The notes under the pieces were generated by a model that ran no database searches, had not been told where the DNA came from, and was given only the letters and a program-made list of their open reading frames with translations. From NCBI GenBank assembly GCA_045600465.1, contig JAZRXY010000028.1, positions 55,577 through 119,576 of the forward strand: a DNA stretch of 64,000 nucleotides, given 5' to 3'. Shown here piece by piece: positions 1 through 64,000 of this stretch (positions are counted from its first letter, which is position 1; every line of letters starts with the position of its first letter). Origin of the DNA: Bacilli bacterium (GTDB lineage: Bacteria; Bacillota_I; Bacilli_A; RFN20; UBA1709). The translations under genes were made by a program, and so were the position numbers.

Positions 1-129
<129 letters not shown>

Positions 130-197
130 TTATCATATCACAAAAAACATGCTAGAATGAATTATATTCTTTATTTTATAAAGAAAGAGGATAAACT

Positions 198-869
198 ATG
201 AACATTTTATTAGGAATTATTTCAATTATAGTTAGTTTTTCAATTATTTTATTGATGTATAAACTATTTGGTAAAATAGGTGTTTTTTCTTGGATTGCTA
301 TTGCTACTATTTTAGCTAACATTCAAGTTATAAAAAATATTGAGATATTATCGTTAACTTCAACACTAGGGAATGTTTTATATGGATCTATCTTTTTAGC
401 AACAGATATTTTAAATGAACACTATAATGAAAAGATAGCTAATAAAGGAGTTATTATTGGCTTTATTGCTTCAGCAGCTTTAGTTTTGTTTGGATTAATT
501 ACTAATGCTTATATTCCTGCAAGTAGTGATGTAAGTAGTGAAGCTTTAAAAGTTGTGTTCTCTTCAACACTTAGGGTAGTGCTAGGAGGATTTGCTGCTT
601 ATTTAATTTCTCAATTGCTAGATGTTAAATTATTCCAAGTGATTAAAAAGAAAACAAAAGGAAAACACTTATGGCTTAGAAATAATCTAGCCACAATTGT
701 TTCTCAACTTATTGATACATTGATATTTGTTTCTATTGCTTTTATTGGTATCTATTCAAAAGAAGTTTTAATTGAAATATATTTAACAACATTTATCTTT
801 AAGTTAATAGTTTCACTATTTGATACACCATTTATTTACTTATCAAAAAAGATTTCACCTAAAGAATAA
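198..869 (+). CDS. yhhQ: queuosine-precursor transporter, YhhQ/VUT (DUF165) family membrane protein
   Basis: 223-aa polytopic protein with family-typical stretches (LGNVLYGSIFLATDILNE, SQLIDTLIF). It is divergent from tgt. Confidence 0.75.
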   Translation: MNILLGIISIIVSFSIILLMYKLFGKIGVFSWIAIATILANIQVIKNIEILSLTSTLGNVLYGSIFLATDILNEHYNEKIANKGVIIGFIASAALVLFGLITNAYIPASSDVSSEALKVVFSSTLRVVLGGFAAYLISQLLDVKLFQVIKKKTKGKHLWLRNNLATIVSQLIDTLIFVSIAFIGIYSKEVLIEIYLTTFIFKLIVSLFDTPFIYLSKKISPKE

Positions 870-874
870 AAAAA

Positions 875-905
875 GGGCATTACTCCTTTGTAGTAATGCC
901 TTTTA
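875..905. terminator. bidirectional intrinsic terminator between yhhQ and glnP
   Basis: GGCATTACT/AGTAATGCC stem with an A-run on the left and a T-run on the right. It overlaps the last codons of the minus-strand gene. Confidence 0.6.
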
Positions 906-2427
906 ATATTGAATTCTTTTTACGATGCTTTGTATCAATCTTTAATTCAATGCGCTTAACAATGAAGATGAAGATTGCTGCGATTGCAAAGTAGATTAAT
1001 GCAGTAGCGATTAAAGGGAAGAACGCTTCATAAGTTCTTGATCTAATCATATCTGATTGCTTTGTTAAATCCATGACAGCAATGTAACCAACGATTGATG
1101 ATTCCTTAATCAAGGAAACAACTTCGCTTTTATAAGTTGGCATGAAGAAGACAATTGCTTGAGGAAGGATAATCTTGAAGAATGTTTGAGTTTTAGAGAA
1201 TCCTTGAGATTCAGCCGCTTCTATTTGACCAGGTGTTACTGCTTTTACACCAGTTTGAATCATAGTAAACATTGCACATGCAAATAATAATGTAAAGCCA
1301 ATGATTGATACCCAAGTACCTGAGATTGTAGAACTACCAAATACAATGTAGTAAAGAATCATAATAAAGACAACAGTAGGTGTCCCATGGATTACCCAGA
1401 TAATTGCATCAGCAATTTTGTTAGCAATCTTGTTACCATTTCTACATAATAGATATGCAGCAAAGCCAATGATTGTACCAAATATTATTGCTAGGAAAGT
1501 GATAAGGATTGTTTCTAATGTACCACTAACGAATTGTCTCCATCTATTTTCTTTGATGAATGTTTTGTGGAAACTATTTTTAATAGTATCAAAGAAAGTC
1601 GAACTTTCTTTTCCTTCGCCACTATCAACAACTGCTTGAATTTCCATAATTAAGTATGGATCAGATAAGAAGATTGAATCTCCTCTTTCTTCGTCAGGAA
1701 CAATGTTAGTAGCTAGGTCAGCTTTACCTGTTTCTAGGGCAATAGGTAATGCATCATAAGTTGTAACTAACCACTCAATGCTATAACCATATGCTTTAGC
1801 AAATTCCATACAGTAAGCAATATCGAATCCTTGCAATTCGTTGTTTCCATAATGAGAGAAAGGTTCGTAACCAGCTTCAACACCAATAATAATTGATCCA
1901 TTTTCGCCAGTTAAACTATTTTTTAACTCATCACTGATAAAGCATGTATCAGGATTGTAGTCTTCAACCCAGTATTTGTGAAGTTCATCATAAAGCCCTG
2001 ATGAGTTAGCATAGTTAACAAATTCATTGATTTGATAAGAAAGTTTTTCTTTCTTTTCATTGTTACCAACACCAATTGCCATGCCAAATTCACAAACAGG
2101 TTCGTCAACTGTTGTAGTCCATGGGTGATTTAGTTTAATAACACCGAAGGCTCCAGATTCAGTTAAGAAGGCATCAACTTTACCGTTTTGTAATGCAATA
2201 ATCATGTCGTTAGGTATTGCATAGAATGAAACGGTTGTATCAGGTGCTTTCTTATATAATTCATCTTCGTATAGAGTTCCTGTTTGAACTCCAACAATTG
2301 CATTGTTTAAATCAGCAATAGTTTTGTATTTTTGTTCTTGAGTTCCTTTTTCTCCACATGAAGTTAACGACAAGCCAAGAACTAGGGTAGTAATGATTAC
2401 CCCAAGAGTTTTAAATAATTTCTTCAT
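880..2427 (-). CDS. glnP: amino-acid ABC transporter with two tandem substrate-binding domains fused to the permease (GlnP-like); lipoprotein-type signal
   Basis: 515 aa. Signal plus lipobox LSLTSCG, two PBP-type repeats, then a polar-amino-acid permease domain (EAAESQGFSKTQTFFKIILPQA). Confidence 0.8.
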   Translation of the reverse strand: MKKLFKTLGVIITTLVLGLSLTSCGEKGTQEQKYKTIADLNNAIVGVQTGTLYEDELYKKAPDTTVSFYAIPNDMIIALQNGKVDAFLTESGAFGVIKLNHPWTTTVDEPVCEFGMAIGVGNNEKKEKLSYQINEFVNYANSSGLYDELHKYWVEDYNPDTCFISDELKNSLTGENGSIIIGVEAGYEPFSHYGNNELQGFDIAYCMEFAKAYGYSIEWLVTTYDALPIALETGKADLATNIVPDEERGDSIFLSDPYLIMEIQAVVDSGEGKESSTFFDTIKNSFHKTFIKENRWRQFVSGTLETILITFLAIIFGTIIGFAAYLLCRNGNKIANKIADAIIWVIHGTPTVVFIMILYYIVFGSSTISGTWVSIIGFTLLFACAMFTMIQTGVKAVTPGQIEAAESQGFSKTQTFFKIILPQAIVFFMPTYKSEVVSLIKESSIVGYIAVMDLTKQSDMIRSRTYEAFFPLIATALIYFAIAAIFIFIVKRIELKIDTKHRKKNSILKGITTKE

Positions 2428-3539
2428 TATTCTTCACCTCCTGGAATAACAATTTCAACACTGCCAGTATAAACTTTTGATTTTCCTTTGTATTCTTTAA
2501 TGCTTACTTTATCGGCAACATCGTTGATGATGTTCATAGAGATTTCACTTTCTTCTAAATCGAAATCTTTCTTTTCAATGTTGTGGTCAATTGTAACATA
2601 GATTTTATCTTTCTTTTCATTGTATTCAATCTTGACGTGAATTGTAGGTTTTAAAACTCTAAAATCATTGATATTGAAAACGACGAATTGTTCAAATGCT
2701 GCTTCAATTTTTTCACTGAAGTCAGGATCCAGGCCAATCTTAGCATTGAAGTTATGGATATCTGATTTAATCTTGTGTTGGTCAAATGTTTTCATTGTAA
2801 ATTTATACTCAATTGTAGATAAGTTTTGAACGAATTGTCTTGTTTTTTCTTTTTGTGGATTATTGAAGATTTGTTTTGGTGTTCCTTCTTCATAAATAAT
2901 ACCATCGCTAATAAAGAAAACACGATTTGCAATACGTTTAGCAAATCTCATATCGTGAGTAACAATAATCATTGTGTTACCTTGCATTGCAAGTTGAGCA
3001 ATAACTGATTGAACTTCACCAACCATTCTAGGGTCAAGTGCACTAGTAGGTTCATCAAATAATATTATTTCTGGATCTGTTGAAAGGGCTCTAGCAATAG
3101 CAACACGTTGAGCTTGACCTCCTGATAATTCGTTAGGGTATTTTAAAGCATGACGCTTTAAACCAACCTTATCAAGAAGTTGCATAGCTTTATCGTATGC
3201 TTCTTGTTTTGACTTACCCAAAAGTAATGTTTGCGCAAGCATAACATTTTCGACGGCTGTTAAATGTTCATATAAATTAAAACTTTGGAATACCATTCCA
3301 ATTTTTCTTCTAACTAATGAAATATCACATTTCGGCTTAGTAATGTCTTCGCCATCAATAATAATTTGACCAGAAGTTGGTTCTTCTAGTCTATTAATAC
3401 AACGCAATAACGTTGATTTTCCGTTGCCAGAGTGCCCAACAATAGCAACAACGTCACCCTTGTTAATAGTAGCATTAACATTTTTTAGAGGTGTTGATAA
3501 GTCATCAAATGACTTAACCAAGTGTTTAATTTCAATCAT
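2427..3539 (-). CDS. glnQ: amino-acid ABC transporter ATP-binding protein (GlnQ-like) with an extra C-terminal domain of about 125 aa
   Basis: Walker A GHSGNGKST, signature LSGGQAQRVAIARAL, Walker B ILFDEPTSALD. The stop overlaps the glnP start (TAATG). Confidence 0.85.
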   Translation of the reverse strand: MIEIKHLVKSFDDLSTPLKNVNATINKGDVVAIVGHSGNGKSTLLRCINRLEEPTSGQIIIDGEDITKPKCDISLVRRKIGMVFQSFNLYEHLTAVENVMLAQTLLLGKSKQEAYDKAMQLLDKVGLKRHALKYPNELSGGQAQRVAIARALSTDPEIILFDEPTSALDPRMVGEVQSVIAQLAMQGNTMIIVTHDMRFAKRIANRVFFISDGIIYEEGTPKQIFNNPQKEKTRQFVQNLSTIEYKFTMKTFDQHKIKSDIHNFNAKIGLDPDFSEKIEAAFEQFVVFNINDFRVLKPTIHVKIEYNEKKDKIYVTIDHNIEKKDFDLEESEISMNIINDVADKVSIKEYKGKSKVYTGSVEIVIPGGEE

Positions 3540-3731
3540 AAGCGTAACCCTCTTTGCCCGGTGATATCACGAGCCCCACAAAAACGCCCAAGTTGTTTTA
3601 TTCTAGCCCCATTATACCTAGATAAAAAAATAATGCAAGACTAAATTTTATTTAATTTTATTATATATATTAAAACAGTTGAAAAAAAGGGCAAAAAATC
3701 ATACAATATTATGGACACGTGAGGTGATTTT

Positions 3732-4451
3732 ATGGGACGTGCATTTGAAGTTAGAAAGAAAGCTATGGCACAAACAGCCGCAGCAAAAACAAAAGTATAT
3801 TCAAAATATGGTAAGGAAGTTTATCTTGCTGCTAAAAGTGGGGTTCCTGATCCAGAAATGAACATGACATTAAAGCATGTTGTTGAAAAAGCAAAGAAGG
3901 CTCAAGTTCCTGCTGATGTTATTAAAAGAGCTATTGATAAAGCTAAATCTGGCGCAGGAGAAAACTATGCAGCTAAAACATATGAAGGATTTGGTCCTGG
4001 AGCATCTACAATCATTGTTGAATGTTTAACCGACAATGATAATAGAGCTATTAGTGATGTCAGAGCATGTTTCACAAAATGTCACTGTAAATTAGGTGTT
4101 ACTGGCTGCGTTTCACATAACTATGACCATGTAGCATTAATTGTATTAAAAGGCATGAGTGAAGATGAAGTGCTAGAAGCTTGTATGAATGCTAATGTTG
4201 ATATTAATAACATTGAAAGCGAAGAGGATGAAGTAAGTATCATTGCTGAGCCAAGCAATCTAAATGCCATTAGAGAAGCTTTGGAAAAAGCAAAACCTGG
4301 ATTGGATATTCTAACTGATGAAGTTACTTATCTTCCTGCTAACAATGAATATGTAACGTTGGAAGGGGAAGAAAAAGAATATTTTGAAAGACTAATCAAC
4401 ATGCTTAATGAAGTTGATGATGTCCAAGATGTCTATCATAACGTTGAATAA
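3732..4451 (+). CDS. YebC/PmpR family DNA-binding transcriptional regulator
   Basis: 239 aa. MGRAFEVRKKAMAQTAAAKTKVYSKYGKE and YEGFGPGASTIIVECLTDN are family-typical. TTGAAA-17-TACAAT promoter upstream. Confidence 0.9.
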   Translation: MGRAFEVRKKAMAQTAAAKTKVYSKYGKEVYLAAKSGVPDPEMNMTLKHVVEKAKKAQVPADVIKRAIDKAKSGAGENYAAKTYEGFGPGASTIIVECLTDNDNRAISDVRACFTKCHCKLGVTGCVSHNYDHVALIVLKGMSEDEVLEACMNANVDINNIESEEDEVSIIAEPSNLNAIREALEKAKPGLDILTDEVTYLPANNEYVTLEGEEKEYFERLINMLNEVDDVQDVYHNVE

Positions 4452-4455
4452 AAAA

Positions 4456-4480
4456 GAAACCTCAGAAATGAGGTTTTTTA
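4456..4480 (+). terminator. intrinsic terminator of the yebC-family gene
   Basis: GAAACCTCA-gaaa-TGAGGTTTC-like stem followed by TTTTTT. Confidence 0.75.
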
Positions 4481-4488
4481 ATGAAAGT

Positions 4489-4547
4489 AAAAAGGAGGCT
4501 CTCTCACACAAGCCACCTTTTAGACTGTCGAACGATTTGCCCGAGTA
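4489..4547 (-). ncRNA. candidate small RNA of about 60 nt, class unknown
   Basis: Minus-strand near-consensus promoter (TTGCCA-17 nt-TATAAT). About 60 nt later there is an AAAAGGTGGCT...AGCCTCCTTTTT terminator hairpin. No SD and no credible ORF inside. Confidence 0.35.
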
Positions 4548-4552
4548 ACCAT

Positions 4553-4581
4553 ATTATACAATTATTTTTGCTATTTGGCAA
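4553..4581 (-). promoter_or_regulatory. sigma-A-type promoter on the minus strand (-35 TTGCCA at 4581-4576, -10 TATAAT at 4558-4553, 17-nt spacer)
   Basis: Read directly from the reverse complement. It points away from rbr and toward the yebC terminator. Confidence 0.5.
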
Positions 4582-4604
4582 TATGTATTTATTTGAGCAT
4601 TTTT

Positions 4605-4620
4605 CTTTAATTAATTAAAG
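4605..4620. promoter_or_regulatory. perfect 16-bp palindrome CTTTAATTAATTAAAG over the -35 region of the rubrerythrin promoter
   Basis: The sequence is self-complementary. An extended -10 (TGtTATAAT, -10 at 4628-4633) follows. Confidence 0.4.
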
Positions 4621-4660
4621 AATATGTTATAATATATTTGCAATTTACGGAGGAATTATT

Positions 4661-5197
4661 ATGAGTAAATATTTAGGAACACAAACAGAAAAGAACTTAC
4701 AAACAGCATTTGCAGGAGAATCACAAGCAAGAAATAAATATACATATTTTGCTTCAGTCGCAAAAAAGGAAGGCTATGAACAAATCGCTGCCATCTTTGA
4801 AGAAACAGCAAATAACGAAAAGGAACATGCTAAGTTATGGTTCAAAGAATTAGAAGAACTAGGAACAACTTCAGAGAACCTAAAAGCAGCAGCAGATGGC
4901 GAAAATTATGAATGGACAGATATGTATGATGGTTTTGCAAAAACAGCTGAAGAAGAAGGGTTCCCAGCATTAGCAGCAAAGTTTAGAGGGGTCGCTGCAA
5001 TTGAAAAACGTCACGAAGAAAGATACAGAGCTTTATTAAACAATGTTGAAACAAAGCAAGTATTTGAAAAGAGTGAAGTTAAAGTTTGGGAATGCAGAAA
5101 CTGTGGACATATCGTAGTTGGAACAAAAGCTCCAGCAGCATGCCCAGTATGTGCACATCCACAATCATACTTCGAAGTTCATAAAGAAAACTTCTAA
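4661..5197 (+). CDS. rbr: rubrerythrin
   Basis: Ferritin-like diiron N-domain ([13 protein letters not shown]) plus a C-terminal rubredoxin-like CRNCG...CPVCAHP. Confidence 0.9.
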
Positions 5198-5243
5198 TTA
5201 AGACAAAAATAAAAGCACTTCATTAAGAAGTACTTTTTTTATG

Positions 5244-6029
5244 TTATAGAGGGATTACAACATCGTTTGCATCATCGAATTTCTTCAATAATGATTCGAC
5301 TGTTAATTTTTGTTTTTCCTTACCTGAGACATCAAGTAAGATTTTACCATTATGTAACATAACAAGACGATTTCCATATTTAATAGCATCTTTCATGTTG
5401 TGAGTAATCATAATTGTTGTTAGATTGTTTTCAGTGACTATCTTTTCTGTTAAATCTAGGACTACTTTAGCAGTTTTAGGATCTAGAGCAGCAGTGTGTT
5501 CATCAAGTAATAAAACTTTAGGTTTATCCATTGTTGCCATTAAAAGTGTTAGAGCTTGTCTTTGACCACCTGATAATAAACCAACTTTTTGAGTAAGTCT
5601 ATTTTCTAGGCCTAGGTTTAATGATGATAATTCTTTTTTAAACATTTCTTCATGTTCTTTTTTAAAACCCCAATGGAGAGTTCTTTTTTTAGTTCTTCTT
5701 AAGGCTAACTCCATGTTTTCATTAATAGACATTCCAGGAGCTGTTCCCATTTTTGGGTCTTGAAAAACACGTCCGATGTATTTGGCTCTTTGATATTCCT
5801 TTAATTTAGAAACATCCTCACCATCAATGATGATACTGCCATCATCAGGAGGGAAGACACCACCAATAATGTTAAGTAATGTAGATTTTCCACTACCATT
5901 ACCACCGATAACAGTAATAAATTCGCCATCTTTAATATCTAGGCTTACACCCGCTAGAGCGATTCTTAAGTCTTCAGCGTTACCAGTAAGGTTAAATGAT
6001 TTTTTAACGTTTTTAATCTGAAGCATCAT
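5244..6029 (-). CDS. ABC transporter ATP-binding protein (partner of the COG2984/COG4120 importer)
   Basis: Walker A GGNGSGKST, signature LSGGQRQALTL, Walker B LLLDEHTAALD. Confidence 0.85.
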   Translation of the reverse strand: MMLQIKNVKKSFNLTGNAEDLRIALAGVSLDIKDGEFITVIGGNGSGKSTLLNIIGGVFPPDDGSIIIDGEDVSKLKEYQRAKYIGRVFQDPKMGTAPGMSINENMELALRRTKKRTLHWGFKKEHEEMFKKELSSLNLGLENRLTQKVGLLSGGQRQALTLLMATMDKPKVLLLDEHTAALDPKTAKVVLDLTEKIVTENNLTTIMITHNMKDAIKYGNRLVMLHNGKILLDVSGKEKQKLTVESLLKKFDDANDVVIPL

Positions 6030-6930
6030 TAACCGCTCCTTTCTTTTTGCTTGTTAATAGCTTTTTAATTAACGGGCCTGCAAGAACAATAGTAATTAAG
6101 ACTGCGTATAGTAATTTCTTTAGGTAATGAGGCAAACCTAATTGAATTGCAACTGCAACTATTAAGTAGTAGACAATTGAACCTAAAGCGACAGAGATAA
6201 GATTGTTCTTGAATGATCTTTTCCCAAATATTGCTTCACCGATGATAATAGCACTTAATCCAATAACTAGAGCGCCAACACCCATGTTATTTTCTGCATT
6301 TAATTCGTTTTGTGCAAATAAGCAACCACCTAATGCAATTAATGCATTAGAGATAGCTAGACCTACAATAATGCATGAATTTGTATTAATGCCTTGAGCT
6401 CTAGCCATGTTTGAATTCATGCCAGTAGCTCTAATTGACATACCAACTTCAGTACCAAAGAAGTAGTAAAGAATTAGGATGACAATAACAACTATGATTA
6501 AGGAAGTAATAATACTATTAACATATGAAGAAGAGAAAATATTTAAAATATTGAAAATAGTAGGATTGCTTCCAACATAGACAACGTTTGAATAACTACT
6601 TAGTTTTGGCCAACCCATAATCATCATGTTGATTGAGAATAGACCAGTGGTAGTAATAATACCAGAAAGTAGTTTAGGAATTCTAAGTTTTGTATGTAGA
6701 ACTCCTGTAACAATACCTGCTACAAAGCCAGCAGCAACTGCAGCAATAGTAGCAATAATAGGATTGACTCCCATTGCGATTAAAGCGACTGATAAAGCAC
6801 CACCAAGAGTGAAACTTCCTTCAGCACCTAAATCAGCAAAATCTAGTAAGCGATAGGAAATAAATATTCCTAAGGCTAGTAAAGCATATGGCAATCCAAT
6901 AGCTAATGTATCAACTAACGCCCACAACAT
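6013..6930 (-). CDS. ABC transporter permease (COG4120 type)
   Basis: 305-aa polytopic membrane protein, overlapping the ATPase gene by 17 nt. Confidence 0.8.
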   Translation of the reverse strand: MLWALVDTLAIGLPYALLALGIFISYRLLDFADLGAEGSFTLGGALSVALIAMGVNPIIATIAAVAAGFVAGIVTGVLHTKLRIPKLLSGIITTTGLFSINMMIMGWPKLSSYSNVVYVGSNPTIFNILNIFSSSYVNSIITSLIIVVIVILILYYFFGTEVGMSIRATGMNSNMARAQGINTNSCIIVGLAISNALIALGGCLFAQNELNAENNMGVGALVIGLSAIIIGEAIFGKRSFKNNLISVALGSIVYYLIVAVAIQLGLPHYLKKLLYAVLITIVLAGPLIKKLLTSKKKGAVNDASD

Positions 6931-6933
6931 AGA

Positions 6934-7923
6934 CTAATCACCATACTTTGTTATAACTTCATTAGGTATTACTAGTCCAATTTTATTGCAAGCTTCTTGG
7001 TTGATAGCTAATGAATATTCATCTGCTGATAAGTAACCTACAGGGAATGAAGCTGTATCTTTACCATTTAAGATTTCAGCTGCCATTTTACCAGTTAGAA
7101 CACCTAAGTTATAGTAATCAATACCTAGAGCAAATGTTCCACCAGATTCGACCATTCCTGCCTCACCAGCACTTACTGGAATTTTTGATTCATAAGCGAT
7201 GTTTGTTACAGCTGGCATATTAGAAGCTAATAGGTTATCAGTTGGGATGTAAATGACATCAGCACCATCACTGATTAGTTTTCTAACTGACATTGCAATA
7301 TCAGAGACATCACTAACTGTTTGAACAAGTGTATTTAATCCTTGTTTTGCAGCTTCTTTTTCTGCTAAATCTGATTGAACCTTTGAGTTTGACTCACTAA
7401 TCGTGTATAGAATGCCAACAGTATCAGCACTTGGTAAGACTTCTTTTAGTAAATCAATTTGTAATTCTACTGGGTTCATATCACTAGTTCCTGTGATATT
7501 TCCACCAGGGTTTGCATTAGAATTAACAAGTTTAGAATCTGCAGGGTCTGTAACTGCTGTGAATAGAATCTTAGTTTTGCTATTTTGTTGTTGAGCTGCA
7601 GCTTGAAGCGCAGTAGCAGCAGGAGTAGCAATACCTAATACTAAATCATTATCTCTAACTATAGTTTTTGCTAGAGCAGATAGAGTAGCAGAATCTCCCT
7701 CAGGGTTATCGTAAGATATTGTAATATTTACGCCATCTTCAAACCCGCCTTGTTTTAATCCTTCGATGAAACCATCATTTGCACTGTTTAGTGCACTAAA
7801 TGTTGCGTACTGAATAATACCAACTTTTGCTTTCTGATTGCTAGTTTCTCCACAACCAACTAAACTAGTGGTCATTAAACAGGATAATAAACTAACAATT
7901 CCTAGTTTTGCGAATAATTTCAT
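6934..7923 (-). CDS. ABC transporter substrate-binding lipoprotein (ABC_sub_bind / COG2984 family)
   Basis: Signal plus lipobox LVGCGE, then KVGIIQYATFSALNSANDGFIEGLK, typical of this family. Confidence 0.8.
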   Translation of the reverse strand: MKLFAKLGIVSLLSCLMTTSLVGCGETSNQKAKVGIIQYATFSALNSANDGFIEGLKQGGFEDGVNITISYDNPEGDSATLSALAKTIVRDNDLVLGIATPAATALQAAAQQQNSKTKILFTAVTDPADSKLVNSNANPGGNITGTSDMNPVELQIDLLKEVLPSADTVGILYTISESNSKVQSDLAEKEAAKQGLNTLVQTVSDVSDIAMSVRKLISDGADVIYIPTDNLLASNMPAVTNIAYESKIPVSAGEAGMVESGGTFALGIDYYNLGVLTGKMAAEILNGKDTASFPVGYLSADEYSLAINQEACNKIGLVIPNEVITKYGD

Positions 7924-7955
7924 AATAATCCCCCTTATTTGTAAATCATTCTTTC

Positions 7956-7989
7956 AATAAAAAGTGTTATCACAATTAAGTAATAACAC
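7956..7989 (-). terminator. leader terminator (attenuator) upstream of the COG2984 importer operon
   Basis: On the minus-strand RNA, GUGUUAUUAC-uuaauu-GUGAUAACAC forms a 10-bp stem with one G.U pair and is followed by UUUUUAUU. Its 5' arm can instead pair with an upstream segment. Confidence 0.5.
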
Positions 7990-8068
7990 AGGGAAGTAAA
8001 TATATTTGTTTCTACGTTATTACTTTAATTAGCTTTATCGTAATAACATTTTAGGTTTTACTTTTACA

Positions 8069-8164
8069 TTAGCAAACACCCAAGTCTGCAATCACGATAC
8101 ATCTTGGAAAATAAAAGTAAAAGTAATAAAAGAAAGAATTGCATAATTTCTTAATAAGTTTCAT
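8069..8164 (-). CDS. candidate 31-aa leader peptide MKLIKKLCNSFFYYFYFYFPRCIVIADLGVC
   Basis: AGGAGG SD (8178-8173) lies 8 nt before the ATG at 8164. Nine consecutive Phe/Tyr codons (8134-8108). Too short to appear in the ORF track. Confidence 0.45.
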   Translation of the reverse strand: MKLIKKLCNSFFYYFYFYFPRCIVIADLGVC

Positions 8165-8236
8165 ATGTAGTTCCTCCTTTTTACGTGATACCTCTATTAT
8201 ATGTAATATATATATCAAAATAAATAGTTTTTACAA

Positions 8237-8250
8237 TGTAAGCACTTTCA
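8237..8250. promoter_or_regulatory. cre-like box TGTAAGCACTTTCA
   Basis: 13 of 14 positions match the CcpA cre consensus TGWAANCGNTNWCA (central CG is CA). It lies upstream of the leader ORF. Confidence 0.4.
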
Positions 8251-8253
8251 ACA

Positions 8254-9057
8254 TTATAGTTTTGTAAATTTCATGCTTAGAAACATTGGGATCTCACTTT
8301 TAGCCAGTTCAATTGCTTCACTTTTGATGCCTTTTTGTTCTTTTTTGTTACTGGCAAGTTCTTGTATTTCTTCTAAATATAAGCCATATTTACTTGCGCT
8401 ATTGATGTAGGCATTAATAGGGCGGTGATAGTGATAAGTGATTTCTGAATTAGCTTTATTGCTAGGCTTAGATAATATTTCAATAGTTTCACTATTTAAG
8501 TATTTCCACATAATGCGTTCTTGGCGATGTTTTTCATCATTAAACTGCCAATTAGAGTATTGAGGAATTCTAAAGCAAGGATGCATCATTACGATGATTA
8601 AAGATCCACCTTTTTTAAGTAGTTTAGAGACGGCTTTAAACAAAGGTGATAAAGGATTAATGTTTTGAATTGCTAAAACGACAGTAGCGTAATCATAATA
8701 TTCACTTTTTAAATCAAGCTTTAGATTACCATTTTGAGACAAAAGTTTAGTAACATCAGCAGTAATGTAACTTGGTTCATTATCATTATTAAGTTTCCTT
8801 TTTTTTGCCATTCTTACTAGTGCTGGTGCAATGTCAATTCCTGTTACTTTTGCACCTAGATTAGATAGTTGACGACATAAAACTCCTTGACCACAAGCTA
8901 GATCAATCACAGTTTTACCAGCAATCTTTTTATCTCCTAATGATTTTATTAAACTAGGGAATATTACATTTTGATGATATTCACTTCCGGTTTCTCCCAC
9001 TAAAGAATCATACCATTTAGCAACCTTATTCCATGCAAGGCTTTCATTTTTGTCCAT
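8254..9057 (-). CDS. class I SAM-dependent methyltransferase
   Basis: Motif I VIDLACGQG; 267 aa. Confidence 0.8.
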   Translation of the reverse strand: MDKNESLAWNKVAKWYDSLVGETGSEYHQNVIFPSLIKSLGDKKIAGKTVIDLACGQGVLCRQLSNLGAKVTGIDIAPALVRMAKKRKLNNDNEPSYITADVTKLLSQNGNLKLDLKSEYYDYATVVLAIQNINPLSPLFKAVSKLLKKGGSLIIVMMHPCFRIPQYSNWQFNDEKHRQERIMWKYLNSETIEILSKPSNKANSEITYHYHRPINAYINSASKYGLYLEEIQELASNKKEQKGIKSEAIELAKSEIPMFLSMKFTKL

Positions 9058-9154
9058 TTTACCACCTCAAACGCTTAATTATTATACAATAATTAAATCA
9101 AAACTACCATATTATTCATAGATGTGTTAAAATATTTCAGCGGGGCGTGATACT

Positions 9155-10843
9155 ATGAAATTAAAAAATAATTTTTTTAACACATTCAGAGAAGATGTAA
9201 AAGATGAAGATTCAGTTAGTGGTAATTTACTTACTAGAGCTGGCATGATCAAAAAGACTAGTGCTGGTGTTTACATGTACTTACCGCTAGGATATCGCGT
9301 CTATAATAACATTTGTAATATTGTAAGAGATGAAATGGTTAAGGCAGGGAGCCAAGAGGTTTTAATGCCAGCTTTAATTAGTGAAGATGTTTACGTTTCA
9401 AGTGGTAGAAGAGAAGGTTTTGGCCACGATATGTTTACATTTCACGATAGATTTGATAAGCCATATGCATTAGGGCCAACTCATGAAGAGTTGTTTGTTA
9501 ATGCTGCAAAAATGTATGTTAAATCATATAAAGATTTACCGTTTAACATTTTCCAAATTCAAATAAAATTCAGAGATGAACCTCGACCAAGATATGGTCT
9601 TATTAGAGTAAGAGAGTTTGCAATGAAAGATGCTTATTCATTTGATGCAACTATGGAAGGCTTAGATGAGTCTTACAAGAAGATGTTTGATGCTTATAAG
9701 AACACCTTTGATAGAGTAGGACTAAACTATGCAATTGTTAGAGCAGATACTGGAGTTATGGGTGGACTACTAAGTGAAGAGTTCCAAGCAATTTCTCCAA
9801 TTGGAGAAGATACAATTGTTCAATGTGATAGTTGTGATTTATCAGCCAACTTAGAAATTGCTGAAGTAGTTGAAATAGTAGATCAAAAAGAAGCACATAA
9901 AGAAAAAGAACTAGTTAATACACCAAATGCTGGAAGTATTGAAGAAGTTAGTGCTTTCTTAAATGAAAAAGCTGATAAGTTTGTTAAGACGATGATTTAT
10001 ATGATTGATAACAAACCATACGCTATTTGTTTACCTGGAAATAGAGAAGTCAATGAAAACAAAGTTAAAAAACTTGTTGGTGGCTTAGAAATTGAATTAG
10101 CTGATTTTGATACAGTAAGCAAAGTAACAAATGCTAAAGTTGGTTTTGCGGGTCCTATTGGATTAAGTATTCCAGTAATTATGGATAGAAATATTAAACA
10201 CATGGCTAACTTTATTGTCGGCGCTAACAAATCTGATTATCACTATAAAAATGTTAATATCGAAGATTTCAAAGCTGATTATGTTGGCGATATCACTTGC
10301 ATTAAAGAGGGAGATATCTGCCCAAAATGTGGTGGAAAAATTGTCTTTAAAAAAGGTATCGAAGTTGGTAATACTTTCAAACTAGGAACTAAATATTCAA
10401 AAGCACTAGGACTTCAATATCTAAATAACGAAGGTAAATTACAAGATGTTATCATGGGAAGTTATGGCATTGGTATTGGTAGAACAATGGCTGCAGCTGT
10501 TGAACAATTCCATGATGAAAAAGGTATTATTTGGCCAATGTCAATTGCACCTTTCAAAGTAGCAATTGTTATTATCAACATTAAAGATGAAGAACAAGTT
10601 AAGATTGCTAATAAGATTTATGATGATTTAATGGCTAAAGGAATTGAACCACTTCTAGATGATAGAGATGAAAGAGCAGGAGTTAAGTTCAATGATATGG
10701 ACTTAGTAGGAATTCCTCTAAGAATTACTGTAGGTAAGGGCATTAAAGAAGGCGTAGTTGAATTCAAACATCGTAGCGATAGTGAAGCAACTAATATCAA
10801 GATTGAAGAAATTGTAAATCTTGTTGAACAAGAAACAAAATAA
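9155..10843 (+). CDS. proS: proline--tRNA ligase (bacterial type with an inserted editing domain)
   Basis: 562 aa with class II motifs and the conserved N-terminus (RAGMIKKTSAGVYMYLPLG, FRDEPRPRYGLIRVREF). Confidence 0.95.
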   Translation: MKLKNNFFNTFREDVKDEDSVSGNLLTRAGMIKKTSAGVYMYLPLGYRVYNNICNIVRDEMVKAGSQEVLMPALISEDVYVSSGRREGFGHDMFTFHDRFDKPYALGPTHEELFVNAAKMYVKSYKDLPFNIFQIQIKFRDEPRPRYGLIRVREFAMKDAYSFDATMEGLDESYKKMFDAYKNTFDRVGLNYAIVRADTGVMGGLLSEEFQAISPIGEDTIVQCDSCDLSANLEIAEVVEIVDQKEAHKEKELVNTPNAGSIEEVSAFLNEKADKFVKTMIYMIDNKPYAICLPGNREVNENKVKKLVGGLEIELADFDTVSKVTNAKVGFAGPIGLSIPVIMDRNIKHMANFIVGANKSDYHYKNVNIEDFKADYVGDITCIKEGDICPKCGGKIVFKKGIEVGNTFKLGTKYSKALGLQYLNNEGKLQDVIMGSYGIGIGRTMAAAVEQFHDEKGIIWPMSIAPFKVAIVIINIKDEEQVKIANKIYDDLMAKGIEPLLDDRDERAGVKFNDMDLVGIPLRITVGKGIKEGVVEFKHRSDSEATNIKIEEIVNLVEQETK

Positions 10844-10853
10844 AGGAGTTAAC

Positions 10854-12494
10854 ATGGCAACAAAGGGAAAAAATAAGAATATAAAAAGATATTTTTTATA
10901 TGTAACAGGTTTTTTCTGTGGCATGTCGATTATGGCTATTGAACTTGGAGCATCAAGACTAATGGCTCCATATTATTCTTCCTCTCAAATTATCTACACT
11001 ATTATTATCGGAACTGTCATGATTGCAATGGCATTTGGTAGTATATTAGGTGGGAAGATGGCTGATAAATATGAAGCACCAGATAAGCTATTTATGTGGA
11101 TTTTTATTGCGGCTTGCTGGACGTGTTTAATTCCACTTGTTGGTAAATATATTATTGCAGGAGTTGCTTTAGTTTTAGCGGCAAGTCCACTTGCGAATAA
11201 CTTTCTTGTTATTGCAGCATTTTTATCTTGCATAATTGTCTTTGTCCCACCGCTATTAGTTATGGGTATGGTAACACCTAATCTTATAAAATATGCAGTT
11301 GGAAATTTAGAAAATAATGGTAGAGTTGTTGGAACAATTGAAGCATTAAATACAATAGGTTCTATTATTGGAACTTTTATTCCTACTTTTGTTACAATTC
11401 CTTTTATTGGAACTAGTTGGACCTTTCTAATTTATAGCTTTATTCTTTTTGGAATTTGTTTATTTTACTTTTTCAAAAAACATCAAAAAAGATTATTATA
11501 TTCATTTATTTGTTTAATTGTTATAGCAGCAGGCATTTTGGGTTCAAGTTTTGGCAATATTGCTTTTTTTGCTTCAAATACAGTTTATGAAGGTGAATCT
11601 ATTTATAATTACTTAAGAGTTGAAAAAAATAGTGAACAAACAATTTTATCAACCAATGTTTTATTTGGTGTTCAATCACTAAAAAATAATAAAGATGGTT
11701 TAACAGGAATGTATTATGATTATGCTTTAGCTGCTAATTTAATGGCAGATAAGGGCAATGATGGAATACTTGATATTTTAATACTTGGTTTAGGGACTGG
11801 AACTTATGCTTATCAAAGCAATTTATATGTTGGGGACTGTGTTTTTGATGGTGTAGAGATTGATCAAAAAATAGTCGATTTAGCATATGAATATTTTGAC
11901 TTACCTAGTAACGTTAATGTTTTTGTGCAAGATGGTCGAATTTATTTAGATAATTGTGACAAAAAATATGATGTAATTCTTGTTGATGCTTATCAAGATA
12001 TTACAATTCCATTCCATATGTCTAGTATTGAATTTTTTAGTAAAGTAAAAGATCATTTAAACCCAAAAGGAGTTATGGTTGTTAATATGAATATGTATAC
12101 TTCCAACGAGGGTGGAATTAATGATTATTTATCAGGTACAATTTCCCATGTTTTTAATAATATATATGGCGCGAATTGTTATAGCAATAGCAATTATGAA
12201 TTATTTGCATGTAATGATTTTGATCTAAAAGATAAATTATCAAAAACAATAGAAAACAAAGAAATAACAAACCATCAATTACTTACTATGATGAAAGAGG
12301 TTGAAAGAAAGTTAGAAAAGGTTACTAACAAAGAACAATATGTACTAACAGATAATATTGCTCCTGTTGAAATCTTAGGTATGAATGTTTTAGATGATAT
12401 GATTTTTGAAGAAATAAATTATTATAAAAGTAAAATTAAAGGTCTTTCATTAAAAGAAATTGTTGAGATGTTAAGTAGAGGGGAATTATTCTAA
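10854..12494 (+). CDS. fused polytopic membrane domain plus spermidine-synthase-like methyltransferase-fold protein
   Basis: The ATG at 10854 has a GGAG SD; the track TTG at 10821 is less likely. Eight or so TM segments, then ILILGLGTGT...VILVDAYQD. Confidence 0.7.
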   Translation: MATKGKNKNIKRYFLYVTGFFCGMSIMAIELGASRLMAPYYSSSQIIYTIIIGTVMIAMAFGSILGGKMADKYEAPDKLFMWIFIAACWTCLIPLVGKYIIAGVALVLAASPLANNFLVIAAFLSCIIVFVPPLLVMGMVTPNLIKYAVGNLENNGRVVGTIEALNTIGSIIGTFIPTFVTIPFIGTSWTFLIYSFILFGICLFYFFKKHQKRLLYSFICLIVIAAGILGSSFGNIAFFASNTVYEGESIYNYLRVEKNSEQTILSTNVLFGVQSLKNNKDGLTGMYYDYALAANLMADKGNDGILDILILGLGTGTYAYQSNLYVGDCVFDGVEIDQKIVDLAYEYFDLPSNVNVFVQDGRIYLDNCDKKYDVILVDAYQDITIPFHMSSIEFFSKVKDHLNPKGVMVVNMNMYTSNEGGINDYLSGTISHVFNNIYGANCYSNSNYELFACNDFDLKDKLSKTIENKEITNHQLLTMMKEVERKLEKVTNKEQYVLTDNIAPVEILGMNVLDDMIFEEINYYKSKIKGLSLKEIVEMLSRGELF

Positions 12495-12510
12495 CTTATT
12501 TGCAACAAAC

Positions 12511-12535
12511 AAAAAAGAGGCATTGCCTCTTTTTA
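12511..12535. terminator. bidirectional intrinsic terminator
   Basis: AAAAAAGAGGC-att-GCCTCTTTTT. Confidence 0.75.
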
Positions 12536-12540
12536 ACATT

Positions 12541-12654
12541 TTATCCTGGTAAATTAACACTTGGTAATAAATCACCAAAGAATAGCATAAATATACATGC
12601 AGCGAATACAAGTATGAATAGTATCAAACCTTTAATGTTTGTTTTTTTGTTCAT
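12541..12654 (-). CDS. small hypothetical membrane peptide (37 aa) MNKKTNIKGLILFILVFAACIFMLFFGDLLPSVNLPG
   Basis: GAAGAGG SD about 10 nt before the ATG at 12654. One TM segment. It ends at the bidirectional terminator. Confidence 0.35.
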   Translation of the reverse strand: MNKKTNIKGLILFILVFAACIFMLFFGDLLPSVNLPG

Positions 12655-12722
12655 AATAATCAACCTCTTCGTCTATGCTTTTATTATAAAGGATAGGATA
12701 AAGACATAGCAAGTGAAAAATC

Positions 12723-12740
12723 TTTATCACTAGTGATAAA
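12723..12740. promoter_or_regulatory. perfect 18-bp palindrome TTTATCACTAGTGATAAA over the -35/spacer of the next promoter
   Basis: Self-complementary. It is followed by an extended -10 TGcTATCAT (12743-12751). Confidence 0.4.
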
Positions 12741-12777
12741 TGTGCTATCATAATAATTGAAGAAAGAGGAAGCAGCT

Positions 12778-13257
12778 ATGTACGAAGAATATATTGAACA
12801 AAATAAGAAAGAAATAAGTGCAATCATCCAAGAGATGAGTGATGATTTTAAGGAACATAAACAAGACTACTTCTTTAGAGAAAGAATCTCACAAGAAGGA
12901 GATGTTGCTGTTGACAAGGCCAAAAAAGGTAGTGCTCCAAGATATGGAGTTAAAGTAACTCAAGATTGTGAGAACTTTATTTATGGTTACATTAGAGTAT
13001 TAAAAGGGATTATTTATAAAAAGAATCCTGATGATGATGACCGTGATTCAGAAGCAATTGCAAAAGATATTATGTGCACTTATATCTTAAAAGAAGTATA
13101 TAAAAATATTGATATGCCATACAATTCTAGATATCAAGAACTTATCAATCGTCGTGAAAGATATACAAAGATAAAAGTTATTGGTATTCTTGGCTTTATC
13201 ATTTGTATCATCATTGTTATTATTTGCGCAATAGTAACTGGTGGAAATGCAGCGTAA
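12778..13257 (+). CDS. hypothetical tail-anchored membrane protein
   Basis: The ATG at 12778 has a GAGGAAG SD. Single C-terminal TM (IKVIGILGFIICIIIVIICAIV). Confidence 0.6.
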   Translation: MYEEYIEQNKKEISAIIQEMSDDFKEHKQDYFFRERISQEGDVAVDKAKKGSAPRYGVKVTQDCENFIYGYIRVLKGIIYKKNPDDDDRDSEAIAKDIMCTYILKEVYKNIDMPYNSRYQELINRRERYTKIKVIGILGFIICIIIVIICAIVTGGNAA

Positions 13258-13318
13258 CAGTTAACTTTTGTAATAAAAAGTAGTAAAATATTTTTGAAAC
13301 CATGTGGAGGTAATTAAA

Positions 13319-13894
13319 ATGGCAAAAAAATTTATTGTAGAAACATCAGCAAGACATGCTCACATTAGTGAAGCAGATCTAGAAACACTTTTTGGAAAAG
13401 GATACAAACTAACTCCAAAGAAAGACTTATCACAACCTGGTCAATTCGCTTGTGAAGAAAAAATTACAGTTAAAGGACCTAAGGGTGAAATTAAAATGTC
13501 AATCTTAGGACCAACAAGAAAAGAAACACAAGTTGAAATCTCATTATCAGATGCTCGTTCACTAGGATTTGATGCTCCAATCAGAGAATCAGGAGACCTA
13601 GCAAATTCAGCACCATGTGAAATCGTTGGGCCAAAAGGTAGCGCAAAATTAGATAAAGGCGTTATCGTTGCAAAACGTCATATTCACGCAACACCTAAGG
13701 ATGCAGAAGAATTAGGAGTTAAAGATAAGGATATCGTTTGGGTCAAAGTTGAAAGCAATGGCAGAACATTAATCTTTGGTGATGTTGTTGCAAGAGTTAA
13801 TCCAAGCTATGCATTAGCAATGCACGTTGATACAGACGAAGCAAATGCTGGAGCATTCAAGGGCGAAGTTTACGGCGAAATCGTTAAACTATAA
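13319..13894 (+). CDS. pduL: phosphate propanoyl/acetyl-transferase, PduL family
   Basis: ETSARHAHIS and AKRHIHATP repeats are typical of PduL. The ATG at 13319 follows a GGAGG SD. Confidence 0.85.
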   Translation: MAKKFIVETSARHAHISEADLETLFGKGYKLTPKKDLSQPGQFACEEKITVKGPKGEIKMSILGPTRKETQVEISLSDARSLGFDAPIRESGDLANSAPCEIVGPKGSAKLDKGVIVAKRHIHATPKDAEELGVKDKDIVWVKVESNGRTLIFGDVVARVNPSYALAMHVDTDEANAGAFKGEVYGEIVKL

Positions 13895-13907
13895 TATTAA
13901 AGAATTA

Positions 13908-13932
13908 GGGTGGGTAACCACCCTTTTATTTT
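13908..13932 (+). terminator. intrinsic terminator
   Basis: GGGTGG-gtaa-CCACCC followed by TTTTATTTT. Confidence 0.8.
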
Positions 13933-13977
13933 GCTTGCAATTAAGTTAAAATGTAACAGTAAGAGGGCGATGGATTT

Positions 13978-14700
13978 ATGGATAATGAGTTTATTGAAAA
14001 TATAATAGTGGGAGCAAATGATGTAGATGAATTTAAACAAATGAAATATTCATCAATTTTTACTGCTATTGAACATGCTTCAAGTGACCACGTAGATACT
14101 ATTGGACAAGGTGGCAAAGATTTACTTGCAAGAGGATTAGTTTGGGTAGTAGCAAGAGCTAATGTAGTAATGAAAAGATTACCTTTAGTAAATGAAAAAC
14201 TCACAATCAAAACTTGGCCAGGAAACAATATGAAATTCATCTATCCTAGATATACATTAATCTTAGATGAAAAAGGTAATGAAATTGGTAAGGCTAATGT
14301 ATTATGGTCTATCATTGATTTAAAAAATAGAAGAATTGTTATGAATCCTAGTAAATTAGTTAATTACTTCAAAGTAGAAAATAAAGTAGAAAAGTTAATA
14401 GAAGATCCAATTGGTTTAAAGTTTAATGAATTAAAAAATCATAAACTTATCAAAGTTTGTGATAGTGATATTGATTTAAATGGACATGTTAATAATGCAA
14501 AATATCTTGATTGGATTTATAATGTTATTGAAAAGGATTATTTGAAAAATCACTTTACCAAAAATGTTATAATTAATTATCAACATGAAATTGGTTTAGA
14601 AGATAACGTTGATTTAAGTTATGAAATTAATGATGGTAATTTATGTGTTAGTGGGATGGTAAATAACATTATTTGTTTCAATGCATTAATAAAGTTTTAG
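13978..14700 (+). CDS. acyl-ACP thioesterase (FatA/B-like)
   Basis: 240 aa, double hot-dog pattern (LVWVVARANVVMKRLPLVNEKLTIKTWP, DIDLNGHVNNAKYLDW). Confidence 0.8.
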   Translation: MDNEFIENIIVGANDVDEFKQMKYSSIFTAIEHASSDHVDTIGQGGKDLLARGLVWVVARANVVMKRLPLVNEKLTIKTWPGNNMKFIYPRYTLILDEKGNEIGKANVLWSIIDLKNRRIVMNPSKLVNYFKVENKVEKLIEDPIGLKFNELKNHKLIKVCDSDIDLNGHVNNAKYLDWIYNVIEKDYLKNHFTKNVIINYQHEIGLEDNVDLSYEINDGNLCVSGMVNNIICFNALIKF

Positions 14701-14712
14701 GAGGAAGAAGTT

Positions 14713-15348
14713 ATGACTGACGAAATCAAACAAAATAACATAGATGAACAAGGTCAACCAATGTTTGAAGGGGAAAGAAAAGAGAAGAGATTTATCTATG
14801 CCTCAACTGGAAGAAGACTTGTCGCAGCATTGATCGATTTAATTATTTTCTTGGGCTTATCATATTTAATGAACTTATGGGTAGACCCAATGGTTTCAGG
14901 TTGGTTTGAAGCCGAAAAGAAAGTGTTATATTTTGCAACACTTATTAGTAGTTTACCAATTGCAATACTAGTTTATTTTGTTCCAAGTTTGTTCTTTAAA
15001 GATGGTAGAACATTGGGCAAGAAATTAATGAAACTAAAACTTATTAGAAGAGATGGTGGAGAAGCAACATCAATGTATGTTTTTGTTAGAACCATTTTGG
15101 GTTTTTATGCTATTGAATATTTCACTAGTGTTTTCTTTACAGTTCAAATTCCTATCATCTTATTTATTTCTGCACTATTAACTATTGTTGATAAATATCA
15201 TAGGGCATTTCATGATTTCTTTGCAGGAACATTAGTTGTTGAAGAAAAGCAAGAAGATTACACAATCGTAAAATACATGCCAGGTAAAAAAGTTGATAAT
15301 GAATTCGGCGATGATGAAAATAAAGCAGCCGAAGTACATAGAAGATAG
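14713..15348 (+). CDS. RDD family membrane protein
   Basis: GRRLVAALIDLIIF...DGRTLGKKLMKLKLIRRDG. Confidence 0.75.
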   Translation: MTDEIKQNNIDEQGQPMFEGERKEKRFIYASTGRRLVAALIDLIIFLGLSYLMNLWVDPMVSGWFEAEKKVLYFATLISSLPIAILVYFVPSLFFKDGRTLGKKLMKLKLIRRDGGEATSMYVFVRTILGFYAIEYFTSVFFTVQIPIILFISALLTIVDKYHRAFHDFFAGTLVVEEKQEDYTIVKYMPGKKVDNEFGDDENKAAEVHRR

Positions 15349-15351
15349 TAT

Positions 15352-16257
15352 ATGGTTATAGCGATAATTGTTTTAGCAGTTTTATTATTTTTGATAATTT
15401 CAAGCATTATCGCTTTTAATTTGATTTTTATTCCTAAACAAAAAAGAAAATACTTTGATGAAGATTATTTAAAAGATCGATTTATTTCAGGTAATTTTGT
15501 AGAAGTAAAAAAGTGGCTAGATAAAGTTAAAATAGAAGAAGTAACAATTTCTTCTTTTGATCATAAAAAACTATATGGGAGAATTTTTATTAATAAAAAC
15601 GCTAAAATAAATGTTATCTTAATTCACGGTTATACTTCAGTTAGTTCTAGGATGTTTGAACTTGCTAAATATTATTATGAGGAATTCAAAGCAGAAGTGA
15701 TTGTTGTTGATTTAAGAGGTCATGGGAAAAGTGAACCAAAGTACGTAAGTTTTGGTTGTTTGGAAGGGAAGGATAGTGATTCTTGGATTAAATATATTGA
15801 AACAAGAAATAATTTACCAATTGTAGTTCATGGACTATCAATGGGCTCAACTGGATTGCTACATGTTAGTGACATTAAATATGATAACGAAGTAATCCTT
15901 ATTGATGATAGTGGATTTAATAGTGCATTTAGCGAATTATGTTATGCTTCAATTAATAAAATAAAAGTTCCAGCAATTGCTTTAATTTATCCTTTCTTAT
16001 CATTAATTGCTAAGTTTAAATTAGGGGTATTTTTAAGTGAGTCAAACGCTTTAAAGCATGTTAAAAATTCACTTCATCCAATCTTATTTGTTCATGGAAC
16101 AAAAGATAGTGTTACAAGTCCTAAGGATACAATAAGGTTATATAATGCATGCCCTAGTAAAAAAGACATCCTATTAGTTAGCGATGCAACACATACATTA
16201 GCTTATAAAAAAGCAACAAAAAAATACCAAGATGGTATCAAAAAAATATTGAAATAA
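15352..16257 (+). CDS. membrane-anchored alpha/beta hydrolase
   Basis: N-terminal TM, then HG..S and the nucleophile elbow GLSMGS. Confidence 0.75.
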   Translation: MVIAIIVLAVLLFLIISSIIAFNLIFIPKQKRKYFDEDYLKDRFISGNFVEVKKWLDKVKIEEVTISSFDHKKLYGRIFINKNAKINVILIHGYTSVSSRMFELAKYYYEEFKAEVIVVDLRGHGKSEPKYVSFGCLEGKDSDSWIKYIETRNNLPIVVHGLSMGSTGLLHVSDIKYDNEVILIDDSGFNSAFSELCYASINKIKVPAIALIYPFLSLIAKFKLGVFLSESNALKHVKNSLHPILFVHGTKDSVTSPKDTIRLYNACPSKKDILLVSDATHTLAYKKATKKYQDGIKKILK

Positions 16258-16280
16258 AAGGATTGTAAATCCTTTTTTTT
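16257..16280 (+). terminator. intrinsic terminator
   Basis: AAAGGATT-gtaa-AATCCTTT followed by a T-run. Confidence 0.8.
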
Positions 16281-16315
16281 ATGATAAAATAAAATTGTTT
16301 TAAGGGGTAGTAAAA

Positions 16316-18025
16316 ATGGCAAATAAAATTGACTTAATAAGTAAAGTTAGAAGTGGCGATCAAAAAGCAATAAAAGAACTCATGAAGACTACAAGACTTC
16401 ATGTTTTAAACATGGCTAGAAGCTGTGTAAATAACGATGACGATGCTTTACTTGTTGCGCAACAATCCTACGAAGATTTAATTTTAGGGAAAGCTAAAGT
16501 TGATGATGTTTGTAAATACTTAAACAAAAGAGTAATTGCTAATGCAAACAAACTCAAAAATAATAAACTTGATTTTAATCTTAAACATAAAGCTAAGAAA
16601 TCAATTGATTTAGATAAAGTAGATATTAATAATGCAAAAGATTGTTTAAATAATCCATATCTAGAAAGAGTTATTTATGAAACATTTGATAAGTTAAACG
16701 ATGAAGAAAAAGCAGTTGTAATGCCAATATATTATTCTTCAAATAGTGTAGAAGATGTTGCTAAAGAATTAAAACAAGATAAAAAAACAATTCAAGATTA
16801 TCTTGATGTTGCTAATGAAAAGATTGATAAAACATTCCAAAAATTATGTAAGAAATATAAACTAGGGAACCTCGTTAATTCAAAAGTCTACAATGCTTCG
16901 TTTATTTATTCAGTTGTCAAATTAGGATATAGTATTGTCACTCTTGATGTGGTTGGTTTATCAGTTGACTTAATTGGTGATAGTAAAAAACCTAGTGCTA
17001 TTGGAATAAATAAAATTAAGGAAGATAACCCCCTTGATGTAACATTAAAAATTTTTGTTAGAGCAGTTTTTAAAGATTTAGTAAAAGACTTCTTTATTGG
17101 AAGAGCACAAAGTGTTGTAACTGGAGCATTCAGCGGAATTGCAATAGGAGGGACAACATTATCTTCAGGGGCAAGTGCTGGTGGAGCAAGTAGTGGAGCA
17201 ACTACAGTTGGCCTATCTTCAACAGCTGCCACTGGTGCGACAAGTGGAGCAGCAACGGTAAGTTTATCTTCAACAGCAGCGACAAGTGGAGCAGTAGGAG
17301 CAACAACCGTTGGAACTACTAGTATAGCAGGAACAGTTGGTGTAACAACAGCTGGTGCAGGGGCAACGATTGCAAGCACTACAGTTATTGGGACTGCAGT
17401 TGCTTCAGGCGCAATAGCAAGTGGTGTGGCTGCAGCTACAACAGCCGCAGCAACTACAGCAGCAGTTGCCTCAGGAGCAGCAATTGCAACGGGAGCAGGA
17501 ATTGCCACAGCAGGAAGTGCAATTGTAACAGGAGCAATTTCTGTTGGTATTGCAGCAGCAACTATTGCAGGTGGTGTTGTTGCAGAAGAAATAATTACAC
17601 CAGAAAAAAATGAACCTATTAAACACGAAGAGCAAGTAGAAATTACTTGTGAGGCTTTATATGCTAATTCTCCATTTACAATCTTAATCTACTCAAATGA
17701 TGATGTTAATGTTACTTCAATTGACCTTCATGGGCGTCTTGATAATGAAGTATTTGGCTATTTAACAGATGCTGATTTGGAATTTATTAATTCAATAGAA
17801 GGATTAGAAATTGAATATCAAAAAGATATTCCAAATAATTATCATTCTATAATAGATGTTCATGTTGATAAGACAAAAATTAATCCAGAAATATTCGAGG
17901 GTTTAAAAGGATTTGTTGGAGATCAATACGAGTTTATTGATGATGTAGGAGAAATGATTAATTACGATGTTGATGAATTATATAATTATTTAGTAGAGCA
18001 AACGTATAAAGTTAATAGAAATTAG
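16316..18025 (+). CDS. sigma-70/ECF-like N-terminal module fused to a long G/A/T/S/V/I low-complexity region and an acidic C-terminal domain
   Basis: aa 1-180 look like sigma regions 2 and 4 (SGDQKAIKELMK...; LNDEEKAVVMPIYYSSNSVEDVAKELKQDKKTIQDYL). aa ~270-435 contain almost only G, A, T, S, V and I. Confidence 0.6.
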   Translation: MANKIDLISKVRSGDQKAIKELMKTTRLHVLNMARSCVNNDDDALLVAQQSYEDLILGKAKVDDVCKYLNKRVIANANKLKNNKLDFNLKHKAKKSIDLDKVDINNAKDCLNNPYLERVIYETFDKLNDEEKAVVMPIYYSSNSVEDVAKELKQDKKTIQDYLDVANEKIDKTFQKLCKKYKLGNLVNSKVYNASFIYSVVKLGYSIVTLDVVGLSVDLIGDSKKPSAIGINKIKEDNPLDVTLKIFVRAVFKDLVKDFFIGRAQSVVTGAFSGIAIGGTTLSSGASAGGASSGATTVGLSSTAATGATSGAATVSLSSTAATSGAVGATTVGTTSIAGTVGVTTAGAGATIASTTVIGTAVASGAIASGVAAATTAAATTAAVASGAAIATGAGIATAGSAIVTGAISVGIAAATIAGGVVAEEIITPEKNEPIKHEEQVEITCEALYANSPFTILIYSNDDVNVTSIDLHGRLDNEVFGYLTDADLEFINSIEGLEIEYQKDIPNNYHSIIDVHVDKTKINPEIFEGLKGFVGDQYEFIDDVGEMINYDVDELYNYLVEQTYKVNRN

Positions 18026-18038
18026 GAGGATAAACACT

Positions 18039-18890
18039 ATGATTTTATTAGATTGGTTAAGCAATCCAGGTGTTACTACACCATATGACTTGGAAGCAGG
18101 ATTACAAACAACTTCGACATTTAATTGGTACATTATTCCGATATTTGTTATTTTGTTTTATTGCGTTTGGAAAAACATTAGAGCTAAAAGATACTCAGTA
18201 GTTTTAGGAGGAGTAGCATTCTGGCTTTGGGATGTTTTTAATGAAACATGGAACTCAATGGTTTATGCCACAACTGGTCAACCAGTATGGGGTACAACCT
18301 TAGCGGGTAATTCATGTTTTCAAATCTTAATTGGTTATAACATTGAGATTTCTATTATGTTTATGTTTTTAGGAATGGCAACATGTTATATGCTATCAAC
18401 AACATTAGGTTATGAAGGGGAAAAATTTATGGATGGCAATAAAAATTGTCTAGAAGATTCTAATAACTTATATTACAAAGCTACAACCAAAAATAAAGAT
18501 TTAACACCAGCCCAAAGAAAGACAAAAGCAAAAGCAATTAGAGGAAGAATTCTTACAATTGTTTTAGGATCAATCTCCGCTGTTATTATTGAAATCATTT
18601 TAAATAAATGTGGAGTCCTTACTTGGGAGAAACCTTGGTGGCAACCAAACTTCCCATTCATTCTATTCCTTATCGGTTATGTTCCATTCTTTGTAGCAGC
18701 AGTCTTAATTCATGATGCTCCTAGAAAATGGCAAATAATAGGACTAGCAATTGAACTAGGTATTGTTATTGCACTTCTAGTAGTTGCAGGTTGCATGGGA
18801 ATGCTAGGACACCAAATCGAAGTCTTACCTAATGGAGATTGGGTATGGGTCGGTAAGTGGTTAAGAGAAGGAATTACATTAATTAGATAA
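18039..18890 (+). CDS. polytopic membrane protein of unknown function (paralog of 24161-24832)
   Basis: 283 aa. Shares FNW...W..IR.K.Y, LLIG, KWW and YVPFF blocks with the second copy. Confidence 0.7.
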   Translation: MILLDWLSNPGVTTPYDLEAGLQTTSTFNWYIIPIFVILFYCVWKNIRAKRYSVVLGGVAFWLWDVFNETWNSMVYATTGQPVWGTTLAGNSCFQILIGYNIEISIMFMFLGMATCYMLSTTLGYEGEKFMDGNKNCLEDSNNLYYKATTKNKDLTPAQRKTKAKAIRGRILTIVLGSISAVIIEIILNKCGVLTWEKPWWQPNFPFILFLIGYVPFFVAAVLIHDAPRKWQIIGLAIELGIVIALLVVAGCMGMLGHQIEVLPNGDWVWVGKWLREGITLIR

Positions 18891-18892
18891 CA

Positions 18893-18914
18893 AAAGAGGC
18901 TTAAGCCTCTTTTA
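18893..18914. terminator. bidirectional intrinsic terminator
   Basis: AAGAGGC-ttaa-GCCTCTT with A/T runs on both sides. Confidence 0.8.
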
Positions 18915-20639
18915 TTAATTCAGTAATTCTTTAAAGAATGTCTCATCGTAGTAAGTAGAGTAACTACCAGCATTACTATTATAAAACTCATAGACTTTAT
19001 AATTAGGTGAATAATTTGTTAACTTATAAGCTGATTCATCATAGTTTTTAATAAGTTGTCCAGAACTTTCTTGTTTTTCTAGTGAACTATTAAGATTTCC
19101 ATCATCTTTATAATCAAACGCATCATATAGTTGCTTGATTAAAGTCGCACGATTTTCTGGATTAAACCATTCAGTTTCTTGAGTGCCATTAATTAAAACA
19201 ATTTTACCAACATTGTTAGCAAACTTATCATAATCGATATTGTTTGTTAAATGAATTTCTGTCCTAGTGTCATTACCATAAGCATAACCATCTATAATAA
19301 TAAGTTCTTCGATTTTTTGGTCTTTTAATAGCGAATTAATTCCAAAGTTGGAGTTGAATGCCTGTGCTACTAATACAATTTTATTGTTTTGCAATTGAAA
19401 TTTATCAACAAATTTATCTAAGAATGTATCAATTGATTTATTTAATTTTTCTTCATCCTGCCAAGCGTTTGTTAATGGGAAAATATTAATTACATTACTA
19501 TCTTTATATGTAGATTTATACCAATTAATTATGTTTTCTTTTCCCCAATCAAAATAAGATAAAACAATAGAGGTGTTTTCATTAATTGTATCAGGTAGGA
19601 AATATGCAAAGTCCATTCTTTCATAATAGACTTCGTTAATACCTTTATTAGTAGTTAATTCATCGTTAGTTCTAGGAGCAGTTAAATCTTTTTTCCAATC
19701 ATTCTTTTCTCCAAAGAATGATTTGAAGATAATTTTTAAAACTGCATTAGTTATGGTATGCGGATAATTATCAATATCATAATAAACAATAGTACCATCA
19801 TTATAACTTGTTACATTATAGGTTGCATTTTGTTGGTAAAGAGAATTAGATCCAAAAAATTCTTCTTTTGTTAGTGAATCATTGAGTTGCTTGTCATCGA
19901 TATAATCGAATAGTGTAGTCATTTGTTTTACAACATATTTAGCATTTGCTGGCACAACTCTTTCATCCATTTTACCATGGAATATTAGAGCTTTTTGTTT
20001 ATCCAATGCGACACTTTTATAGAAGTTTTTTGGATAAGTAAAATCACTATTTCCACTTATAACATCATTCGCTTCGTTAATAGTATTAGCAACACCATCA
20101 GCTATACCTGCGACACTAGCAATTCCTTTATACATTGGGTTAGAAAAGAATAAACCGATAGCTTCAGCAGCACCTGCTGAAAGTCCTGAAATATAGACTT
20201 TATCTTTGTTTATATTGCACGCTTCGATGACTTGTCTAGTTATTTCATTAATGGCAGCTGAATCTAAAGCAAAGCCTTTTCTATTATTTTCAAAAAACCA
20301 ATTCCAACATAAGTCGGTGTTACAAGTATAATTTTGTGAAGGTAAAACAACAACAGCGTTATACTCTTCAGCACATTTTTTAAAATCATAATTTTTGTAG
20401 TAGGCATAACCATCATTGCCACAACCATGAAGAAATAATAGAAGCCCTGTTTCAGAGTTATAACAAGAAGGAACATAGTATAAGTAATTAAAACTATTTA
20501 AACTACCTTTGTGTTCTCCAATTTCGTTACTAAATTGATTTTCAATTGTGGGGTTTGTTTCATGAGGGTTTTTGTTTGAAGTGGTTCCACAACTAACTAG
20601 TAGAAAACATCCTAATAATAAAGCTAAAAATTTTTGCAT
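18915..20639 (-). CDS. secreted lipoprotein: PHB-depolymerase-family esterase domain plus a C-terminal domain of unknown function
   Basis: The ATG at 20639 follows a GGGGTG SD. Lipobox LLVSCG. LLFLHGCGN and the nucleophile elbow GLSAGA. Confidence 0.7.
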   Translation of the reverse strand: MQKFLALLLGCFLLVSCGTTSNKNPHETNPTIENQFSNEIGEHKGSLNSFNYLYYVPSCYNSETGLLLFLHGCGNDGYAYYKNYDFKKCAEEYNAVVVLPSQNYTCNTDLCWNWFFENNRKGFALDSAAINEITRQVIEACNINKDKVYISGLSAGAAEAIGLFFSNPMYKGIASVAGIADGVANTINEANDVISGNSDFTYPKNFYKSVALDKQKALIFHGKMDERVVPANAKYVVKQMTTLFDYIDDKQLNDSLTKEEFFGSNSLYQQNATYNVTSYNDGTIVYYDIDNYPHTITNAVLKIIFKSFFGEKNDWKKDLTAPRTNDELTTNKGINEVYYERMDFAYFLPDTINENTSIVLSYFDWGKENIINWYKSTYKDSNVINIFPLTNAWQDEEKLNKSIDTFLDKFVDKFQLQNNKIVLVAQAFNSNFGINSLLKDQKIEELIIIDGYAYGNDTRTEIHLTNNIDYDKFANNVGKIVLINGTQETEWFNPENRATLIKQLYDAFDYKDDGNLNSSLEKQESSGQLIKNYDESAYKLTNYSPNYKVYEFYNSNAGSYSTYYDETFFKELLN

Positions 20640-20755
20640 TAAAACCACCCCTTTTAACACTACAAATTATAACATATACTTAATGCTTGGCAAAATAAGG
20701 TAACATTATTTTTCAAAAGGTGTATAATGATTTTGGACAAATGAGGTGAGTGAGA

Positions 20756-21538
20756 ATGAAAGTAATTATTATTACTGGAGCAAGTAGTGGTATTGGTCTT
20801 ACAACAGCCAAGTATTTTGTAACTAAGGGTTATAAAGTATATGGGATTGCTAAAGATAAATATCAAGGAAATGAATTTACTTGCTATCAAGCTGATGTTT
20901 GTGACTATGCTAGCATTGATAAAATCTTTGCAGAAATCTATAAAAAAGAAGGACATATTGATGCACTATTTAATAATGCAGGATTTGGAATTGCAGGAGC
21001 AATGGAAGATGCTAGTAAAGAAAAGATACAAAATATTGTTAATGTAAATTTAGTAGCAGTAACTACATTATCTTCAAAGATTATTCCTTACCTTAGAAAA
21101 AGTGGTGGGGGAAGAATTGTAAACACTTCAAGTGTTGGAGGATTAATGCCTCTACCATATCAAGCGATGTATAGTGCAACTAAAGCTGGAGTTGAAGTTT
21201 ATTCTAGAGCACTAGATAACGAAGTAAGACCATTTAACATTAGAGTAATTGCAGTCTTACCTGGCGATACAAAAACAGGCTTTACAGCAGCTAGAGAATT
21301 TGAAGATAAAAATAGTGGTAATGGTGAAGCTGCTGCTAGATCAATTGCTAAGATGGCAAAAGATGAACAAAATGGAGCAGATCCAATCACAGTTTCCAAA
21401 GCAGTCTATCAAGTTATTGAAGCCAAAAATCCTCCATTAAGAAAGATAGTAGGATTAGTTTCTAATCTAGAATGCTTCGTTATTAGATTACTACCATTAA
21501 GATTTATTAACTTTGTGATATCAAAAATGTATTGTTAA
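20756..21538 (+). CDS. classical short-chain dehydrogenase/reductase (SDR)
   Basis: TGASSGIG cofactor motif and catalytic YSATK. Confidence 0.85.
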   Translation: MKVIIITGASSGIGLTTAKYFVTKGYKVYGIAKDKYQGNEFTCYQADVCDYASIDKIFAEIYKKEGHIDALFNNAGFGIAGAMEDASKEKIQNIVNVNLVAVTTLSSKIIPYLRKSGGGRIVNTSSVGGLMPLPYQAMYSATKAGVEVYSRALDNEVRPFNIRVIAVLPGDTKTGFTAAREFEDKNSGNGEAAARSIAKMAKDEQNGADPITVSKAVYQVIEAKNPPLRKIVGLVSNLECFVIRLLPLRFINFVISKMYC

Positions 21539-21551
21539 GGGGATAGTAAAA

Positions 21552-22736
21552 ATGAAAGATTTATTTGAAAAAACTAAACAACATCAAATATATGATACTT
21601 TAAAGGAAACAGGGAATTATCCTTATTTCCATGCATTAACTAGTGGTCAAGATACTGTTGTTGAAATGGAAGGACATAGAACAATAATGCTAGGTTCTAA
21701 TAACTATCTAGGACTTACATCAAATCCTGATGTTATTAAAGCTGGTGTTGAGGCATTAGAAAAATATGGTTCAGGTTGTTCTGGATCAAGATTTTTAAAT
21801 GGCACACTTGATATCCATTTACAACTAGAAAAAGAACTAGCAGAATTTTTACATAAAGATGCTGTCATAACATTTGGAACAGGATTCCAATCAAACCTAG
21901 GAATTATTTCTTCTATCGTTGGATTTAACGATGTTATCTTATGTGATAAAGAAAACCACGCTTCAATTTATGATGGTTGTAGATTAAGTTATGGAAAACT
22001 AGTTAGATTTGAACATAACGATATGAATGACCTAAAAGAAAAATTGAAGGAAGTACCAGAAAATGTCAGTTGTTTAATTATCACTGATGGTGTTTTCTCA
22101 ATGAGTGGAGATATTGCAAATCTACCACGTATTGTCGAACTTGCTAGAAAATATGGCGCAAGAGTCATGGTTGATGATGCTCATGGATTTGGCGTTTTAG
22201 GTAAAAATGGTAGAGGAACAGCAGAATACTTTGGACTAGAAGATCAAGTCGATATCATTATGGGAACATTCTCAAAGTCATTAGCTTCTATTGGTGGATA
22301 TATGGCAGCAGACCAAAGAACAATTGATTTTGTTAAACACAGTTCACGTCCTTATATCTTTAGTGCTAGTATGACTCCTGCTAGTGCAGCTTGTGCCTTA
22401 GCAGCTTTAAGAATAATTAAGAGTGAACCTAATCGCCCTGCCAGACTTCTTGAACTTACAAAACATATGCAAGATAAATTAAAAGAATATAACATTAATA
22501 TCATTGAAGCTAAAACTCCAATAATTCCAATTTATACTTATGATGATGAAAAAGCATTTAAAGCGTGTGCATTACTTCTTGAAAGAGGAGTATATGTTAA
22601 TCCAGTAGTAAGTCCTGCCACTCCAAAAGGCAAAGCACTACTTAGAACTTCTTATACAGCAACACATACATTTGAAGAATTAGATGAGGCTGCTAAAAAG
22701 ATTAAAGAAGTTCTAGATATTCTAGATGTAAAATAA
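21552..22736 (+). CDS. PLP-dependent alpha-oxoamine synthase, serine-palmitoyltransferase-like
   Basis: GSNNYLGL, GSGCSGSRFLNGT, DDAHGFG, PLP-lysine GTFSKS, RPYIFSAS. It starts 13 nt after the SDR gene. Confidence 0.8.
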   Translation: MKDLFEKTKQHQIYDTLKETGNYPYFHALTSGQDTVVEMEGHRTIMLGSNNYLGLTSNPDVIKAGVEALEKYGSGCSGSRFLNGTLDIHLQLEKELAEFLHKDAVITFGTGFQSNLGIISSIVGFNDVILCDKENHASIYDGCRLSYGKLVRFEHNDMNDLKEKLKEVPENVSCLIITDGVFSMSGDIANLPRIVELARKYGARVMVDDAHGFGVLGKNGRGTAEYFGLEDQVDIIMGTFSKSLASIGGYMAADQRTIDFVKHSSRPYIFSASMTPASAACALAALRIIKSEPNRPARLLELTKHMQDKLKEYNINIIEAKTPIIPIYTYDDEKAFKACALLLERGVYVNPVVSPATPKGKALLRTSYTATHTFEELDEAAKKIKEVLDILDVK

Positions 22737-22758
22737 AAGAGGCGCTGCCTCTTTTTTC
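22735..22758 (+). terminator. intrinsic terminator
   Basis: AGAGGC-gct-GCCTCT followed by TTTTT. Confidence 0.8.
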
Positions 22759-22927
22759 GTATACTAAAACTAGGAGTGAATTTTTTAGTTTTTTTATTTC
22801 TAATATTGATGTATAATAATAATGATGGAAAGTTATTTATATCTTAGGGCAGTTACTGACCCTGCAAAAACCATGTAAAGCTTTGACTTTTTATTCTTGG
22901 TCTTTCCATCACTATCGAAATAAGTTG

Positions 22928-22956
22928 GCTGAGAGAATTTTTGACTCTCAGCTTTT
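22928..22956 (+). terminator. left-end hairpin/terminator of the IS
   Basis: GCTGAGAG-9 nt-CTCTCAGC followed by TTTT. IS200 is known to carry such a read-through blocker. Confidence 0.55.
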
Positions 22957-23034
22957 CTTATGTAACTCGAAGAGTAACATAAAACCGCCTTCTTTGAGGG
23001 CGAGAAATGAATAAGCAAGAGCGATAGGCAAAAT

Positions 23035-23093
23035 AAAACCTTCCGGTGTATAATGGTAATGCTCAATTGCCAAGGCACAGAAAGGAAGGTTTT
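23035..23093 (+). promoter_or_regulatory. stem sequestering the tnpA Shine-Dalgarno
   Basis: AAAACCTTCC (23035-23044) is perfectly complementary to GGAAGGTTTT (23084-23093), which sits immediately before the ATG at 23094. Confidence 0.55.
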
Positions 23094-23564
23094 ATGCCAC
23101 ATTTTAAAAATGATGACACAAGTAGTTTATCACACACGAGGTGGGATTGTCAGTATCATATTGTGTTTACGCCGAAATATCGAAGGAAAGCAATATATGC
23201 GAAACTACGACAGGATATAGGGAAATATGTGCGGAGGTTGTGTGAATACAAAGGGGTAGAAATAGTAGAAGCACATGCTATGGTAGACCATATACATATG
23301 CTTGTAAAAATACCACCGAAGATAAGTGTATCATCATTCATGGGATATTTGAAGGGAAAAAGCAGTTTGATGATTTTTGATGAACACGCCAACTTAAAAT
23401 ATAATTATGGGAGTAGGCACTTCTGGTCAGAAGGGGACTACGTTTCGACCGTAGGTCTAAACAAGAAAACAATACAGAATTATATTCGTAACCAAGAAAT
23501 AGAAGATCGGATATCGGACAAAAGAAGTTTAAAGGAATATAACGACCCGTTTACGGGTAAGTAA
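23094..23564 (+). CDS. tnpA: IS200/IS605 family transposase TnpA (Y1 HUH transposase)
   Basis: YHIVFTPKYRRK, HUH motif DHIHMLV, catalytic Tyr region FWSEGDYVSTVG. 156 aa counted from the ATG at 23094. Confidence 0.9.
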   Translation: MPHFKNDDTSSLSHTRWDCQYHIVFTPKYRRKAIYAKLRQDIGKYVRRLCEYKGVEIVEAHAMVDHIHMLVKIPPKISVSSFMGYLKGKSSLMIFDEHANLKYNYGSRHFWSEGDYVSTVGLNKKTIQNYIRNQEIEDRISDKRSLKEYNDPFTGK

Positions 23565-24004
23565 GAGTGTCCAAGGCAATTGGGCAAATAAAAACACCCC
23601 GAAATCGGGGTGGCCAGTAATTAGCCTTGAAGGCGTTAGAGAAAAACCACGCCTTGTCAGACGTGGATTTTTATTTTTATGTAGGCGTACATCTAAAGCA
23701 AGTGATTAAATATTTCTTGACTAAATCACTTTTGTTGGATGCTTTTTGAAAATAGTTATCAACTTTCATTGGATGCGCTTACCAACGATTACCAACTTTT
23801 ATTTGAGAGAACCTATTATACTACATAATTTTAAAAAATGCCTCTTTTGAGGATTTTTCGTCGTGGTTTTGATTATATACGTTAATTTATTAGAAAATTA
23901 TTAATTTAATACTTGATTTTCCTTATCTAATTTTTTGCTCAAAAAACTTAAAAAGTATTGAAAAAGGGGATAAAATAAGTTAAGATAATAAAGCAATCAT
24001 AAAT

Positions 24005-24081
24005 GGATCCTTAGCTCAGCTTGGTAGAGCAACTGACTCTTAATCAGTGGGTCTGGGGTTCGAATCCCCAAGGATCCACCA
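24005..24081 (+). tRNA. tRNA-Lys (anticodon CTT) with encoded CCA
   Basis: Hand-folded cloverleaf: acceptor GGATCCT/AGGATCC, anticodon loop CT-CTT-AA, T-loop TTCGAAT. Confidence 0.9.
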
Positions 24082-24087
24082 TTTATT

Positions 24088-24111
24088 AGAACACTCAGTG
24101 TTCTTTTTTTT
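24088..24111 (+). terminator. intrinsic terminator after tRNA-Lys
   Basis: AGAACAC-tca-GTGTTCT followed by T8. Confidence 0.8.
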
Positions 24112-24160
24112 ATCTAAAAAGTGATATAATAATGTTAAGCAAAAAAACAGGAGGGAATAT

Positions 24161-24832
24161 ATGTTTTTTAAATTTTGGGGTGATGGTTCTAATTTTGCTA
24201 AAGGCTTAATTCAACAAATCGCAGTACGTAGTACAGAAAATTTTAATTGGACGTTTATTTTTATTCTAGCTGTTGTTTTCTATGTTTATTGGAGTGAAAT
24301 AAGAAAGAAAAACTATACAGCAGTCTATGCAGGACTTGCACTATATGGAGTTCACTGGTTATATGAAATTGTTAATGCTGTTATTGCACATTTCTCTGGT
24401 TATCCATTATGGGCAGTCAGCAATGAATCAACATCATTTATTTTGTTAATTGGTGTTTGTTGGGAATTATCAATGATGTTTGCTTTAGCTGGTATTATTT
24501 CATTTAAGATGTTACCAGATGATCGTAGCAAGCGTTATTTTGCTAAAGGTAAATTCAAAGGTATTAGCTGCAAATTAGTTGGTGCTATTGAAATGGCAGT
24601 CTTATTTGCATTATTTGAATCTTTCTTAGCAGGTACTACAAATAATAGCTTTATTTGGGTTTACAAATGGTGGGGAGTACTTCCTGTATTCATCACAACC
24701 TATGTGCCATTCTTCTTGGCAAGCAACTTTGTTCCTGATATGAAACCAAAAACAAGAAAATGGTTCTTGATAGGGCTATGGGGATTAGTAGCACTTTTGT
24801 TAATTGTATTAATTCCACTAGGAATAATTTAG
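24161..24832 (+). CDS. polytopic membrane protein of unknown function (paralog of 18039-18890)
   Basis: 223 aa, collinear with the other copy but lacking its Lys-rich central loop. Confidence 0.7.
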   Translation: MFFKFWGDGSNFAKGLIQQIAVRSTENFNWTFIFILAVVFYVYWSEIRKKNYTAVYAGLALYGVHWLYEIVNAVIAHFSGYPLWAVSNESTSFILLIGVCWELSMMFALAGIISFKMLPDDRSKRYFAKGKFKGISCKLVGAIEMAVLFALFESFLAGTTNNSFIWVYKWWGVLPVFITTYVPFFLASNFVPDMKPKTRKWFLIGLWGLVALLLIVLIPLGII

Positions 24833-24837
24833 AGATT

Positions 24838-24861
24838 AAAAGAGGCACAGCCTCTTTTTAT
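24838..24861 (+). terminator. intrinsic terminator
   Basis: AGAGGC-aca-GCCTCT followed by TTTT. Confidence 0.8.
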
Positions 24862-24939
24862 ATGAAAAACATTAATATTTTACATATTATTTATATTTGT
24901 GTATAATGATATAGATTTTTTAGGAAAGAGGTATAAATT

Positions 24940-26337
24940 ATGACAATAAGTGAAATATGGGATGCTATATATAACGTTATTGAAGAAATTTGGGGAATAC
25001 CTCTAGTTATTTTACTGATTGGTTTTGGTTTATACATTTCTATTAGAACTGGCTTTTTTCAATTCACAGGGATTAAAATGTGGTTAAAAAAAACTATCGG
25101 AGAAATGTTTAAAAAAGATAAACAAAAAGATGGTGGAGGACAATTAAGTCCGTTAGCAACAATATCTTCAGTTTTAGCAGGTACGGTAGGATCTGGCAAT
25201 ATCGCTGGAGTTGCTACTGCAATTGCTGTTGGTGGTCCTGGTGCAATTTTCTGGATGATTCTTATTGCTTTAGTAGGAACTATGACAAAAATGTGTGAAG
25301 TTACACTAGCAGTAAAATTTAGGAATAAAGCTGAAAATGGCGAGTATTTTGGTGGGCCAATGTATTACATGAAAAAAGGTATTAATGGGAAACTAGGTAA
25401 AATATTAGCTACAACTTTTGCTGTCATTTTATTTGTCCAAGTGCTTGCAAGTAGTTGCTTTGTTCAAGCAAATACTTTCTCATCAACAGCAAGTTATACT
25501 TTTAAAATTCCTGCTATTGTTTCTGGAATTGTTATTATTATTTCTGCCTTTTTTATCATAAAAGCAAATAAAATTGAAAAGATTGGGAATGTTTGCGCAA
25601 AAATAGTTCCAGTAATGGTTGTTTTATATATAGTTTCATGTTTAATTATTATCATTTCTAATATTCAAGAAGTTCCAAATGCAATTGGAATGATAGTTAA
25701 ATATGCTTTTGCTCCAGCCCCAGCAATAGGAGGGTTTGCAGGATCTAGTGTTAGATTAGCTTTGGCTAATGGTGCAGCAAGAGGAGTATATTCAAATGAA
25801 GCAGGTGAAGGCACATCAACTCCAGTTCATGCAGCAGCTATTACTGACCACCCAGCACATCAAGGAATGTGGGGAATTTTCGAGGTCTTTTTTGACACAG
25901 TAATTGTTTGTAGTTTAACAGCGTTGGCCATTTTAACAAGTGGAGCATGGACTGCTGGGAATCTTTCTGGAGTCCAATTAACTTTGTCTGCTTTTGAAAC
26001 AGTGGTACCAACTCCTGTTGTTTGGGTTATTGCAGTTTCAATCTTATTCTTTACTTATACAACATATTTAGGTAATTATGTTAAATTTAGATCTTCTGTA
26101 GAATATTTATTAGGTGAGAAAGGTTGCAAATACTTGAAGTATTTGTATCTATTACTTCCAATTTTAGGAGTTTTACTACAAGTTAATCTTATTTGGCAAA
26201 TTAGTGATGTAGCATTAGGATTTCTTATTATACCAAATATGATAGCGTTGATTATTTTGTCTCCTAAATTTTTGAAGACATTTAAAGAATACAAAGAAAA
26301 ACTTAAAAAAGAAGAAAAAGAAATTAAGAACACTTAG
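24940..26337 (+). CDS. alanine/glycine:cation symporter (AGCS family)
   Basis: LAGTVGSGNIAGVATAIAVGGPGAIFWM is the family signature. Confidence 0.9.
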   Translation: MTISEIWDAIYNVIEEIWGIPLVILLIGFGLYISIRTGFFQFTGIKMWLKKTIGEMFKKDKQKDGGGQLSPLATISSVLAGTVGSGNIAGVATAIAVGGPGAIFWMILIALVGTMTKMCEVTLAVKFRNKAENGEYFGGPMYYMKKGINGKLGKILATTFAVILFVQVLASSCFVQANTFSSTASYTFKIPAIVSGIVIIISAFFIIKANKIEKIGNVCAKIVPVMVVLYIVSCLIIIISNIQEVPNAIGMIVKYAFAPAPAIGGFAGSSVRLALANGAARGVYSNEAGEGTSTPVHAAAITDHPAHQGMWGIFEVFFDTVIVCSLTALAILTSGAWTAGNLSGVQLTLSAFETVVPTPVVWVIAVSILFFTYTTYLGNYVKFRSSVEYLLGEKGCKYLKYLYLLLPILGVLLQVNLIWQISDVALGFLIIPNMIALIILSPKFLKTFKEYKEKLKKEEKEIKNT

Positions 26338-26348
26338 TGTTCTTTTTT
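26327..26348 (+). terminator. intrinsic terminator overlapping the stop codon
   Basis: AGAACAC-tta-GTGTTCT followed by TTTTT. Confidence 0.75.
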
Positions 26349-26419
26349 GGTGTATTCCAATAAATATATGTTATAATACATTTACTGATATAAGATGTTT
26401 TTTAAGGAGCCAAGTATAA

Positions 26420-26878
26420 ATGAGAAAGTTTTTAGAAAAAGTAGCGTATAAAATTCAAAGATTTATGTATGGAAGATATGGTAATGATAAATTATCAAGA
26501 TTTATTTTAGTTTGCGCTATTGTTTTACTTGTTATAGCTTTCTTATTTAATAGAGGAGCAAATGAAGGATTTGAATATGCCTACATTGTAGGAGCAATAT
26601 TAGAGGGTATTTCTTTTGTTTTACTTGCATATACAGTTTTTAGAACATTATCTAAGAATATTACTAAAAGGCAAATAGAATTAAATAGCTTTTTTAGAAT
26701 CAAAAACAAAATTTTTGGATTCTTTTCTTTGAATAAAAAGAAAATGAAAGATAAAGACCATAAATATTATAAATGCCCACATTGCGGCGCTAATATAAGA
26801 ATTGTTAGACCTCCAAAAGGGAAAACAATTACTATTACTTGTCCAAAATGTAATCAAGAATTTGAAAAAAGAACATAG
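26420..26878 (+). CDS. membrane protein with a C-terminal zinc ribbon
   Basis: Two TM segments, then CPHCG...CPKCN. Confidence 0.65.
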   Translation: MRKFLEKVAYKIQRFMYGRYGNDKLSRFILVCAIVLLVIAFLFNRGANEGFEYAYIVGAILEGISFVLLAYTVFRTLSKNITKRQIELNSFFRIKNKIFGFFSLNKKKMKDKDHKYYKCPHCGANIRIVRPPKGKTITITCPKCNQEFEKRT

Positions 26879-26889
26879 GAGGAAACTGA

Positions 26890-27582
26890 ATGATAGATCC
26901 TTATAAAGTATTAGGAGTTTCACCTGATGCGAGTAGCGAAGAAATAAAGAAAGCATATCGAAAGCTTGCAAAAGAATACCATCCAGACTTGCATCCTAAT
27001 GATAAAGAAGCTGCTAAAAAAATGGATGAAATAAATCAAGCATATGATTTATTAAAAAATCCAGAAGCTTATAAAGCTCAACAACAGCGACAAGCAAATA
27101 CTAATCAATATGGTAGTTATTCATCTGGTAGTTATGCTAATTTTGAGGATATTTTTGCTTCATTTTTTAGTGGTGGGAGAACAATTGATACAAGTATTCA
27201 TGTTCAAGCAGGGGATCCAGATGGTTTAGTTAATGCAATTAATCTTATTAATAGTGGTAGATATCAAGAAGCTCTTAATAGTTTAAATACTCTAACTAGC
27301 GTTTATCGTGGTGCTAGATTTTTCCATGCATCAGCGTTAGCTCATCATGGCTTAGGAGATGACATTAGTGCATGTGAAGATTTAAAACAAGCTATTAATA
27401 TGGATCCAAATAATGCAGCATATCAAGTCTTATTAAGAGCCTATCAAAATAATGGATATTATCGTCATGCTACAGTTAAAAAAGTTAGTCTTGGTGGTCT
27501 AATTTGGAAGGCAATATTGATATTCTTAGGAATTAGATTGGTACTGATGCTTTTATCAGGAATGTTTGCAGTTGCAGCTTAA
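26890..27582 (+). CDS. J-domain (DnaJ-like) protein with a TPR-like region and a C-terminal TM anchor
   Basis: DPYKVLGV...[11 protein letters not shown] (HPD motif). It starts 11 nt after the zinc-ribbon gene. Confidence 0.8.
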
Positions 27583-27610
27583 CCCGTATTAATACGGGTT
27601 TTATTTTTAT
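27581..27610 (+). terminator. intrinsic terminator
   Basis: AACCCGTAtt-aaTACGGGTT followed by TTATTTTT. Confidence 0.8.
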
Positions 27611-27656
27611 TTTATTATTTGTGTGTTATAATAATATCTATAAAAGAGGTAATAAC

Positions 27657-30122
27657 ATGACCAGTGAAACGATTGTTCAATTAATTTTAGTATCATCAGT
27701 TCCAATAATATTTAGTATTCTTTTCTATTTGTTCGATAAAAAGACTAAATTTAATAAGGTTCCATACTGGTGGAAACAAATAATTATTGGGCTTGTTTTT
27801 GGTGCGATTGCAGTTGCAGGAACTGAATTTGGGATTAGTCTTAGTGGTGTTACTGTAAACGCTAGAGATGCAGCACCTATTTCAGCAGGTTTATTTTTTG
27901 GAGCACCTGCAGGTATTATTGCTGGTGTTATTGGGGGAGTTGAAAGATACTTTGCCGCTAGTTGGGGAGCAGGAACATATACTCAAATTGCTTGTACAGT
28001 GGCCACGATTGTATCTGGTTTAATTGGAGCAATTTGTCGTAAATTATTATTTGATAATCATAAACCAAGTACCTTACTTGCTGGAGCAATTGGACTTGTT
28101 TGTGAAGTGTTCCATATGTTGATGGTTTTTTTCACTCATATGGAAGATATTGAAGGAGCATATATTGTTATTCAAAATTGTGCACTTGCAATGATAATAA
28201 TTAATACAGCTTCTGTAACAGTAGCGGCTTTGATATTAAATGTGTTAAGTGAGTTTGTAATTCACGCAGACAAAATAGATCCTAATGAGAAACCCCATTT
28301 ACATAGAATCATTCAAAGAGTGTTAGCAATTATCATGGTTGCGGGTTTATTCCTTAGCACTTTTTACACATATAGTGTTCAAGGAGAATTTGCTTTAGAA
28401 GGAGCAAGGGGGACATTTAATTCAAGCCTTAATGATGTAAGTAGAGTAATATCTAATAAACTAGATGAGGAAACTTTATTAGTTTACACAGAAAATTATC
28501 ATGTGGGGGATGATGGCTACATCTTAATTCTTGATGATAACTATAATATTATTTCAAAAGATAAAGAAGGAAAAGTTGATTTATCTAATTATGAAAAAGA
28601 AACTTTAGGTGAAATTAGATTATTTGATACCGATTATTACTTTGAATATACAAAAGCTGATGGTTACTTTGTTATGGCACTTATGAGTCAAAAGCAAGTA
28701 ATGATGGATAGAGATATTACGTCTTACATGCATGCTTTTAATGGCGTAGTTTTATTTGCAATATTATTTGCTTTTATCTATTTATTAATCAAACGTAGAA
28801 TGGTTAATAATATGTTAAGTGTTAACAAATCATTAAGAAAAATTTCGGAAGGTAAACTAAGAACTAAAGTTAATGTTGATGATACTTATGAGTTTGCGGA
28901 ATTGTCTAATGATATTAATACAACAGTTAAAACATTAAGAGGTTATATTGATAGAGAAAAAACTAGAAATGAAAAAGAAATGGCATTAGCTAAGAGCCTT
29001 CAATATAACTCAGTTCCTAGTATGTTCCCACCATTTCCATCACGTATTGATATCTTTGATATTTATGCAACTATGGACACTGCAAAAGAAGTTGGCGGAG
29101 ACTTCTATGATTTCTTCTTTGTTAATAGATCAGAACTTGCAATCTTAATTGCTGATGTTAGTGGTAAAGGAATCCCAGCAGCATTATTTATGATGGAAGC
29201 AAAATCTATTATTAATTCATATTCTGAAACAGGTATTGGCCCTGCTGAAGTATTTAGTAAAGTTAATGAGAGATTATGCAATAATAATGCTTCAGGAATG
29301 TTTGTTACAGGTTGGATGGGATTTTTAAATATTGATACCGGCGAATTAAAATATGTTAATGCTGGCCATAATCCTCCAATGATTAAACGTGGCAAAAAAA
29401 GTTATGAAATGTTAAAAGAAATCTCAGGCATTATGTTGGCGGGAATGTCAGGAATTAAATATCGAGAAAAAACATTGAAATTAGAATCAGGGGATCAAAT
29501 GTATTTTTACACTGATGGTGTGACAGAAGCTATTAATAAAAAAGAAGAATTATTTGGAGAAGATCGCTTGATTAAAGTGCTAAATAAAAACGCATCTAAG
29601 GATGCAAAAACAATTTGTTTAAATATTAAAGAATCAATCGATAATTTCTGTGATGGCATGGATCAATTTGATGATATTACAATGATTTCATTTAAATATT
29701 ATGGTAATAACTATATTGAAAAACACTATCCTCCAAAGATTGATAGTATTAATGATATCATTGAAGAAATTGATGGTGTATTAGAAGAAAATGACGCAGA
29801 TATGAAAACAATAGCAAGTATCAACATTGCTATTGATGAACTATTTAGTAATATTGCTAAATACGCATTCAAAGGTAAGAAGAAAAAGAGCGATGCTGTT
29901 GTTAGATATTCATTACTAGAAAATACAATGAAGATTTCCTTTATTGATGATGGCGTTGAATTTAACCCTTTGACCCATGAAGATCCTGATGTAAGTAAGT
30001 CTATTGAAGAAAGAGGTATTGGTGGATTAGGTATTTATATGGTTAAAAACAGTATGGATAACTTATACTATGAAAGAATCGATAACAAAAACATCATCAC
30101 AATCATTAAAAAGATTAAATAG
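27657..30122 (+). CDS. sensor protein: multi-TM (5TM-LytS/YhcK-like) domain, HAMP-like linker, PP2C/SpoIIE phosphatase and a C-terminal RsbW/SpoIIAB-like HATPase domain
   Basis: The ATG at 27657 follows an AAGAGGT SD. GGDFYDFF, DVSGKGIPAALFM, TDGVTEA and DDITMI (PP2C). ELFSNIAKYA...GIGGLGIYMVKN (HATPase). Confidence 0.8.
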   Translation: MTSETIVQLILVSSVPIIFSILFYLFDKKTKFNKVPYWWKQIIIGLVFGAIAVAGTEFGISLSGVTVNARDAAPISAGLFFGAPAGIIAGVIGGVERYFAASWGAGTYTQIACTVATIVSGLIGAICRKLLFDNHKPSTLLAGAIGLVCEVFHMLMVFFTHMEDIEGAYIVIQNCALAMIIINTASVTVAALILNVLSEFVIHADKIDPNEKPHLHRIIQRVLAIIMVAGLFLSTFYTYSVQGEFALEGARGTFNSSLNDVSRVISNKLDEETLLVYTENYHVGDDGYILILDDNYNIISKDKEGKVDLSNYEKETLGEIRLFDTDYYFEYTKADGYFVMALMSQKQVMMDRDITSYMHAFNGVVLFAILFAFIYLLIKRRMVNNMLSVNKSLRKISEGKLRTKVNVDDTYEFAELSNDINTTVKTLRGYIDREKTRNEKEMALAKSLQYNSVPSMFPPFPSRIDIFDIYATMDTAKEVGGDFYDFFFVNRSELAILIADVSGKGIPAALFMMEAKSIINSYSETGIGPAEVFSKVNERLCNNNASGMFVTGWMGFLNIDTGELKYVNAGHNPPMIKRGKKSYEMLKEISGIMLAGMSGIKYREKTLKLESGDQMYFYTDGVTEAINKKEELFGEDRLIKVLNKNASKDAKTICLNIKESIDNFCDGMDQFDDITMISFKYYGNNYIEKHYPPKIDSINDIIEEIDGVLEENDADMKTIASINIAIDELFSNIAKYAFKGKKKKSDAVVRYSLLENTMKISFIDDGVEFNPLTHEDPDVSKSIEERGIGGLGIYMVKNSMDNLYYERIDNKNIITIIKKIK

Positions 30123-30131
30123 GTAAACTTT

Positions 30132-32576
30132 ATGAAAGCTAAATTTAAAGTTTTTGGCATGTCTTGTGCTGCTTGTAAAAATAGAGTTGAAAAAGTCACA
30201 TTAGCTAGTAAAGGCGTTAGTGCAGTTTTTGTTAACCTTGCAAATAATACAATGATTGTTGAGCATGACGATGAATTCGATCATAAAGAATTAGCCAAAG
30301 CTTTAAAGATAGAAGGCTATAGTTTAATAGATGATGATTATAAGAATAATAAAGAGAATAACGCAAAAAATTCAAAACTAGTAGCATCAATTATTTTGTG
30401 GCTATGTTTAATGTATGTTGCTATGGGACATATGGTTAATTTACCGCTGCCTAGTTTAATTAGTGGCATTGAAAATGCTTTTGCATATTCATTAACACAA
30501 TTTGCAATAGCTATCGCAATCATTATTATTAATTTCCATTATTTTAAAAATGGATTTAAACATTTATTCAAAGCAAATCCAAACATGGATACTTTGGTAG
30601 CTTTAGGTGCTCTTGCGTCTTTAGTATATGGGATTTATGTAATTGTTTTAATTTATAAGGCAACGATAAACAATGATATGGAAATAGTGTCTATCTATCA
30701 TCATGATTTTTATTTTGAAGCAGTGGGAACAATCCTAACATTAGTAAGTATTGGCAAAACTATTGAAAACAATAGTAAGAAGAAAACTGGGGATGTAATT
30801 GAAGGTTTGCTAGAGCTTGCTCCTACTACAACTTGTGTTGTTAGAAATGAGGAGGAAGTAATTGTCGAAACTAGTAGTGTTAGAGTTAATGAAATAATGG
30901 TTGTTAAACCGGGAGAATATATTTCTTGTGATGCGCTAGTTTTAGAAGGATATAGTAGCGTAGATGAAAGTATGCTTACTGGGGAATCACTTCCTAAAGA
31001 AAAAAGTGTTGGGAGTAAGATTAGTGCGGGAACATTAAATAAACAAGGATATTTAAAATGTAGAGTCATCGCAGTAGGAGATAAGACGACACTTGCTCAC
31101 ATAGTAGAAATGGTAGAAGAAGCAAGTTCATCTAAAGCTCCAATTTCTAGAACTGCTGATAAGATTGCAAAGGTGTTTGTACCAGTGGTTATGTTAATTG
31201 CTATTGCTACGTTTGTTATTTGGTTTATTTTAAGTAAAGAGTTTGAAGTTGCTTTCCAATATGGAATATCAGTGCTTGTAATATCTTGTCCATGCGCACT
31301 AGGACTAGCTACTCCAATAGCAGTAGTAGTTGCAATGGGTGTAGGAGCCAAGAATGGTATACTAATCAAATCTGCCGAGATCTTAGAAAACTTACATGAT
31401 GTTGATTCAGTAGTTTTAGATAAGACAGGCACAATTACTAAAGGTGAGCCTGAAGTATCTGATTATATTTGTTATAGTGAAGATGAAAAAAGTTTATTAT
31501 GTATAATTTTAGGAATTGAACAAAAGTCAGAACATCCTTATTCAAAAGCAATTAAAGAATTAGGAAATAAATATAAAGCTAATGGAATAAAGATTGATGA
31601 TTTTAGAAATACGCCAGGTGTTGGTTTAAGTGGCAAGTATAATGGCGTAACATTTTATATAGGTAGTGTTGCTGCTCTTATTGATAAAGCAAGTGAAGAT
31701 GAAAAAGAAACAGTTGATAAATTACTTAGTGAAGGTAAAACAGTATTACTAGTTGCAGTTAGTGATGCTATTTTAGCGATTATTGGAATTAAAGATAAGA
31801 TTAAGCCATCTTCTCCAATTGCAATTTCAAAATTAAATGATTTAGGGCTTCATACTTTAATCGCTAGTGGTGATAATAAGATTACTGGCGAAATCATTAG
31901 AAATGAAGTTGGAGCAAAATGGGGAAGTTATGAACTTCAACCATATCAAAAAGAAGCTTTGATTAGAGAACTAAAAGAAAATAATCACAAGGTGGTTTAT
32001 GTTGGTGATGGAATTAATGACGCACCAAGTTTGGTAACTAGTGATGTAGGTATGGCAATTGGTAATGGAACAGATATTGCAATATCTAGCGCAGATGTAA
32101 TACTAACAAGTAGTGATTTACTAGATGTATACAATGCTATTAGATTGTCTAGAAAGACAATTAAAAATATTAAATTAAGTTTGTTCTGGGCATTTATATA
32201 TAATATTATAATGATTCCAGTTGCGGCAGGGTTTTTGAGTTTTATTAATATAAAATTAAATCCAATGATTGCATCTGCTTGTATGTCATTAAGTTCAATT
32301 TGTGTTGTTTTAAATGCATTAAGAATTAAATCATTTAAACCTTATAAGGAGGAAAAAGTATTGATGAAAGAAATAGTTTTTGTTGATGGAATGATGTGTG
32401 AACATTGCGCTGCTAGAGTTAGCAATGCACTAAAAAGTATCGAAGGAATAAGTTCTGTTGAAGTTAATTTAAAGACAAAAGGCGTTACTATTTTGACTAC
32501 TAAATCAATTGAAGATAGTTTAATTGAAGAAGCAATTTGTAATGCTGGATATAAATTATTAAAGATATCAAAATAA
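30132..32576 (+). CDS. copA: copper-translocating P1B-type ATPase with N-terminal and C-terminal HMA domains
   Basis: GMSCAAC, CPC, DKTGTIT and GDGINDAP, plus a C-terminal GMMCEHC HMA domain. Confidence 0.9.
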   Translation: MKAKFKVFGMSCAACKNRVEKVTLASKGVSAVFVNLANNTMIVEHDDEFDHKELAKALKIEGYSLIDDDYKNNKENNAKNSKLVASIILWLCLMYVAMGHMVNLPLPSLISGIENAFAYSLTQFAIAIAIIIINFHYFKNGFKHLFKANPNMDTLVALGALASLVYGIYVIVLIYKATINNDMEIVSIYHHDFYFEAVGTILTLVSIGKTIENNSKKKTGDVIEGLLELAPTTTCVVRNEEEVIVETSSVRVNEIMVVKPGEYISCDALVLEGYSSVDESMLTGESLPKEKSVGSKISAGTLNKQGYLKCRVIAVGDKTTLAHIVEMVEEASSSKAPISRTADKIAKVFVPVVMLIAIATFVIWFILSKEFEVAFQYGISVLVISCPCALGLATPIAVVVAMGVGAKNGILIKSAEILENLHDVDSVVLDKTGTITKGEPEVSDYICYSEDEKSLLCIILGIEQKSEHPYSKAIKELGNKYKANGIKIDDFRNTPGVGLSGKYNGVTFYIGSVAALIDKASEDEKETVDKLLSEGKTVLLVAVSDAILAIIGIKDKIKPSSPIAISKLNDLGLHTLIASGDNKITGEIIRNEVGAKWGSYELQPYQKEALIRELKENNHKVVYVGDGINDAPSLVTSDVGMAIGNGTDIAISSADVILTSSDLLDVYNAIRLSRKTIKNIKLSLFWAFIYNIIMIPVAAGFLSFINIKLNPMIASACMSLSSICVVLNALRIKSFKPYKEEKVLMKEIVFVDGMMCEHCAARVSNALKSIEGISSVEVNLKTKGVTILTTKSIEDSLIEEAICNAGYKLLKISK

Positions 32577-32655
32577 AGCAGTTTTCATAACTGTCTTTTT
32601 GCGCTTGTTTAAAATGCATAAATAATTTAGAATATTGTATTGCGGTGGTGATATT

Positions 32656-33597
32656 GTGAACAAAGAAATCTTAAATAAAATAAAAGAATATGATGTTATC
32701 ACAATCTTTAGACATATTAGACCTGATGGAGATGCTTATGGCGCTCAAATGGGTTTAAAGCAAATTATTAAAGATAATTTTCCTGATAAAAAAGTATATG
32801 CATTAGGAGAGCCTAATGCTCATTGGGGAAATATCATGGGGGAAGTAGATAGCAAAGTAACTAATGCGAGAATAGCTGACTCATTAGCGATTGTTTTAGA
32901 TACTCCAATTATTTCTAGAGTTGATGATGAAAGATTTCAAGATGCTAAAGAAATAATAAAGATTGATCATCACCCATTTGTAGAAAAGTTTGCAGAAATT
33001 GAACTTATTGATTCAGAAAGGATTTCTACTTGTGAACTTATTTGTGAGTTTGCTAATGAAAATAAATTAGAAATATCTCCATATGCTGCAGCTTATCTAT
33101 ATACAGGACTTGTTTTAGATTCAGGTAGATTTATGTTTGCTAATACCAATTCTAAAACTTTTGATGATGCTTCACTTCTTTTATCCAAGGGAGTGGATAT
33201 AACTTCAATTTATGATTATATCTATGAAACAAAAGAAGAAGAGGTAAGATTAAGAGGATATTGTGAATTAAATTATAAAAAGACTCCAAATGGGGTGGCA
33301 TATATGATTATTGATGATGAGCTTAAAAAAGAGTTTAATATCAGTGAATTCCAATCTTCAGGATTAGTTAACTGTTTATCTCATATAAAAGGAATCAAAA
33401 TATGGGTTTTCTTTGTAAGTAAAGATAATAAAGTAAAGGTAGAACTTAGAAGTGCAGGACTACCTATTAATGAAGTAGCTAAAAAGTATAATGGTGGAGG
33501 ACATAAATTAGCTAGTGGCGCAATTATTGATAGTTTTGATCAAGTTGATGCTATAGTAAAAGATTTAGATGATTTGGCTAAAGGAGAACAATTATGA
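32656..33597 (+). CDS. nrnA: DHH/DHHA1 phosphoesterase (NrnA-like oligoribonuclease/pAp phosphatase)
   Basis: RHIRPDGDAYG, IDHH and GGGHKLASG. The GTG at 32656 is preferred over the TTG at 32635, which sits on the likely promoter. Confidence 0.75.
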   Translation: MNKEILNKIKEYDVITIFRHIRPDGDAYGAQMGLKQIIKDNFPDKKVYALGEPNAHWGNIMGEVDSKVTNARIADSLAIVLDTPIISRVDDERFQDAKEIIKIDHHPFVEKFAEIELIDSERISTCELICEFANENKLEISPYAAAYLYTGLVLDSGRFMFANTNSKTFDDASLLLSKGVDITSIYDYIYETKEEEVRLRGYCELNYKKTPNGVAYMIIDDELKKEFNISEFQSSGLVNCLSHIKGIKIWVFFVSKDNKVKVELRSAGLPINEVAKKYNGGGHKLASGAIIDSFDQVDAIVKDLDDLAKGEQL

Positions 33598-34256
33598 GAA
33601 AGAGAAAAAGAATAACACTTAGTGATCGTGGTTTTGCATTTGTTATTGATATTGCTTTAACATTAATACTATTTTTAGTAGTTGATTTAGCAGGGCATCC
33701 TTTAGCAAATAAGATTTTTGATTATGAAGCACAACAAAAACAATATATCCAATATCAAATAGATTATAATCTTGGATATTTAAATGCTAATAATGAAATG
33801 GTTTATTATGATGAAAGTGATAATGTAAATATCAGATTTGAAGAATATATAAATGATGAAAGAGTTGTTGCTTTAGCAGACACAATGGAAAAAGAACAAT
33901 TTTGTCAATATGGCTTTGATTTAGTAATAGCAGAGATAGTTGTTTTCTTGGTATTACCTCTTATCTTAAAGAAGGGCCAAACCTTAGGATTAAAAATAAT
34001 GGCTAAGCAAGTTGTTGATAAAGAAAATCAAATTGCTTCCAATAAAATTATGTTTATTAGATTCTTTTTTGGATTCTTGATTATTGAATCGTTAATTCCA
34101 ATGGCAGCATTATTCTTATCAGAATATGGTATCATATTAGCACTAGCCATTTGGGTGGCAAGTGGTGTATACATGCTATTTAACAAAGAACATAAATCTA
34201 TTATTGATGTTATGTCAAAATCTAAGGTAATAGATGTAAACAAAAAAGAGGAGTAA
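33594..34256 (+). CDS. RDD family membrane protein
   Basis: KKGQTLGLKIMAKQVVDKEN; overlaps the nrnA stop by 4 nt. Confidence 0.7.
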   Translation: MRKRKRITLSDRGFAFVIDIALTLILFLVVDLAGHPLANKIFDYEAQQKQYIQYQIDYNLGYLNANNEMVYYDESDNVNIRFEEYINDERVVALADTMEKEQFCQYGFDLVIAEIVVFLVLPLILKKGQTLGLKIMAKQVVDKENQIASNKIMFIRFFFGFLIIESLIPMAALFLSEYGIILALAIWVASGVYMLFNKEHKSIIDVMSKSKVIDVNKKEE

Positions 34257-34265
34257 TCCTCTTTT
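34247..34265. terminator. bidirectional intrinsic terminator
   Basis: AGAGGA-gtaa-TCCTCT flanked by A and T runs. Confidence 0.65.
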
Positions 34266-34270
34266 CAGTC

Positions 34271-34534
34271 TTAAATAAGTTCTGCTTTAACCATGTATTC
34301 TTTTAGTTCCTTTAATGCTTTTTCTTCGTCAATACCATCGGTAACTATTTCGAATTCCTCTCCACTTCTTATTACTAAGGCCATGATGTTCATGATTGAT
34401 TTCATGTTTGCTACATCATTAGCGTAGTGAAGTTCTACATTGCATGCATATTTATTTGCTTCAAACACAAGTGCTGCGCTAGGACGTGATCCTAGGCCAT
34501 TTTGTGCTTTTAGTGTAAACTTTTCCCTTGACAT
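34271..34534 (-). CDS. HPr-family phosphocarrier-like protein lacking His15 (Crh-like)
   Basis: 87 aa. Residues 13-18 read GLGSRP, versus GIHARP in HPr. The K45-S46-I47-M48 regulatory site is intact. Confidence 0.8.
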   Translation of the reverse strand: MSREKFTLKAQNGLGSRPSAALVFEANKYACNVELHYANDVANMKSIMNIMALVIRSGEEFEIVTDGIDEEKALKELKEYMVKAELI

Positions 34535-34604
34535 CCAAAATCACCTATTTTCGTATACTACCTATTTTAACAATTAAAGATTTTGTTTTCAATAGAAAAA
34601 GACA

Positions 34605-34618
34605 TGAAAGCACTTTCA
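34605..34618. promoter_or_regulatory. cre-like box TGAAAGCACTTTCA
   Basis: Perfect TGAAAG/CTTTCA half-sites. 13 of 14 positions match the cre consensus. It lies in the crh-like/PFOR divergent region. Confidence 0.4.
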
Positions 34619-34708
34619 ACATCTTGTTTATTTTATAATTACAATATGGTAAAATTAATTATTAAGATATGAAATGTCGGGATTGTCTAAGTAAAGAATA
34701 AAAAACTT

Positions 34709-34724
34709 AATATGATATCATATT
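34709..34724. promoter_or_regulatory. perfect 16-bp palindrome AATATGATATCATATT in the PFOR 5' leader
   Basis: Self-complementary; about 25 nt upstream of the start codon. Confidence 0.3.
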
Positions 34725-34748
34725 TTTAAGCCAAAGGAGTGGAACATT

Positions 34749-37700
34749 ATGAAAAAGAAAACATTTTTAACAATGGATGGGAACGAAGCATGTGCTTATG
34801 GCAGTTATGCTTTTAGTGAAGTGGCAGGAATTTATCCTATCACACCATCATCACCTATGGCAGAGCATATAGATGCTTGGGCTGCAAAAGGAAAGAAAAA
34901 TATTTTTGGCAGTGAAGTAAAAGTTAGCGAAATGCAATCAGAGGCAGGAGCATCTGGAACAGTCCATGGAGCACTTCAAGGTGGAGCGCTTGCTTCTACT
35001 TATACTGCATCGCAAGGATTATTATTAATGATTCCTAATATTTATAAATGGGTAGGAGAAGAGTTACCTGCTGTAATGCATGTTTCCGCAAGAAGTCTAG
35101 CTATGCATGCTTTGTCAATATTTGGTGATCATCAAGATATTTATGCAGTAAGACAAACAGGAATTACCATGATTTGTTCTAACTCAGTTCAAGAAGTAGC
35201 TGATTTAGCACCTTTAGCACACTTAGTTGCTATTGATGCAAGTGCACCAGTACTTCATTTCTTTGATGGATTTAGAACATCACATGAAATTCAAAAGGTT
35301 GAATTACAAGATTATCAAGACCTAGCTAAACTTTTAAATAAGAAAGCATTAGCTAAATTCAAAGCAAGAGCGCTTAATCCTCATTGCAATAGTGTTACAA
35401 GAGGTAGTAACCAAAACGATGATGTTTATTTCCAAGCTAGAGAAGCACAAAACCTTCATTATGGTAAAGTTGTTGATGTTGTTGAAAAATATATGAATGA
35501 TATTTCTAAGCTAACAGGGAGACATTACGCACCATTTGTTTATTATGGAGACAAAAAAGCTGAAAGAGTTATTGTGGCTATGGGTAGCGTTTGTGAAACC
35601 ATTGAAGAAACAATTGATGAATTAGCAAAGAAAGATCAAAAGTTAGGTTTAATAAAAGTACATCTATATCGTCCTTTTTCAAAAGAAAAGATTTTAGAAG
35701 TACTACCAAAGAGTGTTAAAAAGATTGCAGTACTAGATAGAACAAAAGAAATGGGTTCTAGTGGAGAACCTTTATATCTAGATGTTTATAATGCTATTAA
35801 AGAAGCAAGAAAGGATATCGTAATTGTTGGTGGAAGATATGGATTATCAAGTAAAGATGTTCAACCAAGTCAAATCAAAGCAGTTTACGATAACTTGAAA
35901 GTTAAGAAACCATTAAATAACTTCAGTGTTGGTATTGTTGATGACGTAACTAATCTATCTTTAAAAGAGGATAAGAAGTTCCATACAACAAACGATTATA
36001 CTTCTTGTTTATTCTATGGTTTAGGCAGTGACGGAACAGTTAGCGCTAATAAAAACTCAATTAAGATTATTGGTGACCATACTAATTTATATTCACAAGC
36101 TTACTTTGCTTACGATTCTAAAAAAGCAGGGGGAGCAACTAGATCCAATTTAAGATTTGGTAAAACACCTATTAGGTCAACATATTATGTAAAAAATGCT
36201 GATTTTATTTCATGTTCATTAGATTCATATCTATTTAAATATGACATGATTTCAAATTTAAAGGTTGGAGGTACATTCTTACTTAATACTTCATTTAATA
36301 AAGATGAGATTATTGAAAAACTACCTTATTTAGTTAAAAAGCAATTGGCAGAAAAGAAGGCAAAGTTCTTTATCATTGATGCCAATAAAATAGCTCATGA
36401 AATTGGAATGGGTAGAAAGACTAATACGATTCTTCAATCAGCTTTCTTTAAATTAAATCCAACTATTTTAAAATATGAAAAAGCGATTGAATATATGAAA
36501 GCAGCAGTTTTAAAATCCTATAGCAAGAAAGGGCAAGAAATTGTTGAACTTAACTATAAAGCAATTGAATTAGGAGGTAGTGCAATCCAAGAAATTAAAG
36601 TTGACAAATCTTGGGCTAAACTAGAAGTTATTAATAAACGCAAATCAGATGATGAATACTTTGTTTTCACCGAACAAATGTCTTCATTAAATGGTAATGA
36701 TATTCCAACAAGTGCTTTTGTAAATCTAGGAATTGAAGATGGCACAATGCATAATAATATTACTTATGAAGAAAAACGTAATATTGCTGATGAAGTTCCT
36801 AAGTGGAATAGCAAGAAATGTATCCAATGTGGCAAATGTGTGTTTGTCTGTCCTCATGCAACAATTAGAGCATTCTTATTAAATGAAGAAGAAGTCAAGA
36901 AAGCTCCAAAAGTAGTGAAAGAAGATTTAATTGATGCAATGGGTAATAACGTTAAGGGATTAAAATATAAAATTCAAGTCTCACCAGACAACTGTGTTGG
37001 TTGTGGACTATGTGCGCAAGAATGTCCAACAAAAGCACTAGACATGGTTTCTGTTAAAGGACAGATGGCAGAATCAAAAGGTGCAGATTACCTTTATAAG
37101 AAAGTTAAATACAAGAATAATTACTTCCCATTAAACACATTAAAAGGCGTTAGCTTACTTCGTCCATACTTTGAAGTAAGTGGCTCATGTGCAGGTTGTG
37201 GGGAAACCCCATACTATCGTTTACTATCACAACTATTTGGTAAGGACTTAATGATTGGTAACGCAACTGGTTGTTCATCAATTTATTGTGGGGCAATGCC
37301 TTCAACACCTTTTGCAACAGATGAAAATAATGAAGGACCAGCTTGGGATAACTCATTATTTGAAGATAATGCTGAATTTGCTTATGGTATGAGAGTAGCA
37401 ACAGATTACAAGTTAACAAACATAAAAAGAGTCATGTTAGAAAATATGGAAGAATGTGAAAAACCACTTCAAAATTTAATCAAGAAATATCTTGAAGATC
37501 AATCTAACAAAGCAGTCGCAAGAGAAGTTAAAAAAGACTTAATTAAACTTGTTAAAGAAAGTAAGTGCAAAGGAATTAAGGCACTATTAGATATGCAAGA
37601 TGACATCGTTGATAAATCAATTTGGGCAATTGGTGGCGATGGTTGGGCATACGATATAGGTTATGGTGGATTAGATCACGTAATTGCTAACGAAGATAAC

Positions 37701-38270
37701 ATCAACATTCTTGTCTTAGATACTGAAGTTTATTCAAATACTGGGGGTCAAGCAAGTAAATCTACTCAAACAGGTGCAATTGCTAAATTCGCCGCTAGTG
37801 GTAAAAAGACAGCTAAGAAAGATTTAGGAGCAATTGCGATGAGTTATCAGCATGTTTATGTGGCATCAATTGCAATGGGGGCAAATCCAGTGCAAACAAT
37901 CAAAGCTTTCCAAGAAGCTGAAAGCTATAATGGGCCATCAATTATTATTGCTTATTCACCATGCATTGAACATGGAATTAAGGGTGGACTGATGAATCAT
38001 CAAGCAGAGCAAAGAAAAGCAGTAGAATGTGGTTATTGGCCACTTTATAGATATGATCCTAGACTTGCACTAGAAGGAAAGAATCCATTGCAAATAGATT
38101 GCAAGGAACCTGATTTCAATAAGTTTAAAGAATTCGCTTTAAGTGAAAATAGATATAGTCAACTACCAATTGTTAATCCTGCTAATGCAGAAGAATTAAT
38201 TGCTAAGACAAGAAGATGTGCAGAAGCAAGATGGAAGAGACTAAAATTAATGAGTGAATACGATAAATAA
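34749..38270 (+). CDS. nifJ: pyruvate:ferredoxin (flavodoxin) oxidoreductase
   Basis: 1173 aa. Two 4Fe-4S motifs (CIQCGKCVFVCP, CVGCGLCAQECP) and the TPP motif GGDGWAYDIGYGGLDH. Confidence 0.95.
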   Translation: MKKKTFLTMDGNEACAYGSYAFSEVAGIYPITPSSPMAEHIDAWAAKGKKNIFGSEVKVSEMQSEAGASGTVHGALQGGALASTYTASQGLLLMIPNIYKWVGEELPAVMHVSARSLAMHALSIFGDHQDIYAVRQTGITMICSNSVQEVADLAPLAHLVAIDASAPVLHFFDGFRTSHEIQKVELQDYQDLAKLLNKKALAKFKARALNPHCNSVTRGSNQNDDVYFQAREAQNLHYGKVVDVVEKYMNDISKLTGRHYAPFVYYGDKKAERVIVAMGSVCETIEETIDELAKKDQKLGLIKVHLYRPFSKEKILEVLPKSVKKIAVLDRTKEMGSSGEPLYLDVYNAIKEARKDIVIVGGRYGLSSKDVQPSQIKAVYDNLKVKKPLNNFSVGIVDDVTNLSLKEDKKFHTTNDYTSCLFYGLGSDGTVSANKNSIKIIGDHTNLYSQAYFAYDSKKAGGATRSNLRFGKTPIRSTYYVKNADFISCSLDSYLFKYDMISNLKVGGTFLLNTSFNKDEIIEKLPYLVKKQLAEKKAKFFIIDANKIAHEIGMGRKTNTILQSAFFKLNPTILKYEKAIEYMKAAVLKSYSKKGQEIVELNYKAIELGGSAIQEIKVDKSWAKLEVINKRKSDDEYFVFTEQMSSLNGNDIPTSAFVNLGIEDGTMHNNITYEEKRNIADEVPKWNSKKCIQCGKCVFVCPHATIRAFLLNEEEVKKAPKVVKEDLIDAMGNNVKGLKYKIQVSPDNCVGCGLCAQECPTKALDMVSVKGQMAESKGADYLYKKVKYKNNYFPLNTLKGVSLLRPYFEVSGSCAGCGETPYYRLLSQLFGKDLMIGNATGCSSIYCGAMPSTPFATDENNEGPAWDNSLFEDNAEFAYGMRVATDYKLTNIKRVMLENMEECEKPLQNLIKKYLEDQSNKAVAREVKKDLIKLVKESKCKGIKALLDMQDDIVDKSIWAIGGDGWAYDIGYGGLDHVIANEDNINILVLDTEVYSNTGGQASKSTQTGAIAKFAASGKKTAKKDLGAIAMSYQHVYVASIAMGANPVQTIKAFQEAESYNGPSIIIAYSPCIEHGIKGGLMNHQAEQRKAVECGYWPLYRYDPRLALEGKNPLQIDCKEPDFNKFKEFALSENRYSQLPIVNPANAEELIAKTRRCAEARWKRLKLMSEYDK

Positions 38271-38274
38271 TATT

Positions 38275-38298
38275 AGAGGAGTTTAACTCCTCTTTTAT
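38275..38298 (+). terminator. intrinsic terminator
   Basis: AGAGGAG-tttaa-CTCCTCT followed by TTT. Confidence 0.8.
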
Positions 38299-38370
38299 TT
38301 TCTTTGCTATTGCATAGATGATTTATTTCATAGTACAATAAAAGATACAACATATAGGAGATGACTCATT

Positions 38371-41190
38371 ATGGCTATGAACAAGATTGTGATTAAAGGG
38401 GCAAGAGAAAACAACTTAAAAGATATTAATATCGAGTTACCACATAACAAGTTAATTGTTATGACAGGACTTTCAGGTAGCGGTAAAACCACGCTTGCTT
38501 TTGATACTATTTATGCCGAAGGTCAAAGAAGATATGTTGAGTCATTAAGTGCATATGCAAGACAATTTTTAGGTGGAGTAGATAAACCTGATGTTGATTC
38601 AATTGAAGGATTAGCTCCTGCTATTGCAATTGATCAAAAGTCAACTTCCAACAACCCTAGATCAACTGTAGGTACTGTTACTGAGATTTACGATTATTTA
38701 AGACTTTTATTTGCTAGAATTGGCACACCTTATTGTCCAACACATAATATCCCTATTCAAGCTCAAACTCTTCATCAAATGATGGATAGATTAAATGAGT
38801 TTGAAGATGGTAGTAAGATTACTATTTTAGCCCCTATTTGTCGCCAACAAAAAGGAACACACAAAGAAATATTGGACCGTCTTATTAAAGAAGGCTACAT
38901 TAGAGTAAGGCATAATAAAGAATATAAACTTATCGAAGAAATGGAAGCATTAGATAAAAATAAAAAACACGATTTAGATATTGTGATTGATAGACTAATG
39001 CTCAATAAAAAAGATCATACTAGATTAAGTGATTCATTAGAAGCAGCGCTTTCTTGGGGAAAAGGGCTTGCTCTAGCGCTAGTTAATGACGAGGAAATTC
39101 TTTTCTCATCAAATTATGCTTGTCCTCATTGTGGTTTTACAATCGCAAAACTAGAACCTAGATTGTTTTCTTTCAACTCACCATTAGGAGCATGCCCTGA
39201 TTGTGCAGGGCTTGGAGTTAAAAATGAGGTTGATTTAGATATTTTAATTAGAGATGAAAACCTTTCAATTAGAGATGGTGCGATTAGTTATTATAAGAAT
39301 TTAGTCGATAGTGAAAACATCGATTGGCAAGATTTTGAAGCTGTTTGCAAAGAATACAAAATTGATTTAGATAAGCCTTATAAGAATTTAAGTGATTATC
39401 AAAAAAATATAATTCTTTGTGGTAGCGATAGAGAACTAGAATACACTATTGAAACTCGTAGTGGAAACAAGATGCATCGAAAAGGATATAGCGAAGGTAT
39501 AAAAAATAAAATAGAAAGATTATATTCAGAAACTACTTCTGAATTAATGCGCTCATGGTATGGTTCCTACATGATGGAAAAAACTTGTCCAACTTGTAAT
39601 GGTAAAAGACTTAATGAGCAAGCTCTTGCAGTTAGAATCAATGATAAAAACATCTATGATGTTGTATCAATGTCGATTAAAGAGTCGTTAGAGTTCTTTA
39701 ATAATTTAAAGCTAAGTAAGATGCAAGAAGATATTGCTAGACTTCTAGTCAAAGAAATTAAAGATAGACTTACATTCTTAGTAAATGTTGGGCTTGATTA
39801 TTTAACCCTTGCTAGAAGTGCAGGAAGTTTATCTGGGGGAGAAGCACAAAGGATTAGACTTGCAACTCAAATAGGTTCACATCTAGTAGGAGTATTATAC
39901 GTCTTAGATGAACCTTCAATTGGTTTGCATCAAAGAGACAATCATAAACTTATTGAAACGCTTAAATCAATGAGAGATTTAGGAAATACACTAATTGTTG
40001 TTGAGCACGATGAAGAGACCATGTGGAATGCTGATTATATTGTTGATATTGGACCAGGAAGTGGCGTTCATGGTGGCGAGATTGTTGCTTTTGGAACACC
40101 TAGTGAAGTTGCTAAAAATCTTAACTCAATAACGGGAAGATATTTGGCGGGAATTGAAAAGATTGAGACGAATAAGAATCGTAGAAAAGTAACAAAGAAA
40201 TGCTTAGAAATAAAAGGCGCAAGAGGTAATAACTTGAAAGGCATTGATGTTAAAATACCTCTAGGAGTAATGACACTAGTTACAGGAGTTTCTGGAAGTG
40301 GGAAATCAACTCTAGTTAACGAGATATTATCTAAAGGATTACAAAACTATTTAGGGAATAGAAAAGTAAAACCATTAGATCATGATGAAATAAAAGGTAA
40401 AGATAAAATTGAAAAAGTTATCAATGTTAGCCAAGATCCAATAGGGAGAACTCCTAGAAGTAATCCAGCGACTTATACTGGTGTATTTGATTTAATAAGA
40501 GATTTATTTGCACTAACTAAAGAAGCAAGACTTAGAGGATATGATAAATCTAGATTCTCCTTTAATGTTAAGGGTGGAAGATGTGAACGTTGTCAAGGCG
40601 ATGGTGTGATAAGAGTACCAATGCATTTCTTACCAGACGTTTACGTTCCTTGTGAAGAATGTCATGGGAAACGTTATAATGAAGAAACACTTCAAGTTAC
40701 CTATAAAGGGAAAAACATTTATGAAGTGTTAGAAATGACAGTGGAAGAGGCTTTAAGTTTCTTTGAAAATGTCCCAAATATTAAACATAGAATCCAAACA
40801 CTATATGATGTGGGATTAGGTTATATTAAACTTGGACAAAGTGCAACAACACTATCTGGAGGAGAAGCTCAAAGATTAAAATTAGCTTATGAACTACAAA
40901 GAAAATCTAATGGTAAAACACTTTATATCCTTGATGAACCAACCACCGGATTACATAGTGCAGATATTAAGAAGTTATTAACAGTTTTAAATAGAATTGT
41001 TGACAATGGTGACACAATGATTATTATTGAACACAATTTAGATGTTATCAAAAATGCTGATTACATTATTGATATGGGCCCAGAAGGTGGAGATAAAGGA
41101 GGAAATGTTGTGGCAACGGGAACTCCAGAAGAAGTAGCAAAAATAGAAGGATCATATACAGGTCAATATTTAGCTAAGATATTAAAATAG
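38371..41190 (+). CDS. uvrA: excinuclease ABC subunit A
   Basis: 939 aa. [34 protein letters not shown], zinc-finger cysteines and two ABC modules. Confidence 0.95.
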
Positions 41191-41244
41191 TGGTAAATAT
41201 TGTAAATTTGATTTATCATTTATGTATAAATGGGAGGTAGTAAA

Positions 41245-42177
41245 ATGAGGCACGAAACATTAACAGTTCAAAACTTACTTGATCATTTTGATTTTGAAGT
41301 TTTATATAAAGGCAATACGAATCTAGAGATAGTTGTAAGTGAAATCGATAGACCAGGCCTAGAACTTGCTGGATATTTTGACTACACCCACTCAAATCAA
41401 ATTCTTTTACTAGGATTAAAAGAGATGCATTATCTTGAAACACTTGATGAAAAAGTGCAAAAAGAAAGATTGGATAACTTAGTTCAAGATTCGACACCTT
41501 GTGTTTTAATAGCAAGAAATCTTGATTGTCCAAAATACTTAATAGAAGCTTGTAAAAAATCAAATATAAGTTTATTTAGAAGTAAGGATCAAAGTTTATA
41601 CTTAATGGATAAATTATGGGCTTATATTAGTGAACGAATTGCTCCTCAAGAGTTGTATCATGGGACACTTATGGAAATATTTGGAATGGGTGTGTTAATC
41701 ACAGGTAAAAGTGGAATTGGTAAGAGCGAAACTGCTCTTGAATTAATCAAAAAAGGACATCGTTTAATTGCGGATGATTCTGTTATTGTTTATGAAGTAT
41801 ATGATCATATTTATGGAAAATCACCAGAACATTTAAAGAATCTTCTTGAAGTTAGAGGGATTGGTGTTATTGATATTTCAAAAGTATTTGGAATTACTTC
41901 AGTCGAAAACTCAAGAAGAATAGATTACATAGTAGAACTTGTTTCAATGGATGAAGTTTTAAAATCAATTTCTCGTCTTCCTGAAGAAAGATATACAAAG
42001 AAGATTTTTGATAAAGAAATTGAAACTGTTTCTATTCCTGTTGCACCAGGAAGAGCAGTTGCAGAACTAGTTGAAATTGCAATTACAAATCTAAGACTTA
42101 AGAGTGAAGGATTTGATGCAACTAAAAACTTGATTGATTCATATGATGAGATGACAAAGAAAGGCGGTAAAAAGTGA
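41245..42177 (+). CDS. hprK: HPr kinase/phosphorylase
   Basis: Walker A GKSGIGKSE and LEVRGIGVIDI. The ATG at 41245 follows a GGGAGG SD. Confidence 0.9.
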   Translation: MRHETLTVQNLLDHFDFEVLYKGNTNLEIVVSEIDRPGLELAGYFDYTHSNQILLLGLKEMHYLETLDEKVQKERLDNLVQDSTPCVLIARNLDCPKYLIEACKKSNISLFRSKDQSLYLMDKLWAYISERIAPQELYHGTLMEIFGMGVLITGKSGIGKSETALELIKKGHRLIADDSVIVYEVYDHIYGKSPEHLKNLLEVRGIGVIDISKVFGITSVENSRRIDYIVELVSMDEVLKSISRLPEERYTKKIFDKEIETVSIPVAPGRAVAELVEIAITNLRLKSEGFDATKNLIDSYDEMTKKGGKK

Positions 42178-43064
42178 TGATTACAATGCTATTAGATAAA
42201 CTAAATCCTGTCATTTTAAGATTGGGGAATGTAAAGATTACTTGGTATGCTATCCTTGTTATTGGTGGAGCAATATTAGCATATGTATTTACTCAATATT
42301 TAGCAAAGAAAAAAGGCTTTGATAAAGATATGATAGAGGGTCTATTCTATCTAGTGTTTCCAATCGGAATTGTCGGAGCTAGAATTTGGTTTGTCTTATC
42401 AAATCTAAGTGGCTTTAGTGGTGAAAATTGGTATCACATGTTCTTTGTTTGGGAAGGTGGCCTTGCCATTCAAGGTGGTGTAGTAGCAGGAGTTATTACA
42501 GCATTCATTTACCTACTTAAAAAATATCCTAAAGTTAATGCTCTTGATGTGGTAGATTTAGTTTTACCTAACGTCTTACTTGCTCAATGTATTGGAAGAT
42601 GGGGAAATTTCTTTAATCAAGAAGTATATGGGGCATGTGTTGATCCGTCAACATTGTCATTTTTACCAAAGTTTATTTTGAATCAAATGATGGGTGGTGG
42701 AGGAATCTATTGTCCAACAAGCCAAGCAGCTCAACCACTATTTTTGTATGAAGGATTACTTACTTTATTAGGATGGGTTATCATTTCTATTATTTTAAGA
42801 AAATTCTGGAATAAAAGACCAAGTGGAATTTTAACTTCTTTATATCTAGTTTATTATGGTACAGTTAGAGCAATCTTGGAGCCTTTAAGAAATGAAGCAT
42901 TTATTATGCAAATCAATGGTGTTTCTACATCTGTAGTTACTTCAATTGTTTATGTAATATTAGGAGTCATAATGTTTGTATTATGTTTTGTCTTTAAAGA
43001 TAAAATTAAAAACTTCTATGCTAAAAAAGAGTTAGAAAATAAACCTAAAAAAACTAAAAAATAA
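42174..43064 (+). CDS. lgt: prolipoprotein diacylglyceryl transferase
   Basis: GRWGNFFNQE signature; overlaps the hprK stop. Confidence 0.9.
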   Translation: MMITMLLDKLNPVILRLGNVKITWYAILVIGGAILAYVFTQYLAKKKGFDKDMIEGLFYLVFPIGIVGARIWFVLSNLSGFSGENWYHMFFVWEGGLAIQGGVVAGVITAFIYLLKKYPKVNALDVVDLVLPNVLLAQCIGRWGNFFNQEVYGACVDPSTLSFLPKFILNQMMGGGGIYCPTSQAAQPLFLYEGLLTLLGWVIISIILRKFWNKRPSGILTSLYLVYYGTVRAILEPLRNEAFIMQINGVSTSVVTSIVYVILGVIMFVLCFVFKDKIKNFYAKKELENKPKKTKK

Positions 43065-43070
43065 AGTATT

Positions 43071-43095
43071 ACCCAGCTAAGCTGGGTTTTATTTT
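43071..43095 (+). terminator. intrinsic terminator
   Basis: ACCCAGC-taa-GCTGGGT followed by TTTTATTTT. Confidence 0.8.
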
Positions 43096-43110
43096 AAAAT
43101 GGCTTTTTTT

Positions 43111-43132
43111 CACACTTTAAGTGTGCTATAAT
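43111..43132. promoter_or_regulatory. 7-1-7 palindrome CACACTTtAAGTGTG abutting the extended -10 (TGcTATAAT) of the whiA promoter
   Basis: Palindrome at 43111-43125; -10 at 43127-43132. Confidence 0.4.
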
Positions 43133-43160
43133 AAAAGTATAATCCCTGGAGGAAAGCATA

Positions 43161-44156
43161 ATGGGAAATAATGCATTACCTATTGAAGAGGTTTCTTTTA
43201 CTAAGGAAGTAAAAAATGAAATAGCATTAACACCTGAGCGAAATGTTTCAGAGTCTTTAGCGTTGCTTTCTTCTTTTATTAAAATTAATGGCAATTTGAT
43301 TTTAAGAAACAATGAATGGATTATTGATATTCATAGTGAAAACCAAAAGATTGCTAAATTAATTTTTAGTTTAGTTAGAAAATTATTTAACGCAGATTGT
43401 AAGGTTAAAGTAAGTGAAAAAAAACACTTTAAAAAAGCTGGCAATAATGTAGTTGTAAATATTGAGATATCAAAAGGAGTTAAAGACATCTTATCAACAT
43501 TAAAAATTTATAATGATAAAGAGGGATTCAATGCAATTCCTAAACAAGACTTTTTTGGTAACAATGAAATAAGAAGAGCGTATCTTGCAGGTGCATTTTT
43601 AGCTTCTGGGAGTGTTAACTCACCTAGGACTTCTAACTATCATTTAGAGGTAGCAGTTAACAGTGAACAGCATGCTGAATTTATCATTAACCAATTAGAT
43701 AGATTCTACATTGAAGCCAAATATATCATTAGAAGAAACCAGGTAGTTGTTTACATTAAAAAAAGTGAATATATTGCAGATTTTTTAAGAGTTATTGGAG
43801 CGTATAATTCACTTTTGAAATTTGAAAATGTTCGAATTGAAAGAGATTCAATCAATTCAACAAATAGAGTTAATAATTGTGACCTTGCTAATCTTGCTAA
43901 AGCTGTAAATAATGGTTTAGAACAACAAAAGAAAATTAAGATTATTGCAGATAAATTTGGGATTGAAAATCTAGATCAAAAATATATTGCATTAGCAAAA
44001 GTTAGACTTGAACATTCGGAATATTCCTTAAATGATATTGTTGATGAATTAAGAGATGAATATCATATTCCAATCACTAAGTCAGGTGTTTATCATAGAC
44101 TTAAAAAGTTAATGGAAATTTCTGATACTTTGGTAGGTGGTAACAATGACGAATAA
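43161..44156 (+). CDS. whiA: DNA-binding protein WhiA
   Basis: 331 aa. FTKEVKNEI start, LAGAFLASGSVNSP (LAGLIDADG-derived) and a C-terminal HTH. Confidence 0.9.
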   Translation: MGNNALPIEEVSFTKEVKNEIALTPERNVSESLALLSSFIKINGNLILRNNEWIIDIHSENQKIAKLIFSLVRKLFNADCKVKVSEKKHFKKAGNNVVVNIEISKGVKDILSTLKIYNDKEGFNAIPKQDFFGNNEIRRAYLAGAFLASGSVNSPRTSNYHLEVAVNSEQHAEFIINQLDRFYIEAKYIIRRNQVVVYIKKSEYIADFLRVIGAYNSLLKFENVRIERDSINSTNRVNNCDLANLAKAVNNGLEQQKKIKIIADKFGIENLDQKYIALAKVRLEHSEYSLNDIVDELRDEYHIPITKSGVYHRLKKLMEISDTLVGGNNDE

Positions 44157-44358
44157 GGTAGAAGTAATATTTGGGCAAAGAGTGAGAAGTCTAAGGAAAA
44201 TTCTTAAGATTTCCCAAGAAGAATTAGCTTTTAGAGCAGGTTTACATAAAAACTACATCAGCGATGTAGAAAGAGGTCGCAGAAATATTTCGATTAAAGC
44301 AATTGAATCAATTGCAAAAGGACTTAATGTTGAAATTGAAGATTTGTTTATAAAATAG
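44146..44358 (+). CDS. XRE-family helix-turn-helix transcriptional regulator (70 aa)
   Basis: FGQRVRSLRKILKISQEELAFRAGLHKNYISDVERGRRNISI. It overlaps the whiA stop by 11 nt. Confidence 0.8.
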   Translation: MTNKVEVIFGQRVRSLRKILKISQEELAFRAGLHKNYISDVERGRRNISIKAIESIAKGLNVEIEDLFIK

Positions 44359-44363
44359 ATAGG

Positions 44364-44384
44364 TAAGATAAATTATTTATCTTA
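44364..44384. promoter_or_regulatory. perfect 10-1-10 palindrome TAAGATAAATtATTTATCTTA, 4 nt upstream of the gap -35 hexamer
   Basis: Self-complementary. It lies between the XRE gene and the gap promoter. Confidence 0.45.
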
Positions 44385-44388
44385 ACAA

Positions 44389-44417
44389 TTGAAAAGGACA
44401 TCTATTTAATATATAAT
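44389..44417 (+). promoter_or_regulatory. glycolytic operon promoter (TTGAAA-17 nt-TATAAT)
   Basis: -35 at 44389-44394, -10 at 44412-44417. Confidence 0.6.
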
Positions 44418-44454
44418 TGTCAATGTACTTGATTTTCGACGCGGAGGTATAATA

Positions 44455-45486
44455 ATGAAGATTAAAGTAGGTATTAACGGGTTTGGACGTATTGGTCGTC
44501 TAGCCTTCAGGAGAATGGCAGAGGATAAAGATTTCGAGGTTGTAGCCATTAACAATGGATCTTCTCCAAAAAATCTTTCATACCTTTTGAAGTATGACTC
44601 AGCTCAAGGACCATTCAAGGGACATGAGATTTCATGTGATGAGTCAAATTTAATTTTTGATGGTAGAAAGATTCCTTGTTTTACAGAATATGATCCTTCA
44701 AAAATTAATTGGAAAAAGTTTGGTGCAGATATAATACTTGAATGCACAGGAAAATTTAAAAATGTTGATGAAGCTATGCCACACATTGTTAATGGAGGGG
44801 CAAAAGCTGTAGTTATTTCAGCACCTGGAGAAAAGAGTACTCCAACAATTGTTTATGGTGTAAACCATGATAAATTAACTAAAGACATGAAAATTATTTC
44901 TGGAGCTTCATGTACTACAAATTGTCTTGCTCCAATCATGAAAGTTGTTGAAGATAAGTTTGGAGTGGTTGTTGGATACATGACAACAGTCCACGCTTAT
45001 ACAAATGACCAAGCAACACTGGATATTGATAAAGAAAAAGACTTTAGAAGAGGAAGAGCAAGTGCTGATAACATTGTTCCTACTTCAACAGGAGCTGCTA
45101 AAGCATTACATCTAGTATTACCTAGTCTAGAAGGGAAACTATCTGGGGGAGCACTTAGAGTTCCAGTAATTGATGGTAGCTTAGTTGATTTAACTCTTGA
45201 ATTAAAGAAAGAAGTTAGTGTTGAAGAAATTAATAAAGCAATGAAAGAAGCTAGTGAAACATACTTAAAAGATGTTTTAGGTTACACTGAAGATTTAGTT
45301 GTTTCTAGCGATATCATTGGTATTACATATGGTAGTTTATTTGATGCAACTCAGACATCAATTTTAAAAACTAAGGAAGGTAAACAACTAGTTAAGATTG
45401 TTGGTTGGTATGATAATGAATATTCATACACATGCCAATACATTAGAACAACAAAGCAATTTGCAAAAGTATTAGGACTATTATAA
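44455..45486 (+). CDS. gap: type I glyceraldehyde-3-phosphate dehydrogenase
   Basis: INGFGRIGR and the catalytic SCTTNCLAP. Confidence 0.95.
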   Translation: MKIKVGINGFGRIGRLAFRRMAEDKDFEVVAINNGSSPKNLSYLLKYDSAQGPFKGHEISCDESNLIFDGRKIPCFTEYDPSKINWKKFGADIILECTGKFKNVDEAMPHIVNGGAKAVVISAPGEKSTPTIVYGVNHDKLTKDMKIISGASCTTNCLAPIMKVVEDKFGVVVGYMTTVHAYTNDQATLDIDKEKDFRRGRASADNIVPTSTGAAKALHLVLPSLEGKLSGGALRVPVIDGSLVDLTLELKKEVSVEEINKAMKEASETYLKDVLGYTEDLVVSSDIIGITYGSLFDATQTSILKTKEGKQLVKIVGWYDNEYSYTCQYIRTTKQFAKVLGLL

Positions 45487-45518
45487 AAAAATATTAGGCA
45501 AGTATAGGAGAGATTAAA

Positions 45519-46739
45519 ATGACAAAATTAGGATTGAAGAATATAGGAGATGTCGCGAACAAAGTCGTTATCGTTCGTGTCGATTTTAATGTACCTTTAA
45601 AAGGTGGAAAGTGTAGCGATGAAACTAGAATCGTTGAAGCACTTCCAACAATCAAGGAATTACAAAAACTTAATGCTAGAATAGTCTTATTATCTCACCT
45701 AGGAAAAGTAAACCATAAAGACAAAGAACAAGAAAAATTAGATATGCAAAAAAACAATATGGAACTAATCTTGCCCGTAGTTAAAAAGTATATTAAGAAA
45801 GGTCTATATTATTGCGAAGAAACTAAAGGTAAAAAATTAGAAGAAGCAATCAAAAACTTAAAAGAAAAAGAAGTGTTGCTTGTTCAAAATACTAGATATG
45901 AAATAGGTGAAGAAAAAAATGATGATAAACTAGCTTCTTATTGGGCTTCTTTAGCAGACGCTTATGTTAATGATGCTTTTGGTAGTGCGCATAGAAAACA
46001 TGCGTCAACATATGGTATTGCTGATGAAATGATTAAAGCAAAAAAGAAAGCAGTACTAGGATTATTAGTTGAAAAAGAAGTTGAATCACTAACTAAATGT
46101 GTTGAAGCAAAAGAACATCCATATGTTGCAATTTTAGGTGGTGCCAAAGTTTCTGACAAAATCAAAGTAATCGAAAAATTACTTGATAAAGCAGATAGCA
46201 TTATTATTGGCGGAGCAATGGCATATACATTTTTAAAAGCTAAAGGACTAAAGGTTGGCAAATCACTAGTTGAAGAAGATCAATTAGAGTTTGCTAAATC
46301 ATGTCTAGTGAAAGGTGGCAAAAAGATTGTGCTACCAATTGACCACGTTATTGCAGAATCATTAGAAGATCCAAAAGATATTAGAAACACATTAAGTGGA
46401 AATATCGTTGATGGATTTATTGGTTTAGATATTGGAATTAGAAGTATTGATTTATACAAAAATGCATTGAAAGATGCAAAAGTTATATTCTGGAATGGCC
46501 CAATGGGTATGTTTGAAAATTCTTGGTTTTCAAAAGGAACATTTGGCATTTGTCAAGCAATTGCAGTTTTAAAACAAACATTTAGTGTTGTTGGTGGTGG
46601 CGATAGTGCTGCTGCAGTAACAGAGTTTGGATTTAAAGAAAAATTCAGTCATGTTTCTACTGGTGGTGGAGCATCATTAGAGATGATTGAAAATGATGGA
46701 CATTTACCATGCATTGATATCATTCCCGATTCAAAGTAG
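45519..46739 (+). CDS. pgk: phosphoglycerate kinase
   Basis: RVDFNVPL, AFGSAHR, GGGDSAAA. Confidence 0.95.
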   Translation: MTKLGLKNIGDVANKVVIVRVDFNVPLKGGKCSDETRIVEALPTIKELQKLNARIVLLSHLGKVNHKDKEQEKLDMQKNNMELILPVVKKYIKKGLYYCEETKGKKLEEAIKNLKEKEVLLVQNTRYEIGEEKNDDKLASYWASLADAYVNDAFGSAHRKHASTYGIADEMIKAKKKAVLGLLVEKEVESLTKCVEAKEHPYVAILGGAKVSDKIKVIEKLLDKADSIIIGGAMAYTFLKAKGLKVGKSLVEEDQLEFAKSCLVKGGKKIVLPIDHVIAESLEDPKDIRNTLSGNIVDGFIGLDIGIRSIDLYKNALKDAKVIFWNGPMGMFENSWFSKGTFGICQAIAVLKQTFSVVGGGDSAAAVTEFGFKEKFSHVSTGGGASLEMIENDGHLPCIDIIPDSK

Positions 46740-46750
46740 AGGTAATATAT

Positions 46751-47506
46751 ATGAGAAATAAGGTTATTTTTGGTAACTGGAAGATGCATAAAACAATTCA
46801 AGAAGCTGTTGATTTTATCAATGACTTTGATAGTTTTGCTTATGAATGTAAGAAAAAAGGAATTGTTGTTGGGATTGCTCCTTCCTTTTTGGCGTTAGAA
46901 GCTTTACAAGTTAAAGCAACCTATACCATTATTGCTAGTCAAAATGTTAATGAGAATAATGATGGAGCATATACTGGGGAAATTAGTATTCCAATGTTAA
47001 AAGAGATTGGGGTTTTATATAGCTTAGTAGGACATTCTGAAAGAAGAAACTATTATAACGAAACTAACATTTCCTGCAATGCAAAAATAAAAGCATTATC
47101 CTTAAATAATATGTTTGCTATTTATTGTGTGGGTGAAAATTTAAGTGAATATGAAAATGGCCTATCAAAAGATGTCGTAAAAAGACAACTTGTTGAAGGC
47201 TTAAAAGATTTAAAATCAAGTTATGTTAAAAATATGATTATTGCTTATGAACCTGTTTGGTCTATTGGAACAGGACATAATGCTTCTTCTTCGATTGCTG
47301 AAGATATGTGCTGTTACATAAGAGAAACGCTAAAAGAATTATATGGTGAAGAAGTAGCTAATAGTATCATCATTCAATATGGCGGTAGCGTAAATAAAGA
47401 GAACGCTAAAGAATATTTAAGCCAAAATAATGTTGATGGTGTACTTGTTGGTGGTGCAAGTTTGAAACTAGAAGATTTCAAGGATATTATTTCGAGTATT
47501 TTTTAG
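46751..47506 (+). CDS. tpiA: triose-phosphate isomerase
   Basis: GNWKMHK, GHSERR, AYEPVWSIGTG. Confidence 0.95.
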   Translation: MRNKVIFGNWKMHKTIQEAVDFINDFDSFAYECKKKGIVVGIAPSFLALEALQVKATYTIIASQNVNENNDGAYTGEISIPMLKEIGVLYSLVGHSERRNYYNETNISCNAKIKALSLNNMFAIYCVGENLSEYENGLSKDVVKRQLVEGLKDLKSSYVKNMIIAYEPVWSIGTGHNASSSIAEDMCCYIRETLKELYGEEVANSIIIQYGGSVNKENAKEYLSQNNVDGVLVGGASLKLEDFKDIISSIF

Positions 47507-47516
47507 GAGGTAAAAG

Positions 47517-50328
<2,812 letters not shown>

Positions 50329-50332
50329 AAAT

Positions 50333-50356
50333 AAGGAAGCAAGGGCTTCCTTTTCT
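50333..50356 (+). terminator. intrinsic terminator of the glycolytic operon
   Basis: AAGGAAGC-aagg-GCTTCCTT followed by TT. Confidence 0.8.
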
Positions 50357-50392
50357 TTACTATGATTTGAATTAAGATTATAATCTAGTTAT

Positions 50393-50475
50393 GCGATAGT
50401 GGCGGAATTGGTATACGCGCACGTTTGAGGGGCGTGTGGGCAACCATACGAGTTCAAGTCTCGTCTATCGCACCA
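50393..50475 (+). tRNA. tRNA-Leu (anticodon GAG), class II long variable arm, encoded CCA
   Basis: Hand-folded: acceptor GCGATAG/CTATCGC, anticodon loop TT-GAG-GG, T-loop TTCAAGT. 83 nt. Confidence 0.85.
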
Positions 50476-50510
50476 AGTGATAATTATTACTAAGAAATGG
50501 AGATGTTTTT

Positions 50511-51062
50511 ATGAAAGATAGTAAAAAATTCTTAGTTGTCATGATAATTAACGTTGTCTTACTTGTTGCAGCCATTATTATCAATATAATTGGCTTAAAC
50601 TTTACTATTAGTCCTCAACTTATTGTAAACTTAGTTGCAATCGCATTTGCAATGGCTTATTTAATCTTTGATTATACTAAAGAAGGGAACAAACTTTTTA
50701 GATTATTTGTTGGTTTTTTAGCGATCAAAGAGATTTATGCTATTGTTAATATGGCGATGTTTGAAATAGTTCCATGGTTTGCGATTGTTTTAACTGTAAT
50801 TTCTTATTCAGCGCCTTTATTAATTTGTTTAAGTAAAGATTTTGGCGCAAAAAAATCATATGCAACTTGTTTTGTTTATATAGCAGTATCAATTGCAAGT
50901 TTAGTTTATACTAGTGTAATGCTACCAGGATTGGTTAATGGTGGAACAATGGAAGGTACAGTACTTGCGATTTATAATACTACTAGATTGATTCTAACTC
51001 TTATTTTATTACTTATGGTTTATGCTAAGTATCAAGATAAGTATTCTAGGGGTAGTAAATAG
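50511..51062 (+). CDS. hypothetical polytopic membrane protein
   Basis: 183 aa with 5-6 TM segments; no recognisable motif. Confidence 0.6.
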   Translation: MKDSKKFLVVMIINVVLLVAAIIINIIGLNFTISPQLIVNLVAIAFAMAYLIFDYTKEGNKLFRLFVGFLAIKEIYAIVNMAMFEIVPWFAIVLTVISYSAPLLICLSKDFGAKKSYATCFVYIAVSIASLVYTSVMLPGLVNGGTMEGTVLAIYNTTRLILTLILLLMVYAKYQDKYSRGSK

Positions 51063-51086
51063 TATTTTTTACAAACAAGTAAAAAT

Positions 51087-51116
51087 AAAACTCAATTCGG
51101 TGGAATTGAGTTTTTT
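51087..51116. terminator. bidirectional intrinsic terminator
   Basis: AAAACTCAATTC-ggtg-GAATTGAGTTTT. Confidence 0.8.
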
Positions 51117-51120
51117 GTTT

Positions 51121-51738
51121 TTAGCGTTTTGTTAGGCCGTCAGTGAGAAGTTTTTTAACAGTATCGACTCTAACTTCAACTTCTGCTGGAACCATTTTTG
51201 AATTATAGAACAAAGTTTCTAGACCAAGGTAAGTTGAGATACCCATTAAGATGTAGGAAAGTGCATTTGAATCAACATCACTTCTAATTTCACTATTCTT
51301 AATAGATTCATTCAAACGTTTTACATAAGAGCGAGAGAATGATTCGTAGTATGACTTAAACATTTCTGGGTCTACTGTTAATCCTTGCCAAATAATACTA
51401 TAAATATGTGGATTTTGTTGAATAAAGTCGATATATGCATTCAAACCACGGGCTTCTGCTTCTATACGATCTTTACAATTTTCAACAGCTTTATTAATGG
51501 CAAGCCTAATATCGTGTTGATAAGAAATAACTAGGTATCGATATAAATCTTGCTTGGTTGGGAAATAGATGTAGAAAGTTCCTACTCCTAATTTGGCATC
51601 TTCAGTGATATCTTGCACTGAAGTGTTGTGGTAGCTATTTTTATAAAAAAGCTTTTCAGCTGAAGATAATATTTTGTTAAATGTTTCAGTGCCTTTTCTT
51701 GTTTTAGGAGCACTGATGTTCGGTCTAATTGAAATCAT
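51121..51738 (-). CDS. TetR/AcrR family transcriptional regulator
   Basis: N-terminal HTH (FNKILSSAEKLFYKNSYHNTSVQDITEDAKLGVGTFYIYF). It is divergent from the cluster. Confidence 0.85.
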   Translation of the reverse strand: MISIRPNISAPKTRKGTETFNKILSSAEKLFYKNSYHNTSVQDITEDAKLGVGTFYIYFPTKQDLYRYLVISYQHDIRLAINKAVENCKDRIEAEARGLNAYIDFIQQNPHIYSIIWQGLTVDPEMFKSYYESFSRSYVKRLNESIKNSEIRSDVDSNALSYILMGISTYLGLETLFYNSKMVPAEVEVRVDTVKKLLTDGLTKR

Positions 51739-51819
51739 TAAGTTATTCCTCCTTTTTTTAGGGATTGTTTATATTTAATCATAAATGATTAAGGGTTGCA
51801 ATAGTTTTTCAAAAAAAAT

Positions 51820-51837
51820 ATGAATGCTAGCGTTCAT
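51820..51837. promoter_or_regulatory. 18-bp near-palindrome ATGAATGCTAGCGTTCAT (16 of 18 symmetric), candidate TetR operator
   Basis: It lies between the divergent promoters, 18 nt from the tetR -35 (TTGCAA at 51796-51801). Confidence 0.45.
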
Positions 51838-51902
51838 AAAAATATTCTTGCATTACTACGTAATAGTGTTAAAATAAAGGTAACCGAATAGGTGTTCATA
51901 AT

Positions 51903-51926
51903 TTTTGGCACTTATAATAGCCAAAA
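51903..51926. promoter_or_regulatory. inverted repeat TTTTGGC-N10-GCCAAAA enclosing the TATAAT (51913-51918) of the cluster promoter
   Basis: Read directly from the sequence; operator-over-promoter geometry. Confidence 0.45.
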
Positions 51927-51995
51927 TTTGAATCGCCTAATATAAATCATGGAATATTTTTTAGAACAGGCAAGTTAATGCGTTTACGTTTCAAA

Positions 51996-52009
51996 AGTAA
52001 GCGCTTTAG
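51996..52009. promoter_or_regulatory. weak cre-like box AGTAAGCGCTTTAG in the 5' leader of the cluster
   Basis: The central GTAAGCGCTTT core matches cre; the outer positions do not. Confidence 0.25.
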
Positions 52010-52058
52010 TATCTAAAATAATATTCTCCCATGGTATCAATTGAAGGAGGAAATTATT

Positions 52059-52781
52059 ATGGGAAGACTAGATGGTAAAGTATGTATTGTTACAGGAGGA
52101 GCAAAAGGATTAGGCCAAGCAATGGCAGAAACTTTTGCAAGAGAAGGCGCTAATGTTATTGCATGTGACGTTATGCCATTAACATATGAATGCAAAAATG
52201 TTGAATGGTTCAAAGTTAACGTTGCTAGCGTTGAGGATTGCAAGGCAGTAACAGAACACGCAATGAAGAAATTTGGCCATATCGACGTATTAGTAAATAA
52301 CGCTGGTGTTACAAGAGACGCATTAACACATAAGATGACAGATGAAATGTGGGATACAGTTATTGGTATCAACCTAAAAGGACCATTCAACATGGTTAGA
52401 GAAATTGGCCCAAAGATGATGGAAGCAGGAAAAGGCTCAATCATTTCAATCTCATCAGTTGTTGGCGAATATGGTAACGTTGGACAAGCTAACTATGCAG
52501 CAACAAAATCAGGCTTATTTGCAATGACAAAATCATGGGCAAAAGAATTTGCAAGAAAAGGTGCACAAGTTAGAGCTAACACAATCGCTCCAGGTTACAC
52601 AATGACAGATATTCTAAAGACTGTTCCAGAAGCATTACTAAATGAATTCAAGAGCAGAACAATGTTAGGAAGACTTGGCGAACCACAAGATATCGCTAAC
52701 GCAGCACTATTCCTAGCAAGTGATGAAGCATGCTACGTAACAGGCACAAATCTATCTGTTAACGGCGGAATGAGACTATAA
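52059..52781 (+). CDS. FabG-like 3-oxoacyl-(ACP/CoA) reductase (SDR)
   Basis: TGGAKGLG, NNAGVTRD, catalytic YAATK. The ATG at 52059 follows a GGAGG SD. Confidence 0.85.
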   Translation: MGRLDGKVCIVTGGAKGLGQAMAETFAREGANVIACDVMPLTYECKNVEWFKVNVASVEDCKAVTEHAMKKFGHIDVLVNNAGVTRDALTHKMTDEMWDTVIGINLKGPFNMVREIGPKMMEAGKGSIISISSVVGEYGNVGQANYAATKSGLFAMTKSWAKEFARKGAQVRANTIAPGYTMTDILKTVPEALLNEFKSRTMLGRLGEPQDIANAALFLASDEACYVTGTNLSVNGGMRL

Positions 52782-52814
52782 TTCTTACTCATATAAGGAA
52801 ACGAGGTAATCAAG

Positions 52815-53840
52815 ATGGCTAAACCAACAGTAGGTATTGTCGGAACTGGTATTTATCTACCAAAGTACACAATGTCAGCAAAAGAAATTTCTGAAGCTAC
52901 AGGCGGAGTATGGAGTGAAGAAGCAGTTCGCGATAAATTAGGTATTAATAAGAAGTACATTCCAGGTCCTGGTATCGAAGACGGTACACAAGAAATGGGA
53001 GTTAAGGCAGCATTAGATTGTTTAAAAAATACAGGTGTTGATCCAAAAGAAATCGACGTAGTTCTATGCATCGGTGAAGAGTGGAAAGAATATCCACTAA
53101 CAACATCAGCAGTTTATATTCAAGAAAAAATCGGTGCAACAAATGCTTGGGGTATCGATGTTCAAAACAGATGCTGTACATGTGTCTCTGCAATGGAAAT
53201 TGCACGTGACATGTTAATCGCTGATGACTCAATCAACACGATTATGGTCGTTGGTGGTTATCGTAATGGAGACTTTATTGATTTCAAAGATAACAACGTA
53301 TCAATGATGTTCAACCTTGGCGCAGGCGGAGGAGCTATCATTCTAAAGAAGAATTATGGTAGAAACAACCTTCTAGCATCACACATTATGTCAGATGGTT
53401 CATTAGCAAGAACAGCTGGTGTTCAAATCGGTGGTCAAGCAGAACCATATACAAAAGACAATATCGATGAAGCAATGAAATCATTAAGACTATTAGATCC
53501 AGTAACGATGAAGAATAGACTTAACGAAGTTTCAATGCCTAACTGGTACAAATGTATTGATAAATCATTTGAAAAAGCAGGACTTCCTAAGAAAATTGAC
53601 TATCTAGCAATTCTTCACATGAAGAAATCAGGTCACTTAGGAATGCTAAAAGATTTAGGTCTAACTGAAGATCAAGCAATTTATCTATCAGATTATGGAC
53701 ATATTGGTCAAGTAGACCAAATTCTATCATTACACCTAGCTTTACAACAAGGTAAAGTTAAAGATGGCAGTATCGTTTGTATGATCGCAGCTGGTATTGG
53801 TTATGTTTGGTCAGCAAACGTTATTAAATGGGGTGAGTAA
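52815..53840 (+). CDS. KAS-III (FabH)-like thiolase-fold condensing enzyme, atypical
   Basis: 341 aa with FabH-like N- and C-terminal halves. Candidate Cys in QNRCCTCVSAM and His in ILHMKK. YGHIGQ sits where FabH has GNTSAAS. Confidence 0.7.
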   Translation: MAKPTVGIVGTGIYLPKYTMSAKEISEATGGVWSEEAVRDKLGINKKYIPGPGIEDGTQEMGVKAALDCLKNTGVDPKEIDVVLCIGEEWKEYPLTTSAVYIQEKIGATNAWGIDVQNRCCTCVSAMEIARDMLIADDSINTIMVVGGYRNGDFIDFKDNNVSMMFNLGAGGGAIILKKNYGRNNLLASHIMSDGSLARTAGVQIGGQAEPYTKDNIDEAMKSLRLLDPVTMKNRLNEVSMPNWYKCIDKSFEKAGLPKKIDYLAILHMKKSGHLGMLKDLGLTEDQAIYLSDYGHIGQVDQILSLHLALQQGKVKDGSIVCMIAAGIGYVWSANVIKWGE

Positions 53841-53846
53841 TATATT

Positions 53847-54761
53847 ATGAGCGTACTACAAGTTTTATTAAGTTCATTACCACTAATTGGCTGCTACTCA
53901 CTAGCAACATTTGGTATTGTCCTTATCTTTAGAACTTCAGCAACAACAAACTACGCTCAAGGTTTAATTGGTAGTGCTGGTGCTTTCATTGCAGCCTACT
54001 TCTCAATTCACGTATTTGGAAGAACTAATTACATCTTGGCAACAGTTATTGCAATGGCTATTGCGTTCTTGTTTGGAGTTTTCGTGGATTCAGGTATTAT
54101 CAAGCGTGGAGATAACTTAAACCCTGCACAAAAGCAAATTGTTACAATGGGTTTATTACTTATCATTAATGCTGTAACACCTATTATCTTCAAGTCATCA
54201 ATTATTTCACAAAATAACGCCGTTCCATACATCTTCAATACAGAATCATGGATGGGTTCATTCCTTTACGTAGGTAAAGGAACAAGTTGGGGTGGATATA
54301 TCACGGCTCAACAACTAACAACATTTTTAGTTGCATTGGTTGTCTTAGGTGCGGTTTTCGCGGCTCTAAAGTTCACAAAATGGGGACTTTCAGTTAGAGC
54401 AACAGCATCAAATGAAACAGTTGGACAAATGATGGGTATTAACACACGCTTTGTCTCAGCTATCTCATGGGGTATCTCAGCAGCATTAGTTACATTATCA
54501 GCATGTTTACTAGCTGGTACACCTATTTCAACAGCCATGATGGGAAATATCCAAGTATTCGGTTTCTTATCAGTTGTTCTTGGTGGTCTAACAAGCTTTT
54601 TTGCCCCAATTATCGGTACAATCATTATTCCTATTCTATACATCACATTCACAGGATGGACATCAGTTTGGGGAGATGCATTCGTATTCGTCGCAGTTTT
54701 ACTTCTAATTATCCTATTCCCTAATGGATTGTTCGGTAAGAAAACTGTAAAGAAAGTGTAG
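53847..54761 (+). CDS. branched-chain-amino-acid-type ABC permease (LivH-like)
   Basis: 304-aa polytopic protein, LivH-family pattern. Confidence 0.8.
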   Translation: MSVLQVLLSSLPLIGCYSLATFGIVLIFRTSATTNYAQGLIGSAGAFIAAYFSIHVFGRTNYILATVIAMAIAFLFGVFVDSGIIKRGDNLNPAQKQIVTMGLLLIINAVTPIIFKSSIISQNNAVPYIFNTESWMGSFLYVGKGTSWGGYITAQQLTTFLVALVVLGAVFAALKFTKWGLSVRATASNETVGQMMGINTRFVSAISWGISAALVTLSACLLAGTPISTAMMGNIQVFGFLSVVLGGLTSFFAPIIGTIIIPILYITFTGWTSVWGDAFVFVAVLLLIILFPNGLFGKKTVKKV

Positions 54762-54770
54762 GTGTGGCGT

Positions 54771-55859
54771 ATGTTAAAATATCAACACAAGTCAAACACT
54801 TTAGAAAAACTAAGCCAAAATACAAAAAAATCTGGTGTTAGTTTCATTATTTTAGGGATTATTCTAACAATAGTTATGATTCTATCTGCCACAAGAGTTA
54901 TTCAAGGAACTTTCGGCACTAAATTAGCTGAAGTTATTGTATATGCTATTATCGCAATTGGTTTTTCATATCTAATTGGATATTCTGGCTTAGCATCACT
55001 AGGAACAGCAGGTCTAGTTGGAGTTGGCGCATATATATGCGCGATCTTCACTAAAAAAGCTGTTACATTAGGATGGATTGCACATGGATGGTCAATTATC
55101 GTTATTGCAATTGTTGCATTAATTGCAGCGTTAATCATTGGCTTAGTCATTGGTTTTGCTTCCTTACGTATTGAAGGTCTATTCCTTGCAATTGTTACAT
55201 TAGGTCTATCAGAAGTTTTAAACAAAGTATTCATTAACGCTAATACAATTACAGATGGTGTTAACGGATACACTATTCCTTATACATATTTGTTTGGGGA
55301 TATTCAAATAGGAAAACTAGGAATGAATATCACGATGTGCGTAGTTCTAGTTTTAATCCTAATTATTACAAATAACGTTGGTAAATCAGCAACAGGTCGT
55401 GCAATGTTATCAATGAAAAACTCAACATCAGCAGCACAAGCTATGGGTATTAGCTTACTAAAATATAGACTAATGGCTTTCATGCTATCAACAGCATATG
55501 CAGCATTAGCAGGCGTTCTATATATGGCTGTCACAAAATTCACAGTACCAAGCAAATGGAGTTTAGTATTCTCACTAAACATCCTTGCAGCATGTGTATT
55601 CGGTGGATCTCGTAACTTATGGGGCATTATGTTTGGTGCATTCTTGATTTTTGGTCTAGAACCACTATTCTTAGTTAACGTTACATTACTAAGAGATAAC
55701 TCATGGTTACTAAGCGTTATTATTGGTGTTATTCTAATTCTTATCGTTTTGTTCTATCGTGGTGGTGTCATCCAACTATTAAACGATATCAAACGTGGAT
55801 TTATGAAATTAACAAGAAGATGGAGGGCAAAGAAGTATGGCTACGATGAAGAACAATAA
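54771..55859 (+). CDS. branched-chain-amino-acid-type ABC permease (LivM-like)
   Basis: GYSGLASLGTAGLVGVGAY. The ATG at 54771 is preferred over the GTG at 54762. Confidence 0.8.
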   Translation: MLKYQHKSNTLEKLSQNTKKSGVSFIILGIILTIVMILSATRVIQGTFGTKLAEVIVYAIIAIGFSYLIGYSGLASLGTAGLVGVGAYICAIFTKKAVTLGWIAHGWSIIVIAIVALIAALIIGLVIGFASLRIEGLFLAIVTLGLSEVLNKVFINANTITDGVNGYTIPYTYLFGDIQIGKLGMNITMCVVLVLILIITNNVGKSATGRAMLSMKNSTSAAQAMGISLLKYRLMAFMLSTAYAALAGVLYMAVTKFTVPSKWSLVFSLNILAACVFGGSRNLWGIMFGAFLIFGLEPLFLVNVTLLRDNSWLLSVIIGVILILIVLFYRGGVIQLLNDIKRGFMKLTRRWRAKKYGYDEEQ

Positions 55860-57408
55860 GAAAAAAGAAAGTCCTACAAATCAAGGCCAAAAATTTGGTG
55901 TCAAATTAAACAGGGACATTGAAAGAATTAAACAAGCCTTCAATAAAGATAAGAATTATGAAAAACAAGTTTCTAATAAAATTGAAAAATTAGAATATCA
56001 AATCTCTCTACATAAAGAATATCCAGGATTAAAAGAGGCAAAATTCAACGAAGCAATCAAAGCAAAAATTGATAACTTCAATGAAAAACACTATCGTAAT
56101 CTTGGCGCATTAGAACTAAAGACAGTTTCAGTCGAAGAAGAATTTGAAGTAGTCTATGCTAGAAGCGAAGAAAAACGCAACAAAGCAAAAGAACTAGACT
56201 TCAGAGCAGAAAGAATGAACATCTTACGTGCTCATAATATGATTGATAAGAACTATCACATTGTTGGAACAATCGAAAAGGATGTTCAAACTGAAATTGA
56301 TAAGGCAAAAAAAGAAGTTGAAGCAAAATATGCAAAACTTCATGATGACGAAAAAGCAAAATATGTTGCAGCAAACGCAAAACGTGATAGCGCAACATTA
56401 AAAGCAAATAAAGAGGTTTTTGACAAAGCAGAAAAAGAATACAAAGCAGTTTTAAAAGAATTTGAAGATTCTTTAAAATCAAAATATGATGAAAAGTTAA
56501 AAGAGTATACTAAAAAAGAAGAAGCTACAGTCAAAAAACTAGAAGCAAATTTAGCCGAAGAAGAAAAGAAGATGGCTGAAATTATTGCTAAAAACAACGA
56601 AAAATATGGTGAATATCAATTACCAAGTGATGTCGTCTTAAGACTAGAGGGACTATCAATGCACTTTGGTGGTCTAAAAGCAGTCGACAACTTAACAGTT
56701 GATATTAAAGAAGGCGAAGTATTCGGATTGATTGGTCCTAACGGAGCTGGGAAAACAACAGTATTCAACTGTATCACACAATTCTACAAACCAACATTTG
56801 GAAAAGTTTGGTACAAAGATGCTGAGGGACGTGCTCTATGCTTAAATGATTACGCAGTTCATAACGTTATCAAATTAGGTATTGTTCGTACATTCCAAAA
56901 CGTTGAACTTATTCCAGAATTAACAGTTCTTCAAAACCTATTAATTGCTGCTCATACAGAAATTAAAACAAATTTATTCCATCATATGGTTCAAACATCA
57001 CGTGTTAAACAAGAAGAGGCTATTCTATATAACCGTGCTATGAAGGTTCTTGAATATCTAGATCTTGTATCAATCAAAGATGTCCCACCAGTTGGATTAC
57101 CATATGGTATCTTAAAGAAAATAGAATTAGCTCGTACATTAATGGCTAATGCACGTGTCATCATTCTTGATGAACCTGCAGCAGGCTTAAATGAAACAGA
57201 AACAGCAGAACTTGCACGTTTAATTAAGAAGATTCAAAAAGACTTCCATGTTACTATTTTCTTAGTTGAACACGATATGGGACTTGTTATGGGTATTTGT
57301 GATCACATTTGTGCTATTTCATTCGGTAAGAAACTAGCATACGGTACACCACAAGAAATTCAAGCTGACCCATACGTACAAGAAGCTTACTTAGGAAGTG
57401 AGGGTTAA
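55837..57408 (+). CDS. LivG-like ABC ATPase with an N-terminal Lys/Glu-rich coiled-coil extension of about 260 aa
   Basis: The C-terminal half has GPNGAGKTT, ILDEPAAGLN and the LivG-type tail (DPYVQEAYLG). The N-terminal half is a K/E/A heptad-like sequence. Confidence 0.8.
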   Translation: MATMKNNKKKESPTNQGQKFGVKLNRDIERIKQAFNKDKNYEKQVSNKIEKLEYQISLHKEYPGLKEAKFNEAIKAKIDNFNEKHYRNLGALELKTVSVEEEFEVVYARSEEKRNKAKELDFRAERMNILRAHNMIDKNYHIVGTIEKDVQTEIDKAKKEVEAKYAKLHDDEKAKYVAANAKRDSATLKANKEVFDKAEKEYKAVLKEFEDSLKSKYDEKLKEYTKKEEATVKKLEANLAEEEKKMAEIIAKNNEKYGEYQLPSDVVLRLEGLSMHFGGLKAVDNLTVDIKEGEVFGLIGPNGAGKTTVFNCITQFYKPTFGKVWYKDAEGRALCLNDYAVHNVIKLGIVRTFQNVELIPELTVLQNLLIAAHTEIKTNLFHHMVQTSRVKQEEAILYNRAMKVLEYLDLVSIKDVPPVGLPYGILKKIELARTLMANARVIILDEPAAGLNETETAELARLIKKIQKDFHVTIFLVEHDMGLVMGICDHICAISFGKKLAYGTPQEIQADPYVQEAYLGSEG

Positions 57409-57410
57409 TT

Positions 57411-58175
57411 ATGGGAAACATTTTAGAGATTAAGAATTTAAATGTTACTTATGGAGCAATCCATGCACTTCAAGACGTTAACATTAATGTTCCTGAAGGA
57501 AGTATCGTTGCACTATTAGGATCTAATGGTGCAGGAAAATCCACAACCCTAAGAACGATTAGTGGAGTAGTTAAGGCCAAAAGTGGAGAAATTCTACTTA
57601 ATGGTGAAAATATTTTAAATAAACGTCCTTATCACATTGCTAAGGAAGGTATTATTCAATCACCTGAAGGAAGAATGATTCTAAATGGCTTAACTGTTGA
57701 AGATAATCTAAAAGTAGGAGCATATGCTACAAAGGGTCAAACTATCATTGAGGATGGGAAAGAAGTAAAACTAACAAAGGCTCAAGTAATTGAACGTAAC
57801 TTTGAAAGAGTTTACAAACACTTCCCAATTCTAAAAGAAAGAGCAACCCAACAAGCAAGCACACTATCTGGTGGTGAGCAACAAATGCTTGCTATCGGAA
57901 GAGCTTTAATGGCTAGCCCAAAGGTTCTACTATTAGACGAGCCTTCCTTAGGTCTCGCACCTCTAATTGTTAGAGATATTTTCAAGATTATTCTAGAACT
58001 AAAGCGCGAGGGAAGCACAATCTTGATTGTTGAACAAAATGCGTTTCAAACATTAAAGATTGCTGATTATGCTTATGTTCTTGATTTAGGTAAGATAAGT
58101 ATGGAAGGTAAGGCACAAGACTTATTAAAAGATGAAAAACTTATCGAGGCTTACCTAGGAGAAAAGAAAGCCTAA
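57411..58175 (+). CDS. LivF-like ABC ATPase
   Basis: GSNGAGKST, LSGGEQQMLAIGRAL, LLLDEPSLGLAP. Confidence 0.9.
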   Translation: MGNILEIKNLNVTYGAIHALQDVNINVPEGSIVALLGSNGAGKSTTLRTISGVVKAKSGEILLNGENILNKRPYHIAKEGIIQSPEGRMILNGLTVEDNLKVGAYATKGQTIIEDGKEVKLTKAQVIERNFERVYKHFPILKERATQQASTLSGGEQQMLAIGRALMASPKVLLLDEPSLGLAPLIVRDIFKIILELKREGSTILIVEQNAFQTLKIADYAYVLDLGKISMEGKAQDLLKDEKLIEAYLGEKKA

Positions 58176-58200
58176 AAAAATTATTAGTGGAGGAAAACAT

Positions 58201-59559
58201 ATGAAAAAACTAGTAAAGGCAATTGCCGCTTTAGCTGTTGCTGCAACAACATTAGTTGGCTGTGGTGAAGGCGGAAAATTCGTCGAAGGTGTCTCAAAAG
58301 ACACAATCAAAATTGGTGCAGCAATTGCATCAGAAGGTGCTTACGCATCAGTTGGTGTCCCATATGGTGACGAATACAAACTATATGTTGACTACATCAA
58401 CGCACACTTAGACAAATACCCAGAACTTCAAGGACACAAACTACAAGCTATCGTCTACGATGATAAGGGTGACGGTGCAGCAGGTGCACAATACATCAAC
58501 CAATTAATCGAAGATGACGACGTATTCGCATTAGTCGGTATCCTAGGAACATGGAACCTAGTCGCTGCAGAAGAAACATTAAAGAGCTGCGGTGTTCCTC
58601 AAGTTTACTACGGAACAGGTACATCAGTACAAATGTTCGATGGTTCAGCAGATTCACCATTCGCAACAGGAAATGAAAAATACATGATGGGCGTTCAACC
58701 TCTATATAAGACAGAAGGACGTTTAATGTATCTACGTTGCTTAACATATGCTGGATTCAACGATGTTAAGAAAATCGGTGTTGTTTACTCAACATCAGAT
58801 GATGGCCTATCACTAAAGGCTGGTATTGAAATGCAAGCTGCATTAGATACAAAGACAAATACAGAAATTATTTATCAACAAGTTTCAACAACTGTATCAA
58901 ACGAAATGACAGCACAAATCAAAGCTGTCGAGGACTGTGACGTAATTATCGCTGCAGGTAACCAAACATACTTCAAGGGTATCTATGATGCTGTTCAAAC
59001 AAATGAAAAAGCAAAAGGTACACCAATTCTAACAACATACGTTAACATCGCTCCAACAACAGTCCCAGATTCAGCTATTTCAGCTGGAGCATCAGATATC
59101 TATGGTGCTGCATGGGTTATCATTGGATACGAAACAGGTAACGAATCACCAGAAGCTGCAAGACGTGTTCAAGATTTACAAGACTTTGTTGACATCCTAA
59201 CATGGGCTAAAGATCAAGGCACCATCAATGCACAACAATTCGCAGATTACAGCATTAACGCATACGCTATGTCTTCATACATTGCTATTAAGATGTTCTT
59301 AAACGGTATGAAAGAATTAAAAGCAAAAGGCTACGATATCACACGTGCTAACTATCTAAAAGCAATGGAAGAAGCAGGTTCACTACCAGTAGCTATCTCA
59401 GGTTCAGTTAACTATCGTCCAAACGGCGAACGTATTGGTCTAGACTCACTATCATTCGTTAAATACGAAAAACCAGCAAGTGGTTCAGCACAAAGCGGTA
59501 CATTCGTACAAGTCGATGCAATGAAGTCAATCGATACACTATTCGCTGAATTAAAGTAA
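58201..59559 (+). CDS. LivJ/Peripla_BP_6-type substrate-binding lipoprotein
   Basis: Lipobox LVGCGE; 452 aa, type I periplasmic-binding fold pattern. Confidence 0.8.
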   Translation: MKKLVKAIAALAVAATTLVGCGEGGKFVEGVSKDTIKIGAAIASEGAYASVGVPYGDEYKLYVDYINAHLDKYPELQGHKLQAIVYDDKGDGAAGAQYINQLIEDDDVFALVGILGTWNLVAAEETLKSCGVPQVYYGTGTSVQMFDGSADSPFATGNEKYMMGVQPLYKTEGRLMYLRCLTYAGFNDVKKIGVVYSTSDDGLSLKAGIEMQAALDTKTNTEIIYQQVSTTVSNEMTAQIKAVEDCDVIIAAGNQTYFKGIYDAVQTNEKAKGTPILTTYVNIAPTTVPDSAISAGASDIYGAAWVIIGYETGNESPEAARRVQDLQDFVDILTWAKDQGTINAQQFADYSINAYAMSSYIAIKMFLNGMKELKAKGYDITRANYLKAMEEAGSLPVAISGSVNYRPNGERIGLDSLSFVKYEKPASGSAQSGTFVQVDAMKSIDTLFAELK

Positions 59560-59617
59560 TTTATTACTAAATTTATTTAATTTTCAAATTTAAAAAACAA
59601 AACATGACTAAATAATG

Positions 59618-59657
59618 GCAAGGGAGAGTCTTCCCTCTCTCCCTTGCATTATTTTAT
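59618..59657 (+). terminator. strong GC-rich hairpin with a U-rich tail between the binding-protein gene and the CoA-transferase gene
   Basis: GCAAGGGAGAG-8 nt-CTCTCCCTTGC (11 perfect bp) followed by ATTATTTTATT. Confidence 0.6.
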
Positions 59658-59675
59658 TATTAGGAGGGTTTAGTT

Positions 59676-61001
59676 ATGGAATATCAAGACAAATTAATTA
59701 GCATAAAAGAAGCTTTAGATTTAGTTAAATCGGATATGGTTATCGTTACAGGCCTTGGTGCTAGTGAAGCACTAGACTTCATGAATAACCTACATACAAT
59801 TGCTGACCGCGTTAAAAACGTTTATGTCAACAACTGCCTACCTATGAGTAAGTGTGAATTCTTGAATTATCCAGGATCATTCTTTGCAGATGGTTGGTTC
59901 TACACACCTTTATATAGAAAATTACAAAGAAATAACGGAAATGTTTCCTTTATTCCTAACCATCTACACTTTGCAGGAACAAGAAGATTAGAACACATTA
60001 GTCCTGATATCTTTGTTTGTGCTGCATCAATGCCTGATAAACACGGTTACATATCACTATCATTAGGTAACACATATGAAAAGCAAGCTTTAAAAGCTGC
60101 AAAAATTGTTATTTTAGAAATCAACCCTAACTATCCAAGAACATTTGGAGATGTTGAGGTTAATATAAAAGATGTCGACTATCTAGTTAAAGTCGATTAC
60201 CCAGTACCAACACTACCTGATGTTCCTTTCACAGAAAAGGATGAAAAGATTGGTAAATTCATCGCTGATTACGTTCACGATGGAGATTGCATTCAATTAG
60301 GTATTGGTGGAATTCCTAATGCTGTAGCAGAAGCACTAAAAGGTAAGAAACATTTAGGAATTCATACAGAAATGTTAACTTCTGGAATGGCAGAACTTAT
60401 TGAAATGGGTGTAGTTGATAACTCATGTAAACAAATCAATAATGGTAAGACTGTTACAACATTCATTTTAGGAAACCAAAAACTTTACGATTTAGTAAAT
60501 GATAACCCATCAATTATGGTTATGGATGGAAGTTATACAAACAATCCATTTATCATTGCTCAAAATGATAATCAAGTATCCATCAACACAACAGTTGAAG
60601 TTGACCTAACTGGTCAATGCTGTTCAGAATCAATTGGTTCAGAACAAATAAGTGGTAGTGGAGGACAAGCAGACACAGCTATTGGTGCTAGATTATCAAA
60701 GGGTGGCCGCTCAATTATTGCTTTATATTCAACAGCAATGGTTAAGAATCCAGAAACAGGTGAAAAAGAAGAGGTCTCAAAAATTGTTCCTCAACTAAAA
60801 CCAGGTGCTATTGTAACATTGCAACGTCAAGATGTTGACTATGTTGTTACAGAATATGGTATTGTTAACCTAACAGGTACAACAGTTGCAGAAAGAGTTG
60901 AAAAACTAATTTCAATTGCTCACCCTAAATATAGAGAAGATTTATACAAGCAAGCAGTTGCTTTGGGTATTTGTGGCGACTATCGTAAATATAACAAATA
61001 A
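59676..61001 (+). CDS. acetyl-CoA hydrolase/transferase family protein (4-hydroxybutyrate / butyryl-CoA:acetate CoA-transferase-like)
   Basis: 441 aa. LGIGGIPNAV, EVDLTGQCCSESIG, SGSGGQADT. Confidence 0.85.
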   Translation: MEYQDKLISIKEALDLVKSDMVIVTGLGASEALDFMNNLHTIADRVKNVYVNNCLPMSKCEFLNYPGSFFADGWFYTPLYRKLQRNNGNVSFIPNHLHFAGTRRLEHISPDIFVCAASMPDKHGYISLSLGNTYEKQALKAAKIVILEINPNYPRTFGDVEVNIKDVDYLVKVDYPVPTLPDVPFTEKDEKIGKFIADYVHDGDCIQLGIGGIPNAVAEALKGKKHLGIHTEMLTSGMAELIEMGVVDNSCKQINNGKTVTTFILGNQKLYDLVNDNPSIMVMDGSYTNNPFIIAQNDNQVSINTTVEVDLTGQCCSESIGSEQISGSGGQADTAIGARLSKGGRSIIALYSTAMVKNPETGEKEEVSKIVPQLKPGAIVTLQRQDVDYVVTEYGIVNLTGTTVAERVEKLISIAHPKYREDLYKQAVALGICGDYRKYNK

Positions 61002-61030
61002 AAATAGAAGTCTTCGAAAGGAGAAATAAA

Positions 61031-61849
61031 ATGGCTGTATTTAAATACAAAGGATTAGATTTCAATTATGAAATCCATGGGGAAGGAAAACCATTGCTAA
61101 TACTAAATGGAATTATGATGTCATGTATGTCATGGTATCCTTTACTCCCAAACTTAAAAGAAAATAACAAAGTTATTCTTGTCGATATGCTAAACCAAGG
61201 AAAATCAGCTCATGTTAATTTTGACTTTACTCAAGATTATCAAGTAGAACTAATTAAAGCTTTACTTGATGAACTAGAATTAAAGAAAGTTTCAATTTGC
61301 GGAATTTCTTATGGTGGCGAAGTTGCATTAAGATTTGCGGTTAAACATCAAGAATACATTGAACGCTTAGTATTATCAAATACATTAGCTTATACTAACT
61401 CTTGGTTAGGTGACATTGGTAAAGCATGGAACTTAGTAGCAGCAAGCGGAAATGGTGAAGCTTATTACTACACAACAATTCCTGTTATCTATTCACCAGA
61501 ATTCTACACATCAAGAAGTGAATGGATGGAAAATAGAAGAAAAATTTTAGTACCACTATTTAGTGATCCTAATTTCTACAATGCAATGATTGGTTTAACT
61601 AAGAGTGCTGATGATCACAACGTTTGTGATAAATTAAATACAATTACAGTACCAACATTAATTATAGGCTGTGATCAAGACTATTTAACACCTTTCCCAG
61701 AACAACAATACATTCATGACAATATCAAAGGTTCAAAACTAGTAAGAATTGAACACTCAGGTCATGCTTCAATGTATGAACAACCACTAGTTTGGACATC
61801 GTTAGTTACAGGTTTTGTTAATAGTAAAGATGTTGAATTTAAAATTTAA
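61031..61849 (+). CDS. alpha/beta hydrolase
   Basis: Nucleophile elbow GISYGG and a C-terminal HSGH. Confidence 0.8.
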   Translation: MAVFKYKGLDFNYEIHGEGKPLLILNGIMMSCMSWYPLLPNLKENNKVILVDMLNQGKSAHVNFDFTQDYQVELIKALLDELELKKVSICGISYGGEVALRFAVKHQEYIERLVLSNTLAYTNSWLGDIGKAWNLVAASGNGEAYYYTTIPVIYSPEFYTSRSEWMENRRKILVPLFSDPNFYNAMIGLTKSADDHNVCDKLNTITVPTLIIGCDQDYLTPFPEQQYIHDNIKGSKLVRIEHSGHASMYEQPLVWTSLVTGFVNSKDVEFKI

Positions 61850-61867
61850 AAATAAAGGAGAAATAAT

Positions 61868-62266
61868 ATGGCATTAAAATGTACAACAGGAAGTCTAACA
61901 AAGACAATTCTAGATGCAGACGTAAGAAAATTCTCAGAAGTCTCACTAGACACAAACCCACTTCATCTAGATGAAGAATTCGCAAAAACAACAATCTTCG
62001 GACGTAGAATTGCACATGGTATGATTAGCGCAGGTTTAATCTCAGCAGTTCTAGCTAACAAGTGCCCAGGACAAGGAACAATTTATCTAGGACAAACACT
62101 AGAATTCAAAGCTCCAGTATTCCTAGGAGATACAATCACAGCAACTGTTACAGTTGAAGATGAGGGTAGTAAGCCAGAAAAAGGTATCTACAAATTAAGA
62201 ACAGATGTAGTTAACCAAGATGGCAAACTAGTTACAACAGGTTTTGCTACAGTAATGTACAAATAA
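61868..62266 (+). CDS. MaoC-like (R)-specific enoyl-CoA hydratase / dehydratase
   Basis: DTNPLHLDEEFAKTTIFGRRIAHGM hot-dog motif. Confidence 0.85.
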   Translation: MALKCTTGSLTKTILDADVRKFSEVSLDTNPLHLDEEFAKTTIFGRRIAHGMISAGLISAVLANKCPGQGTIYLGQTLEFKAPVFLGDTITATVTVEDEGSKPEKGIYKLRTDVVNQDGKLVTTGFATVMYK

Positions 62267-62310
62267 TCGTCTTATTAAACGTTTTAGTTATATTTGATAA
62301 GATAATCATT

Positions 62311-62344
62311 AAAAGGCTCAATATTCGTTATTGAGCCTTTTTTG
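62311..62344. terminator. bidirectional intrinsic terminator
   Basis: AAAAGGCTCAAT-7 nt-ATTGAGCCTTTTTT. Confidence 0.8.
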
Positions 62345-62403
62345 TGGCATAAATGAGGTTATTTATATAAAGGAAATGTAAGGGAAGTTGCTTCAAAGTT
62401 TTT

Positions 62404-62440
62404 ATTTCGCAAATTCAAACAATTTTTATTTTTGCGAAAT
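62404..62440. repeat. 37-nt palindromic repeat, copy R1 (ATTTCGCAAA-17 nt-TTTGCGAAAT)
   Basis: 35 of 37 positions identical to copy R2 at 63672-63708, in the same orientation. It lies 11 nt beyond the ATPase stop codon. Confidence 0.85.
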
Positions 62441-62450
62441 GCGATAATTT

Positions 62451-63641
62451 CTAACTATTTAACCACCTTGCCATATCTATTATCTCAATCCCTTTATAAT
62501 CATAAGTTTCAGTTTTTGTTCTAGTTATTATTATTTTTTTATAGGCATCTTTTATTGATAACAATGGGTTAACTTCTCTTAAAAATGTCTCTTCGTTTGT
62601 AATAGTTGCACAAACTTGGACGTATATCCTTTCATTTTTCTTTATTGCGACAAAATCAATCTCTTTTTGATAAAGTTTACCAGTATATAATTCATATCCT
62701 TTTCGTAGTAATTCAATTGCGACTAGGTTTTCGTATAAATGTCCAAGATCGGCATATCTATTACCAAGAATCGATGTTTTAAAAGATAGGTCAGCTAAAT
62801 AGTATTTTTTATTTGATTCTAAATATTTATTACCTTTGACATCAAAACCCTTTATTGGATAAAACATAAAACTTTTACATAAATAATCAATATATGATCC
62901 ACAAGTCTTATCGTTAGTTTGATAACTAGAAGATGTTATTTTATTAGCAATATTTCTAATTGATGTTTGGTTGCCAATATTATCCATTAAAAATTCGTAT
63001 ACCATAGTTAAAAGATTTTCATTTTCAATTTGATATTTATCGATTATATCTCTAACGATAGTAGTTTTTACTATATTTTCTATATATTTAAAACCATCGT
63101 CCTCATTTTTATATAAATAGGAGCCAGACATTCCTCCACGATGAAAATAATCATCAAAAGAGGTGTCGATATCTTTGCTAGGGTAGTATTGCAAAAATTC
63201 TTTGAAAGAGAAGGGAAAAATTTTAATCTCAAAAACTCGCCCTCTAAATAGAGTTGCTAAATCACTGCTCAATAAAAAAGCGTTAGAACCAGTGAGATAA
63301 ATATCAAATTTTTCTTCTTCATAGAGGCTATTGATAACATGTTCAAAATTTTTGCACATTTGAATTTCGTCTATCAATAAATAATTTGTAAAATTTGGTT
63401 TGTATTGACTAGAAACATATTCATATAATTTATCTCCATCTAGCAATTTTTCAAATTGTTTAATATTTAGTTTGATATGAATTATATTGTTATTTTTACT
63501 ATCTTTTTTTAGGTAATTAACATAAGAATCCATTAACTTGGACTTGCCAGATCTTCTAATTCCTGTGATGACCTTGATATCGGGGACATTTTTAACATTT
63601 ATTAGTTGGTTTAGATATTGTTTTCTCTCGATTAATTTCAC
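62451..63641 (-). CDS. AAA+ ATPase with a DUF4143-like C-terminal domain (COG1373 type); GTG start
   Basis: Walker A GIRRSGKS, Walker B LLIDEIQ. 396 aa. Confidence 0.75.
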   Translation of the reverse strand: MKLIERKQYLNQLINVKNVPDIKVITGIRRSGKSKLMDSYVNYLKKDSKNNNIIHIKLNIKQFEKLLDGDKLYEYVSSQYKPNFTNYLLIDEIQMCKNFEHVINSLYEEEKFDIYLTGSNAFLLSSDLATLFRGRVFEIKIFPFSFKEFLQYYPSKDIDTSFDDYFHRGGMSGSYLYKNEDDGFKYIENIVKTTIVRDIIDKYQIENENLLTMVYEFLMDNIGNQTSIRNIANKITSSSYQTNDKTCGSYIDYLCKSFMFYPIKGFDVKGNKYLESNKKYYLADLSFKTSILGNRYADLGHLYENLVAIELLRKGYELYTGKLYQKEIDFVAIKKNERIYVQVCATITNEETFLREVNPLLSIKDAYKKIIITRTKTETYDYKGIEIIDMARWLNS

Positions 63642-63671
63642 TGTTATTCGCCTCCATAAATATTATACTAT

Positions 63672-63708
63672 GTTTCGCAAATTTAAACAATTTTTATTTT
63701 TGCGAAAT
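63672..63708. repeat. 37-nt palindromic repeat, copy R2, overlapping the ATPase promoter
   Basis: Minus-strand promoter TTGTTT (63690-63685), 17-nt spacer, TATAAT (63667-63662). The repeat covers the -35 hexamer and most of the spacer. Confidence 0.85.
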
Positions 63709-63734
63709 AAAAAGCATTGGATTTTACCAATGCT
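63709..63734 (-). terminator. minus-strand intrinsic terminator
   Basis: AGCATTGG-6 nt-CCAATGCT followed on the minus strand by UUUUU. It lies directly after the tandem modules. Confidence 0.55.
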
Positions 63735-63741
63735 AATTAAT

Positions 63742-63843
63742 AGGCTCTGTCAAATTGTCTGGGGTTTTGAATAAATATCAAAAAATGGCACCCCATACGA
63801 TTTGACATCTTTCAAAATAAAAATCCTCCTTTATAATTTATTT
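63742..63843. repeat. tandem module A (102 nt) containing an 18-bp imperfect hairpin
   Basis: Arms at 63748-63765 and 63790-63807. The flanks are identical to those of module B. Confidence 0.85.
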
Positions 63844-63946
63844 AGGCTCTGTCAAATCTGATGGGGTTTTGGAAAAATAGTCTAAGAAACGACCCCACTA
63901 GATTTGACATCTTTCAAAATAAAAAATCCTCCTTTATAATTTATTT
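63844..63946. repeat. tandem module B (103 nt) containing an 18-bp imperfect hairpin
   Basis: Arms at 63850-63867 and 63892-63909. The loop has diverged and the mid-stem changes preserve pairing. Confidence 0.85.
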
Positions 63947-63966
63947 ATCAGACAATTATAAGGAGG
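63928..63966 (+). promoter_or_regulatory. hairpin able to sequester the SD of the gene starting at 63974
   Basis: CCTCCTTTATAATT pairs with AATTATAAGGAGG (13 bp, one bulged U). Confidence 0.4.
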
Positions 63967-63973
63967 AAGAATC

Positions 63974-64000
63974 ATGTTAGATTCCAATGAAATTTTATCA
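63974..64000 (+). CDS. start of an unidentified gene (MLDSNEILS...), truncated by the window edge
   Basis: AAGGAGGA SD 6 nt upstream of the ATG; only 9 codons are visible. Confidence 0.4.

Follow-up and report, generated by a model that had tools for sequence, protein, structure and literature searches.

Results

An aromatic-rich leader ORF precedes an ABC importer operon

We analysed a 64-kb stretch of DNA, called the window below, and focused on an operon on its minus strand; coordinates of the locus follow the direction of transcription. By Pfam matches, the operon encodes a lipoprotein substrate-binding protein of family PF04392 (7923-6934, 5e-67), an ABC permease (BPD_transp_2, 6930-6013) and an ABC ATPase (6029-5244). 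The genome is AT-rich (GC 0.323), and the nearest relatives of the host are MAGs labelled Bacilli, Acholeplasmatales or 'Eubacteriales'. An earlier note on this DNA had assigned the operon a 330-nt leader. That figure is right for the intergenic span (8253-7924), but the transcribed part is probably about 265 nt, counted from a candidate -10 promoter box, TATAAT, at 8201-8196. This box stands 5-7 nt before the sequence UAUCACG, also in the relatives L001, L004 and L007. A consensus promoter scan did not report it because the -35 element is weak. Transcription probably starts near 8189.

Within the leader, a Shine-Dalgarno sequence AGGAGG (8178-8173) is followed at 8-nt spacing by the ATG at 8164 of a short ORF. 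As had been described, this ORF has 31 codons plus a stop (8164-8069); it encodes MKLIKKLCNSFFYYFYFYFPRCIVIADLGVC and has homologues in the syntenic loci L001, L004, L007 and L093. We confirmed its nine consecutive Phe/Tyr codons: codons 11-19 (8134-8108) spell FFYYFYFYF with five Phe and four Tyr codons (UUC UUU UAU UAC UUU UAC UUU UAU UUU). Scanning both strands of the window for short ORFs behind an SD in which 7 or more of 10 residues are aromatic, we found no other. At a threshold of 6 in 10, one further ORF appeared, at 61556; it lies antisense inside a coding gene and was rejected as a chance match.

The binding protein carries a predicted tyrosine pocket

The best solved relative of the window binding protein is CD0873 of C. 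difficile in its tyrosine-bound form (6HNI, 2.3e-57), at moderate identity. In CD0873, Glu263 hydrogen-bonds the Tyr hydroxyl and Tyr279 excludes Trp; the protein bound only tyrosine by DSF, and C. difficile uses it to feed p-cresol production (PMC6816091). Glu254 and Tyr270 of the window protein align with these two residues. At the first pocket position, the Phe binder 3LKV and the Trp binder 3LFT both have Ala, and 3LFT has Gln at the second. The TrpX equivalog model NF041285 takes at least 390 bits together with a Gln where the indole ring is admitted; the window protein scored 273 bits, and its Tyr270 sits where SP1069 has Gln284. With the PF04392 fold and the Glu and Tyr signature of the CD0873 type, the window protein is thus a predicted tyrosine binder. 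Five of the nine codons in the leader run are Phe codons although the pocket signature predicts tyrosine. The closest homologue of the binding protein was P0003, with 67% identity.

The leader contains a chain of competing RNA segments

A series of complementary segments runs along the leader. The most 5'-proximal, S-1 (UAUCACG, 8190-8184), is conserved in the window, L001, L004 and L007 and is complementary to S0; the energies of the S-1:S0 duplex range from -7.9 to -17.7 kcal/mol, and in L004 the duplex extends over 13 bp. S-1 is possibly a clamp that favours termination when the leader is untranslated. Directly 3' of the aromatic run stands segment A (CCAAG, 8107-8103), which is invariant in the alignment of close leaders (A2). 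S0 (UAUCGUGAU-GCA, 8099-8087) falls in ORF codons 22-26 and pairs with S1 in the MFE fold. Segment B (CUUGGGUGUUUGCU, 8084-8071) contains CUUGG(GU) at 8084-8078 and was delimited from the MFE fold, the alignment and the CCAAG/CUUGG counts given below. It can pair either with CCAAG of segment A or with the tract 8062-8051 (AGUAAAACCUAA in the MFE structure), there forming the apical part of an S0:S1 hairpin that encloses the stop codon. S0, S1 and this partner tract together make a long hairpin around the stop codon.

The helix comparison placed the next two segments. S1 (8049-8036), which pairs with S0 or S2, contains GUUAUUAC (8047-8040), and S2 (8025-8012) contains GUAAUAAC (8023-8016). Paired with S1, S2 makes an anti-antiterminator; paired with S3, it makes a 14-bp antiterminator of -14.0 kcal/mol. 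S3 (CUGUGUUAUUACUU, 7991-7978), recognised by the terminator scan and by covariation, includes GUGUUAUUAC (7989-7980) and doubles as the 5' arm of the terminator. The 3' arm is S4 (GUGAUAACAC, 7973-7964; terminator scan and helix comparison), and the U-tract UUUUUAUU follows at 7963-7956. Read as U-UAU-UAC, GUUAUUAC contains two Tyr codons, and GUAAUA complements the Tyr codon pair UAU-UAC.

The four segments that the earlier note had called seg1 to seg4 all lie where it had put them (8047-8040, 8023-8016, 7989-7980 and 7973-7964), and the U-run follows them at 7963-7956. Its proposal of a 10-bp terminator from the third and fourth is also borne out. Scanning 7700-8500 for terminators returned a single site (0.2 expected), the AT-rich hairpin 7989-7964 of -11 kcal/mol with its U-run UUUUUAUU, between the leader ORF and the first structural gene. 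The suggested minimum-free-energy computation showed that the 267-nt leader folds more stably than all of 200 shuffled sequences (z = -3.78). The concern that the run lies too far, about 60 nt, from the first of these segments is resolved by the elements that occupy the interval, namely CCAAG (8107-8103), S0 (8099-8087) and CUUGG(GU) (8084-8078).

The aromatic run and the helices are conserved across relatives

We collected homologous loci with an alignment as query on genome contigs; a single binding-protein query gave nothing. Among 78 distinct regions upstream of homologous transporter genes, 35 carried on the sense strand an SD-led ORF with at least 6 aromatic residues in 10. The antisense strands of the same regions gave none, and the expectation from shuffling was 0.2. 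This control refutes the caveat that a T-rich low-complexity run might mimic Phe/Tyr codons. The carriers include Acholeplasmatales and Bacilli MAGs, Anaerofustis, Haploplasma, Streptococcus salivarius and one Chloroflexi MAG. In S. salivarius KSS6 the leader lies at about 190.6 kb of NZ_CP145863.1 (L083, 2156-2384), and L036 is the locus of Haploplasma modicum ATCC 29102. Neither a leader ORF nor a T-box was found in roughly 35 of 80 homologous loci. A DNA-pattern scan of metagenomes yielded one true locus, L091, with a leader identical to that of L007; the other match, L092, was rejected as a GC-rich chance match.

Syntenic relatives, whose binding proteins are 55-58% identical to that of the window, encode MKKTLINMLHAFFYYFYYFPRF.., MIKTLLNKFKSSFYYYFYYYFPRS.. 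and similar peptides. The ORF and its run are kept in frame with the SD where the transporters are 40-58% identical, and an SD-like motif is present in nearly all leaders of the family. Thus the relatives, whose loss of the ORF or of the run had been named as evidence against an attenuator, keep both. The run is the sole part of the peptide conserved family-wide, and the remainder diverges; the peptides of close relatives share ..FPRxVVIT.LGVC. We considered whether 'FPR/FPS' is conserved at the peptide level and rejected it, as the RNA motif CCAAG pairing with CUUGG accounts for it. Of 42 unique leaders, 16 show CCAAG immediately 3' of the run, each with a CUUGG 21-34 nt further downstream. 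The motif occurs in two reading frames (UUU-CCA-AGN and UUC-CAA-G) and is therefore conserved as RNA, not as peptide.

For the comparison of helices, segments were extracted by anchoring, because a MAFFT alignment of five close leaders misaligned the S1-S2 region. S0 is located at the 3' end or the stop codon of the ORF in about 24 of 40 family leaders. The S0:S1 duplex measured -10.9 to -15.5 kcal/mol in five of five close relatives, and S0:S1, S1:S2, S2:S3 and S3:S4 were all kept at -10 to -22 kcal/mol in the five. Close relatives also show A-U to G-C changes at S2:S3 pairs outside the terminator stem. Across 23 loci, the flanks of the S1:S2, S2:S3 and S3:S4 cores paired at 0.61-0.77 compared with 0.41-0.52 when permuted (S1:S2, 0.64 compared with 0.41), and none of 2000 permutations, which ignore the relatedness of the loci, reached the observed pairing for any helix. 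A non-cognate combination of segments in the same set gave no covariation signal. The 8-nt cores themselves have 98-99% canonical pairs in the 23 loci and vary little across distant lineages; such invariance is expected because each segment must pair with two partners. The 1:2 / 2:3 / 3:4 logic of leader-peptide attenuators, proposed from the window alone, is thus supported by three alternative helices that are conserved and covary in 23 loci. Most of the leader-bearing loci examined have a hairpin with a U-run 20-45 nt upstream of the transporter gene. L066, L022 and the streptococci keep the aromatic ORF without the repeat motif, and their hairpin sequences are quite different.

Leader codons and T-box specifiers follow the binding pocket

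With cmscan at E up to 10, the T-box model RF00230 had no match in 7000-9200; the same model detects the T-boxes of L046, L067 and L077, which serve as a positive control. Rfam leader families, such as Phe_leader and the leu/phe leader, gave no match in the window (E up to 10); in 40 loci, which include the streptococcal loci L050 and L083, both leader-bearing, none reached the gathering score. No Pfam family was matched by four leader peptides, and no NCBIfam family by the window peptide. The association of streptococcal COG2984 transporters with Trp T-boxes, which the earlier note had mentioned, is correct: the S. suis trpXYZ transporter (PF04392/COG2984) has a Trp T-box leader (PMC9382623).

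Orthologues without a leader ORF in L067 and L077 carry T-boxes with the specifier UAC. L046 has a UUC T-box before an Ala-type gene and a UAC T-box before a Glu-type gene. Among the tandem paralogues of L066, ..SFFFFFFFATPH.. precedes the Ala-type gene and ..SYYFYGYYYGKSPH.. precedes the Glu-type gene. Wherever paralogues stand in tandem, the Glu-type gene has a Tyr-rich leader or a UAC T-box, and the Ala-type gene has an FFFFFFF leader or a UUC T-box. The specificity of the regulator follows the pocket residue in these loci. Runs in the leaders of Glu-type binding proteins hold 185 Tyr, 96 Phe and no Trp codons. These counts support an attenuator specificity that would be mainly tyrosine-directed.

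A ribosome on the run is predicted to suppress the terminator

Performing folding computations with a ribosome mask, which are an equilibrium approximation of a kinetic process, we compared ribosome positions along the ORF. In this equilibrium model, the window terminator formed with a probability of 0.72 without a ribosome; an A site at codons 17-19 lowered the value to 0.0-0.03, and from codon 21 to the stop it was back at 0.7-0.8. Among 40 leaders, a ribosome placed on the run left the 5' arm of the terminator more sequestered than one placed at the stop (Wilcoxon p = 2e-7). Eleven of them differed by more than 0.2, and none did so in the opposite direction. The equilibrium model was informative for the window and a few other loci; in many family members, the terminator probability was flat across ribosome positions. 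A pre-terminator simulation of the window gave 0.98 in all states and did not discriminate between them.

Discussion

From the elements of the leader and how they are conserved, from the covariation seen in three helices downstream and from the match of codon identity to pocket residue, we read the leader as a ribosome-mediated transcription attenuator that would sense the charging of tRNA-Tyr and tRNA-Phe and control a tyrosine-type ABC importer; we put the probability of this reading at about 85%. The order of folding and the response to amino-acid supply we infer as follows. A ribosome would load at the strong SD and translate the 31-codon leader. With ample Tyr and Phe, it would pass the nine aromatic codons, then S0 and segment B, and reach the stop codon; S0 and B would therefore be covered or unwound while S1 is made. 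The emerging S2 would be paired by S1, leaving S3 free for S4, and with S3:S4 formed RNA polymerase would terminate at the U-tract 7963-7956, ahead of the transporter genes. With too little charged tRNA-Tyr or tRNA-Phe, the ribosome would stall in the run. On the last codons of the run it would mask segment A, covering CCAAG, and S0 and B would be exposed. The long hairpin of S0/B with 8062-8051/S1 could then form around the stop codon, S2, left without a partner, would capture S3 as the 14-bp antiterminator, and S4 would stay unpaired, allowing read-through into the genes for the binding protein, permease and ATPase. For an untranslated leader we suggest, more tentatively, that UAUCACG and/or the CCAAG:CUUGG pairing may hold S0 and B, so that S1:S2 and S3:S4 would again be favoured as a default-off state.

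Several other explanations deserve weighing against this one. The pattern might be a product of chance, composed of a T-rich stretch in a 32% GC genome, a leftover terminator of the upstream gene and incidental repeats. An AT-rich genome (GC 0.323) and a second aromatic-rich pseudo-ORF in the window, at 61556, speak for it, but the latter is antisense inside a gene. Moreover, the ORF and run are conserved in frame with the SD between transporters 40-58% identical, the 35 sense hits compare with 0 antisense and 0.2 shuffled, and codon identity tracks the pocket residue. We regard chance as hardly credible, and the comparative data have effectively refuted it already. It is also very improbable that the product of the small ORF is itself a functional hydrophobic peptide (for instance a membrane peptide, a toxin or a signalling pro-peptide) made together with the transporter, and that the hairpins have nothing to do with its translation. 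Its basic N-terminus, hydrophobic remainder and the ..FPRxVVIT.LGVC common to close relatives would suit such a product. Beyond the close group, however, the peptides share neither length nor sequence apart from the aromatic run. The RNA motif CCAAG, which also occurs in the frame UUC-CAA-G, accounts for the conserved P-R/P-S; the VVIT codons are segment S0, and no Pfam or NCBIfam family matched.

A nascent peptide arrested in the manner of TnaC, with free tyrosine as the stalling ligand, would induce the importer upon abundance and not upon starvation. A Pro codon often follows the run, and some carriers may ferment tyrosine (cf. CD0873 of C. difficile and p-cresol), as this would predict. 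Yet orthologous genes carry Tyr/Phe T-boxes, which respond to uncharged tRNA and so to starvation; the residues around the run are not conserved as peptide; many leaders have no Pro, and where it occurs the CCAAG RNA motif explains it. An intrinsic terminator with an antiterminator suffices for the classical mechanism. We hold arrest of this kind to be highly unlikely. The remaining alternative makes the ORF secondary and lets an RNA-binding protein or a tRNA read the four-fold GUUAUUAC/GUAAUAAC repeats, like TRAP, PyrR or a T-box. The 8-nt cores are unusually invariant (98-99% canonical pairs) and GUAAUA is complementary to UAU-UAC, which fits a repeat-binding regulator, but no T-box or other Rfam family matched, no candidate regulator gene is conserved beside the operon, and L066, L022 and the streptococci keep the aromatic ORF and not the motif. 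A regulator of this type seems very improbable to us.

As a device, the leader would be a genuine ribosome-mediated attenuator of a known kind; what would be new is the Tyr/Phe specificity and the transporter target. The enterobacterial trpL, hisL (helices A:B, C:D, E:F), pheL/pheA and pheM/pheST leaders likewise combine a short SD-led ORF with tandem regulating codons and a series of helices that exclude one another, the last of them an intrinsic terminator. In those systems, stalling of the ribosome shifts the pairing register in favour of the antiterminator, and in hisL, ilvL and pheL the run is followed by a Pro codon. In contrast to the enterobacterial systems, the window family uses mainly Tyr codons with Phe among them, targets an uptake system and not a biosynthetic operon or tRNA synthetase, and has its hosts in Bacillota and one Chloroflexi MAG. 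Rfam cmscan also showed no sequence or covariance-model similarity, and S0, which the terminating ribosome would mask, sits at the 3' end or stop of the ORF in most family members.

Among the Firmicutes, the leu/phe leader of Lactococcus in Rfam is a leader-peptide attenuator. His leaders occur in the B. cereus group, Peptostreptococcaceae and Erysipelotrichales (PMC9413887, PMC2965389), and the ilv-leu operon of S. aureus has a Leu-rich attenuator peptide (PMC5794164). These represent the same type of device in the same phylum, in a niche usually held by T-boxes; the window family differs in that it reads Tyr/Phe, targets a PF04392 importer, has no Rfam match, has a wide phyletic distribution and shares a conserved four-segment core of GUUAUUAC/GUAAUAAC in 23 loci. 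The aroR leader of C. glutamicum (Phe-Tyr-Phe) lies upstream of aroF, encoding DAHP synthase (Neshat et al. 2014, via PMC11802643), and its attenuation is reported there to respond to Phe and not to Tyr. As far as that account goes, aroR resembles the window leader as a mixed Phe and Tyr leader peptide that attenuates an aromatic amino-acid gene, but it has only three aromatic codons, a biosynthetic target and an actinobacterial host. The Tyr, Phe and Trp T-boxes before PF04392/COG2984 transporters (S. suis trpXYZ, PMC9382623; L046, L067 and L077) share the gene family, the charging of the cognate tRNA as signal and the choice between terminator and antiterminator as output. They sense by a Stem I specifier and a T-box bulge that bind the tRNA, whereas the window leader would sense by a ribosome on a codon run.

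Literature searches found no description of a tyrosine leader peptide or tyrosine attenuator. We are inclined to think that the window leader belongs to a widespread, apparently undescribed family of Tyr-/Phe-specific attenuators that combines three properties. Its members would have taken the place of T-boxes before PF04392 importers in Bacillota and at least one Chloroflexi MAG; their regulatory codons would co-vary with the pocket (Tyr with Glu, Phe with Ala), and the leader sequence would therefore predict the substrate of the transporter; and most of them would share a five- or six-segment relay built from GUUAUUAC and its complement. The hypothesis can be tested directly in cultured carriers such as S. 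salivarius, Haploplasma modicum and Anaerofustis stercorihominis.

Leader-peptide attenuation is textbook knowledge, and few examples control uptake systems. Tyr/Phe T-boxes and ribosome-sensed runs before one transporter family would represent a clean non-orthologous replacement of a tRNA-charging sensor. The transporter family is large and poorly annotated and includes relatives of the C. difficile colonisation factor CD0873. Here the leader offers independent support, readable from sequence, for the assignment as a tyrosine/phenylalanine importer of what KEGG names a 'tryptophan/tyrosine transport system'.

The leader ORF and terminator upstream of the transporter operon

Reading the minus strand upstream of the transporter genes (7923-5244), we found the Shine-Dalgarno (SD) sequence AGGAGG (8178-8173) 8 nt upstream of the ATG (8164) of a 31-codon leader ORF, MKLIKKLCNSFFYYFYFYFPRCIVIADLGVC, which ends at 8069. 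Codons 11-19 (8134-8108) form a run of nine consecutive Phe/Tyr codons. Downstream on the same strand are seg1 (GUUAUUAC, 8047-8040), seg2 (GUAAUAAC, 8023-8016), seg3 (GUGUUAUUAC, 7989-7980) and seg4 (GUGAUAACAC, 7973-7964), the last followed by the U-tract UUUUUAUU. The earlier note had described all of these elements, and each is present where it had placed them, as is a further UUAUUAC copy within the run (8129-8123). The seg3:seg4 hairpin with its U-tract is the sole terminator-like site in 7700-8500 (1 found versus 0.2 expected). Performing the fold check, we find that the leader RNA is more stable than 200 of 200 shuffles (z = -3.78). An Rfam search of the leader region with E up to 10 matched no family, T-box included.

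The core GUUAUUAC is nearly invariant in the window and 23 related loci. It reads as a pair of Tyr codons (U-UAU-UAC), and its complement is GUAAUAAC.

With a threshold of at least 7 aromatic residues in 10, this leader is the only SD-preceded short ORF of its type in the window. Lowering the threshold to 6 added a single match, a GTG-started ORF (61488-61556, minus; VVLKFFFYFPSIHFLMCRILVNR) with a leader-like FFFYFPS, which was rejected as a chance match, since the coding ORF 61031-61849 encloses it on the opposite strand.

The aromatic run is conserved in homologous loci

Contigs carrying 55-58% identical homologues show synteny (proS, methyltransferase, leader, transporter, rubrerythrin, yebC), and the leader ORFs there, MKKTLINMLHAFFYYFYYFPRFVVITSLGF, MIKTLLNKFKSSFYYYFYYYFPRSVVITNLGVC and MFKTLLNKIKSSFYYYFYYYFPSGIVITTLGVC, are homologous and keep the F/Y run. 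An alignment-based scan of GTDB genomes gave 80 homologous loci. In 78 distinct 400-nt regions upstream of homologous transporter genes, we counted short ORFs that follow an SD sequence and reach 6 or more aromatic residues in 10: 35 regions had one in the sense direction and none in antisense, with a shuffle expectation of 0.2. Examples are ..YYYYYYYYFPSESRN (a MAG labelled Staphylococcaceae), MFNKNLQTQVYYYYYYQGDIMI (Haploplasma modicum), MKRRFFYYYYYYFSPAVECCAANI (Anaerofustis) and MLNKATHLGNLKAFYYFSFFR (Streptococcus salivarius and relatives). Family-wide, peptide conservation is limited to the aromatic run. The earlier note had cautioned that T-rich low complexity might mimic F/Y codons; these counts, the conservation of the run and its uniqueness in the window refute this. 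About 35 of the 80 loci showed no leader ORF and no T-box.

A SAM-dependent methyltransferase gene (8254-9057, minus) is the immediate upstream neighbour and has the operon's orientation; the related loci L004-L007 share this neighbourhood. The prolyl-tRNA synthetase gene (9155-10843, plus) is divergent to the operon, in the same orientation wherever proS is in view (L001, L004, L007); an alanine dehydrogenase-like gene adjoins it in L001 and L004. Rubrerythrin (4661-5197, plus) and YebC/TACO1 (3732-4451, plus) are conserved downstream neighbours. No conserved regulator gene was found beside the operon in the window or in L004-L007. In a Bacillota MAG locus (L032), the transporter operon is closely followed by a tRNA gene and by a Gut-1 RNA (RF01706) at 3852-4054.

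Alternative helices are retained among relatives

The minimum-free-energy fold of the window leader contains a segment overlooked by the earlier note. This segment, S0 (UAUCGUGAU-GCA, 8099-8087), lies within the ORF and pairs with S1 (8048-8036); S1-S4 contain seg1-seg4. In the same fold, segment B (CUUGGGUGUUUGCU, 8084-8071) pairs with 8062-8051, and the two helices make one long hairpin around the leader stop codon. For about 24 of 40 leaders, a chain search located S0 either on the stop codon or at the 3' end of the ORF. In five relatives, S0:S1, S1:S2, S2:S3 and S3:S4 are all retained (-10 to -22 kcal/mol), and duplexes aligned by eye show A-U replaced by G-C in S2:S3 pairs outside the terminator stem. 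The codon run can also pair with S2 via UUAUUAC (-8.8 kcal/mol in the window). A hairpin with a U-run lies 20-45 nt upstream of the transporter gene in most leader-bearing loci examined.

We checked covariation in 23 loci with common cores GUUAUUAC / GUAAUAAC / GUUAUUAC / GUAAUAAC. The core flanks were paired at 0.61-0.77, compared to 0.41-0.52 with partners permuted among loci, a level reached in 0 of 2000 permutations for every helix; inner flank positions showed 4-6 pair types. Relatedness of loci inflates such permutation tests, and a non-cognate segment combination carrying the same bias gave no signal (0.50 versus 0.50).

The motif CCAAG stands immediately 3' of the run in 16 of 42 unique leaders (8107-8103 in the window), with CUUGG 21-34 nt further downstream in 16/16. 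Read as AGN codons, it always places Arg or Ser after Pro; it is also found in a second frame, UUC-CAA-G, and is thus conserved as RNA. A 5' element, UAUCACG (8190-8184, minus), follows immediately 3' of a conserved TATAAT, a candidate -10 box. It is conserved in four relatives and complementary to S0 (CGUGAUA) in 4 of 5 close relatives, L004 having 13 bp. In an untranslated leader this element might force termination; alternatively, it might act as a DNA-level operator.

A proposed relay from the codon run to the terminator

In an equilibrium model of the window leader, terminator probability was 0.72 without a ribosome, 0.0-0.03 with the A site on codons 17-19, and again 0.7-0.8 at positions between codon 21 and the stop. 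A ribosome whose A site is on codons 17-19 covers CCAAG and leaves S0 and B free. In a set of 40 leaders, pre-pairing of the terminator 5' arm is more frequent with the ribosome on the run than at the stop (Wilcoxon p = 2e-7); the difference exceeds 0.2 in 11 leaders, and in none in the opposite direction. Since the equilibrium models perform weakly for many loci and a pre-terminator simulation of the window leader did not discriminate the ribosome states, we infer the kinetic steps. Under Tyr or Phe starvation, the ribosome would stall on the run and the S0/B hairpin would form with S1. With S1 held, S2 would capture S3 as an antiterminator, allowing read-through into the transporter genes. 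When charged tRNA is ample, the ribosome would traverse S0 and B to the stop codon, S1:S2 and S3:S4 would pair, and transcription would terminate. Such a register-shifting relay through S0/B, like that of the multi-hairpin his attenuator, would remove the earlier worry that the codons lie about 60 nt from seg1.

The regulators match the predicted substrate

The first gene 3' of the leader encodes a lipoprotein of the substrate-binding type (PF04392, 5e-67); permease and ATPase genes complete the operon. Against the TrpX equivalog model, this binding protein reaches 273 bits, under the 390 cutoff; it is a paralogue of the Trp binder rather than TrpX. Its closest solved relatives are 6HNI (C. 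difficile CD0873), then 3LFT and 3LKV, which bind Tyr, Trp and Phe, respectively (PMC6816091). The tyrosine hydroxyl in CD0873 is hydrogen-bonded by Glu263, which is Ala in the Trp and Phe binders; Tyr279, replaced by Gln in the Trp binder, keeps tryptophan out (PMC6816091). HMMER alignments place Glu254 and Tyr270 of the window protein at these positions (3LFT, Ala and Gln; 3LKV, Ala and Tyr), so the transporter is predicted from sequence to be tyrosine-type. Phe codons are about as many as Tyr codons in the window leader, perhaps because both amino acids are sensed, because transport is broader or because the structure requires a U-rich tract. A 552-aa homologue, P0002, scores 540 bits at only 49% identity and may have arisen by duplication or fusion of a binding protein.

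The runs of 37 unique leaders before Glu-type genes (Glu at the CD0873 Glu263 position) hold 185 Tyr, 96 Phe and 0 Trp codons. Judged from sequence, the regulator is matched to the pocket residue in two natural "swap experiments". In L066 (Leptolinea MAG, Chloroflexi), tandem paralogous binding proteins have one leader each (1088-1245; 2349-2506): MGMQNIHSFFFFFFFATPHKVVQREFFA, with an FFFFFFF run, precedes the Ala-type paralogue and MQKTNRSYYFYGYYYGKSPHSVWREVFA, with a Tyr-rich run, the adjacent Glu-type paralogue. Comparing the two leaders by reading, we find that a segment of the ORF and the region of the terminator loop differ in a compensating way (UUGUGCAG/CUGCACAA in the first, CGGUGUG/CACACCG in the second); the second leader has no recognisable SD sequence. 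In L046, two tandem T-boxes (2160-2420; 3658-3921) carry a UUC specifier before the Ala-type gene and UAC before the adjacent Glu-type gene. The base after UUC is C, not the usual purine. UAC is likewise the specifier in the T-boxes of the Glu-type loci L067 and L077. All four bulges are UGGU, which we take to fit the A73 discriminator of tRNA-Tyr and tRNA-Phe. The match of leader codons and specifiers to the pocket argues that the family is regulated by cognate aromatic tRNA charging, through a T-box or a ribosome on the codon run.

In S. salivarius KSS6 (L083, 2090-2400), the leader follows a near-consensus promoter (TTGACA, 17 nt, TAAACT), and its hairpins are GC-richer, without the GUUAUUAC motif. 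The Glu254 position is Asp in its binding protein and Ser in S. henryi and S. orisratti, so the substrate may differ there.

Relation to known attenuators

Leader-peptide attenuation is a classical mechanism. In Firmicutes, such attenuators are described for histidine (PMC9413887, PMC2965389) and leucine (PMC5794164), and an S. suis PF04392 transporter is under a Trp T-box (PMC9382623). Among aromatic examples, the nearest we found is the C. glutamicum aroR leader (Phe-Tyr-Phe) preceding aroF; it reportedly responds to Phe, not Tyr (PMC11802643). Searches of Rfam, Pfam and NCBIfam turned up no model for a leader peptide rich in tyrosine or for an attenuator controlling the PF04392 transporter family, and we found no description of either in a literature search that lay outside most subscription journals. 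The specificity, the target and the wide distribution of the proposed attenuator merit description.

What the first reader, a model, noticed from the sequence alone, without database searches (positions are those of the whole stretch)
20756..22736. SDR plus serine-palmitoyltransferase-like alpha-oxoamine synthase operon: possible sphingoid-base or aminolipid synthesis in a Firmicute
The 394-aa PLP enzyme carries GSGCSGSRFLNGT, GTFSKS and RPYIFSAS. By my recollection these resemble bacterial SPT (Sphingomonas GSGTNGSRMLNGT / GTFSKS; Bacteroides SPT) more than KBL (FGMASVRFICGT / GTLGKALG) or E. coli BioF. No biotin genes (bioA/B/D/W) and no threonine dehydrogenase flank it. Instead it is translationally close (13-nt gap) to a classical SDR, the enzyme class that reduces 3-ketosphinganine. 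Sphingolipid synthesis is established in Bacteroidota and some Proteobacteria but not, to my knowledge, in Bacillota. No ceramide synthase candidate is in the window.
Basis: partly seen in the sequence, partly recalled or inferred. Interest (0 to 1): 0.6.

Follow-up and report, generated by a model that had tools for sequence, protein, structure and literature searches.

The report
Sphingoid-base operon in gut Bacilli
A tiny-genome, uncultured Gram-positive (Bacilli) bacterium that cannot make its own fatty acids carries a two-gene operon whose enzymes are the closest relatives of the first two enzymes of Bacteroides-type sphingolipid synthesis. It and many other uncultured Firmicutes therefore probably make a sphinganine-like lipid backbone, although no chemistry has tested this.

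Summary
A classical SDR (20756-21538) lies 13 nt upstream of a 394-aa alpha-oxoamine synthase (21552-22736). The pair has one promoter-like site, two Shine-Dalgarno sites and one terminator.

- **Synthase is SPT-type.** In a rooted maximum-likelihood tree it sits inside the clade bracketed by the characterised Sphingomonas and Sphingobacterium SPTs. It is sister to the Sphingobacterium enzyme and outside the KBL, BioF and cysteate-acyltransferase clades. 17 of 19 Sphingobacterium active-site residues are identical.
- **SDR is coupled to it.** Its best model is the Bacteroides 3-ketosphinganine reductase KdsR. Its orthologues sit next to the SPT gene in 28 of 39 well-flanked Firmicute loci, in three arrangements, and the SDR tree groups its close relatives much as the SPT tree does.
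- **Both fall below the curated cut-offs** (547 of 640 bits; 240 of 400 bits).
- **Host.** It is a roughly 1-Mb Bacilli genome without FabF or FabD but with FakA, PlsX, ACP and an acyl-CoA ligase. The acyl chain must therefore be scavenged.
- **Not found in the genome:** tdh, bioA, bioB, or relatives of a CerR-like reductase and a candidate ceramide synthase taken from a proteobacterial cluster.
- **Distribution.** The gene is patchy (38 of 400 sampled genomes of the phylum) and non-syntenic even within the family, which indicates horizontal spread.

Most likely product: a sphinganine-like base. The fate of that base is unknown, and I found no paper describing this.

The parts
20700..20728 (+). 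Promoter-like site (GTAACA, 17 nt, TATAAT) for the two-gene operon.
   Evidence: 10 of 12 matches. It lies in the 95-nt divergent spacer shared with the esterase gene. This is a consensus match only.
20743..20748 (+). Shine-Dalgarno site GAGGTG for the SDR.
   Evidence: It lies 7 nt before ATG 20756. This makes ATG 20756 the start rather than GTG 20750.
20756..21538 (+). Classical SDR of 260 aa; predicted 3-keto long-chain-base (3-ketosphinganine) reductase, KdsR-like.
   Evidence: - Pfam adh_short, 162 bits.
- Best NCBIfam model is NF049977 KdsR at 239.6 bits, against a cut-off of 400.
- Motifs TGASSGIG, NNAG and YSATK are visible in the translation.
- Orthologues are adjacent to SPT in 28 of 39 well-flanked Firmicute loci.
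- SPT-adjacent SDRs group together (SH-aLRT 85) and, with the top KdsR-model hits of three sulfonolipid-type Bacteroidota genomes, form a clade at 96.
21539..21543 (+). Shine-Dalgarno site GGGGA for the synthase, inside the 13-nt gap.
   Evidence: It lies 8 nt before ATG 21552.
21552..22736 (+). PLP-dependent alpha-oxoamine synthase of 394 aa; predicted serine palmitoyltransferase (SPT).
   Evidence: - NF047600 SerpalmtaseCFB 547 bits, against a cut-off of 640; Kbl 409; BioF 385.
- PDB 3A2B/8GUH 442 bits, aligned without gaps over 385 residues; 51.7% identity in the multiple alignment.
- SPT clade 100/97, sister to S. multivorum SPT 96/82.
- Active site: K242, H136, D208, H211, N50, G78-S79, N83, S241, R365.
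22737..22757 (+). Intrinsic terminator-like hairpin (AAGAGGC-GCT-GCCTCTT) followed by a T-run.
   Evidence: Read directly from the sequence. The scan reported the same palindrome on the opposite strand.
22760..23700 (+). IS200/IS605-type insertion sequence (Y1 transposase ORF 23095-23564). This is context, not part of the pathway.
   Evidence: - Pfam Y1_Tnp, 126 bits.
- GC3 is 0.42, against 0.14 for the operon.
- Fragments of 99-100% identity lie on two other contigs, one at the very start of contig C7.
24005..24081 (+). tRNA-Lys(CTT) gene. This is context; tRNA genes are common landmarks of inserted DNA.
   Evidence: ARAGORN.

Best explanation
**What the operon encodes.** It encodes the first two steps of sphingoid-base synthesis, in the Bacteroides/eukaryote order.

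1. The soluble PLP enzyme (21552-22736) condenses L-serine with a long-chain acyl thioester. CO2 is lost and 3-ketodihydrosphingosine is formed.
2. The co-transcribed classical SDR (20756-21538) reduces the 3-keto group with NAD(P)H to give a sphinganine-like long-chain base.

**Source of the acyl chain.** The host has no FabF or FabD, so the chain must come from scavenged fatty acids. These could be activated by the genome's single long-chain acyl-CoA ligase. Alternatively they could pass through FakA, acyl-phosphate and PlsX to acyl-ACP.

**Origin.** The module was acquired horizontally and belongs to a large clade shared by uncultured Bacilli, Clostridia and Spirochaetes.

**Shown here:** the gene pair and its signals, family placement, active-site conservation, conserved linkage, broad agreement of the two gene trees for the close relatives, and the host's lipid-gene inventory.

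**Inferred:** serine as the substrate, chain length, acyl carrier, cofactor, and everything downstream of the free base.
For: **Profiles and structures.**
- The best profile is Bacteroidota SPT at 547 bits, 133 bits above any non-SPT model.
- The best solved structure is S. multivorum SPT: 442 bits, gapless. Identity is 51.7% in the multiple alignment, against 36% to E. coli Kbl, 29% to BioF and 34% to CFAT.

**Tree (careful ML, 80 rows, rooted on BioF).**
- The SPT clade has support 100/97. It contains the characterised S. paucimobilis and S. multivorum enzymes.
- The Firmicute/Spirochaete clade (100/99) is sister to the S. multivorum enzyme (96/82).
- CFAT (100/100), KBL and BioF are separate clades.

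**Active site (residue roles from PMC10196870).**
- 17 of 19 S. multivorum active-site residues are identical.
- These include positions that differ in KBL, BioF and CFAT: Gly-Ser 78-79, Asn83 and Ser241.
- The other two residues (Ser77, Ile269) are the states seen in other SPT-clade members.

**SDR.**
- Its best model is KdsR, the family of the characterised BT_0972 reductase (PMC9278070).
- It is one of only two classical SDRs that tblastn with E. coli FabG found in the genome.
- It is adjacent to SPT in 28 of 39 well-flanked Firmicute loci, in three arrangements: upstream, downstream and divergent.
- No other gene family is a conserved neighbour.
- SPT-adjacent SDRs group together, and the SDR tree groups the window's close relatives much as the SPT tree does.

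**Host inventory.**
- No bioA, bioB or tdh in the genome.
- FakA, PlsX, ACP and an acyl-CoA ligase are present. KAS I/II is absent across the family, including a single-contig genome.
Against: - Both proteins are below the curated equivalog cut-offs (547 of 640; 240 of 400).
- The SDR's margin over a generic oxidoreductase model is only 29 bits.
- 3-keto long-chain-base reductase activity is known to be spread over several dissimilar SDRs (PMC11211663). Sequence alone therefore says little about the SDR.
- No ceramide synthase relative was found, so the product may never become a sphingolipid.
- No lipid chemistry exists for any carrier that I could find.
- SPTs also accept alanine and glycine (PMC10196870).
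- The assembly is 88% complete, so absences are provisional.
Confidence: 0.7

Rival explanations
1. The chemistry is the same but the amino-acid substrate differs. The synthase would mainly condense alanine, glycine or another small amino acid with a long acyl chain. The pair would then make a 1-deoxy- or nor-sphingoid amino-alcohol rather than sphinganine.
For: - Bacterial SPTs accept L-Ala and Gly at lower efficiency (PMC10196870).
- A sodium:alanine symporter gene lies 2.2 kb downstream.
- Ser77 replaces Ala79 of the S. multivorum enzyme, next to the substrate side chain.
Against: - The residues that hold the serine hydroxyl network (Asn50, Gly78, Ser241) are invariant in all 42 clade members in the alignment.
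- Ser or Thr at position 77 is also the state in the Bacteroidota group.
- The symporter is not a conserved neighbour.
Confidence: 0.12
2. It is a sulfonolipid (capnine) pathway. The synthase would be a cysteate fatty acyltransferase and the SDR a 3-ketocapnine reductase.
For: - CFAT is the sister clade of SPT.
- The clade of SPT-linked SDRs is sister to the top KdsR-model hits of three CFAT-carrying Bacteroidota genomes.
Against: - The enzyme is inside SPT, not CFAT. CFAT is a separate clade at 100/100.
- It scores 239 and 233 bits to the CFAT structures, against 442 to SPT.
- CFAT has Gly-Ala, Gly185, Ala243 and Pro79 where this protein has the SPT states.
- CFATs could not be converted to serine use, and they strongly prefer cysteate (PMC13692747 abstract).
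Confidence: 0.04
3. It is a housekeeping KBL or BioF. That is, glycine C-acetyltransferase for threonine breakdown, or 8-amino-7-oxononanoate synthase for biotin.
For: All alpha-oxoamine synthase models hit the protein strongly: Kbl 409 bits, BioF 385 bits.
Against: - The scores are below the Kbl (460) and BioF (426) cut-offs.
- The protein lies outside both clades.
- No tdh, bioA or bioB is in the genome.
- Relatives in the same family that have a true tdh-kbl operon carry a different, 40%-identical paralogue.
Confidence: 0.02
4. The genes are intact but not functional in this host: a silent passenger of horizontally acquired DNA.
For: - An IS200-type element and a tRNA gene lie directly downstream.
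- Distribution is patchy and flanks are non-syntenic within the family.
Against: - Both frames are intact, with good ribosome-binding sites, a promoter-like site and a terminator.
- GC3 (0.14) is as low as or lower than that of the host genes I measured in the window (0.18-0.24), so the acquisition is not recent.
- All catalytic residues are kept.
- A 1-Mb genome is unlikely to keep 2 kb of dead weight.
Confidence: 0.03

Closest known systems
Serine palmitoyltransferase of Sphingobacterium multivorum (PDB 3A2B, 8GUH) and the Bacteroidota 'CFB' SPT family (NCBIfam NF047600; B. thetaiotaomicron SPT).
   Same: - Soluble enzyme of about 395 aa, 51.7% identical, aligned without gaps over 385 residues.
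- Same GTFSKS lysine motif. 17 of 19 active-site residues are identical.
- Sister position in the tree.
   Different: - It scores 547 bits, below the 640-bit equivalog cut-off.
- The host is a monoderm Bacilli without an outer membrane and without its own fatty-acid synthesis.
- It forms a separate, well-supported clade shared with Clostridia and Spirochaetes MAGs.
- Activity is untested.
BT_0972 (KdsR), the 3-ketosphinganine reductase of Bacteroides thetaiotaomicron (PMC9278070).
   Same: It is a classical SDR with TGxxxGxG and Ser-Tyr-Lys motifs. KdsR is the best-scoring family model. It would act on the free 3-keto base before N-acylation, in the eukaryote-like order.
   Different: - It scores only 240 bits against a cut-off of 400.
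- Here the reductase is fused into one operon with SPT. SPT, ceramide synthase and ceramide reductase genes are reported not to be clustered in sphingolipid-producing Bacteroidota (PMC11334938).
- In my sample, several SPT-like Bacteroidota genomes had no KdsR-like hit at E <= 1e-40.
Caulobacter-type ceramide pathway: Spt, then bCerS, then CerR (Stankeviciute et al. 2022, as summarised in PMC11087976).
   Same: The first enzyme is homologous.
   Different: - That pathway acylates first. It then reduces with a periplasmic NDUFA9-like extended SDR.
- This locus uses a classical SDR.
- The genome has no relative of the CerR-like gene, or of the 376-aa candidate acyltransferase, that flank Spt in the Arenicellales locus L059.
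Cysteate fatty acyltransferase plus 3-ketocapnine reductase of sulfonolipid synthesis (PDB 28EH, 7U7H; PMC13692747, PMC11211663).
   Same: The two-step logic is the same: an alpha-oxoamine synthase followed by an SDR. The synthase clades are sisters, and the linked SDRs are sisters to SDRs of three CFAT-carrying genomes.
   Different: The synthase clade and substrate-pocket residues are distinct.

Membership tests
Bacterial serine palmitoyltransferase (SPT clade of alpha-oxoamine synthases) | PLP-binding lysine in the G-T-F-S-K-S motif, plus the His that stacks on PLP, the Asp at PLP N1 and the His at PLP O3'. | tested here: met
   K242 sits in GTFSKS. H136, D208 and H211 align with Lys244, His138, Asp210 and His213 of S. 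multivorum SPT, and with Lys265, His159, Asp231 and His234 of S. paucimobilis SPT.
Bacterial serine palmitoyltransferase (SPT clade of alpha-oxoamine synthases) | Residues that hold the L-serine carboxylate and hydroxyl: Asn52, Gly80, Ser81, Ser243 and Met271 of the S. multivorum enzyme (PMC10196870). | tested here: met
   The protein has N50, G78, S79 and S241. I269 is the S. paucimobilis state. KBL has Ser-Val and Gly, and CFAT has Gly-Ala and Ala, at these positions.
Bacterial serine palmitoyltransferase (SPT clade of alpha-oxoamine synthases) | Phylogenetic placement inside the clade bounded by experimentally characterised SPTs, and outside KBL, BioF and CFAT. | tested here: met
   Careful ML tree: SPT clade 100/97, sister to S. 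multivorum SPT 96/82.
Bacterial serine palmitoyltransferase (SPT clade of alpha-oxoamine synthases) | Score above NCBIfam's curated equivalog cut-off for the CFB-type SPT model (640 bits). | tested here: not met
   The score is 547.2 bits. The SPT-like proteins I scored from the sampled Bacteroidota gave only 461-518 bits. The cut-off therefore delimits a narrow Bacteroides-type group.
Bacterial serine palmitoyltransferase (SPT clade of alpha-oxoamine synthases) | Catalysis of L-serine plus long-chain acyl-CoA or acyl-ACP to 3-ketodihydrosphingosine. | not testable with these tools
   This needs enzyme assays or heterologous expression with LC-MS.
KdsR / BT_0972-type 3-ketodihydrosphingosine reductase | Classical SDR fold with the TGxxxGxG dinucleotide motif and the Ser-Tyr-Lys catalytic residues. 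| tested here: met
   TGASSGIG, NNAG, the NTSS serine and YSATK are visible in the translation. adh_short scores 162 bits.
KdsR / BT_0972-type 3-ketodihydrosphingosine reductase | Score above the curated equivalog cut-off (400 bits). | tested here: not met
   The score is 239.6 bits. KdsR is the best model, but only 29 bits above a generic oxidoreductase subfamily. None of 25 genomes tested passed the cut-off.
KdsR / BT_0972-type 3-ketodihydrosphingosine reductase | Functional link to an SPT gene. | tested here: met
   It is adjacent in 28 of 39 well-flanked Firmicute loci, in three arrangements. The linked SDRs group together and the two trees agree broadly for the close relatives.
KdsR / BT_0972-type 3-ketodihydrosphingosine reductase | NADPH-dependent reduction of 3-ketosphinganine. 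| not testable with these tools
   This needs an assay such as that of PMC9278070.
KBL (glycine C-acetyltransferase) | Membership of the KBL clade, score above the model cut-off, and linkage to threonine dehydrogenase. | tested here: not met
   The score is 409 bits against a cut-off of 460. The protein is outside the KBL clade. No tdh is in the genome.
BioF (8-amino-7-oxononanoate synthase) | Membership of the BioF clade, score above the model cut-off, and presence of bioA/bioB. | tested here: not met
   The score is 385 bits against a cut-off of 426. BioF served as the outgroup in the tree. No bioA or bioB is in the genome.
Cysteate fatty acyltransferase (CFAT/SulA) | Membership of the CFAT clade and its remodelled substrate pocket. 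| tested here: not met
   CFAT is a separate clade at 100/100. The protein scores 233-239 bits to the CFAT structures. Pocket residues differ.
Caulobacter-type ceramide pathway (Spt, bCerS, CerR) | Presence of bCerS and of an NDUFA9-like CerR in the genome. | tested here: inconclusive
   tblastn found no relative of the CerR-like gene or the candidate acyltransferase that flank Spt in L059, even at E <= 5.

The most novel reading that the evidence does not exclude
A portable two-gene 'sphingoid-base cassette' (spt plus kdsR) circulates among uncultured gut and rumen monoderms (small-genome Bacilli, Christensenellales- and Oscillospiraceae-type Clostridia) and Spirochaetes. In fatty-acid auxotrophs such as this host it would turn scavenged host or dietary fatty acids plus serine into free sphingoid bases. 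Alternatively it would feed sphingolipids built by a ceramide synthase unrelated to bCerS. Either way, part of the host-active bacterial sphingolipid pool now credited to Bacteroidota would come from Firmicutes.
Probability: 0.35. Interest if true: 0.75.

Novelty: new member of a known kind. Interest (0 to 1): 0.55.

Why it matters
Bacterial sphingolipids from the gut enter host tissues and modulate immunity and lipid metabolism. In the literature I could search, they are attributed almost entirely to Bacteroidota and a few Proteobacteria.

A conserved spt-kdsR module occurs in about a tenth of sampled genomes of this Bacilli-containing phylum. It also occurs in many MAGs labelled Clostridia and Spirochaetes. 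This would widen the list of producers to abundant, uncultured Gram-positive lineages.

It would also give a minimal two-gene route to sphinganine that is easy to test in E. coli. Finally, it raises a concrete question: what does a wall-bounded monoderm without its own fatty-acid synthesis do with a sphingoid base?

Tried and rejected
**Steps that led nowhere or were superseded.**
I therefore have no transcript data.
2. Stankeviciute et al. 2022 (bCerS/CerR sequences and taxon survey) is not held. I used the genes flanking Spt in the Arenicellales locus L059 as stand-ins. They have no relative in the genome. This is weak negative evidence.
3. My regular-expression screens for ACP and for the AMP-binding signature both gave false negatives. 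Pfam searches then found one ACP and one acyl-CoA ligase. The regex results should be disregarded.
4. An 'empty site' test for insertion of the operon between the two paralogous membrane-protein genes failed. Relatives carry these genes on different contigs or not at all.

**Ideas rejected.**
- The membrane proteins are not pathway partners. They are absent from all 69 related loci. Homologues of the downstream one (24161-24832, 81-89% identical) have variable neighbours in the two places examined.
- The acyl-CoA ligase is not a dedicated partner. SPT-positive relatives G002, G007 and G010 lack it, and SPT-negative G005 and G009 have it.
- The host is not spore-forming. There are no SpoIIAA or SpoIIAB relatives, and the only sigma-F hit is weak (30% identity).
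- The contig is not a binning artefact. The operon lies on a 119.7-kb contig with Bacilli-type UvrA and host-like composition.

**Literature.** Searches for Acholeplasma or Mollicutes sphingolipids found nothing usable.
Full report
**1. Observation**

A 260-aa SDR reads 20756-21538 and a 394-aa alpha-oxoamine synthase reads 21552-22736, both on the + strand. The quoted motifs GSGCSGSRFLNGT, GTFSKS and RPYIFSAS are all present.

The gap is 13 nt and holds a GGGGA ribosome-binding site 8 nt before the ATG. The SDR starts at ATG 20756, with GAGGTG 7 nt upstream, and not at the GTG at 20750. A promoter-like site lies at 20700-20728. A hairpin plus T-run lies at 22737-22757, directly after the synthase stop. 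The pair therefore looks like one self-contained transcription unit.

It is transcribed divergently from a PHB-depolymerase-type esterase lipoprotein gene at 18915-20660.

**2. The synthase**

Profile and structure scores:

| Comparison | Score | Curated cut-off |
|---|---|---|
| NF047600, Bacteroidota SPT | 547 bits | 640 |
| Betaproteobacterial SPT model | 414 bits | 500 |
| Kbl | 409 bits | 460 |
| BioF | 385 bits | 426 |
| PDB: S. multivorum SPT | 442 bits, gapless over 385 residues | - |
| PDB: Sphingomonas SPT | 295 bits | - |
| PDB: KBLs | about 250-280 bits | - |
| PDB: cysteate fatty acyltransferases | 233-239 bits | - |

I assembled references from several sources:
- E. coli Kbl and BioF.
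- The PDB sequences of both characterised bacterial SPTs and two CFATs, transcribed from the printed alignments.
- SPT-like, KBL, BioF and CFAT paralogues from 51 genomes of the phylum of a MAG labelled Bacteroidota, each labelled by its own NCBIfam or PDB hits.
- 69 related loci from species-representative genomes.

The careful ML tree has 80 rows, uses LG+C20 and is rooted on BioF. Its topology is (KBL + TIGR01825), then (CFAT, SPT):
- The SPT clade has support 100/97. It holds an Arenicellales enzyme whose neighbours look like a Caulobacter-type ceramide cluster, then S. paucimobilis SPT, then a Bacteroidota group.
- Last comes S. multivorum SPT as sister (96/82) to a Firmicute/Spirochaete clade of 42 rows (100/99). 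That clade contains the window's protein.

Residue mapping onto the S. multivorum structure paper (PMC10196870) gives 17 of 19 active-site residues identical:
- These include Lys242 (Schiff base), His136, Asp208, His211 and Arg365.
- They also include positions that separate SPT from its relatives. Gly78-Ser79 is Ser-Val in KBL and Gly-Ala in CFAT. Asn83 is Cys in KBL. Ser241 is Gly in KBL and BioF, and Ala in CFAT.
- The other two residues (Ser77, Ile269) are states found in other SPT-clade members.

Overall identity in the multiple alignment is 51.7% to S. multivorum SPT and 41% to S. paucimobilis SPT. It is 36% to E. coli Kbl, 34% to CFAT and 29% to BioF.

**3. The reductase and the linkage**

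The SDR has the classical motifs. Its best family is KdsR, the model for the Bacteroides 3-ketodihydrosphingosine reductase. It scores 240 bits against a cut-off of 400, and a generic model follows at 211. On sequence alone this is weak, because several dissimilar SDRs can reduce 3-keto long-chain bases (PMC11211663).

The strong evidence is genomic:
- Of all genes within 8 kb of the synthase in 69 related loci, only the SDR recurs.
- Among Firmicute loci with at least 1.2 kb of flank on both sides, 28 of 39 have it directly adjacent.
- It occurs in three layouts: upstream and co-directional as here, downstream and co-directional, or divergent.
- In a quick SDR tree, the SPT-adjacent SDRs group together (SH-aLRT 85). 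That group also holds two second copies and one unlinked copy from an SPT-positive genome. With the best KdsR-model hits of three sulfonolipid-type Bacteroidota genomes it forms a clade at 96.
- The SDR tree groups the window with L001, L003, L004 and L006, pairs G002 with G007, and recovers a 'Bacilli' subgroup, much as the SPT tree does. The exception is L030, which joins G002/G007 in the SPT tree but the 'Bacilli' subgroup in the SDR tree.
- Spirochaete loci lack the adjacent SDR (0 of 9). One such genome has an unlinked copy.

The two genes thus behave as a co-inherited functional module.

**4. The host and the acyl donor**

The assembly is 927 kb in 35 contigs and is estimated 88% complete. 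UvrA places the host among 'Bacilli bacterium' MAGs (72-75%) and Anaerorhabdus, Erysipelotrichaceae (68%).

| Query or family | Result in this genome |
|---|---|
| FabD | no significant match |
| FabF / KAS I-II | only marginal, short matches in about 400-aa ORFs; the same in eight other small genomes searched, six of them same-family (one a single contig) and two carrying closely related SPTs |
| FakA | present |
| PlsX | present |
| ACP | one |
| Acyl-ACP thioesterase | present in the window (13978-14700) |
| Long-chain acyl-CoA ligase-like enzyme | one |
| SpoIIAA, SpoIIAB | absent |
| BioA, BioB, Tdh | absent |
| Second alpha-oxoamine synthase | absent |

The organism is therefore a non-sporulating fatty-acid auxotroph. 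Any long-chain base must be built from scavenged fatty acids, delivered as acyl-CoA or as acyl-ACP. Which of the two is used is not decided. SPT-positive relatives G002, G007 and G010 have no AMP-binding ligase, which favours acyl-ACP for them.

**5. Distribution and origin**

- Close relatives (53-73% identity) occur in MAGs labelled Clostridia, Christensenella, Oscillospiraceae, Lachnospiraceae, Bacilli and Spirochaetales/Sphaerochaetaceae.
- One cultured organism carries it: Caldicoprobacter oshimai DSM 21659.
- In an even sample of the host's GTDB phylum, 38 of 400 genomes and 20 of 172 genera carry it.
- In the relatives sample, four of the twelve genomes of the host's family (itself included) carry it, and none of the 29 genomes from other families of the order do. 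The wider phylum sample does find it in one other family of the order, f4.
- The three other family members that carry it fall into two different subclades. They have the opposite gene order or no visible link, and they share no flanking synteny with the window.

This pattern indicates repeated horizontal transfer. The operon's GC (0.33) and GC3 (0.14) are host-like, so the acquisition is not recent.

The IS200-type element directly downstream has GC3 of 0.42 and has copies on other contigs. It is probably a later arrival. A tRNA-Lys gene follows it.

**6. Mechanism and comparison**

Two bacterial routes to ceramide are described:
- The Caulobacter order is Spt, then bCerS, then a periplasmic NDUFA9-like CerR (PMC11087976).
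- The Bacteroides/eukaryote-like order has a classical SDR, BT_0972, reducing the free 3-keto base first (PMC9278070).

This locus matches the second route, which also suits a monoderm without a periplasm. Nothing resembling the next enzyme was found. The committed prediction therefore stops at a sphinganine-like base.

Rivals:
- Alanine or glycine as substrate remains possible.
- Cysteate (sulfonolipid) is unlikely on clade and pocket residues.
- KBL and BioF are excluded.

**7. Novelty and verdict**

I found no paper in the held library that links SPT or sphingolipid synthesis to Clostridia, Bacilli or Spirochaetes. [quoted passage not shown] A Black Sea survey predicts Spt-like genes in MAGs of 38 phyla, raising potential producer phyla from 9 to 40, without naming Firmicutes in its text.

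From memory, and not verified here, ceramide-type lipids were reported in the 1970s in Acholeplasma axanthum, a relative within the Bacilli lineage. If that is right, it is a biochemical precedent.

Earlier notes of this scan describe the same module in other genomes. I treated them as leads and repeated the tests independently. This window adds three things:
- the fatty-acid-auxotroph context;
- the demonstration that one family holds three separately acquired versions;
- the broad agreement between the SDR and SPT trees.

The enzymes are new members of known families in an unexpected host group. The claim is well supported bioinformatically and untested chemically.

Noticed in passing
window 24161-24832 (and paralogue 18039-18890): Two distant paralogues (26% identity) of an uncharacterised membrane-protein family flank the operon region. 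The collection's precomputed label is PF27271 'AF_1327'; the local Pfam copy has no such model. Homologues of the downstream copy are 81-89% identical in MAGs labelled Bacilli, Lachnospiraceae (including isolate YSD2013), Treponemataceae and Clostridia. That is unusually high conservation across phyla. Neighbours varied in the two places examined.
   Followed up: partly
L192 (G006:C13) 1955-4970; L193 (G010:C31): In two same-family genomes, a 57%-identical copy of the AF_1327-type membrane protein lies directly upstream of a canonical tdh-kbl operon. In the window it lies directly upstream of a sodium:alanine symporter gene. A role in small amino-acid transport is conceivable but untested.
   Followed up: partly
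window 22760-23700: An IS200/IS605-type element (Y1 transposase 23095-23564) has GC3 of 0.42, against 0.14-0.24 for its neighbours. Fragments of 99-100% identity lie on contigs C5 and C7, the latter at the very start of the contig. It looks like a recent, multicopy arrival that may break the assembly.
   Followed up: partly
whole genome G000 and eight other small genomes searched (six same-family: G002, G005, G007-G010; plus G045, G046): There is no KAS I/II (FabF/FabB) in any of the nine genomes, one of them a single contig; FabD was searched for, and not found, in G000 only. All nine carry an ACP. In G000, PlsX, FakA and an acyl-ACP thioesterase (window 13978-14700) are also kept. The lineage appears to be auxotrophic for fatty acids.
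   Followed up: partly
G000 contig C27:17167-19772 (outside the window): The genome's only AMP-binding enzyme (long-chain acyl-CoA ligase-like, 376 bits) sits next to a 294-aa protein with a 2-oxoacid-dehydrogenase-type acyltransferase domain. In that protein the usual catalytic His appears to be replaced (DERLADG). Its presence does not track SPT presence among relatives.
   Followed up: partly
window 18915-20660 (- strand): A 581-aa lipoprotein-like esterase (PHB-depolymerase/esterase domain in the N-terminal half) is transcribed divergently from the operon. It shares the 95-nt spacer. It is not found next to SPT in any related locus.
   Followed up: no
L059 (Arenicellales chromosome) 6949-14260: The gene order is: CerR-like extended SDR, Spt, a 376-aa protein with no Pfam or NCBIfam family (a positional candidate for bCerS), an HpnN/MMPL-type RND transporter, and a CDP-alcohol phosphatidyltransferase-like protein. 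It looks like a Caulobacter-type ceramide cluster with head-group and export genes.
   Followed up: partly
L015 / G046: A MAG labelled Spirochaetales has only about 0.9 Mb. It carries an SPT that nests inside a Firmicute subclade, apart from the other Spirochaete sequences, plus the best-scoring unlinked KdsR-like SDR (270 bits). This could be a mislabelled bin or a separate transfer.
   Followed up: no
P0019: A protein 74% identical to the window's SPT is labelled 'Bacteroidales bacterium' (MAG, 264-kb contig). Typical Bacteroidota SPT-like proteins are 43-50% identical. This is either mis-binning or transfer of the Firmicute-type gene into Bacteroidales.
   Followed up: no
Sampled Bacteroidota genomes (G064, G073, G074, G077, G089, G093): Several genomes with an SPT-like gene have no KdsR-model hit at E <= 1e-40. 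Three CFAT-carrying genomes have strong ones (263-273 bits). The KdsR-like SDR family may track sulfonolipid as much as sphingolipid synthesis in that phylum.
   Followed up: no

What the first reader, a model, noticed from the sequence alone, without database searches (positions are those of the whole stretch)
51121..62266. TetR-headed 11-gene cluster joining a Liv-type ABC importer to FabG-like, KAS-III-like, CoA-transferase, alpha/beta-hydrolase and MaoC enzymes: an uncharacterised carboxylate uptake and CoA-processing system?
Gene order:
- tetR (divergent)
- FabG-like SDR
- atypical KAS-III-like enzyme
- livH-like, livM-like, livG-like (extended), livF-like and the binding lipoprotein
- strong hairpin
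- 4-hydroxybutyrate/butyryl-CoA:acetate-type CoA-transferase
- alpha/beta hydrolase (GISYGG)
- MaoC (R)-hydratase

All genes are co-directional with short gaps.

The enzyme set is three quarters of a beta-oxidation/elongation cycle (ketoreduction, C-C bond formation or cleavage, hydration/dehydration). It runs on CoA rather than ACP, since there is a CoA-transferase and no acpP. There is no acyl-CoA dehydrogenase, enoyl reductase or acyl-CoA ligase. It is welded to a transporter family usually assigned to amino acids but also known to import aromatic and aliphatic acids.

In my by-eye alignment the KAS-III-like protein appears to lack the canonical Asn of the Cys-His-Asn triad (YGHIGQ where FabH has GNTSAAS).

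One coherent hypothesis is import and catabolism of a 3-hydroxy or 3-oxo acid, or its oligo-ester:
- the hydrolase cleaves the ester
- the CoA-transferase activates the acid
- the SDR oxidises the 3-hydroxyacyl-CoA
- the KAS-III-like enzyme acts thiolytically
- MaoC links to enoyl-CoA and butyrate

A biosynthetic role, for example an (R)-3-hydroxyacyl product, is equally possible. I know of no characterised operon with this composition.
Basis: inference. Interest (0 to 1): 0.7.

Follow-up and report, generated by a model that had tools for sequence, protein, structure and literature searches.

The report
Conserved uptake-and-CoA operon, odd ketosynthase
This is a real operon, conserved in hundreds of anaerobic bacterial species but never characterised. 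It joins an ABC importer to CoA-dependent enzymes, most likely to take up a small 3-hydroxy/3-oxo acid or its ester (best guess: 3-hydroxybutyrate and its oligomers) and ferment it. Its signature enzyme is a mis-annotated 'ketoacyl-ACP synthase' whose reaction is unknown.

Summary
This includes the hairpin and the Asn-to-His change in the KAS-III-like protein.

It is not a chance juxtaposition. At least 578 loci in a one-genome-per-species collection carry an ortholog of the KAS-like gene. In 41 loci with full flanks, nearly all show the same set:
- TetR, SDR, KAS-like
- LivHMGF plus binding protein
- 4-hydroxybutyrate-type CoA-transferase
- alpha/beta hydrolase

It is not housekeeping fatty acid synthesis. 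There is no acpP and no second FabH. More distant family members sit in the same kind of operon in haloarchaea, which have no ACP.

Genes that recur in relatives but are absent from this window point to catabolism of C4 units:
- acetoacetyl-CoA-type thiolase
- a Bacillus-type intracellular PHB depolymerase
- acyl-CoA dehydrogenase with EtfAB
- acetate kinase
- in Clostridium homopropionicum, an AtoE/AtoDA block in place of the ABC importer

The best reading is uptake and CoA-dependent dismutation of (R)-3-hydroxybutyrate or its oligo-esters, or a closely related short 3-hydroxy/3-oxo acid. The substrate and the KAS-like reaction remain untested. I found no characterised operon of this composition. 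I rate it a new variant of a known kind, of moderately high interest.

The parts
51121..51738 (-). Divergent TetR-family regulator (205 aa). It is the likely repressor of the operon, and its ligand is probably an acyl-CoA (inferred).
   Evidence: PF00440 TetR_N, 47.8 bits. The best PDB relative is 6el2/6en8, E 3e-26. A TetR is present in 37 of the 40 related loci with full flanks tallied.
51739..52058 (.). 320-nt divergent promoter/operator region between tetR and the SDR gene.
   Evidence: Sequence. The RBS GGAGGA lies at 52046-52051. The palindrome TGAATGCTAGCGTTCA at 51821-51836 is the only exact match in the window, but it is not found in any related locus, so it is only a weak operator candidate.
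52059..52781 (+). FabG-like classical SDR (240 aa from ATG 52059; the mechanical ORF starts at TTG 52041). Proposed role: NAD(H)-dependent (R)-3-hydroxyacyl-CoA / acetoacetyl-CoA oxidoreductase.
   Evidence: adh_short_C2, 204.6 bits. It scores below every FabG and PhaB equivalog cut-off. The best PDB hit is 4nbt, E 1.7e-92. The Asp at the end of beta-2 ('VIACDV', D43) is kept in the commonest orthologue variants among 75 orthologues. The S-Y-K catalytic residues are present.
52815..53840 (+). Atypical KAS-III-like protein (341 aa) of family NF005308/PRK06840, with Cys120-His268-His296 in place of Cys-His-Asn. It is the signature gene of the system, and its reaction is unknown.
   Evidence: NF005308, 469.7 bits against a cut-off of 315; FabH models TIGR00747 and NF006829 score far below their cut-offs. 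Alignment to FabH structures. Conservation. It is 71-87% identical across the 80 related loci. The AF2 model has a FabH fold, TM 0.78, about 20% identity.
53847..54761 (+). LivH-like permease (HAAT-family ABC importer).
   Evidence: PF02653, 68.6 bits. Only weak UrtB/LivH similarity, far below cut-offs.
54762..55859 (+). LivM-like permease.
   Evidence: PF02653, 101.8 bits.
55837..57408 (+). LivG-like ATPase with a ~260-aa Lys/Glu-rich N-terminal extension.
   Evidence: ABC_tran plus BCA_ABC_TP_C in residues 284-522. The extension is 42% K/E/D/R. Orthologues range from 276 to 544 aa.
57411..58175 (+). LivF-like ATPase.
   Evidence: ABC_tran, 107 bits. LivF model 229 bits against a cut-off of 441.
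58201..59559 (+). Substrate-binding lipoprotein (452 aa, lipobox LVGC). Ligand unknown.
   Evidence: Peripla_BP_6, 63.4 bits. No NCBIfam hit. AF2 pLDDT 90.6. Foldseek: best hit 4n03, a 'fatty acid ABC transporter' binding protein, followed by a mix of Leu/Ile/Val binders and aromatic-acid binders, all about 15% identical. Its closest homologues (50-58%) are in Treponema, inside the same cluster.
59618..59647 (+). Strong hairpin (11-bp stem, 7 G-C pairs) plus T-rich tail between the binding-protein and CoA-transferase genes. It is probably a partial terminator or mRNA-stabilising element (inferred).
   Evidence: sequence.
59676..61001 (+). Family-I CoA-transferase of the 4-hydroxybutyrate / butyryl-CoA:acetate type (441 aa).
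   Evidence: AcetylCoA_hyd_C, 203 bits. TIGR03948, 282 bits against a cut-off of 675. PDB 9vag and 3gk7, E 1e-88 and 1e-86. E232 aligns with E238 of 3gk7.
61031..61849 (+). Cytoplasmic alpha/beta-fold serine hydrolase (272 aa, GISYGG with Ser93, no signal peptide). It is most likely an esterase.
   Evidence: Abhydrolase_1, 74 bits. PDB 4q3l 'MGS-M2', E 8e-79. The best NCBIfam hit is PcaD-like, 115 bits, below its cut-off; the PHA-depolymerase model NF050089 scores only 80 bits.
61868..62266 (+). MaoC-type (R)-specific enoyl-CoA hydratase (132 aa).
   Evidence: PF01575, 84.3 bits. The hydratase motif D-x-N-P-L-H lies in residues 26-33, 'SLDTNPLH'. In relatives it always travels with acyl-CoA dehydrogenase (14 of 14 loci).
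62311..62342 (+). Hairpin plus T-run that ends the operon (AAAAGGCTCAATA-TTCG-TTATTGAGCCTTTTTT).
   Evidence: Read directly from the sequence. The consensus scan did not call it.

Best explanation
This is a TetR-controlled catabolic operon. It imports a small polar carboxylate or ester through a HAAT-type (Liv-like) ABC importer and processes it as CoA thioesters into the acetyl-CoA / crotonyl-CoA / butyryl-CoA hub of a fermentative anaerobe.

The most likely substrate is (R)-3-hydroxybutyrate and its short oligo-esters, that is, breakdown products of poly-3-hydroxybutyrate. I give this about 0.4. The general reading, that it catabolises a short 3-hydroxy/3-oxo acid or its ester, I give about 0.7.

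Proposed steps. Only the family assignments are shown; every step is inferred.
1. The lipoprotein binds the substrate and LivHMGF imports it.
2. The cytoplasmic serine hydrolase cleaves ester bonds.
3. The 4-hydroxybutyrate-type CoA-transferase moves CoA from acetyl- or butyryl-CoA to the free acid.
4. The NAD-type SDR oxidises (R)-3-hydroxyacyl-CoA to 3-oxoacyl-CoA.
5. The KAS-III-like Cys-His-His enzyme cleaves thiolytically through an acyl-Cys intermediate. It would cleave either the 3-oxoacyl-CoA or, more speculatively, the oligo-ester itself.
6. MaoC dehydrates (R)-3-hydroxybutyryl-CoA to crotonyl-CoA, which enzymes encoded elsewhere in this genome reduce to butyryl-CoA.

The net result is a dismutation to acetate plus butyrate, with ATP gained from acetyl-CoA. 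The TetR probably releases its operator on binding a pathway acyl-CoA.
For: Conservation:
- At least 578 loci in a one-genome-per-species collection carry a KAS-like ortholog.
- Counts in the 40 loci with full flanks tallied: KAS 40, LivF/G/H 39, SDR, binding protein, TetR, hydrolase and CoA-transferase 37 each, PhaZ-like second hydrolase 31, thiolase 27, acyl-CoA dehydrogenase and MaoC 14 each, EtfB 11, EtfA 10, acetate kinase 4.
- The same cluster occurs in Anaerocolumna, Izemoplasmatales, Acholeplasma, Christensenellales, Proteiniclasticum and termite-gut Treponema.

Pointers to the substrate:
- 26 of 41 second hydrolases reach about 300 bits on NF050089, the intracellular short-chain PHA depolymerase model (cut-off 300).
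- The representative second hydrolase matches the solved PHB depolymerase 8ynv at E 2e-69.
- In Clostridium homopropionicum the ABC block is replaced by an AtoE short-chain fatty acid transporter (603 bits) plus AtoD/A next to KAS-CoAT-MaoC. That organism lives by 3-hydroxybutyrate dismutation (PMC4591306) and carries phaEC (PMC5159582).

Enzymes:
- The CoA-transferase is closest to 4-hydroxybutyrate/butyrate CoA-transferases, and its catalytic Glu is aligned.
- The SDR has the NAD-type Asp in the commonest orthologue variants. Its best PDB hit is 4nbt. From memory, 4nbt is the NADH-dependent, acetoacetyl-CoA-active FabG homologue of Acholeplasma laidlawii.
- The thiolase of relatives scores as acetyl-CoA C-acetyltransferase (466 bits).
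- The hydrolase is 268 bits from the metagenomic esterase MGS-M2 and has no signal peptide.

Not fatty acid synthesis: no acpP or second FabH in the window or in any fetched locus.

Wider family theme: regulator, acid activation (CoA-transferase or AMP-ligase), MaoC, KAS-like, esterase or lactonase, and a HAAT ABC importer. This set is seen in Acidobacteriota, other Spirochaetes, Bacillus/Brevibacillus and haloarchaea.
Against: - No experiment exists on any member.
- The window's own copy lacks the PhaZ-type hydrolase, thiolase, acyl-CoA dehydrogenase/Etf and acetate kinase.
- The binding protein's ligand is unknown, and its fold neighbours include both Leu/Ile/Val binders and carboxylate binders.
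- An ATP-driven importer is energetically poor for monomeric 3-hydroxybutyrate, which by my own stoichiometry yields about 0.5 ATP per molecule by dismutation. This favours oligomers or another, richer substrate.
- The role of the most conserved gene, the KAS-like one, is not explained by any known 3-hydroxybutyrate pathway. Most clusters already carry an ordinary thiolase.
- PHB is not an obvious major substrate in rumen, gut or termite habitats, where the cluster is common.
Confidence: 0.5

Rival explanations
1. The architecture is the same, but the substrate is different: a polyketide-like beta-diketo, hydroxy-oxo acid or lactone. Examples are triacetate (3,5-dioxohexanoate) and 3-hydroxy-5-oxohexanoate from phloroglucinol or resorcinol breakdown, or a short hydroxy-acid lactone. 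In this reading the hydrolase opens a ring, lactone or beta-diketone, and the CoA-transferase activates the acid. The SDR then oxidises the 3-hydroxy group. The KAS-like enzyme is the 'triacetyl-CoA' thiolase and the ordinary thiolase cleaves acetoacetyl-CoA.
For: - It gives the KAS-like enzyme a natural job, the reverse of a KAS-III / type-III-PKS condensation. It also explains why most clusters carry two thiolase-superfamily enzymes.
- HAAT binding proteins with this fold bind phenolic and aromatic acids.
- The ecology fits: rumen, termite-gut Treponema, and a sister clade in Holophaga/Geothrix.
- Relatives in Bacillus and Brevibacillus carry a lactonase/arylesterase-like NHL/SGL beta-propeller in place of the alpha/beta hydrolase.
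- The CoA-transferase/thiolase variant of the phloroglucinol pathway, described biochemically in Pelobacter acidigallici, still has no assigned genes (PMC10470551 notes that no genome is available).
Against: - The characterised phloroglucinol cluster uses different enzymes: PGR, a cyclase-family DPGC, TfD and a BKACE-family TAL (PMC10470551). No cyclase or BKACE family turned up among the window proteins or the recurrent neighbours that I profiled.
- Only one SDR is present, and it is NAD-type, whereas phloroglucinol reduction needs NADPH.
- The PhaZ-equivalog hydrolase and the AtoE/AtoDA context point to C4 units.
- The window's hydrolase is closest to an esterase.
Confidence: 0.17
2. The operon is biosynthetic. 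The KAS-like enzyme condenses an imported, CoA-activated short acid with acetyl- or malonyl-CoA. The SDR and MaoC then reduce and dehydrate the product. The result would be an (R)-3-hydroxyacyl product, a primer for lipid synthesis, or an Ole-like or PHA-like product.
For: - The fold and the retained Cys/His are those of condensing enzymes. Cys-His-His is the KAS I/II triad (established knowledge).
- KAS-like plus SDR plus alpha/beta hydrolase superficially recalls OleA/OleD/OleB.
- From memory, Acholeplasma uses exogenous short acids as fatty-acid primers.
- The thiolase, SDR and MaoC resemble PhaA, PhaB and PhaJ.
Against: - There is no ACP, malonyl-transferase, carboxylase, OleC-type ligase or PHA synthase in the window or in any of about 90 loci.
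- The SDR is NAD-type, not the NADPH type usual for biosynthesis.
- Recurrent partners are catabolic or fermentative: PHB depolymerase, Bcd-like dehydrogenase with EtfAB, acetate kinase, AtoDAE.
- The CoA-transferase family works in acid activation and fermentation end-steps.
- An embedded importer plus cytoplasmic esterases fit breakdown better than synthesis.
Confidence: 0.12
3. The transporter is an ordinary branched-chain or neutral amino acid importer. It is merely co-transcribed with short-chain acyl-CoA (butyrate-type) fermentation enzymes, and they share no substrate.
For: - The permeases and ATPases hit Liv and Urt models.
- Fold neighbours of the binding protein include LivJ/LivK.
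- The enzymes resemble a butyrate pathway.
Against: - All Liv equivalog scores are far below their cut-offs, and the binding protein hits no NCBIfam model.
- The transporter sits between KAS-like and the CoA-transferase in nearly every locus across phyla. Every close homologue of the binding protein whose context I inspected (two Treponema/Spirochaete loci) lies inside this cluster.
- In haloarchaea the KAS-like gene is translationally coupled to the permease gene.
- In C. homopropionicum the block is swapped for a short-chain fatty acid transporter, not for an amino acid transporter.
Confidence: 0.06

Closest known systems
PHB mobilisation / 3-hydroxybutyrate dismutation (PhaZ esterase, PhaJ (R)-hydratase, PhaB-type reductase, PhaA thiolase; 3-hydroxybutyrate fermentation of Clostridium homopropionicum)
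   Same: The enzyme kinds match: esterase, (R)-hydratase, (R)-3-hydroxyacyl-CoA oxidoreductase, acetoacetyl-CoA thiolase, CoA-transferase and Bcd/Etf in relatives. There is a PhaZ equivalog in most related clusters. The cluster is present in a documented 3-hydroxybutyrate fermenter (PMC4591306).
   Different: A dedicated HAAT ABC importer is embedded in the operon. A PRK06840 KAS-III-like enzyme, which no described PHB or 3-hydroxybutyrate pathway contains, is the most conserved gene. The SDR is NAD-type. This window's copy lacks PhaZ, thiolase and Bcd/Etf. No PHA synthase is linked.
E. coli ato system (AtoDA acetoacetate CoA-transferase, AtoE transporter, AtoB thiolase, sigma-54 activator AtoC)
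   Same: The logic is the same: uptake of a short-chain (oxo)acid, CoA transfer from acetyl-CoA, and thiolysis. In C. homopropionicum, AtoD/A/E and a sigma-54 activator sit right next to KAS-CoAT-MaoC.
   Different: The CoA-transferase family differs (single-chain 4-hydroxybutyrate type, not AtoDA). The transporter is an ABC importer rather than AtoE, and the regulator is TetR rather than AtoSC. There are extra SDR, hydrolase, MaoC and KAS-like enzymes.
FabH (beta-ketoacyl-ACP synthase III), the current database name of the signature gene
   Same: Thiolase/KAS-III fold with both ACP_syn_III domains. The nucleophilic Cys and the first His are kept.
   Different: About 20% identity. Asn274 is replaced by His. 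Scores fall far below the FabH model cut-offs. There is no ACP or fab context, and the family also occurs in Archaea next to ABC importers. A K-[D/E]-Y motif sits where FabH has the pocket-capping Phe87.
HAAT-importer-linked acid beta-oxidation clusters (for example the Rhodopseudomonas palustris pimelate/dicarboxylate and coumarate uptake systems; recalled from the literature)
   Same: A Liv-like ABC importer with a Peripla_BP_6 binding protein is dedicated to a carboxylate, not an amino acid. It is encoded with the enzymes that activate and degrade that acid. PDB neighbours of the binding protein include such carboxylate binders.
   Different: Activation here is by a CoA-transferase, not an AMP-ligase, which suits an anaerobic, ATP-saving lifestyle. 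The chain is short, the hydrolases are conserved members, and a KAS-like enzyme stands in place of, or beside, a thiolase.
Anaerobic phloroglucinol degradation cluster of Clostridium scatologenes (PGR, DPGC, TfD, TAL, thiolase, CtfAB, acetate/butyrate kinase; PMC10470551)
   Same: A short oxo/hydroxy-acid is funnelled to acetoacetyl-CoA, acetyl-CoA, acetate and butyrate. An SDR, a C-C/ester-type hydrolytic step, a thiolase and a CoA-transferase take part. The habitats are similar.
   Different: The cyclase-family DPGC and the BKACE-family TAL are absent here. The KAS-like enzyme, alpha/beta hydrolases and ABC importer are absent there.

Membership tests
FabH / beta-ketoacyl-ACP synthase III | KAS-III fold with ACP_syn_III and ACP_syn_III_C domains | tested here: met
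   PF08545 53.9 bits and PF08541 58 bits. Foldseek TM 0.78 to FabH structures.
FabH / beta-ketoacyl-ACP synthase III | Cys-His-Asn catalytic triad | tested here: not met
   Cys120 and His268 align, but the FabH Asn aligns with His296. This His is at least 90% conserved across the family.
FabH / beta-ketoacyl-ACP synthase III | Score above the curated FabH model cut-offs | tested here: not met
   TIGR00747 scores 100.8 against 292.1. NF006829 scores 116.1 against 249.
FabH / beta-ketoacyl-ACP synthase III | Works with ACP, in a fab/acpP genomic context | tested here: not met
   No acpP or other fab gene in the window or in any fetched locus. Family members occur in haloarchaeal ABC-importer operons. 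Biochemical ACP dependence is not testable here.
NCBIfam NF005308 (PRK06840, '3-oxoacyl-ACP synthase', function uncharacterised) | Whole-protein score above the curated cut-off of 315 bits | tested here: met
   469.7 bits over residues 4-341. Relatives at 33-53% identity also pass, with 328-442 bits.
HAAT (LivHMGF plus binding protein) ABC importer | Two BPD_transp_2 permeases, two ATPases (one with the BCA_ABC_TP_C tail) and a Peripla_BP_6 binding protein | tested here: met
LIV-I branched-chain amino acid transporter (LivJ/K-HMGF equivalogs) | Scores above the Liv equivalog cut-offs, and a binding protein of the LivJ/K type | tested here: not met
   LivH 35.9 against 379, LivM 84 against 366, LivG 273 against 362, LivF 229 against 441. 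The binding protein hits no NCBIfam model. Ligand binding is not testable here.
4-hydroxybutyrate / butyryl-CoA:acetate CoA-transferase family | AcetylCoA_hydro N- and C-terminal domains and the catalytic Glu | tested here: met
   PF13336 203 bits and PF02550 40 bits. E232 aligns with E238 of 3gk7. That E238 is the catalytic residue is recalled from the literature.
Butyryl-CoA:acetate CoA-transferase (TIGR03948 equivalog) | Score above 674.8 bits | tested here: not met
   282.4 bits.
Intracellular short-chain-length PHA depolymerase (NF050089) | Score above 300 bits | tested here: not met
   The window's hydrolase scores 80.4 bits, over the N-terminal third only. The second hydrolase of related clusters does meet it in 26 of 41 cases, but that gene is absent from the window.
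MaoC / (R)-specific enoyl-CoA hydratase | MaoC_dehydratas domain with the hydratase-2 motif (D-x-N-P-x-H) | tested here: met
   PF01575 84.3 bits. 'SLDTNPLH' lies at residues 26-33.
Characterised anaerobic phloroglucinol pathway cluster | Cyclase-family dihydrophloroglucinol cyclohydrolase and BKACE-family triacetate acetoacetate-lyase | tested here: not met
   Neither family appears among the window's proteins or among the recurrent neighbours of the related loci. The pathway definition is from PMC10470551.
OleABCD olefin/beta-lactone pathway | OleC AMP-dependent beta-lactone synthetase beside OleA, OleD and OleB | tested here: not met
   No AMP-binding gene in the window cluster. OleA appears only as a distant fold neighbour.

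The most novel reading that the evidence does not exclude
The PRK06840 KAS-III-like protein is not a condensing enzyme. It would be a CoA-dependent, thiolytic cleaving enzyme that works as the obligate cytoplasmic partner of a HAAT ABC importer. Through an acyl-Cys intermediate it would convert the imported oligo-ester (for example the 3-hydroxybutyrate dimer or trimer) directly into acyl-CoA. That conserves the ester-bond energy as a thioester and makes ATP-driven uptake pay for a fermenter. The transporter/KAS-like pairing would then be an ancient 'import and trap as CoA ester' module shared by Bacteria and haloarchaea.
Probability: 0.15. Interest if true: 0.85.

Novelty: new variant of a known kind. 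Interest (0 to 1): 0.6.

Why it matters
The cluster is common in anaerobes of rumen, gut, termite hindgut, sediments and digesters, and also in genome-reduced Acholeplasma and Izemoplasmatales. Yet every database calls its signature gene a '3-oxoacyl-ACP synthase' and its transporter a 'branched-chain amino acid' importer.

If the reading here is right, these annotations mislead metabolic reconstructions of hundreds of species. They would hide a route that turns a short hydroxy-acid, or bacterial polyester debris, into acetate and butyrate.

The KAS-like enzyme belongs to a large family with no solved structure and no assigned reaction. It carries a Cys-His-His triad on a KAS-III scaffold and is tightly linked to ABC importers from Bacteria to haloarchaea. 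Defining its chemistry would add a new function to the thiolase superfamily.

Cultured carriers exist (Anaerocolumna aminovalerica, Clostridium homopropionicum, Proteiniclasticum sediminis, Acholeplasma granularum), so the question can be tested directly.

Tried and rejected
- **Housekeeping fatty acid synthesis.** Rejected. There is no acpP or second FabH in the window or in any locus, and all FabG/FabH equivalog scores fall below their cut-offs.
- **Chance juxtaposition.** Rejected.
- **HMG-CoA-synthase-like catalytic Glu.** E88 lies 32 residues before the Cys, the same spacing as Glu79/Cys111 of S. aureus MvaS. I validated my recalled MvaS sequence as 100% identical to 1xpk. hhalign does pair E88 with Glu79, but at only 6% probability. 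E88 is not conserved in the wider family. The idea is left as unsupported.
- **TetR operator.** The palindrome TGAATGCTAGCGTTCA at 51821-51836 is absent from all related loci, so it gives no comparative support.
- **Binding-protein ligand from structure.** The model is good (pLDDT 90.6), but the PDB neighbours are about 15% identical and mix amino-acid and carboxylate binders. This does not discriminate.
- **KAS-like structure.** The AF2 model from 13 close sequences has pLDDT 73.9, and confidence is low exactly at the active-site loops. It is useful only for the fold.
- **Literature.**
  - No paper mentions PRK06840 or MGS-M2.
  - The original papers on MGS-M2 and on 4nbt are not in the library.
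  - Searches on operon composition and on PHB depolymerases in anaerobes found no characterised system of this kind.
- **Known phloroglucinol cluster.** The composition differs.
- **Source organism.** The exact protein is on a single unnamed 119.7-kb NCBI contig. The nearest named relative is Anaerorhabdus sp., at 86% identity for the KAS-like protein.
- **Rfam.** No riboswitch or other RNA in 50000-64000 apart from one tRNA.

Full report
**1. What is in the window**

The window is low-GC DNA (about 0.28-0.38 G+C). Its closest named relative is Anaerorhabdus (Erysipelotrichales-like Bacilli), whose KAS-like protein is 86% identical. The exact proteins lie on one unnamed 119.7-kb NCBI contig.

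- a divergent TetR
- a FabG-like SDR
- a KAS-III-like protein
- two BPD_transp_2 permeases
- a LivG-like ATPase with a ~260-aa Lys/Glu-rich N-terminal extension
- a LivF-like ATPase
- a Peripla_BP_6 lipoprotein (lipobox LVGC)
- a single-chain AcetylCoA_hydro-type CoA-transferase
- an alpha/beta hydrolase (GISYGG, Ser93, no signal peptide)
- a MaoC hydratase carrying the D-x-N-P-x-H motif

Intergenic distances run from -23 to 33 nt, except 116 nt before the CoA-transferase gene. That gap holds the 11-bp, G+C-rich hairpin at 59618-59647. The operon ends with a hairpin and T-run at about 62311-62342. The SDR most likely starts at ATG 52059, behind a GGAGGA site, which gives 240 aa like its PDB homologue.

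The 64-kb window holds no acpP, no second FabH, no thiolase, no acyl-CoA dehydrogenase, no Etf and no acetate kinase. Upstream lie gpmI, eno, a tRNA and a small membrane protein.

**2. The atypical KAS-III-like protein**

phmmer alignments to the FabH structures 2ebd and 4dfe pair C120 with the FabH nucleophile and H268 with the FabH histidine. They pair H296 ('YGHIGQ') with the FabH asparagine ('GNTSAAS').

The protein passes the curated cut-off of NCBIfam NF005308 (PRK06840), with 469.7 bits against 315. It fails all FabH models.

In a search of 1.84 billion representative proteins, the family shows a continuum from 53% down to about 25% identity. Relatives at 33-53% identity all pass NF005308. 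The His at the Asn position is conserved in at least 90% of them. A few have Ser in place of the Cys.

A K-[D/E]-Y motif (K91-E92-Y93) sits where FabH has the pocket-capping Phe87. It is conserved family-wide. I read this as a hint that the bound acyl group is polar. This is inference.

No member has a solved structure. The AF2 model has the FabH fold (TM 0.78, about 20% identity) but is unreliable at the active-site loops.

An HMG-CoA-synthase-like catalytic Glu (E88) is suggested by spacing. It is not supported by family conservation.

**3. Conservation of the gene set**

Scale and identity:
- A degenerate-pattern scan of one genome per species found more than 599 matches, of which 578 were confirmed relatives. 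The best 80 loci carry KAS-like proteins 70-87% identical to the window's.
- Percent identity to the window's proteins is highest for the KAS-like protein (71-87%), followed by the SDR (59-78%) and the CoA-transferase (55-78%).
- It is lower for LivF (54-85%) and the hydrolase (40-60%), and lowest for the permeases (31-67%) and the binding protein (26-65%).

Gene content, from BLASTP of all ORFs in these loci against the window's proteins. Counts for the 40 loci with at least 8 kb upstream and 9 kb downstream:

| Component | Loci (of 40) |
|---|---|
| KAS-like | 40 |
| LivF, LivG, LivH | 39 each |
| SDR, binding protein, TetR, hydrolase, CoA-transferase | 37 each |
| LivM | 35 |

Carriers include:
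- Anaerocolumna aminovalerica and Izemoplasmatales
- Acholeplasma granularum, Christensenellales, Proteiniclasticum, Clostridium rhizosphaerae, Subdoligranulum CAG:314, Holdemania, and many rumen, gut and digester MAGs

The window's binding protein has its closest homologues (50-58%) in termite-gut Treponema. The two such loci I inspected carry the same cluster. So the binding protein is dedicated to this system, and the system crosses phyla.

**4. Genes that recur in relatives but are missing here**

Clustering of the unassigned neighbouring ORFs, followed by profile searches, gave four recurrent additions:
- **A thiolase**, in 27 of 40 loci. It is placed Thl-SDR-KAS and scores as acetyl-CoA C-acetyltransferase (466 bits).
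- **A second alpha/beta hydrolase**, in 31 of 40 loci.
  - Its representative scores 322.6 bits on NF050089, the intracellular short-chain-length PHA depolymerase model (cut-off 300).
  - 26 of 41 members reach that level.
  - The representative matches the solved PHB depolymerase 8ynv at E 2e-69 over its full length.
- **An acyl-CoA dehydrogenase with EtfB and EtfA**, in 10-14 of 40 loci. It is Bcd/AcrC-like (527 bits). It is always with MaoC: 14 of 14 in the 41-locus retally.
- **Acetate kinase**, in 4 of 40 loci.

In the closest relatives with enough flank (L009, L010), the dehydrogenase and Etf genes follow MaoC directly. In the window that position is taken by an opposite-strand AAA_14/DUF4143 ATPase gene, flanked by 36-nt direct repeats. 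The window's copy therefore looks like a trimmed version.

**5. Informative variants**

- **Clostridium homopropionicum.** The ABC block is absent. The order is: hydrolase, sigma-54 activator, KAS-like, CoA-transferase, MaoC, AtoD, AtoA, then an AtoE-type short-chain fatty acid transporter (603 bits).
  - This species grows on 2-, 3- or 4-hydroxybutyrate. [quoted passage not shown]
  - It also carries phaEC (PMC5159582).
- **Minimal clusters.** L039, L045 and L033 keep only a PhaZ-like hydrolase, the KAS-like gene and the ABC importer.
- **Sister KAS-like clade (44% identity).** It occurs in Rectinemataceae, Holophaga, Geothrix and Mesoterricola. It sits among a TetR, a CoA-transferase, a second KAS-like gene, hydrolases, a thiolase, an SDR, an AMP-ligase and a Liv-type importer.
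- **More distant relatives (31-34% identity).**
  - In Bacillus and Brevibacillus the order is TetR, AMP-ligase, MaoC, KAS-like, then an NHL/SGL beta-propeller of the lactonase/arylesterase type. A Liv importer (Bacillus) or an SDR (Brevibacillus) follows.
  - In haloarchaea (Salarchaeum, Halobaculum) the KAS-like gene is the last gene of a binding protein-ATPase-ATPase-permease-permease operon. In Salarchaeum a MaoC, an alpha/beta hydrolase and an AMP-ligase lie just upstream; the Halobaculum locus instead shows an AMP-ligase, an SDR and an acyl-CoA dehydrogenase nearby.
  - Archaea lack ACP (established knowledge), so the family name '3-oxoacyl-ACP synthase' cannot describe these members.

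The invariant theme is a regulator, an acid-activating enzyme, a KAS-like enzyme, an esterase or lactonase, and a HAAT importer. MaoC and an SDR are often present too.

**6. The other enzymes**

- **CoA-transferase.** Its closest solved relatives are 4-hydroxybutyrate CoA-transferases (E 1e-88 to 1e-82). E232 aligns with E238 of the Clostridium aminobutyricum enzyme 3gk7. It scores far below the butyryl-CoA:acetate equivalog cut-off, so it is a distinct subfamily of a C4-acid-handling family.
- **SDR.** It has Ser-Tyr-Lys, and the commonest orthologue variants keep an Asp at the end of beta-2. In the classical SDR classification this marks NAD(H) rather than NADP(H) use. Its best PDB hit is 4nbt (E 1.7e-92), followed by 4nbu, 4nbv and 4nbw. 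From memory, these are the NADH-dependent FabG homologues assayed on acetoacetyl-CoA by Javidpour et al. (2014), and 4nbt comes from Acholeplasma laidlawii. I could not retrieve that paper.
- **Window hydrolase.** It scores 268 bits against 4q3l 'MGS-M2'. From memory, that protein is a carboxylesterase from an activity screen of a deep-sea anoxic brine metagenome.
- **TetR.** Its best solved relative is 6el2/6en8 (E 3e-26). From memory, that is the acyl-CoA-responsive FadR of Sulfolobus acidocaldarius.
- **Binding protein.** It gives a confident model (pLDDT 90.6). Its fold neighbours are about 15% identical. They mix a 'fatty acid ABC transporter' binding protein, aromatic-acid binders and Leu/Ile/Val binders, so they do not settle the ligand.

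**7. Most likely mechanism**

The gene set of the full clusters is exactly what 3-hydroxybutyrate dismutation needs:
- CoA transfer to the acid
- NAD-linked oxidation of (R)-3-hydroxybutyryl-CoA to acetoacetyl-CoA
- thiolysis to acetyl-CoA
- (R)-specific dehydration to crotonyl-CoA
- Bcd/Etf reduction to butyryl-CoA
- CoA recycling by the transferase
- ATP from acetyl-CoA through acetate kinase

A role for an (R)-hydratase in PHA mobilisation has precedent in Haloferax mediterranei (Liu et al. 2016, cited in PMC5159582).

Cytoplasmic esterases, one of them a PHB-depolymerase equivalog, imply an intracellular ester. With an importer in the operon, imported 3-hydroxybutyrate oligomers are the simplest candidate. 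In phaEC carriers the cell's own PHB is another.

By my own stoichiometry, monomeric 3-hydroxybutyrate yields about 0.5 ATP by dismutation. That sits badly with an ATP-driven importer, and it favours oligomers or a richer substrate.

The KAS-like enzyme is the unexplained piece. The conservative proposal is a thiolase-like retro-Claisen cleavage of a polar 3-oxoacyl-CoA. The more novel proposal is CoA-dependent cleavage of the ester itself through an acyl-Cys intermediate, which would conserve the bond as a thioester.
- Thiolytic PHB cleavage to 3-hydroxybutyryl-CoA has been reported for Ralstonia eutropha granules (Uchino et al. 2007, as summarised in PMC7147478).
- KAS-III-like O-acyltransferases such as CerJ and ChlB3 are sequence and fold relatives.
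- The minimal clusters, which lack a CoA-transferase, fit the ester-cleaving proposal slightly better.

None of this has been tested.

**8. Rivals**

- **Same architecture, different substrate.** A polyketide-like oxo/hydroxy acid or lactone (triacetate, or 3-hydroxy-5-oxohexanoate from phloroglucinol or resorcinol) would give the KAS-like enzyme a natural role. It also fits the rumen, termite and Holophaga distribution and the lactonase-like propeller of the Bacillus relatives. However, the characterised phloroglucinol cluster uses a cyclase-family hydrolase and a BKACE lyase that are absent here. The PhaZ and AtoE contexts point to C4 units.
- **Biosynthetic role.** This is disfavoured by the NAD-type SDR, by the lack of ACP, carboxylase, OleC or PHA synthase, and by the catabolic neighbours.
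- **Plain amino acid importer that is merely co-transcribed.** This is disfavoured by the strict, cross-phylum linkage, including translational coupling in haloarchaea, and by the swap to an AtoE transporter.

**9. Novelty and verdict**

I found no characterised operon of this composition. No paper in the library mentions the family.

The metabolism proposed is of a known kind: short-chain hydroxy-acid fermentation and PHB mobilisation. New here are the genetic solution (a HAAT importer welded to CoA enzymes) and the PRK06840 KAS-like enzyme, which is universal in these clusters. I class it as a new variant of a known kind.

Interest is moderately high, for four reasons. The system is very widespread. 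It is systematically mis-annotated. It centres on an enzyme family with no known reaction. It can be tested directly in cultured carriers.

Noticed in passing
window 62405-62440 and 63673-63708 (flanking 62451-63641, minus strand): Two 36-nt direct repeats (97% identical, each with an internal palindrome TTTCGCAAA...TTTGCGAAA) bracket an AAA_14/DUF4143 ATPase gene. This is exactly where close relatives carry acyl-CoA dehydrogenase and Etf genes after MaoC. It may be an insertion or rearrangement that truncated the operon.
   Followed up: partly
window 63741-63947: A ~102-nt tandem duplication (78% identical). Each copy has a TGTCAAAT...ATTTGACA inverted repeat and ends in a Shine-Dalgarno-like AATCCTCCTTT on the opposite strand. 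It lies just upstream of an ORF that starts at 63975 and runs off the window. There is no Rfam match.
   Followed up: partly
window 55837-56620: The LivG-like ATPase has a ~260-aa Lys/Glu-rich (42% charged), probably coiled-coil N-terminal extension with no Pfam domain. Orthologues vary from 276 to 544 aa. A Treponema locus has a LivM-LivG fusion of 686 aa.
   Followed up: partly
window 50393-50472 (+): A tRNA gene (Rfam RF00005, 50.6 bits) lies between eno and a 183-aa multi-pass membrane protein (50511-51062) that has no Pfam family. A bidirectional hairpin terminator at 51087-51114 separates that gene from tetR.
   Followed up: no
proteins P0137, P0142, P0144, P0150 (distant PRK06840 family members, not in the window): Some family members have Ser in place of the active-site Cys while keeping the Gly-His of the third triad position. 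This recalls the Ser-nucleophile KAS-III-like acyltransferase DpsC.
   Followed up: no
L011:18535-19506 and L012 (rumen and gut Clostridia MAGs): In two loci the alpha/beta hydrolase position after the CoA-transferase is taken by a second, FabH-like KAS-III (NF006829, 260 bits, above its cut-off). Its third triad position reads 'YGYTGS' rather than 'YGNTS'.
   Followed up: partly
L089 (Salarchaeum plasmid pJOR178) and L090 (Halobaculum roseum plasmid): Haloarchaeal plasmids carry PRK06840-type '3-oxoacyl-ACP synthase' genes that overlap the last permease gene of a Liv-type ABC operon. Archaea have no ACP, so the annotation is wrong at least there.
   Followed up: partly
L091 9984-11846 and L092 10025-11923 (Bacillus sp. 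N5-665, Brevibacillus laterosporus): In aerobic Bacilli the KAS-like gene is followed by a ~620-aa NHL-repeat/SGL beta-propeller protein (lactonase/arylesterase-like) instead of an alpha/beta hydrolase. It is preceded by an AMP-ligase and MaoC.
   Followed up: partly
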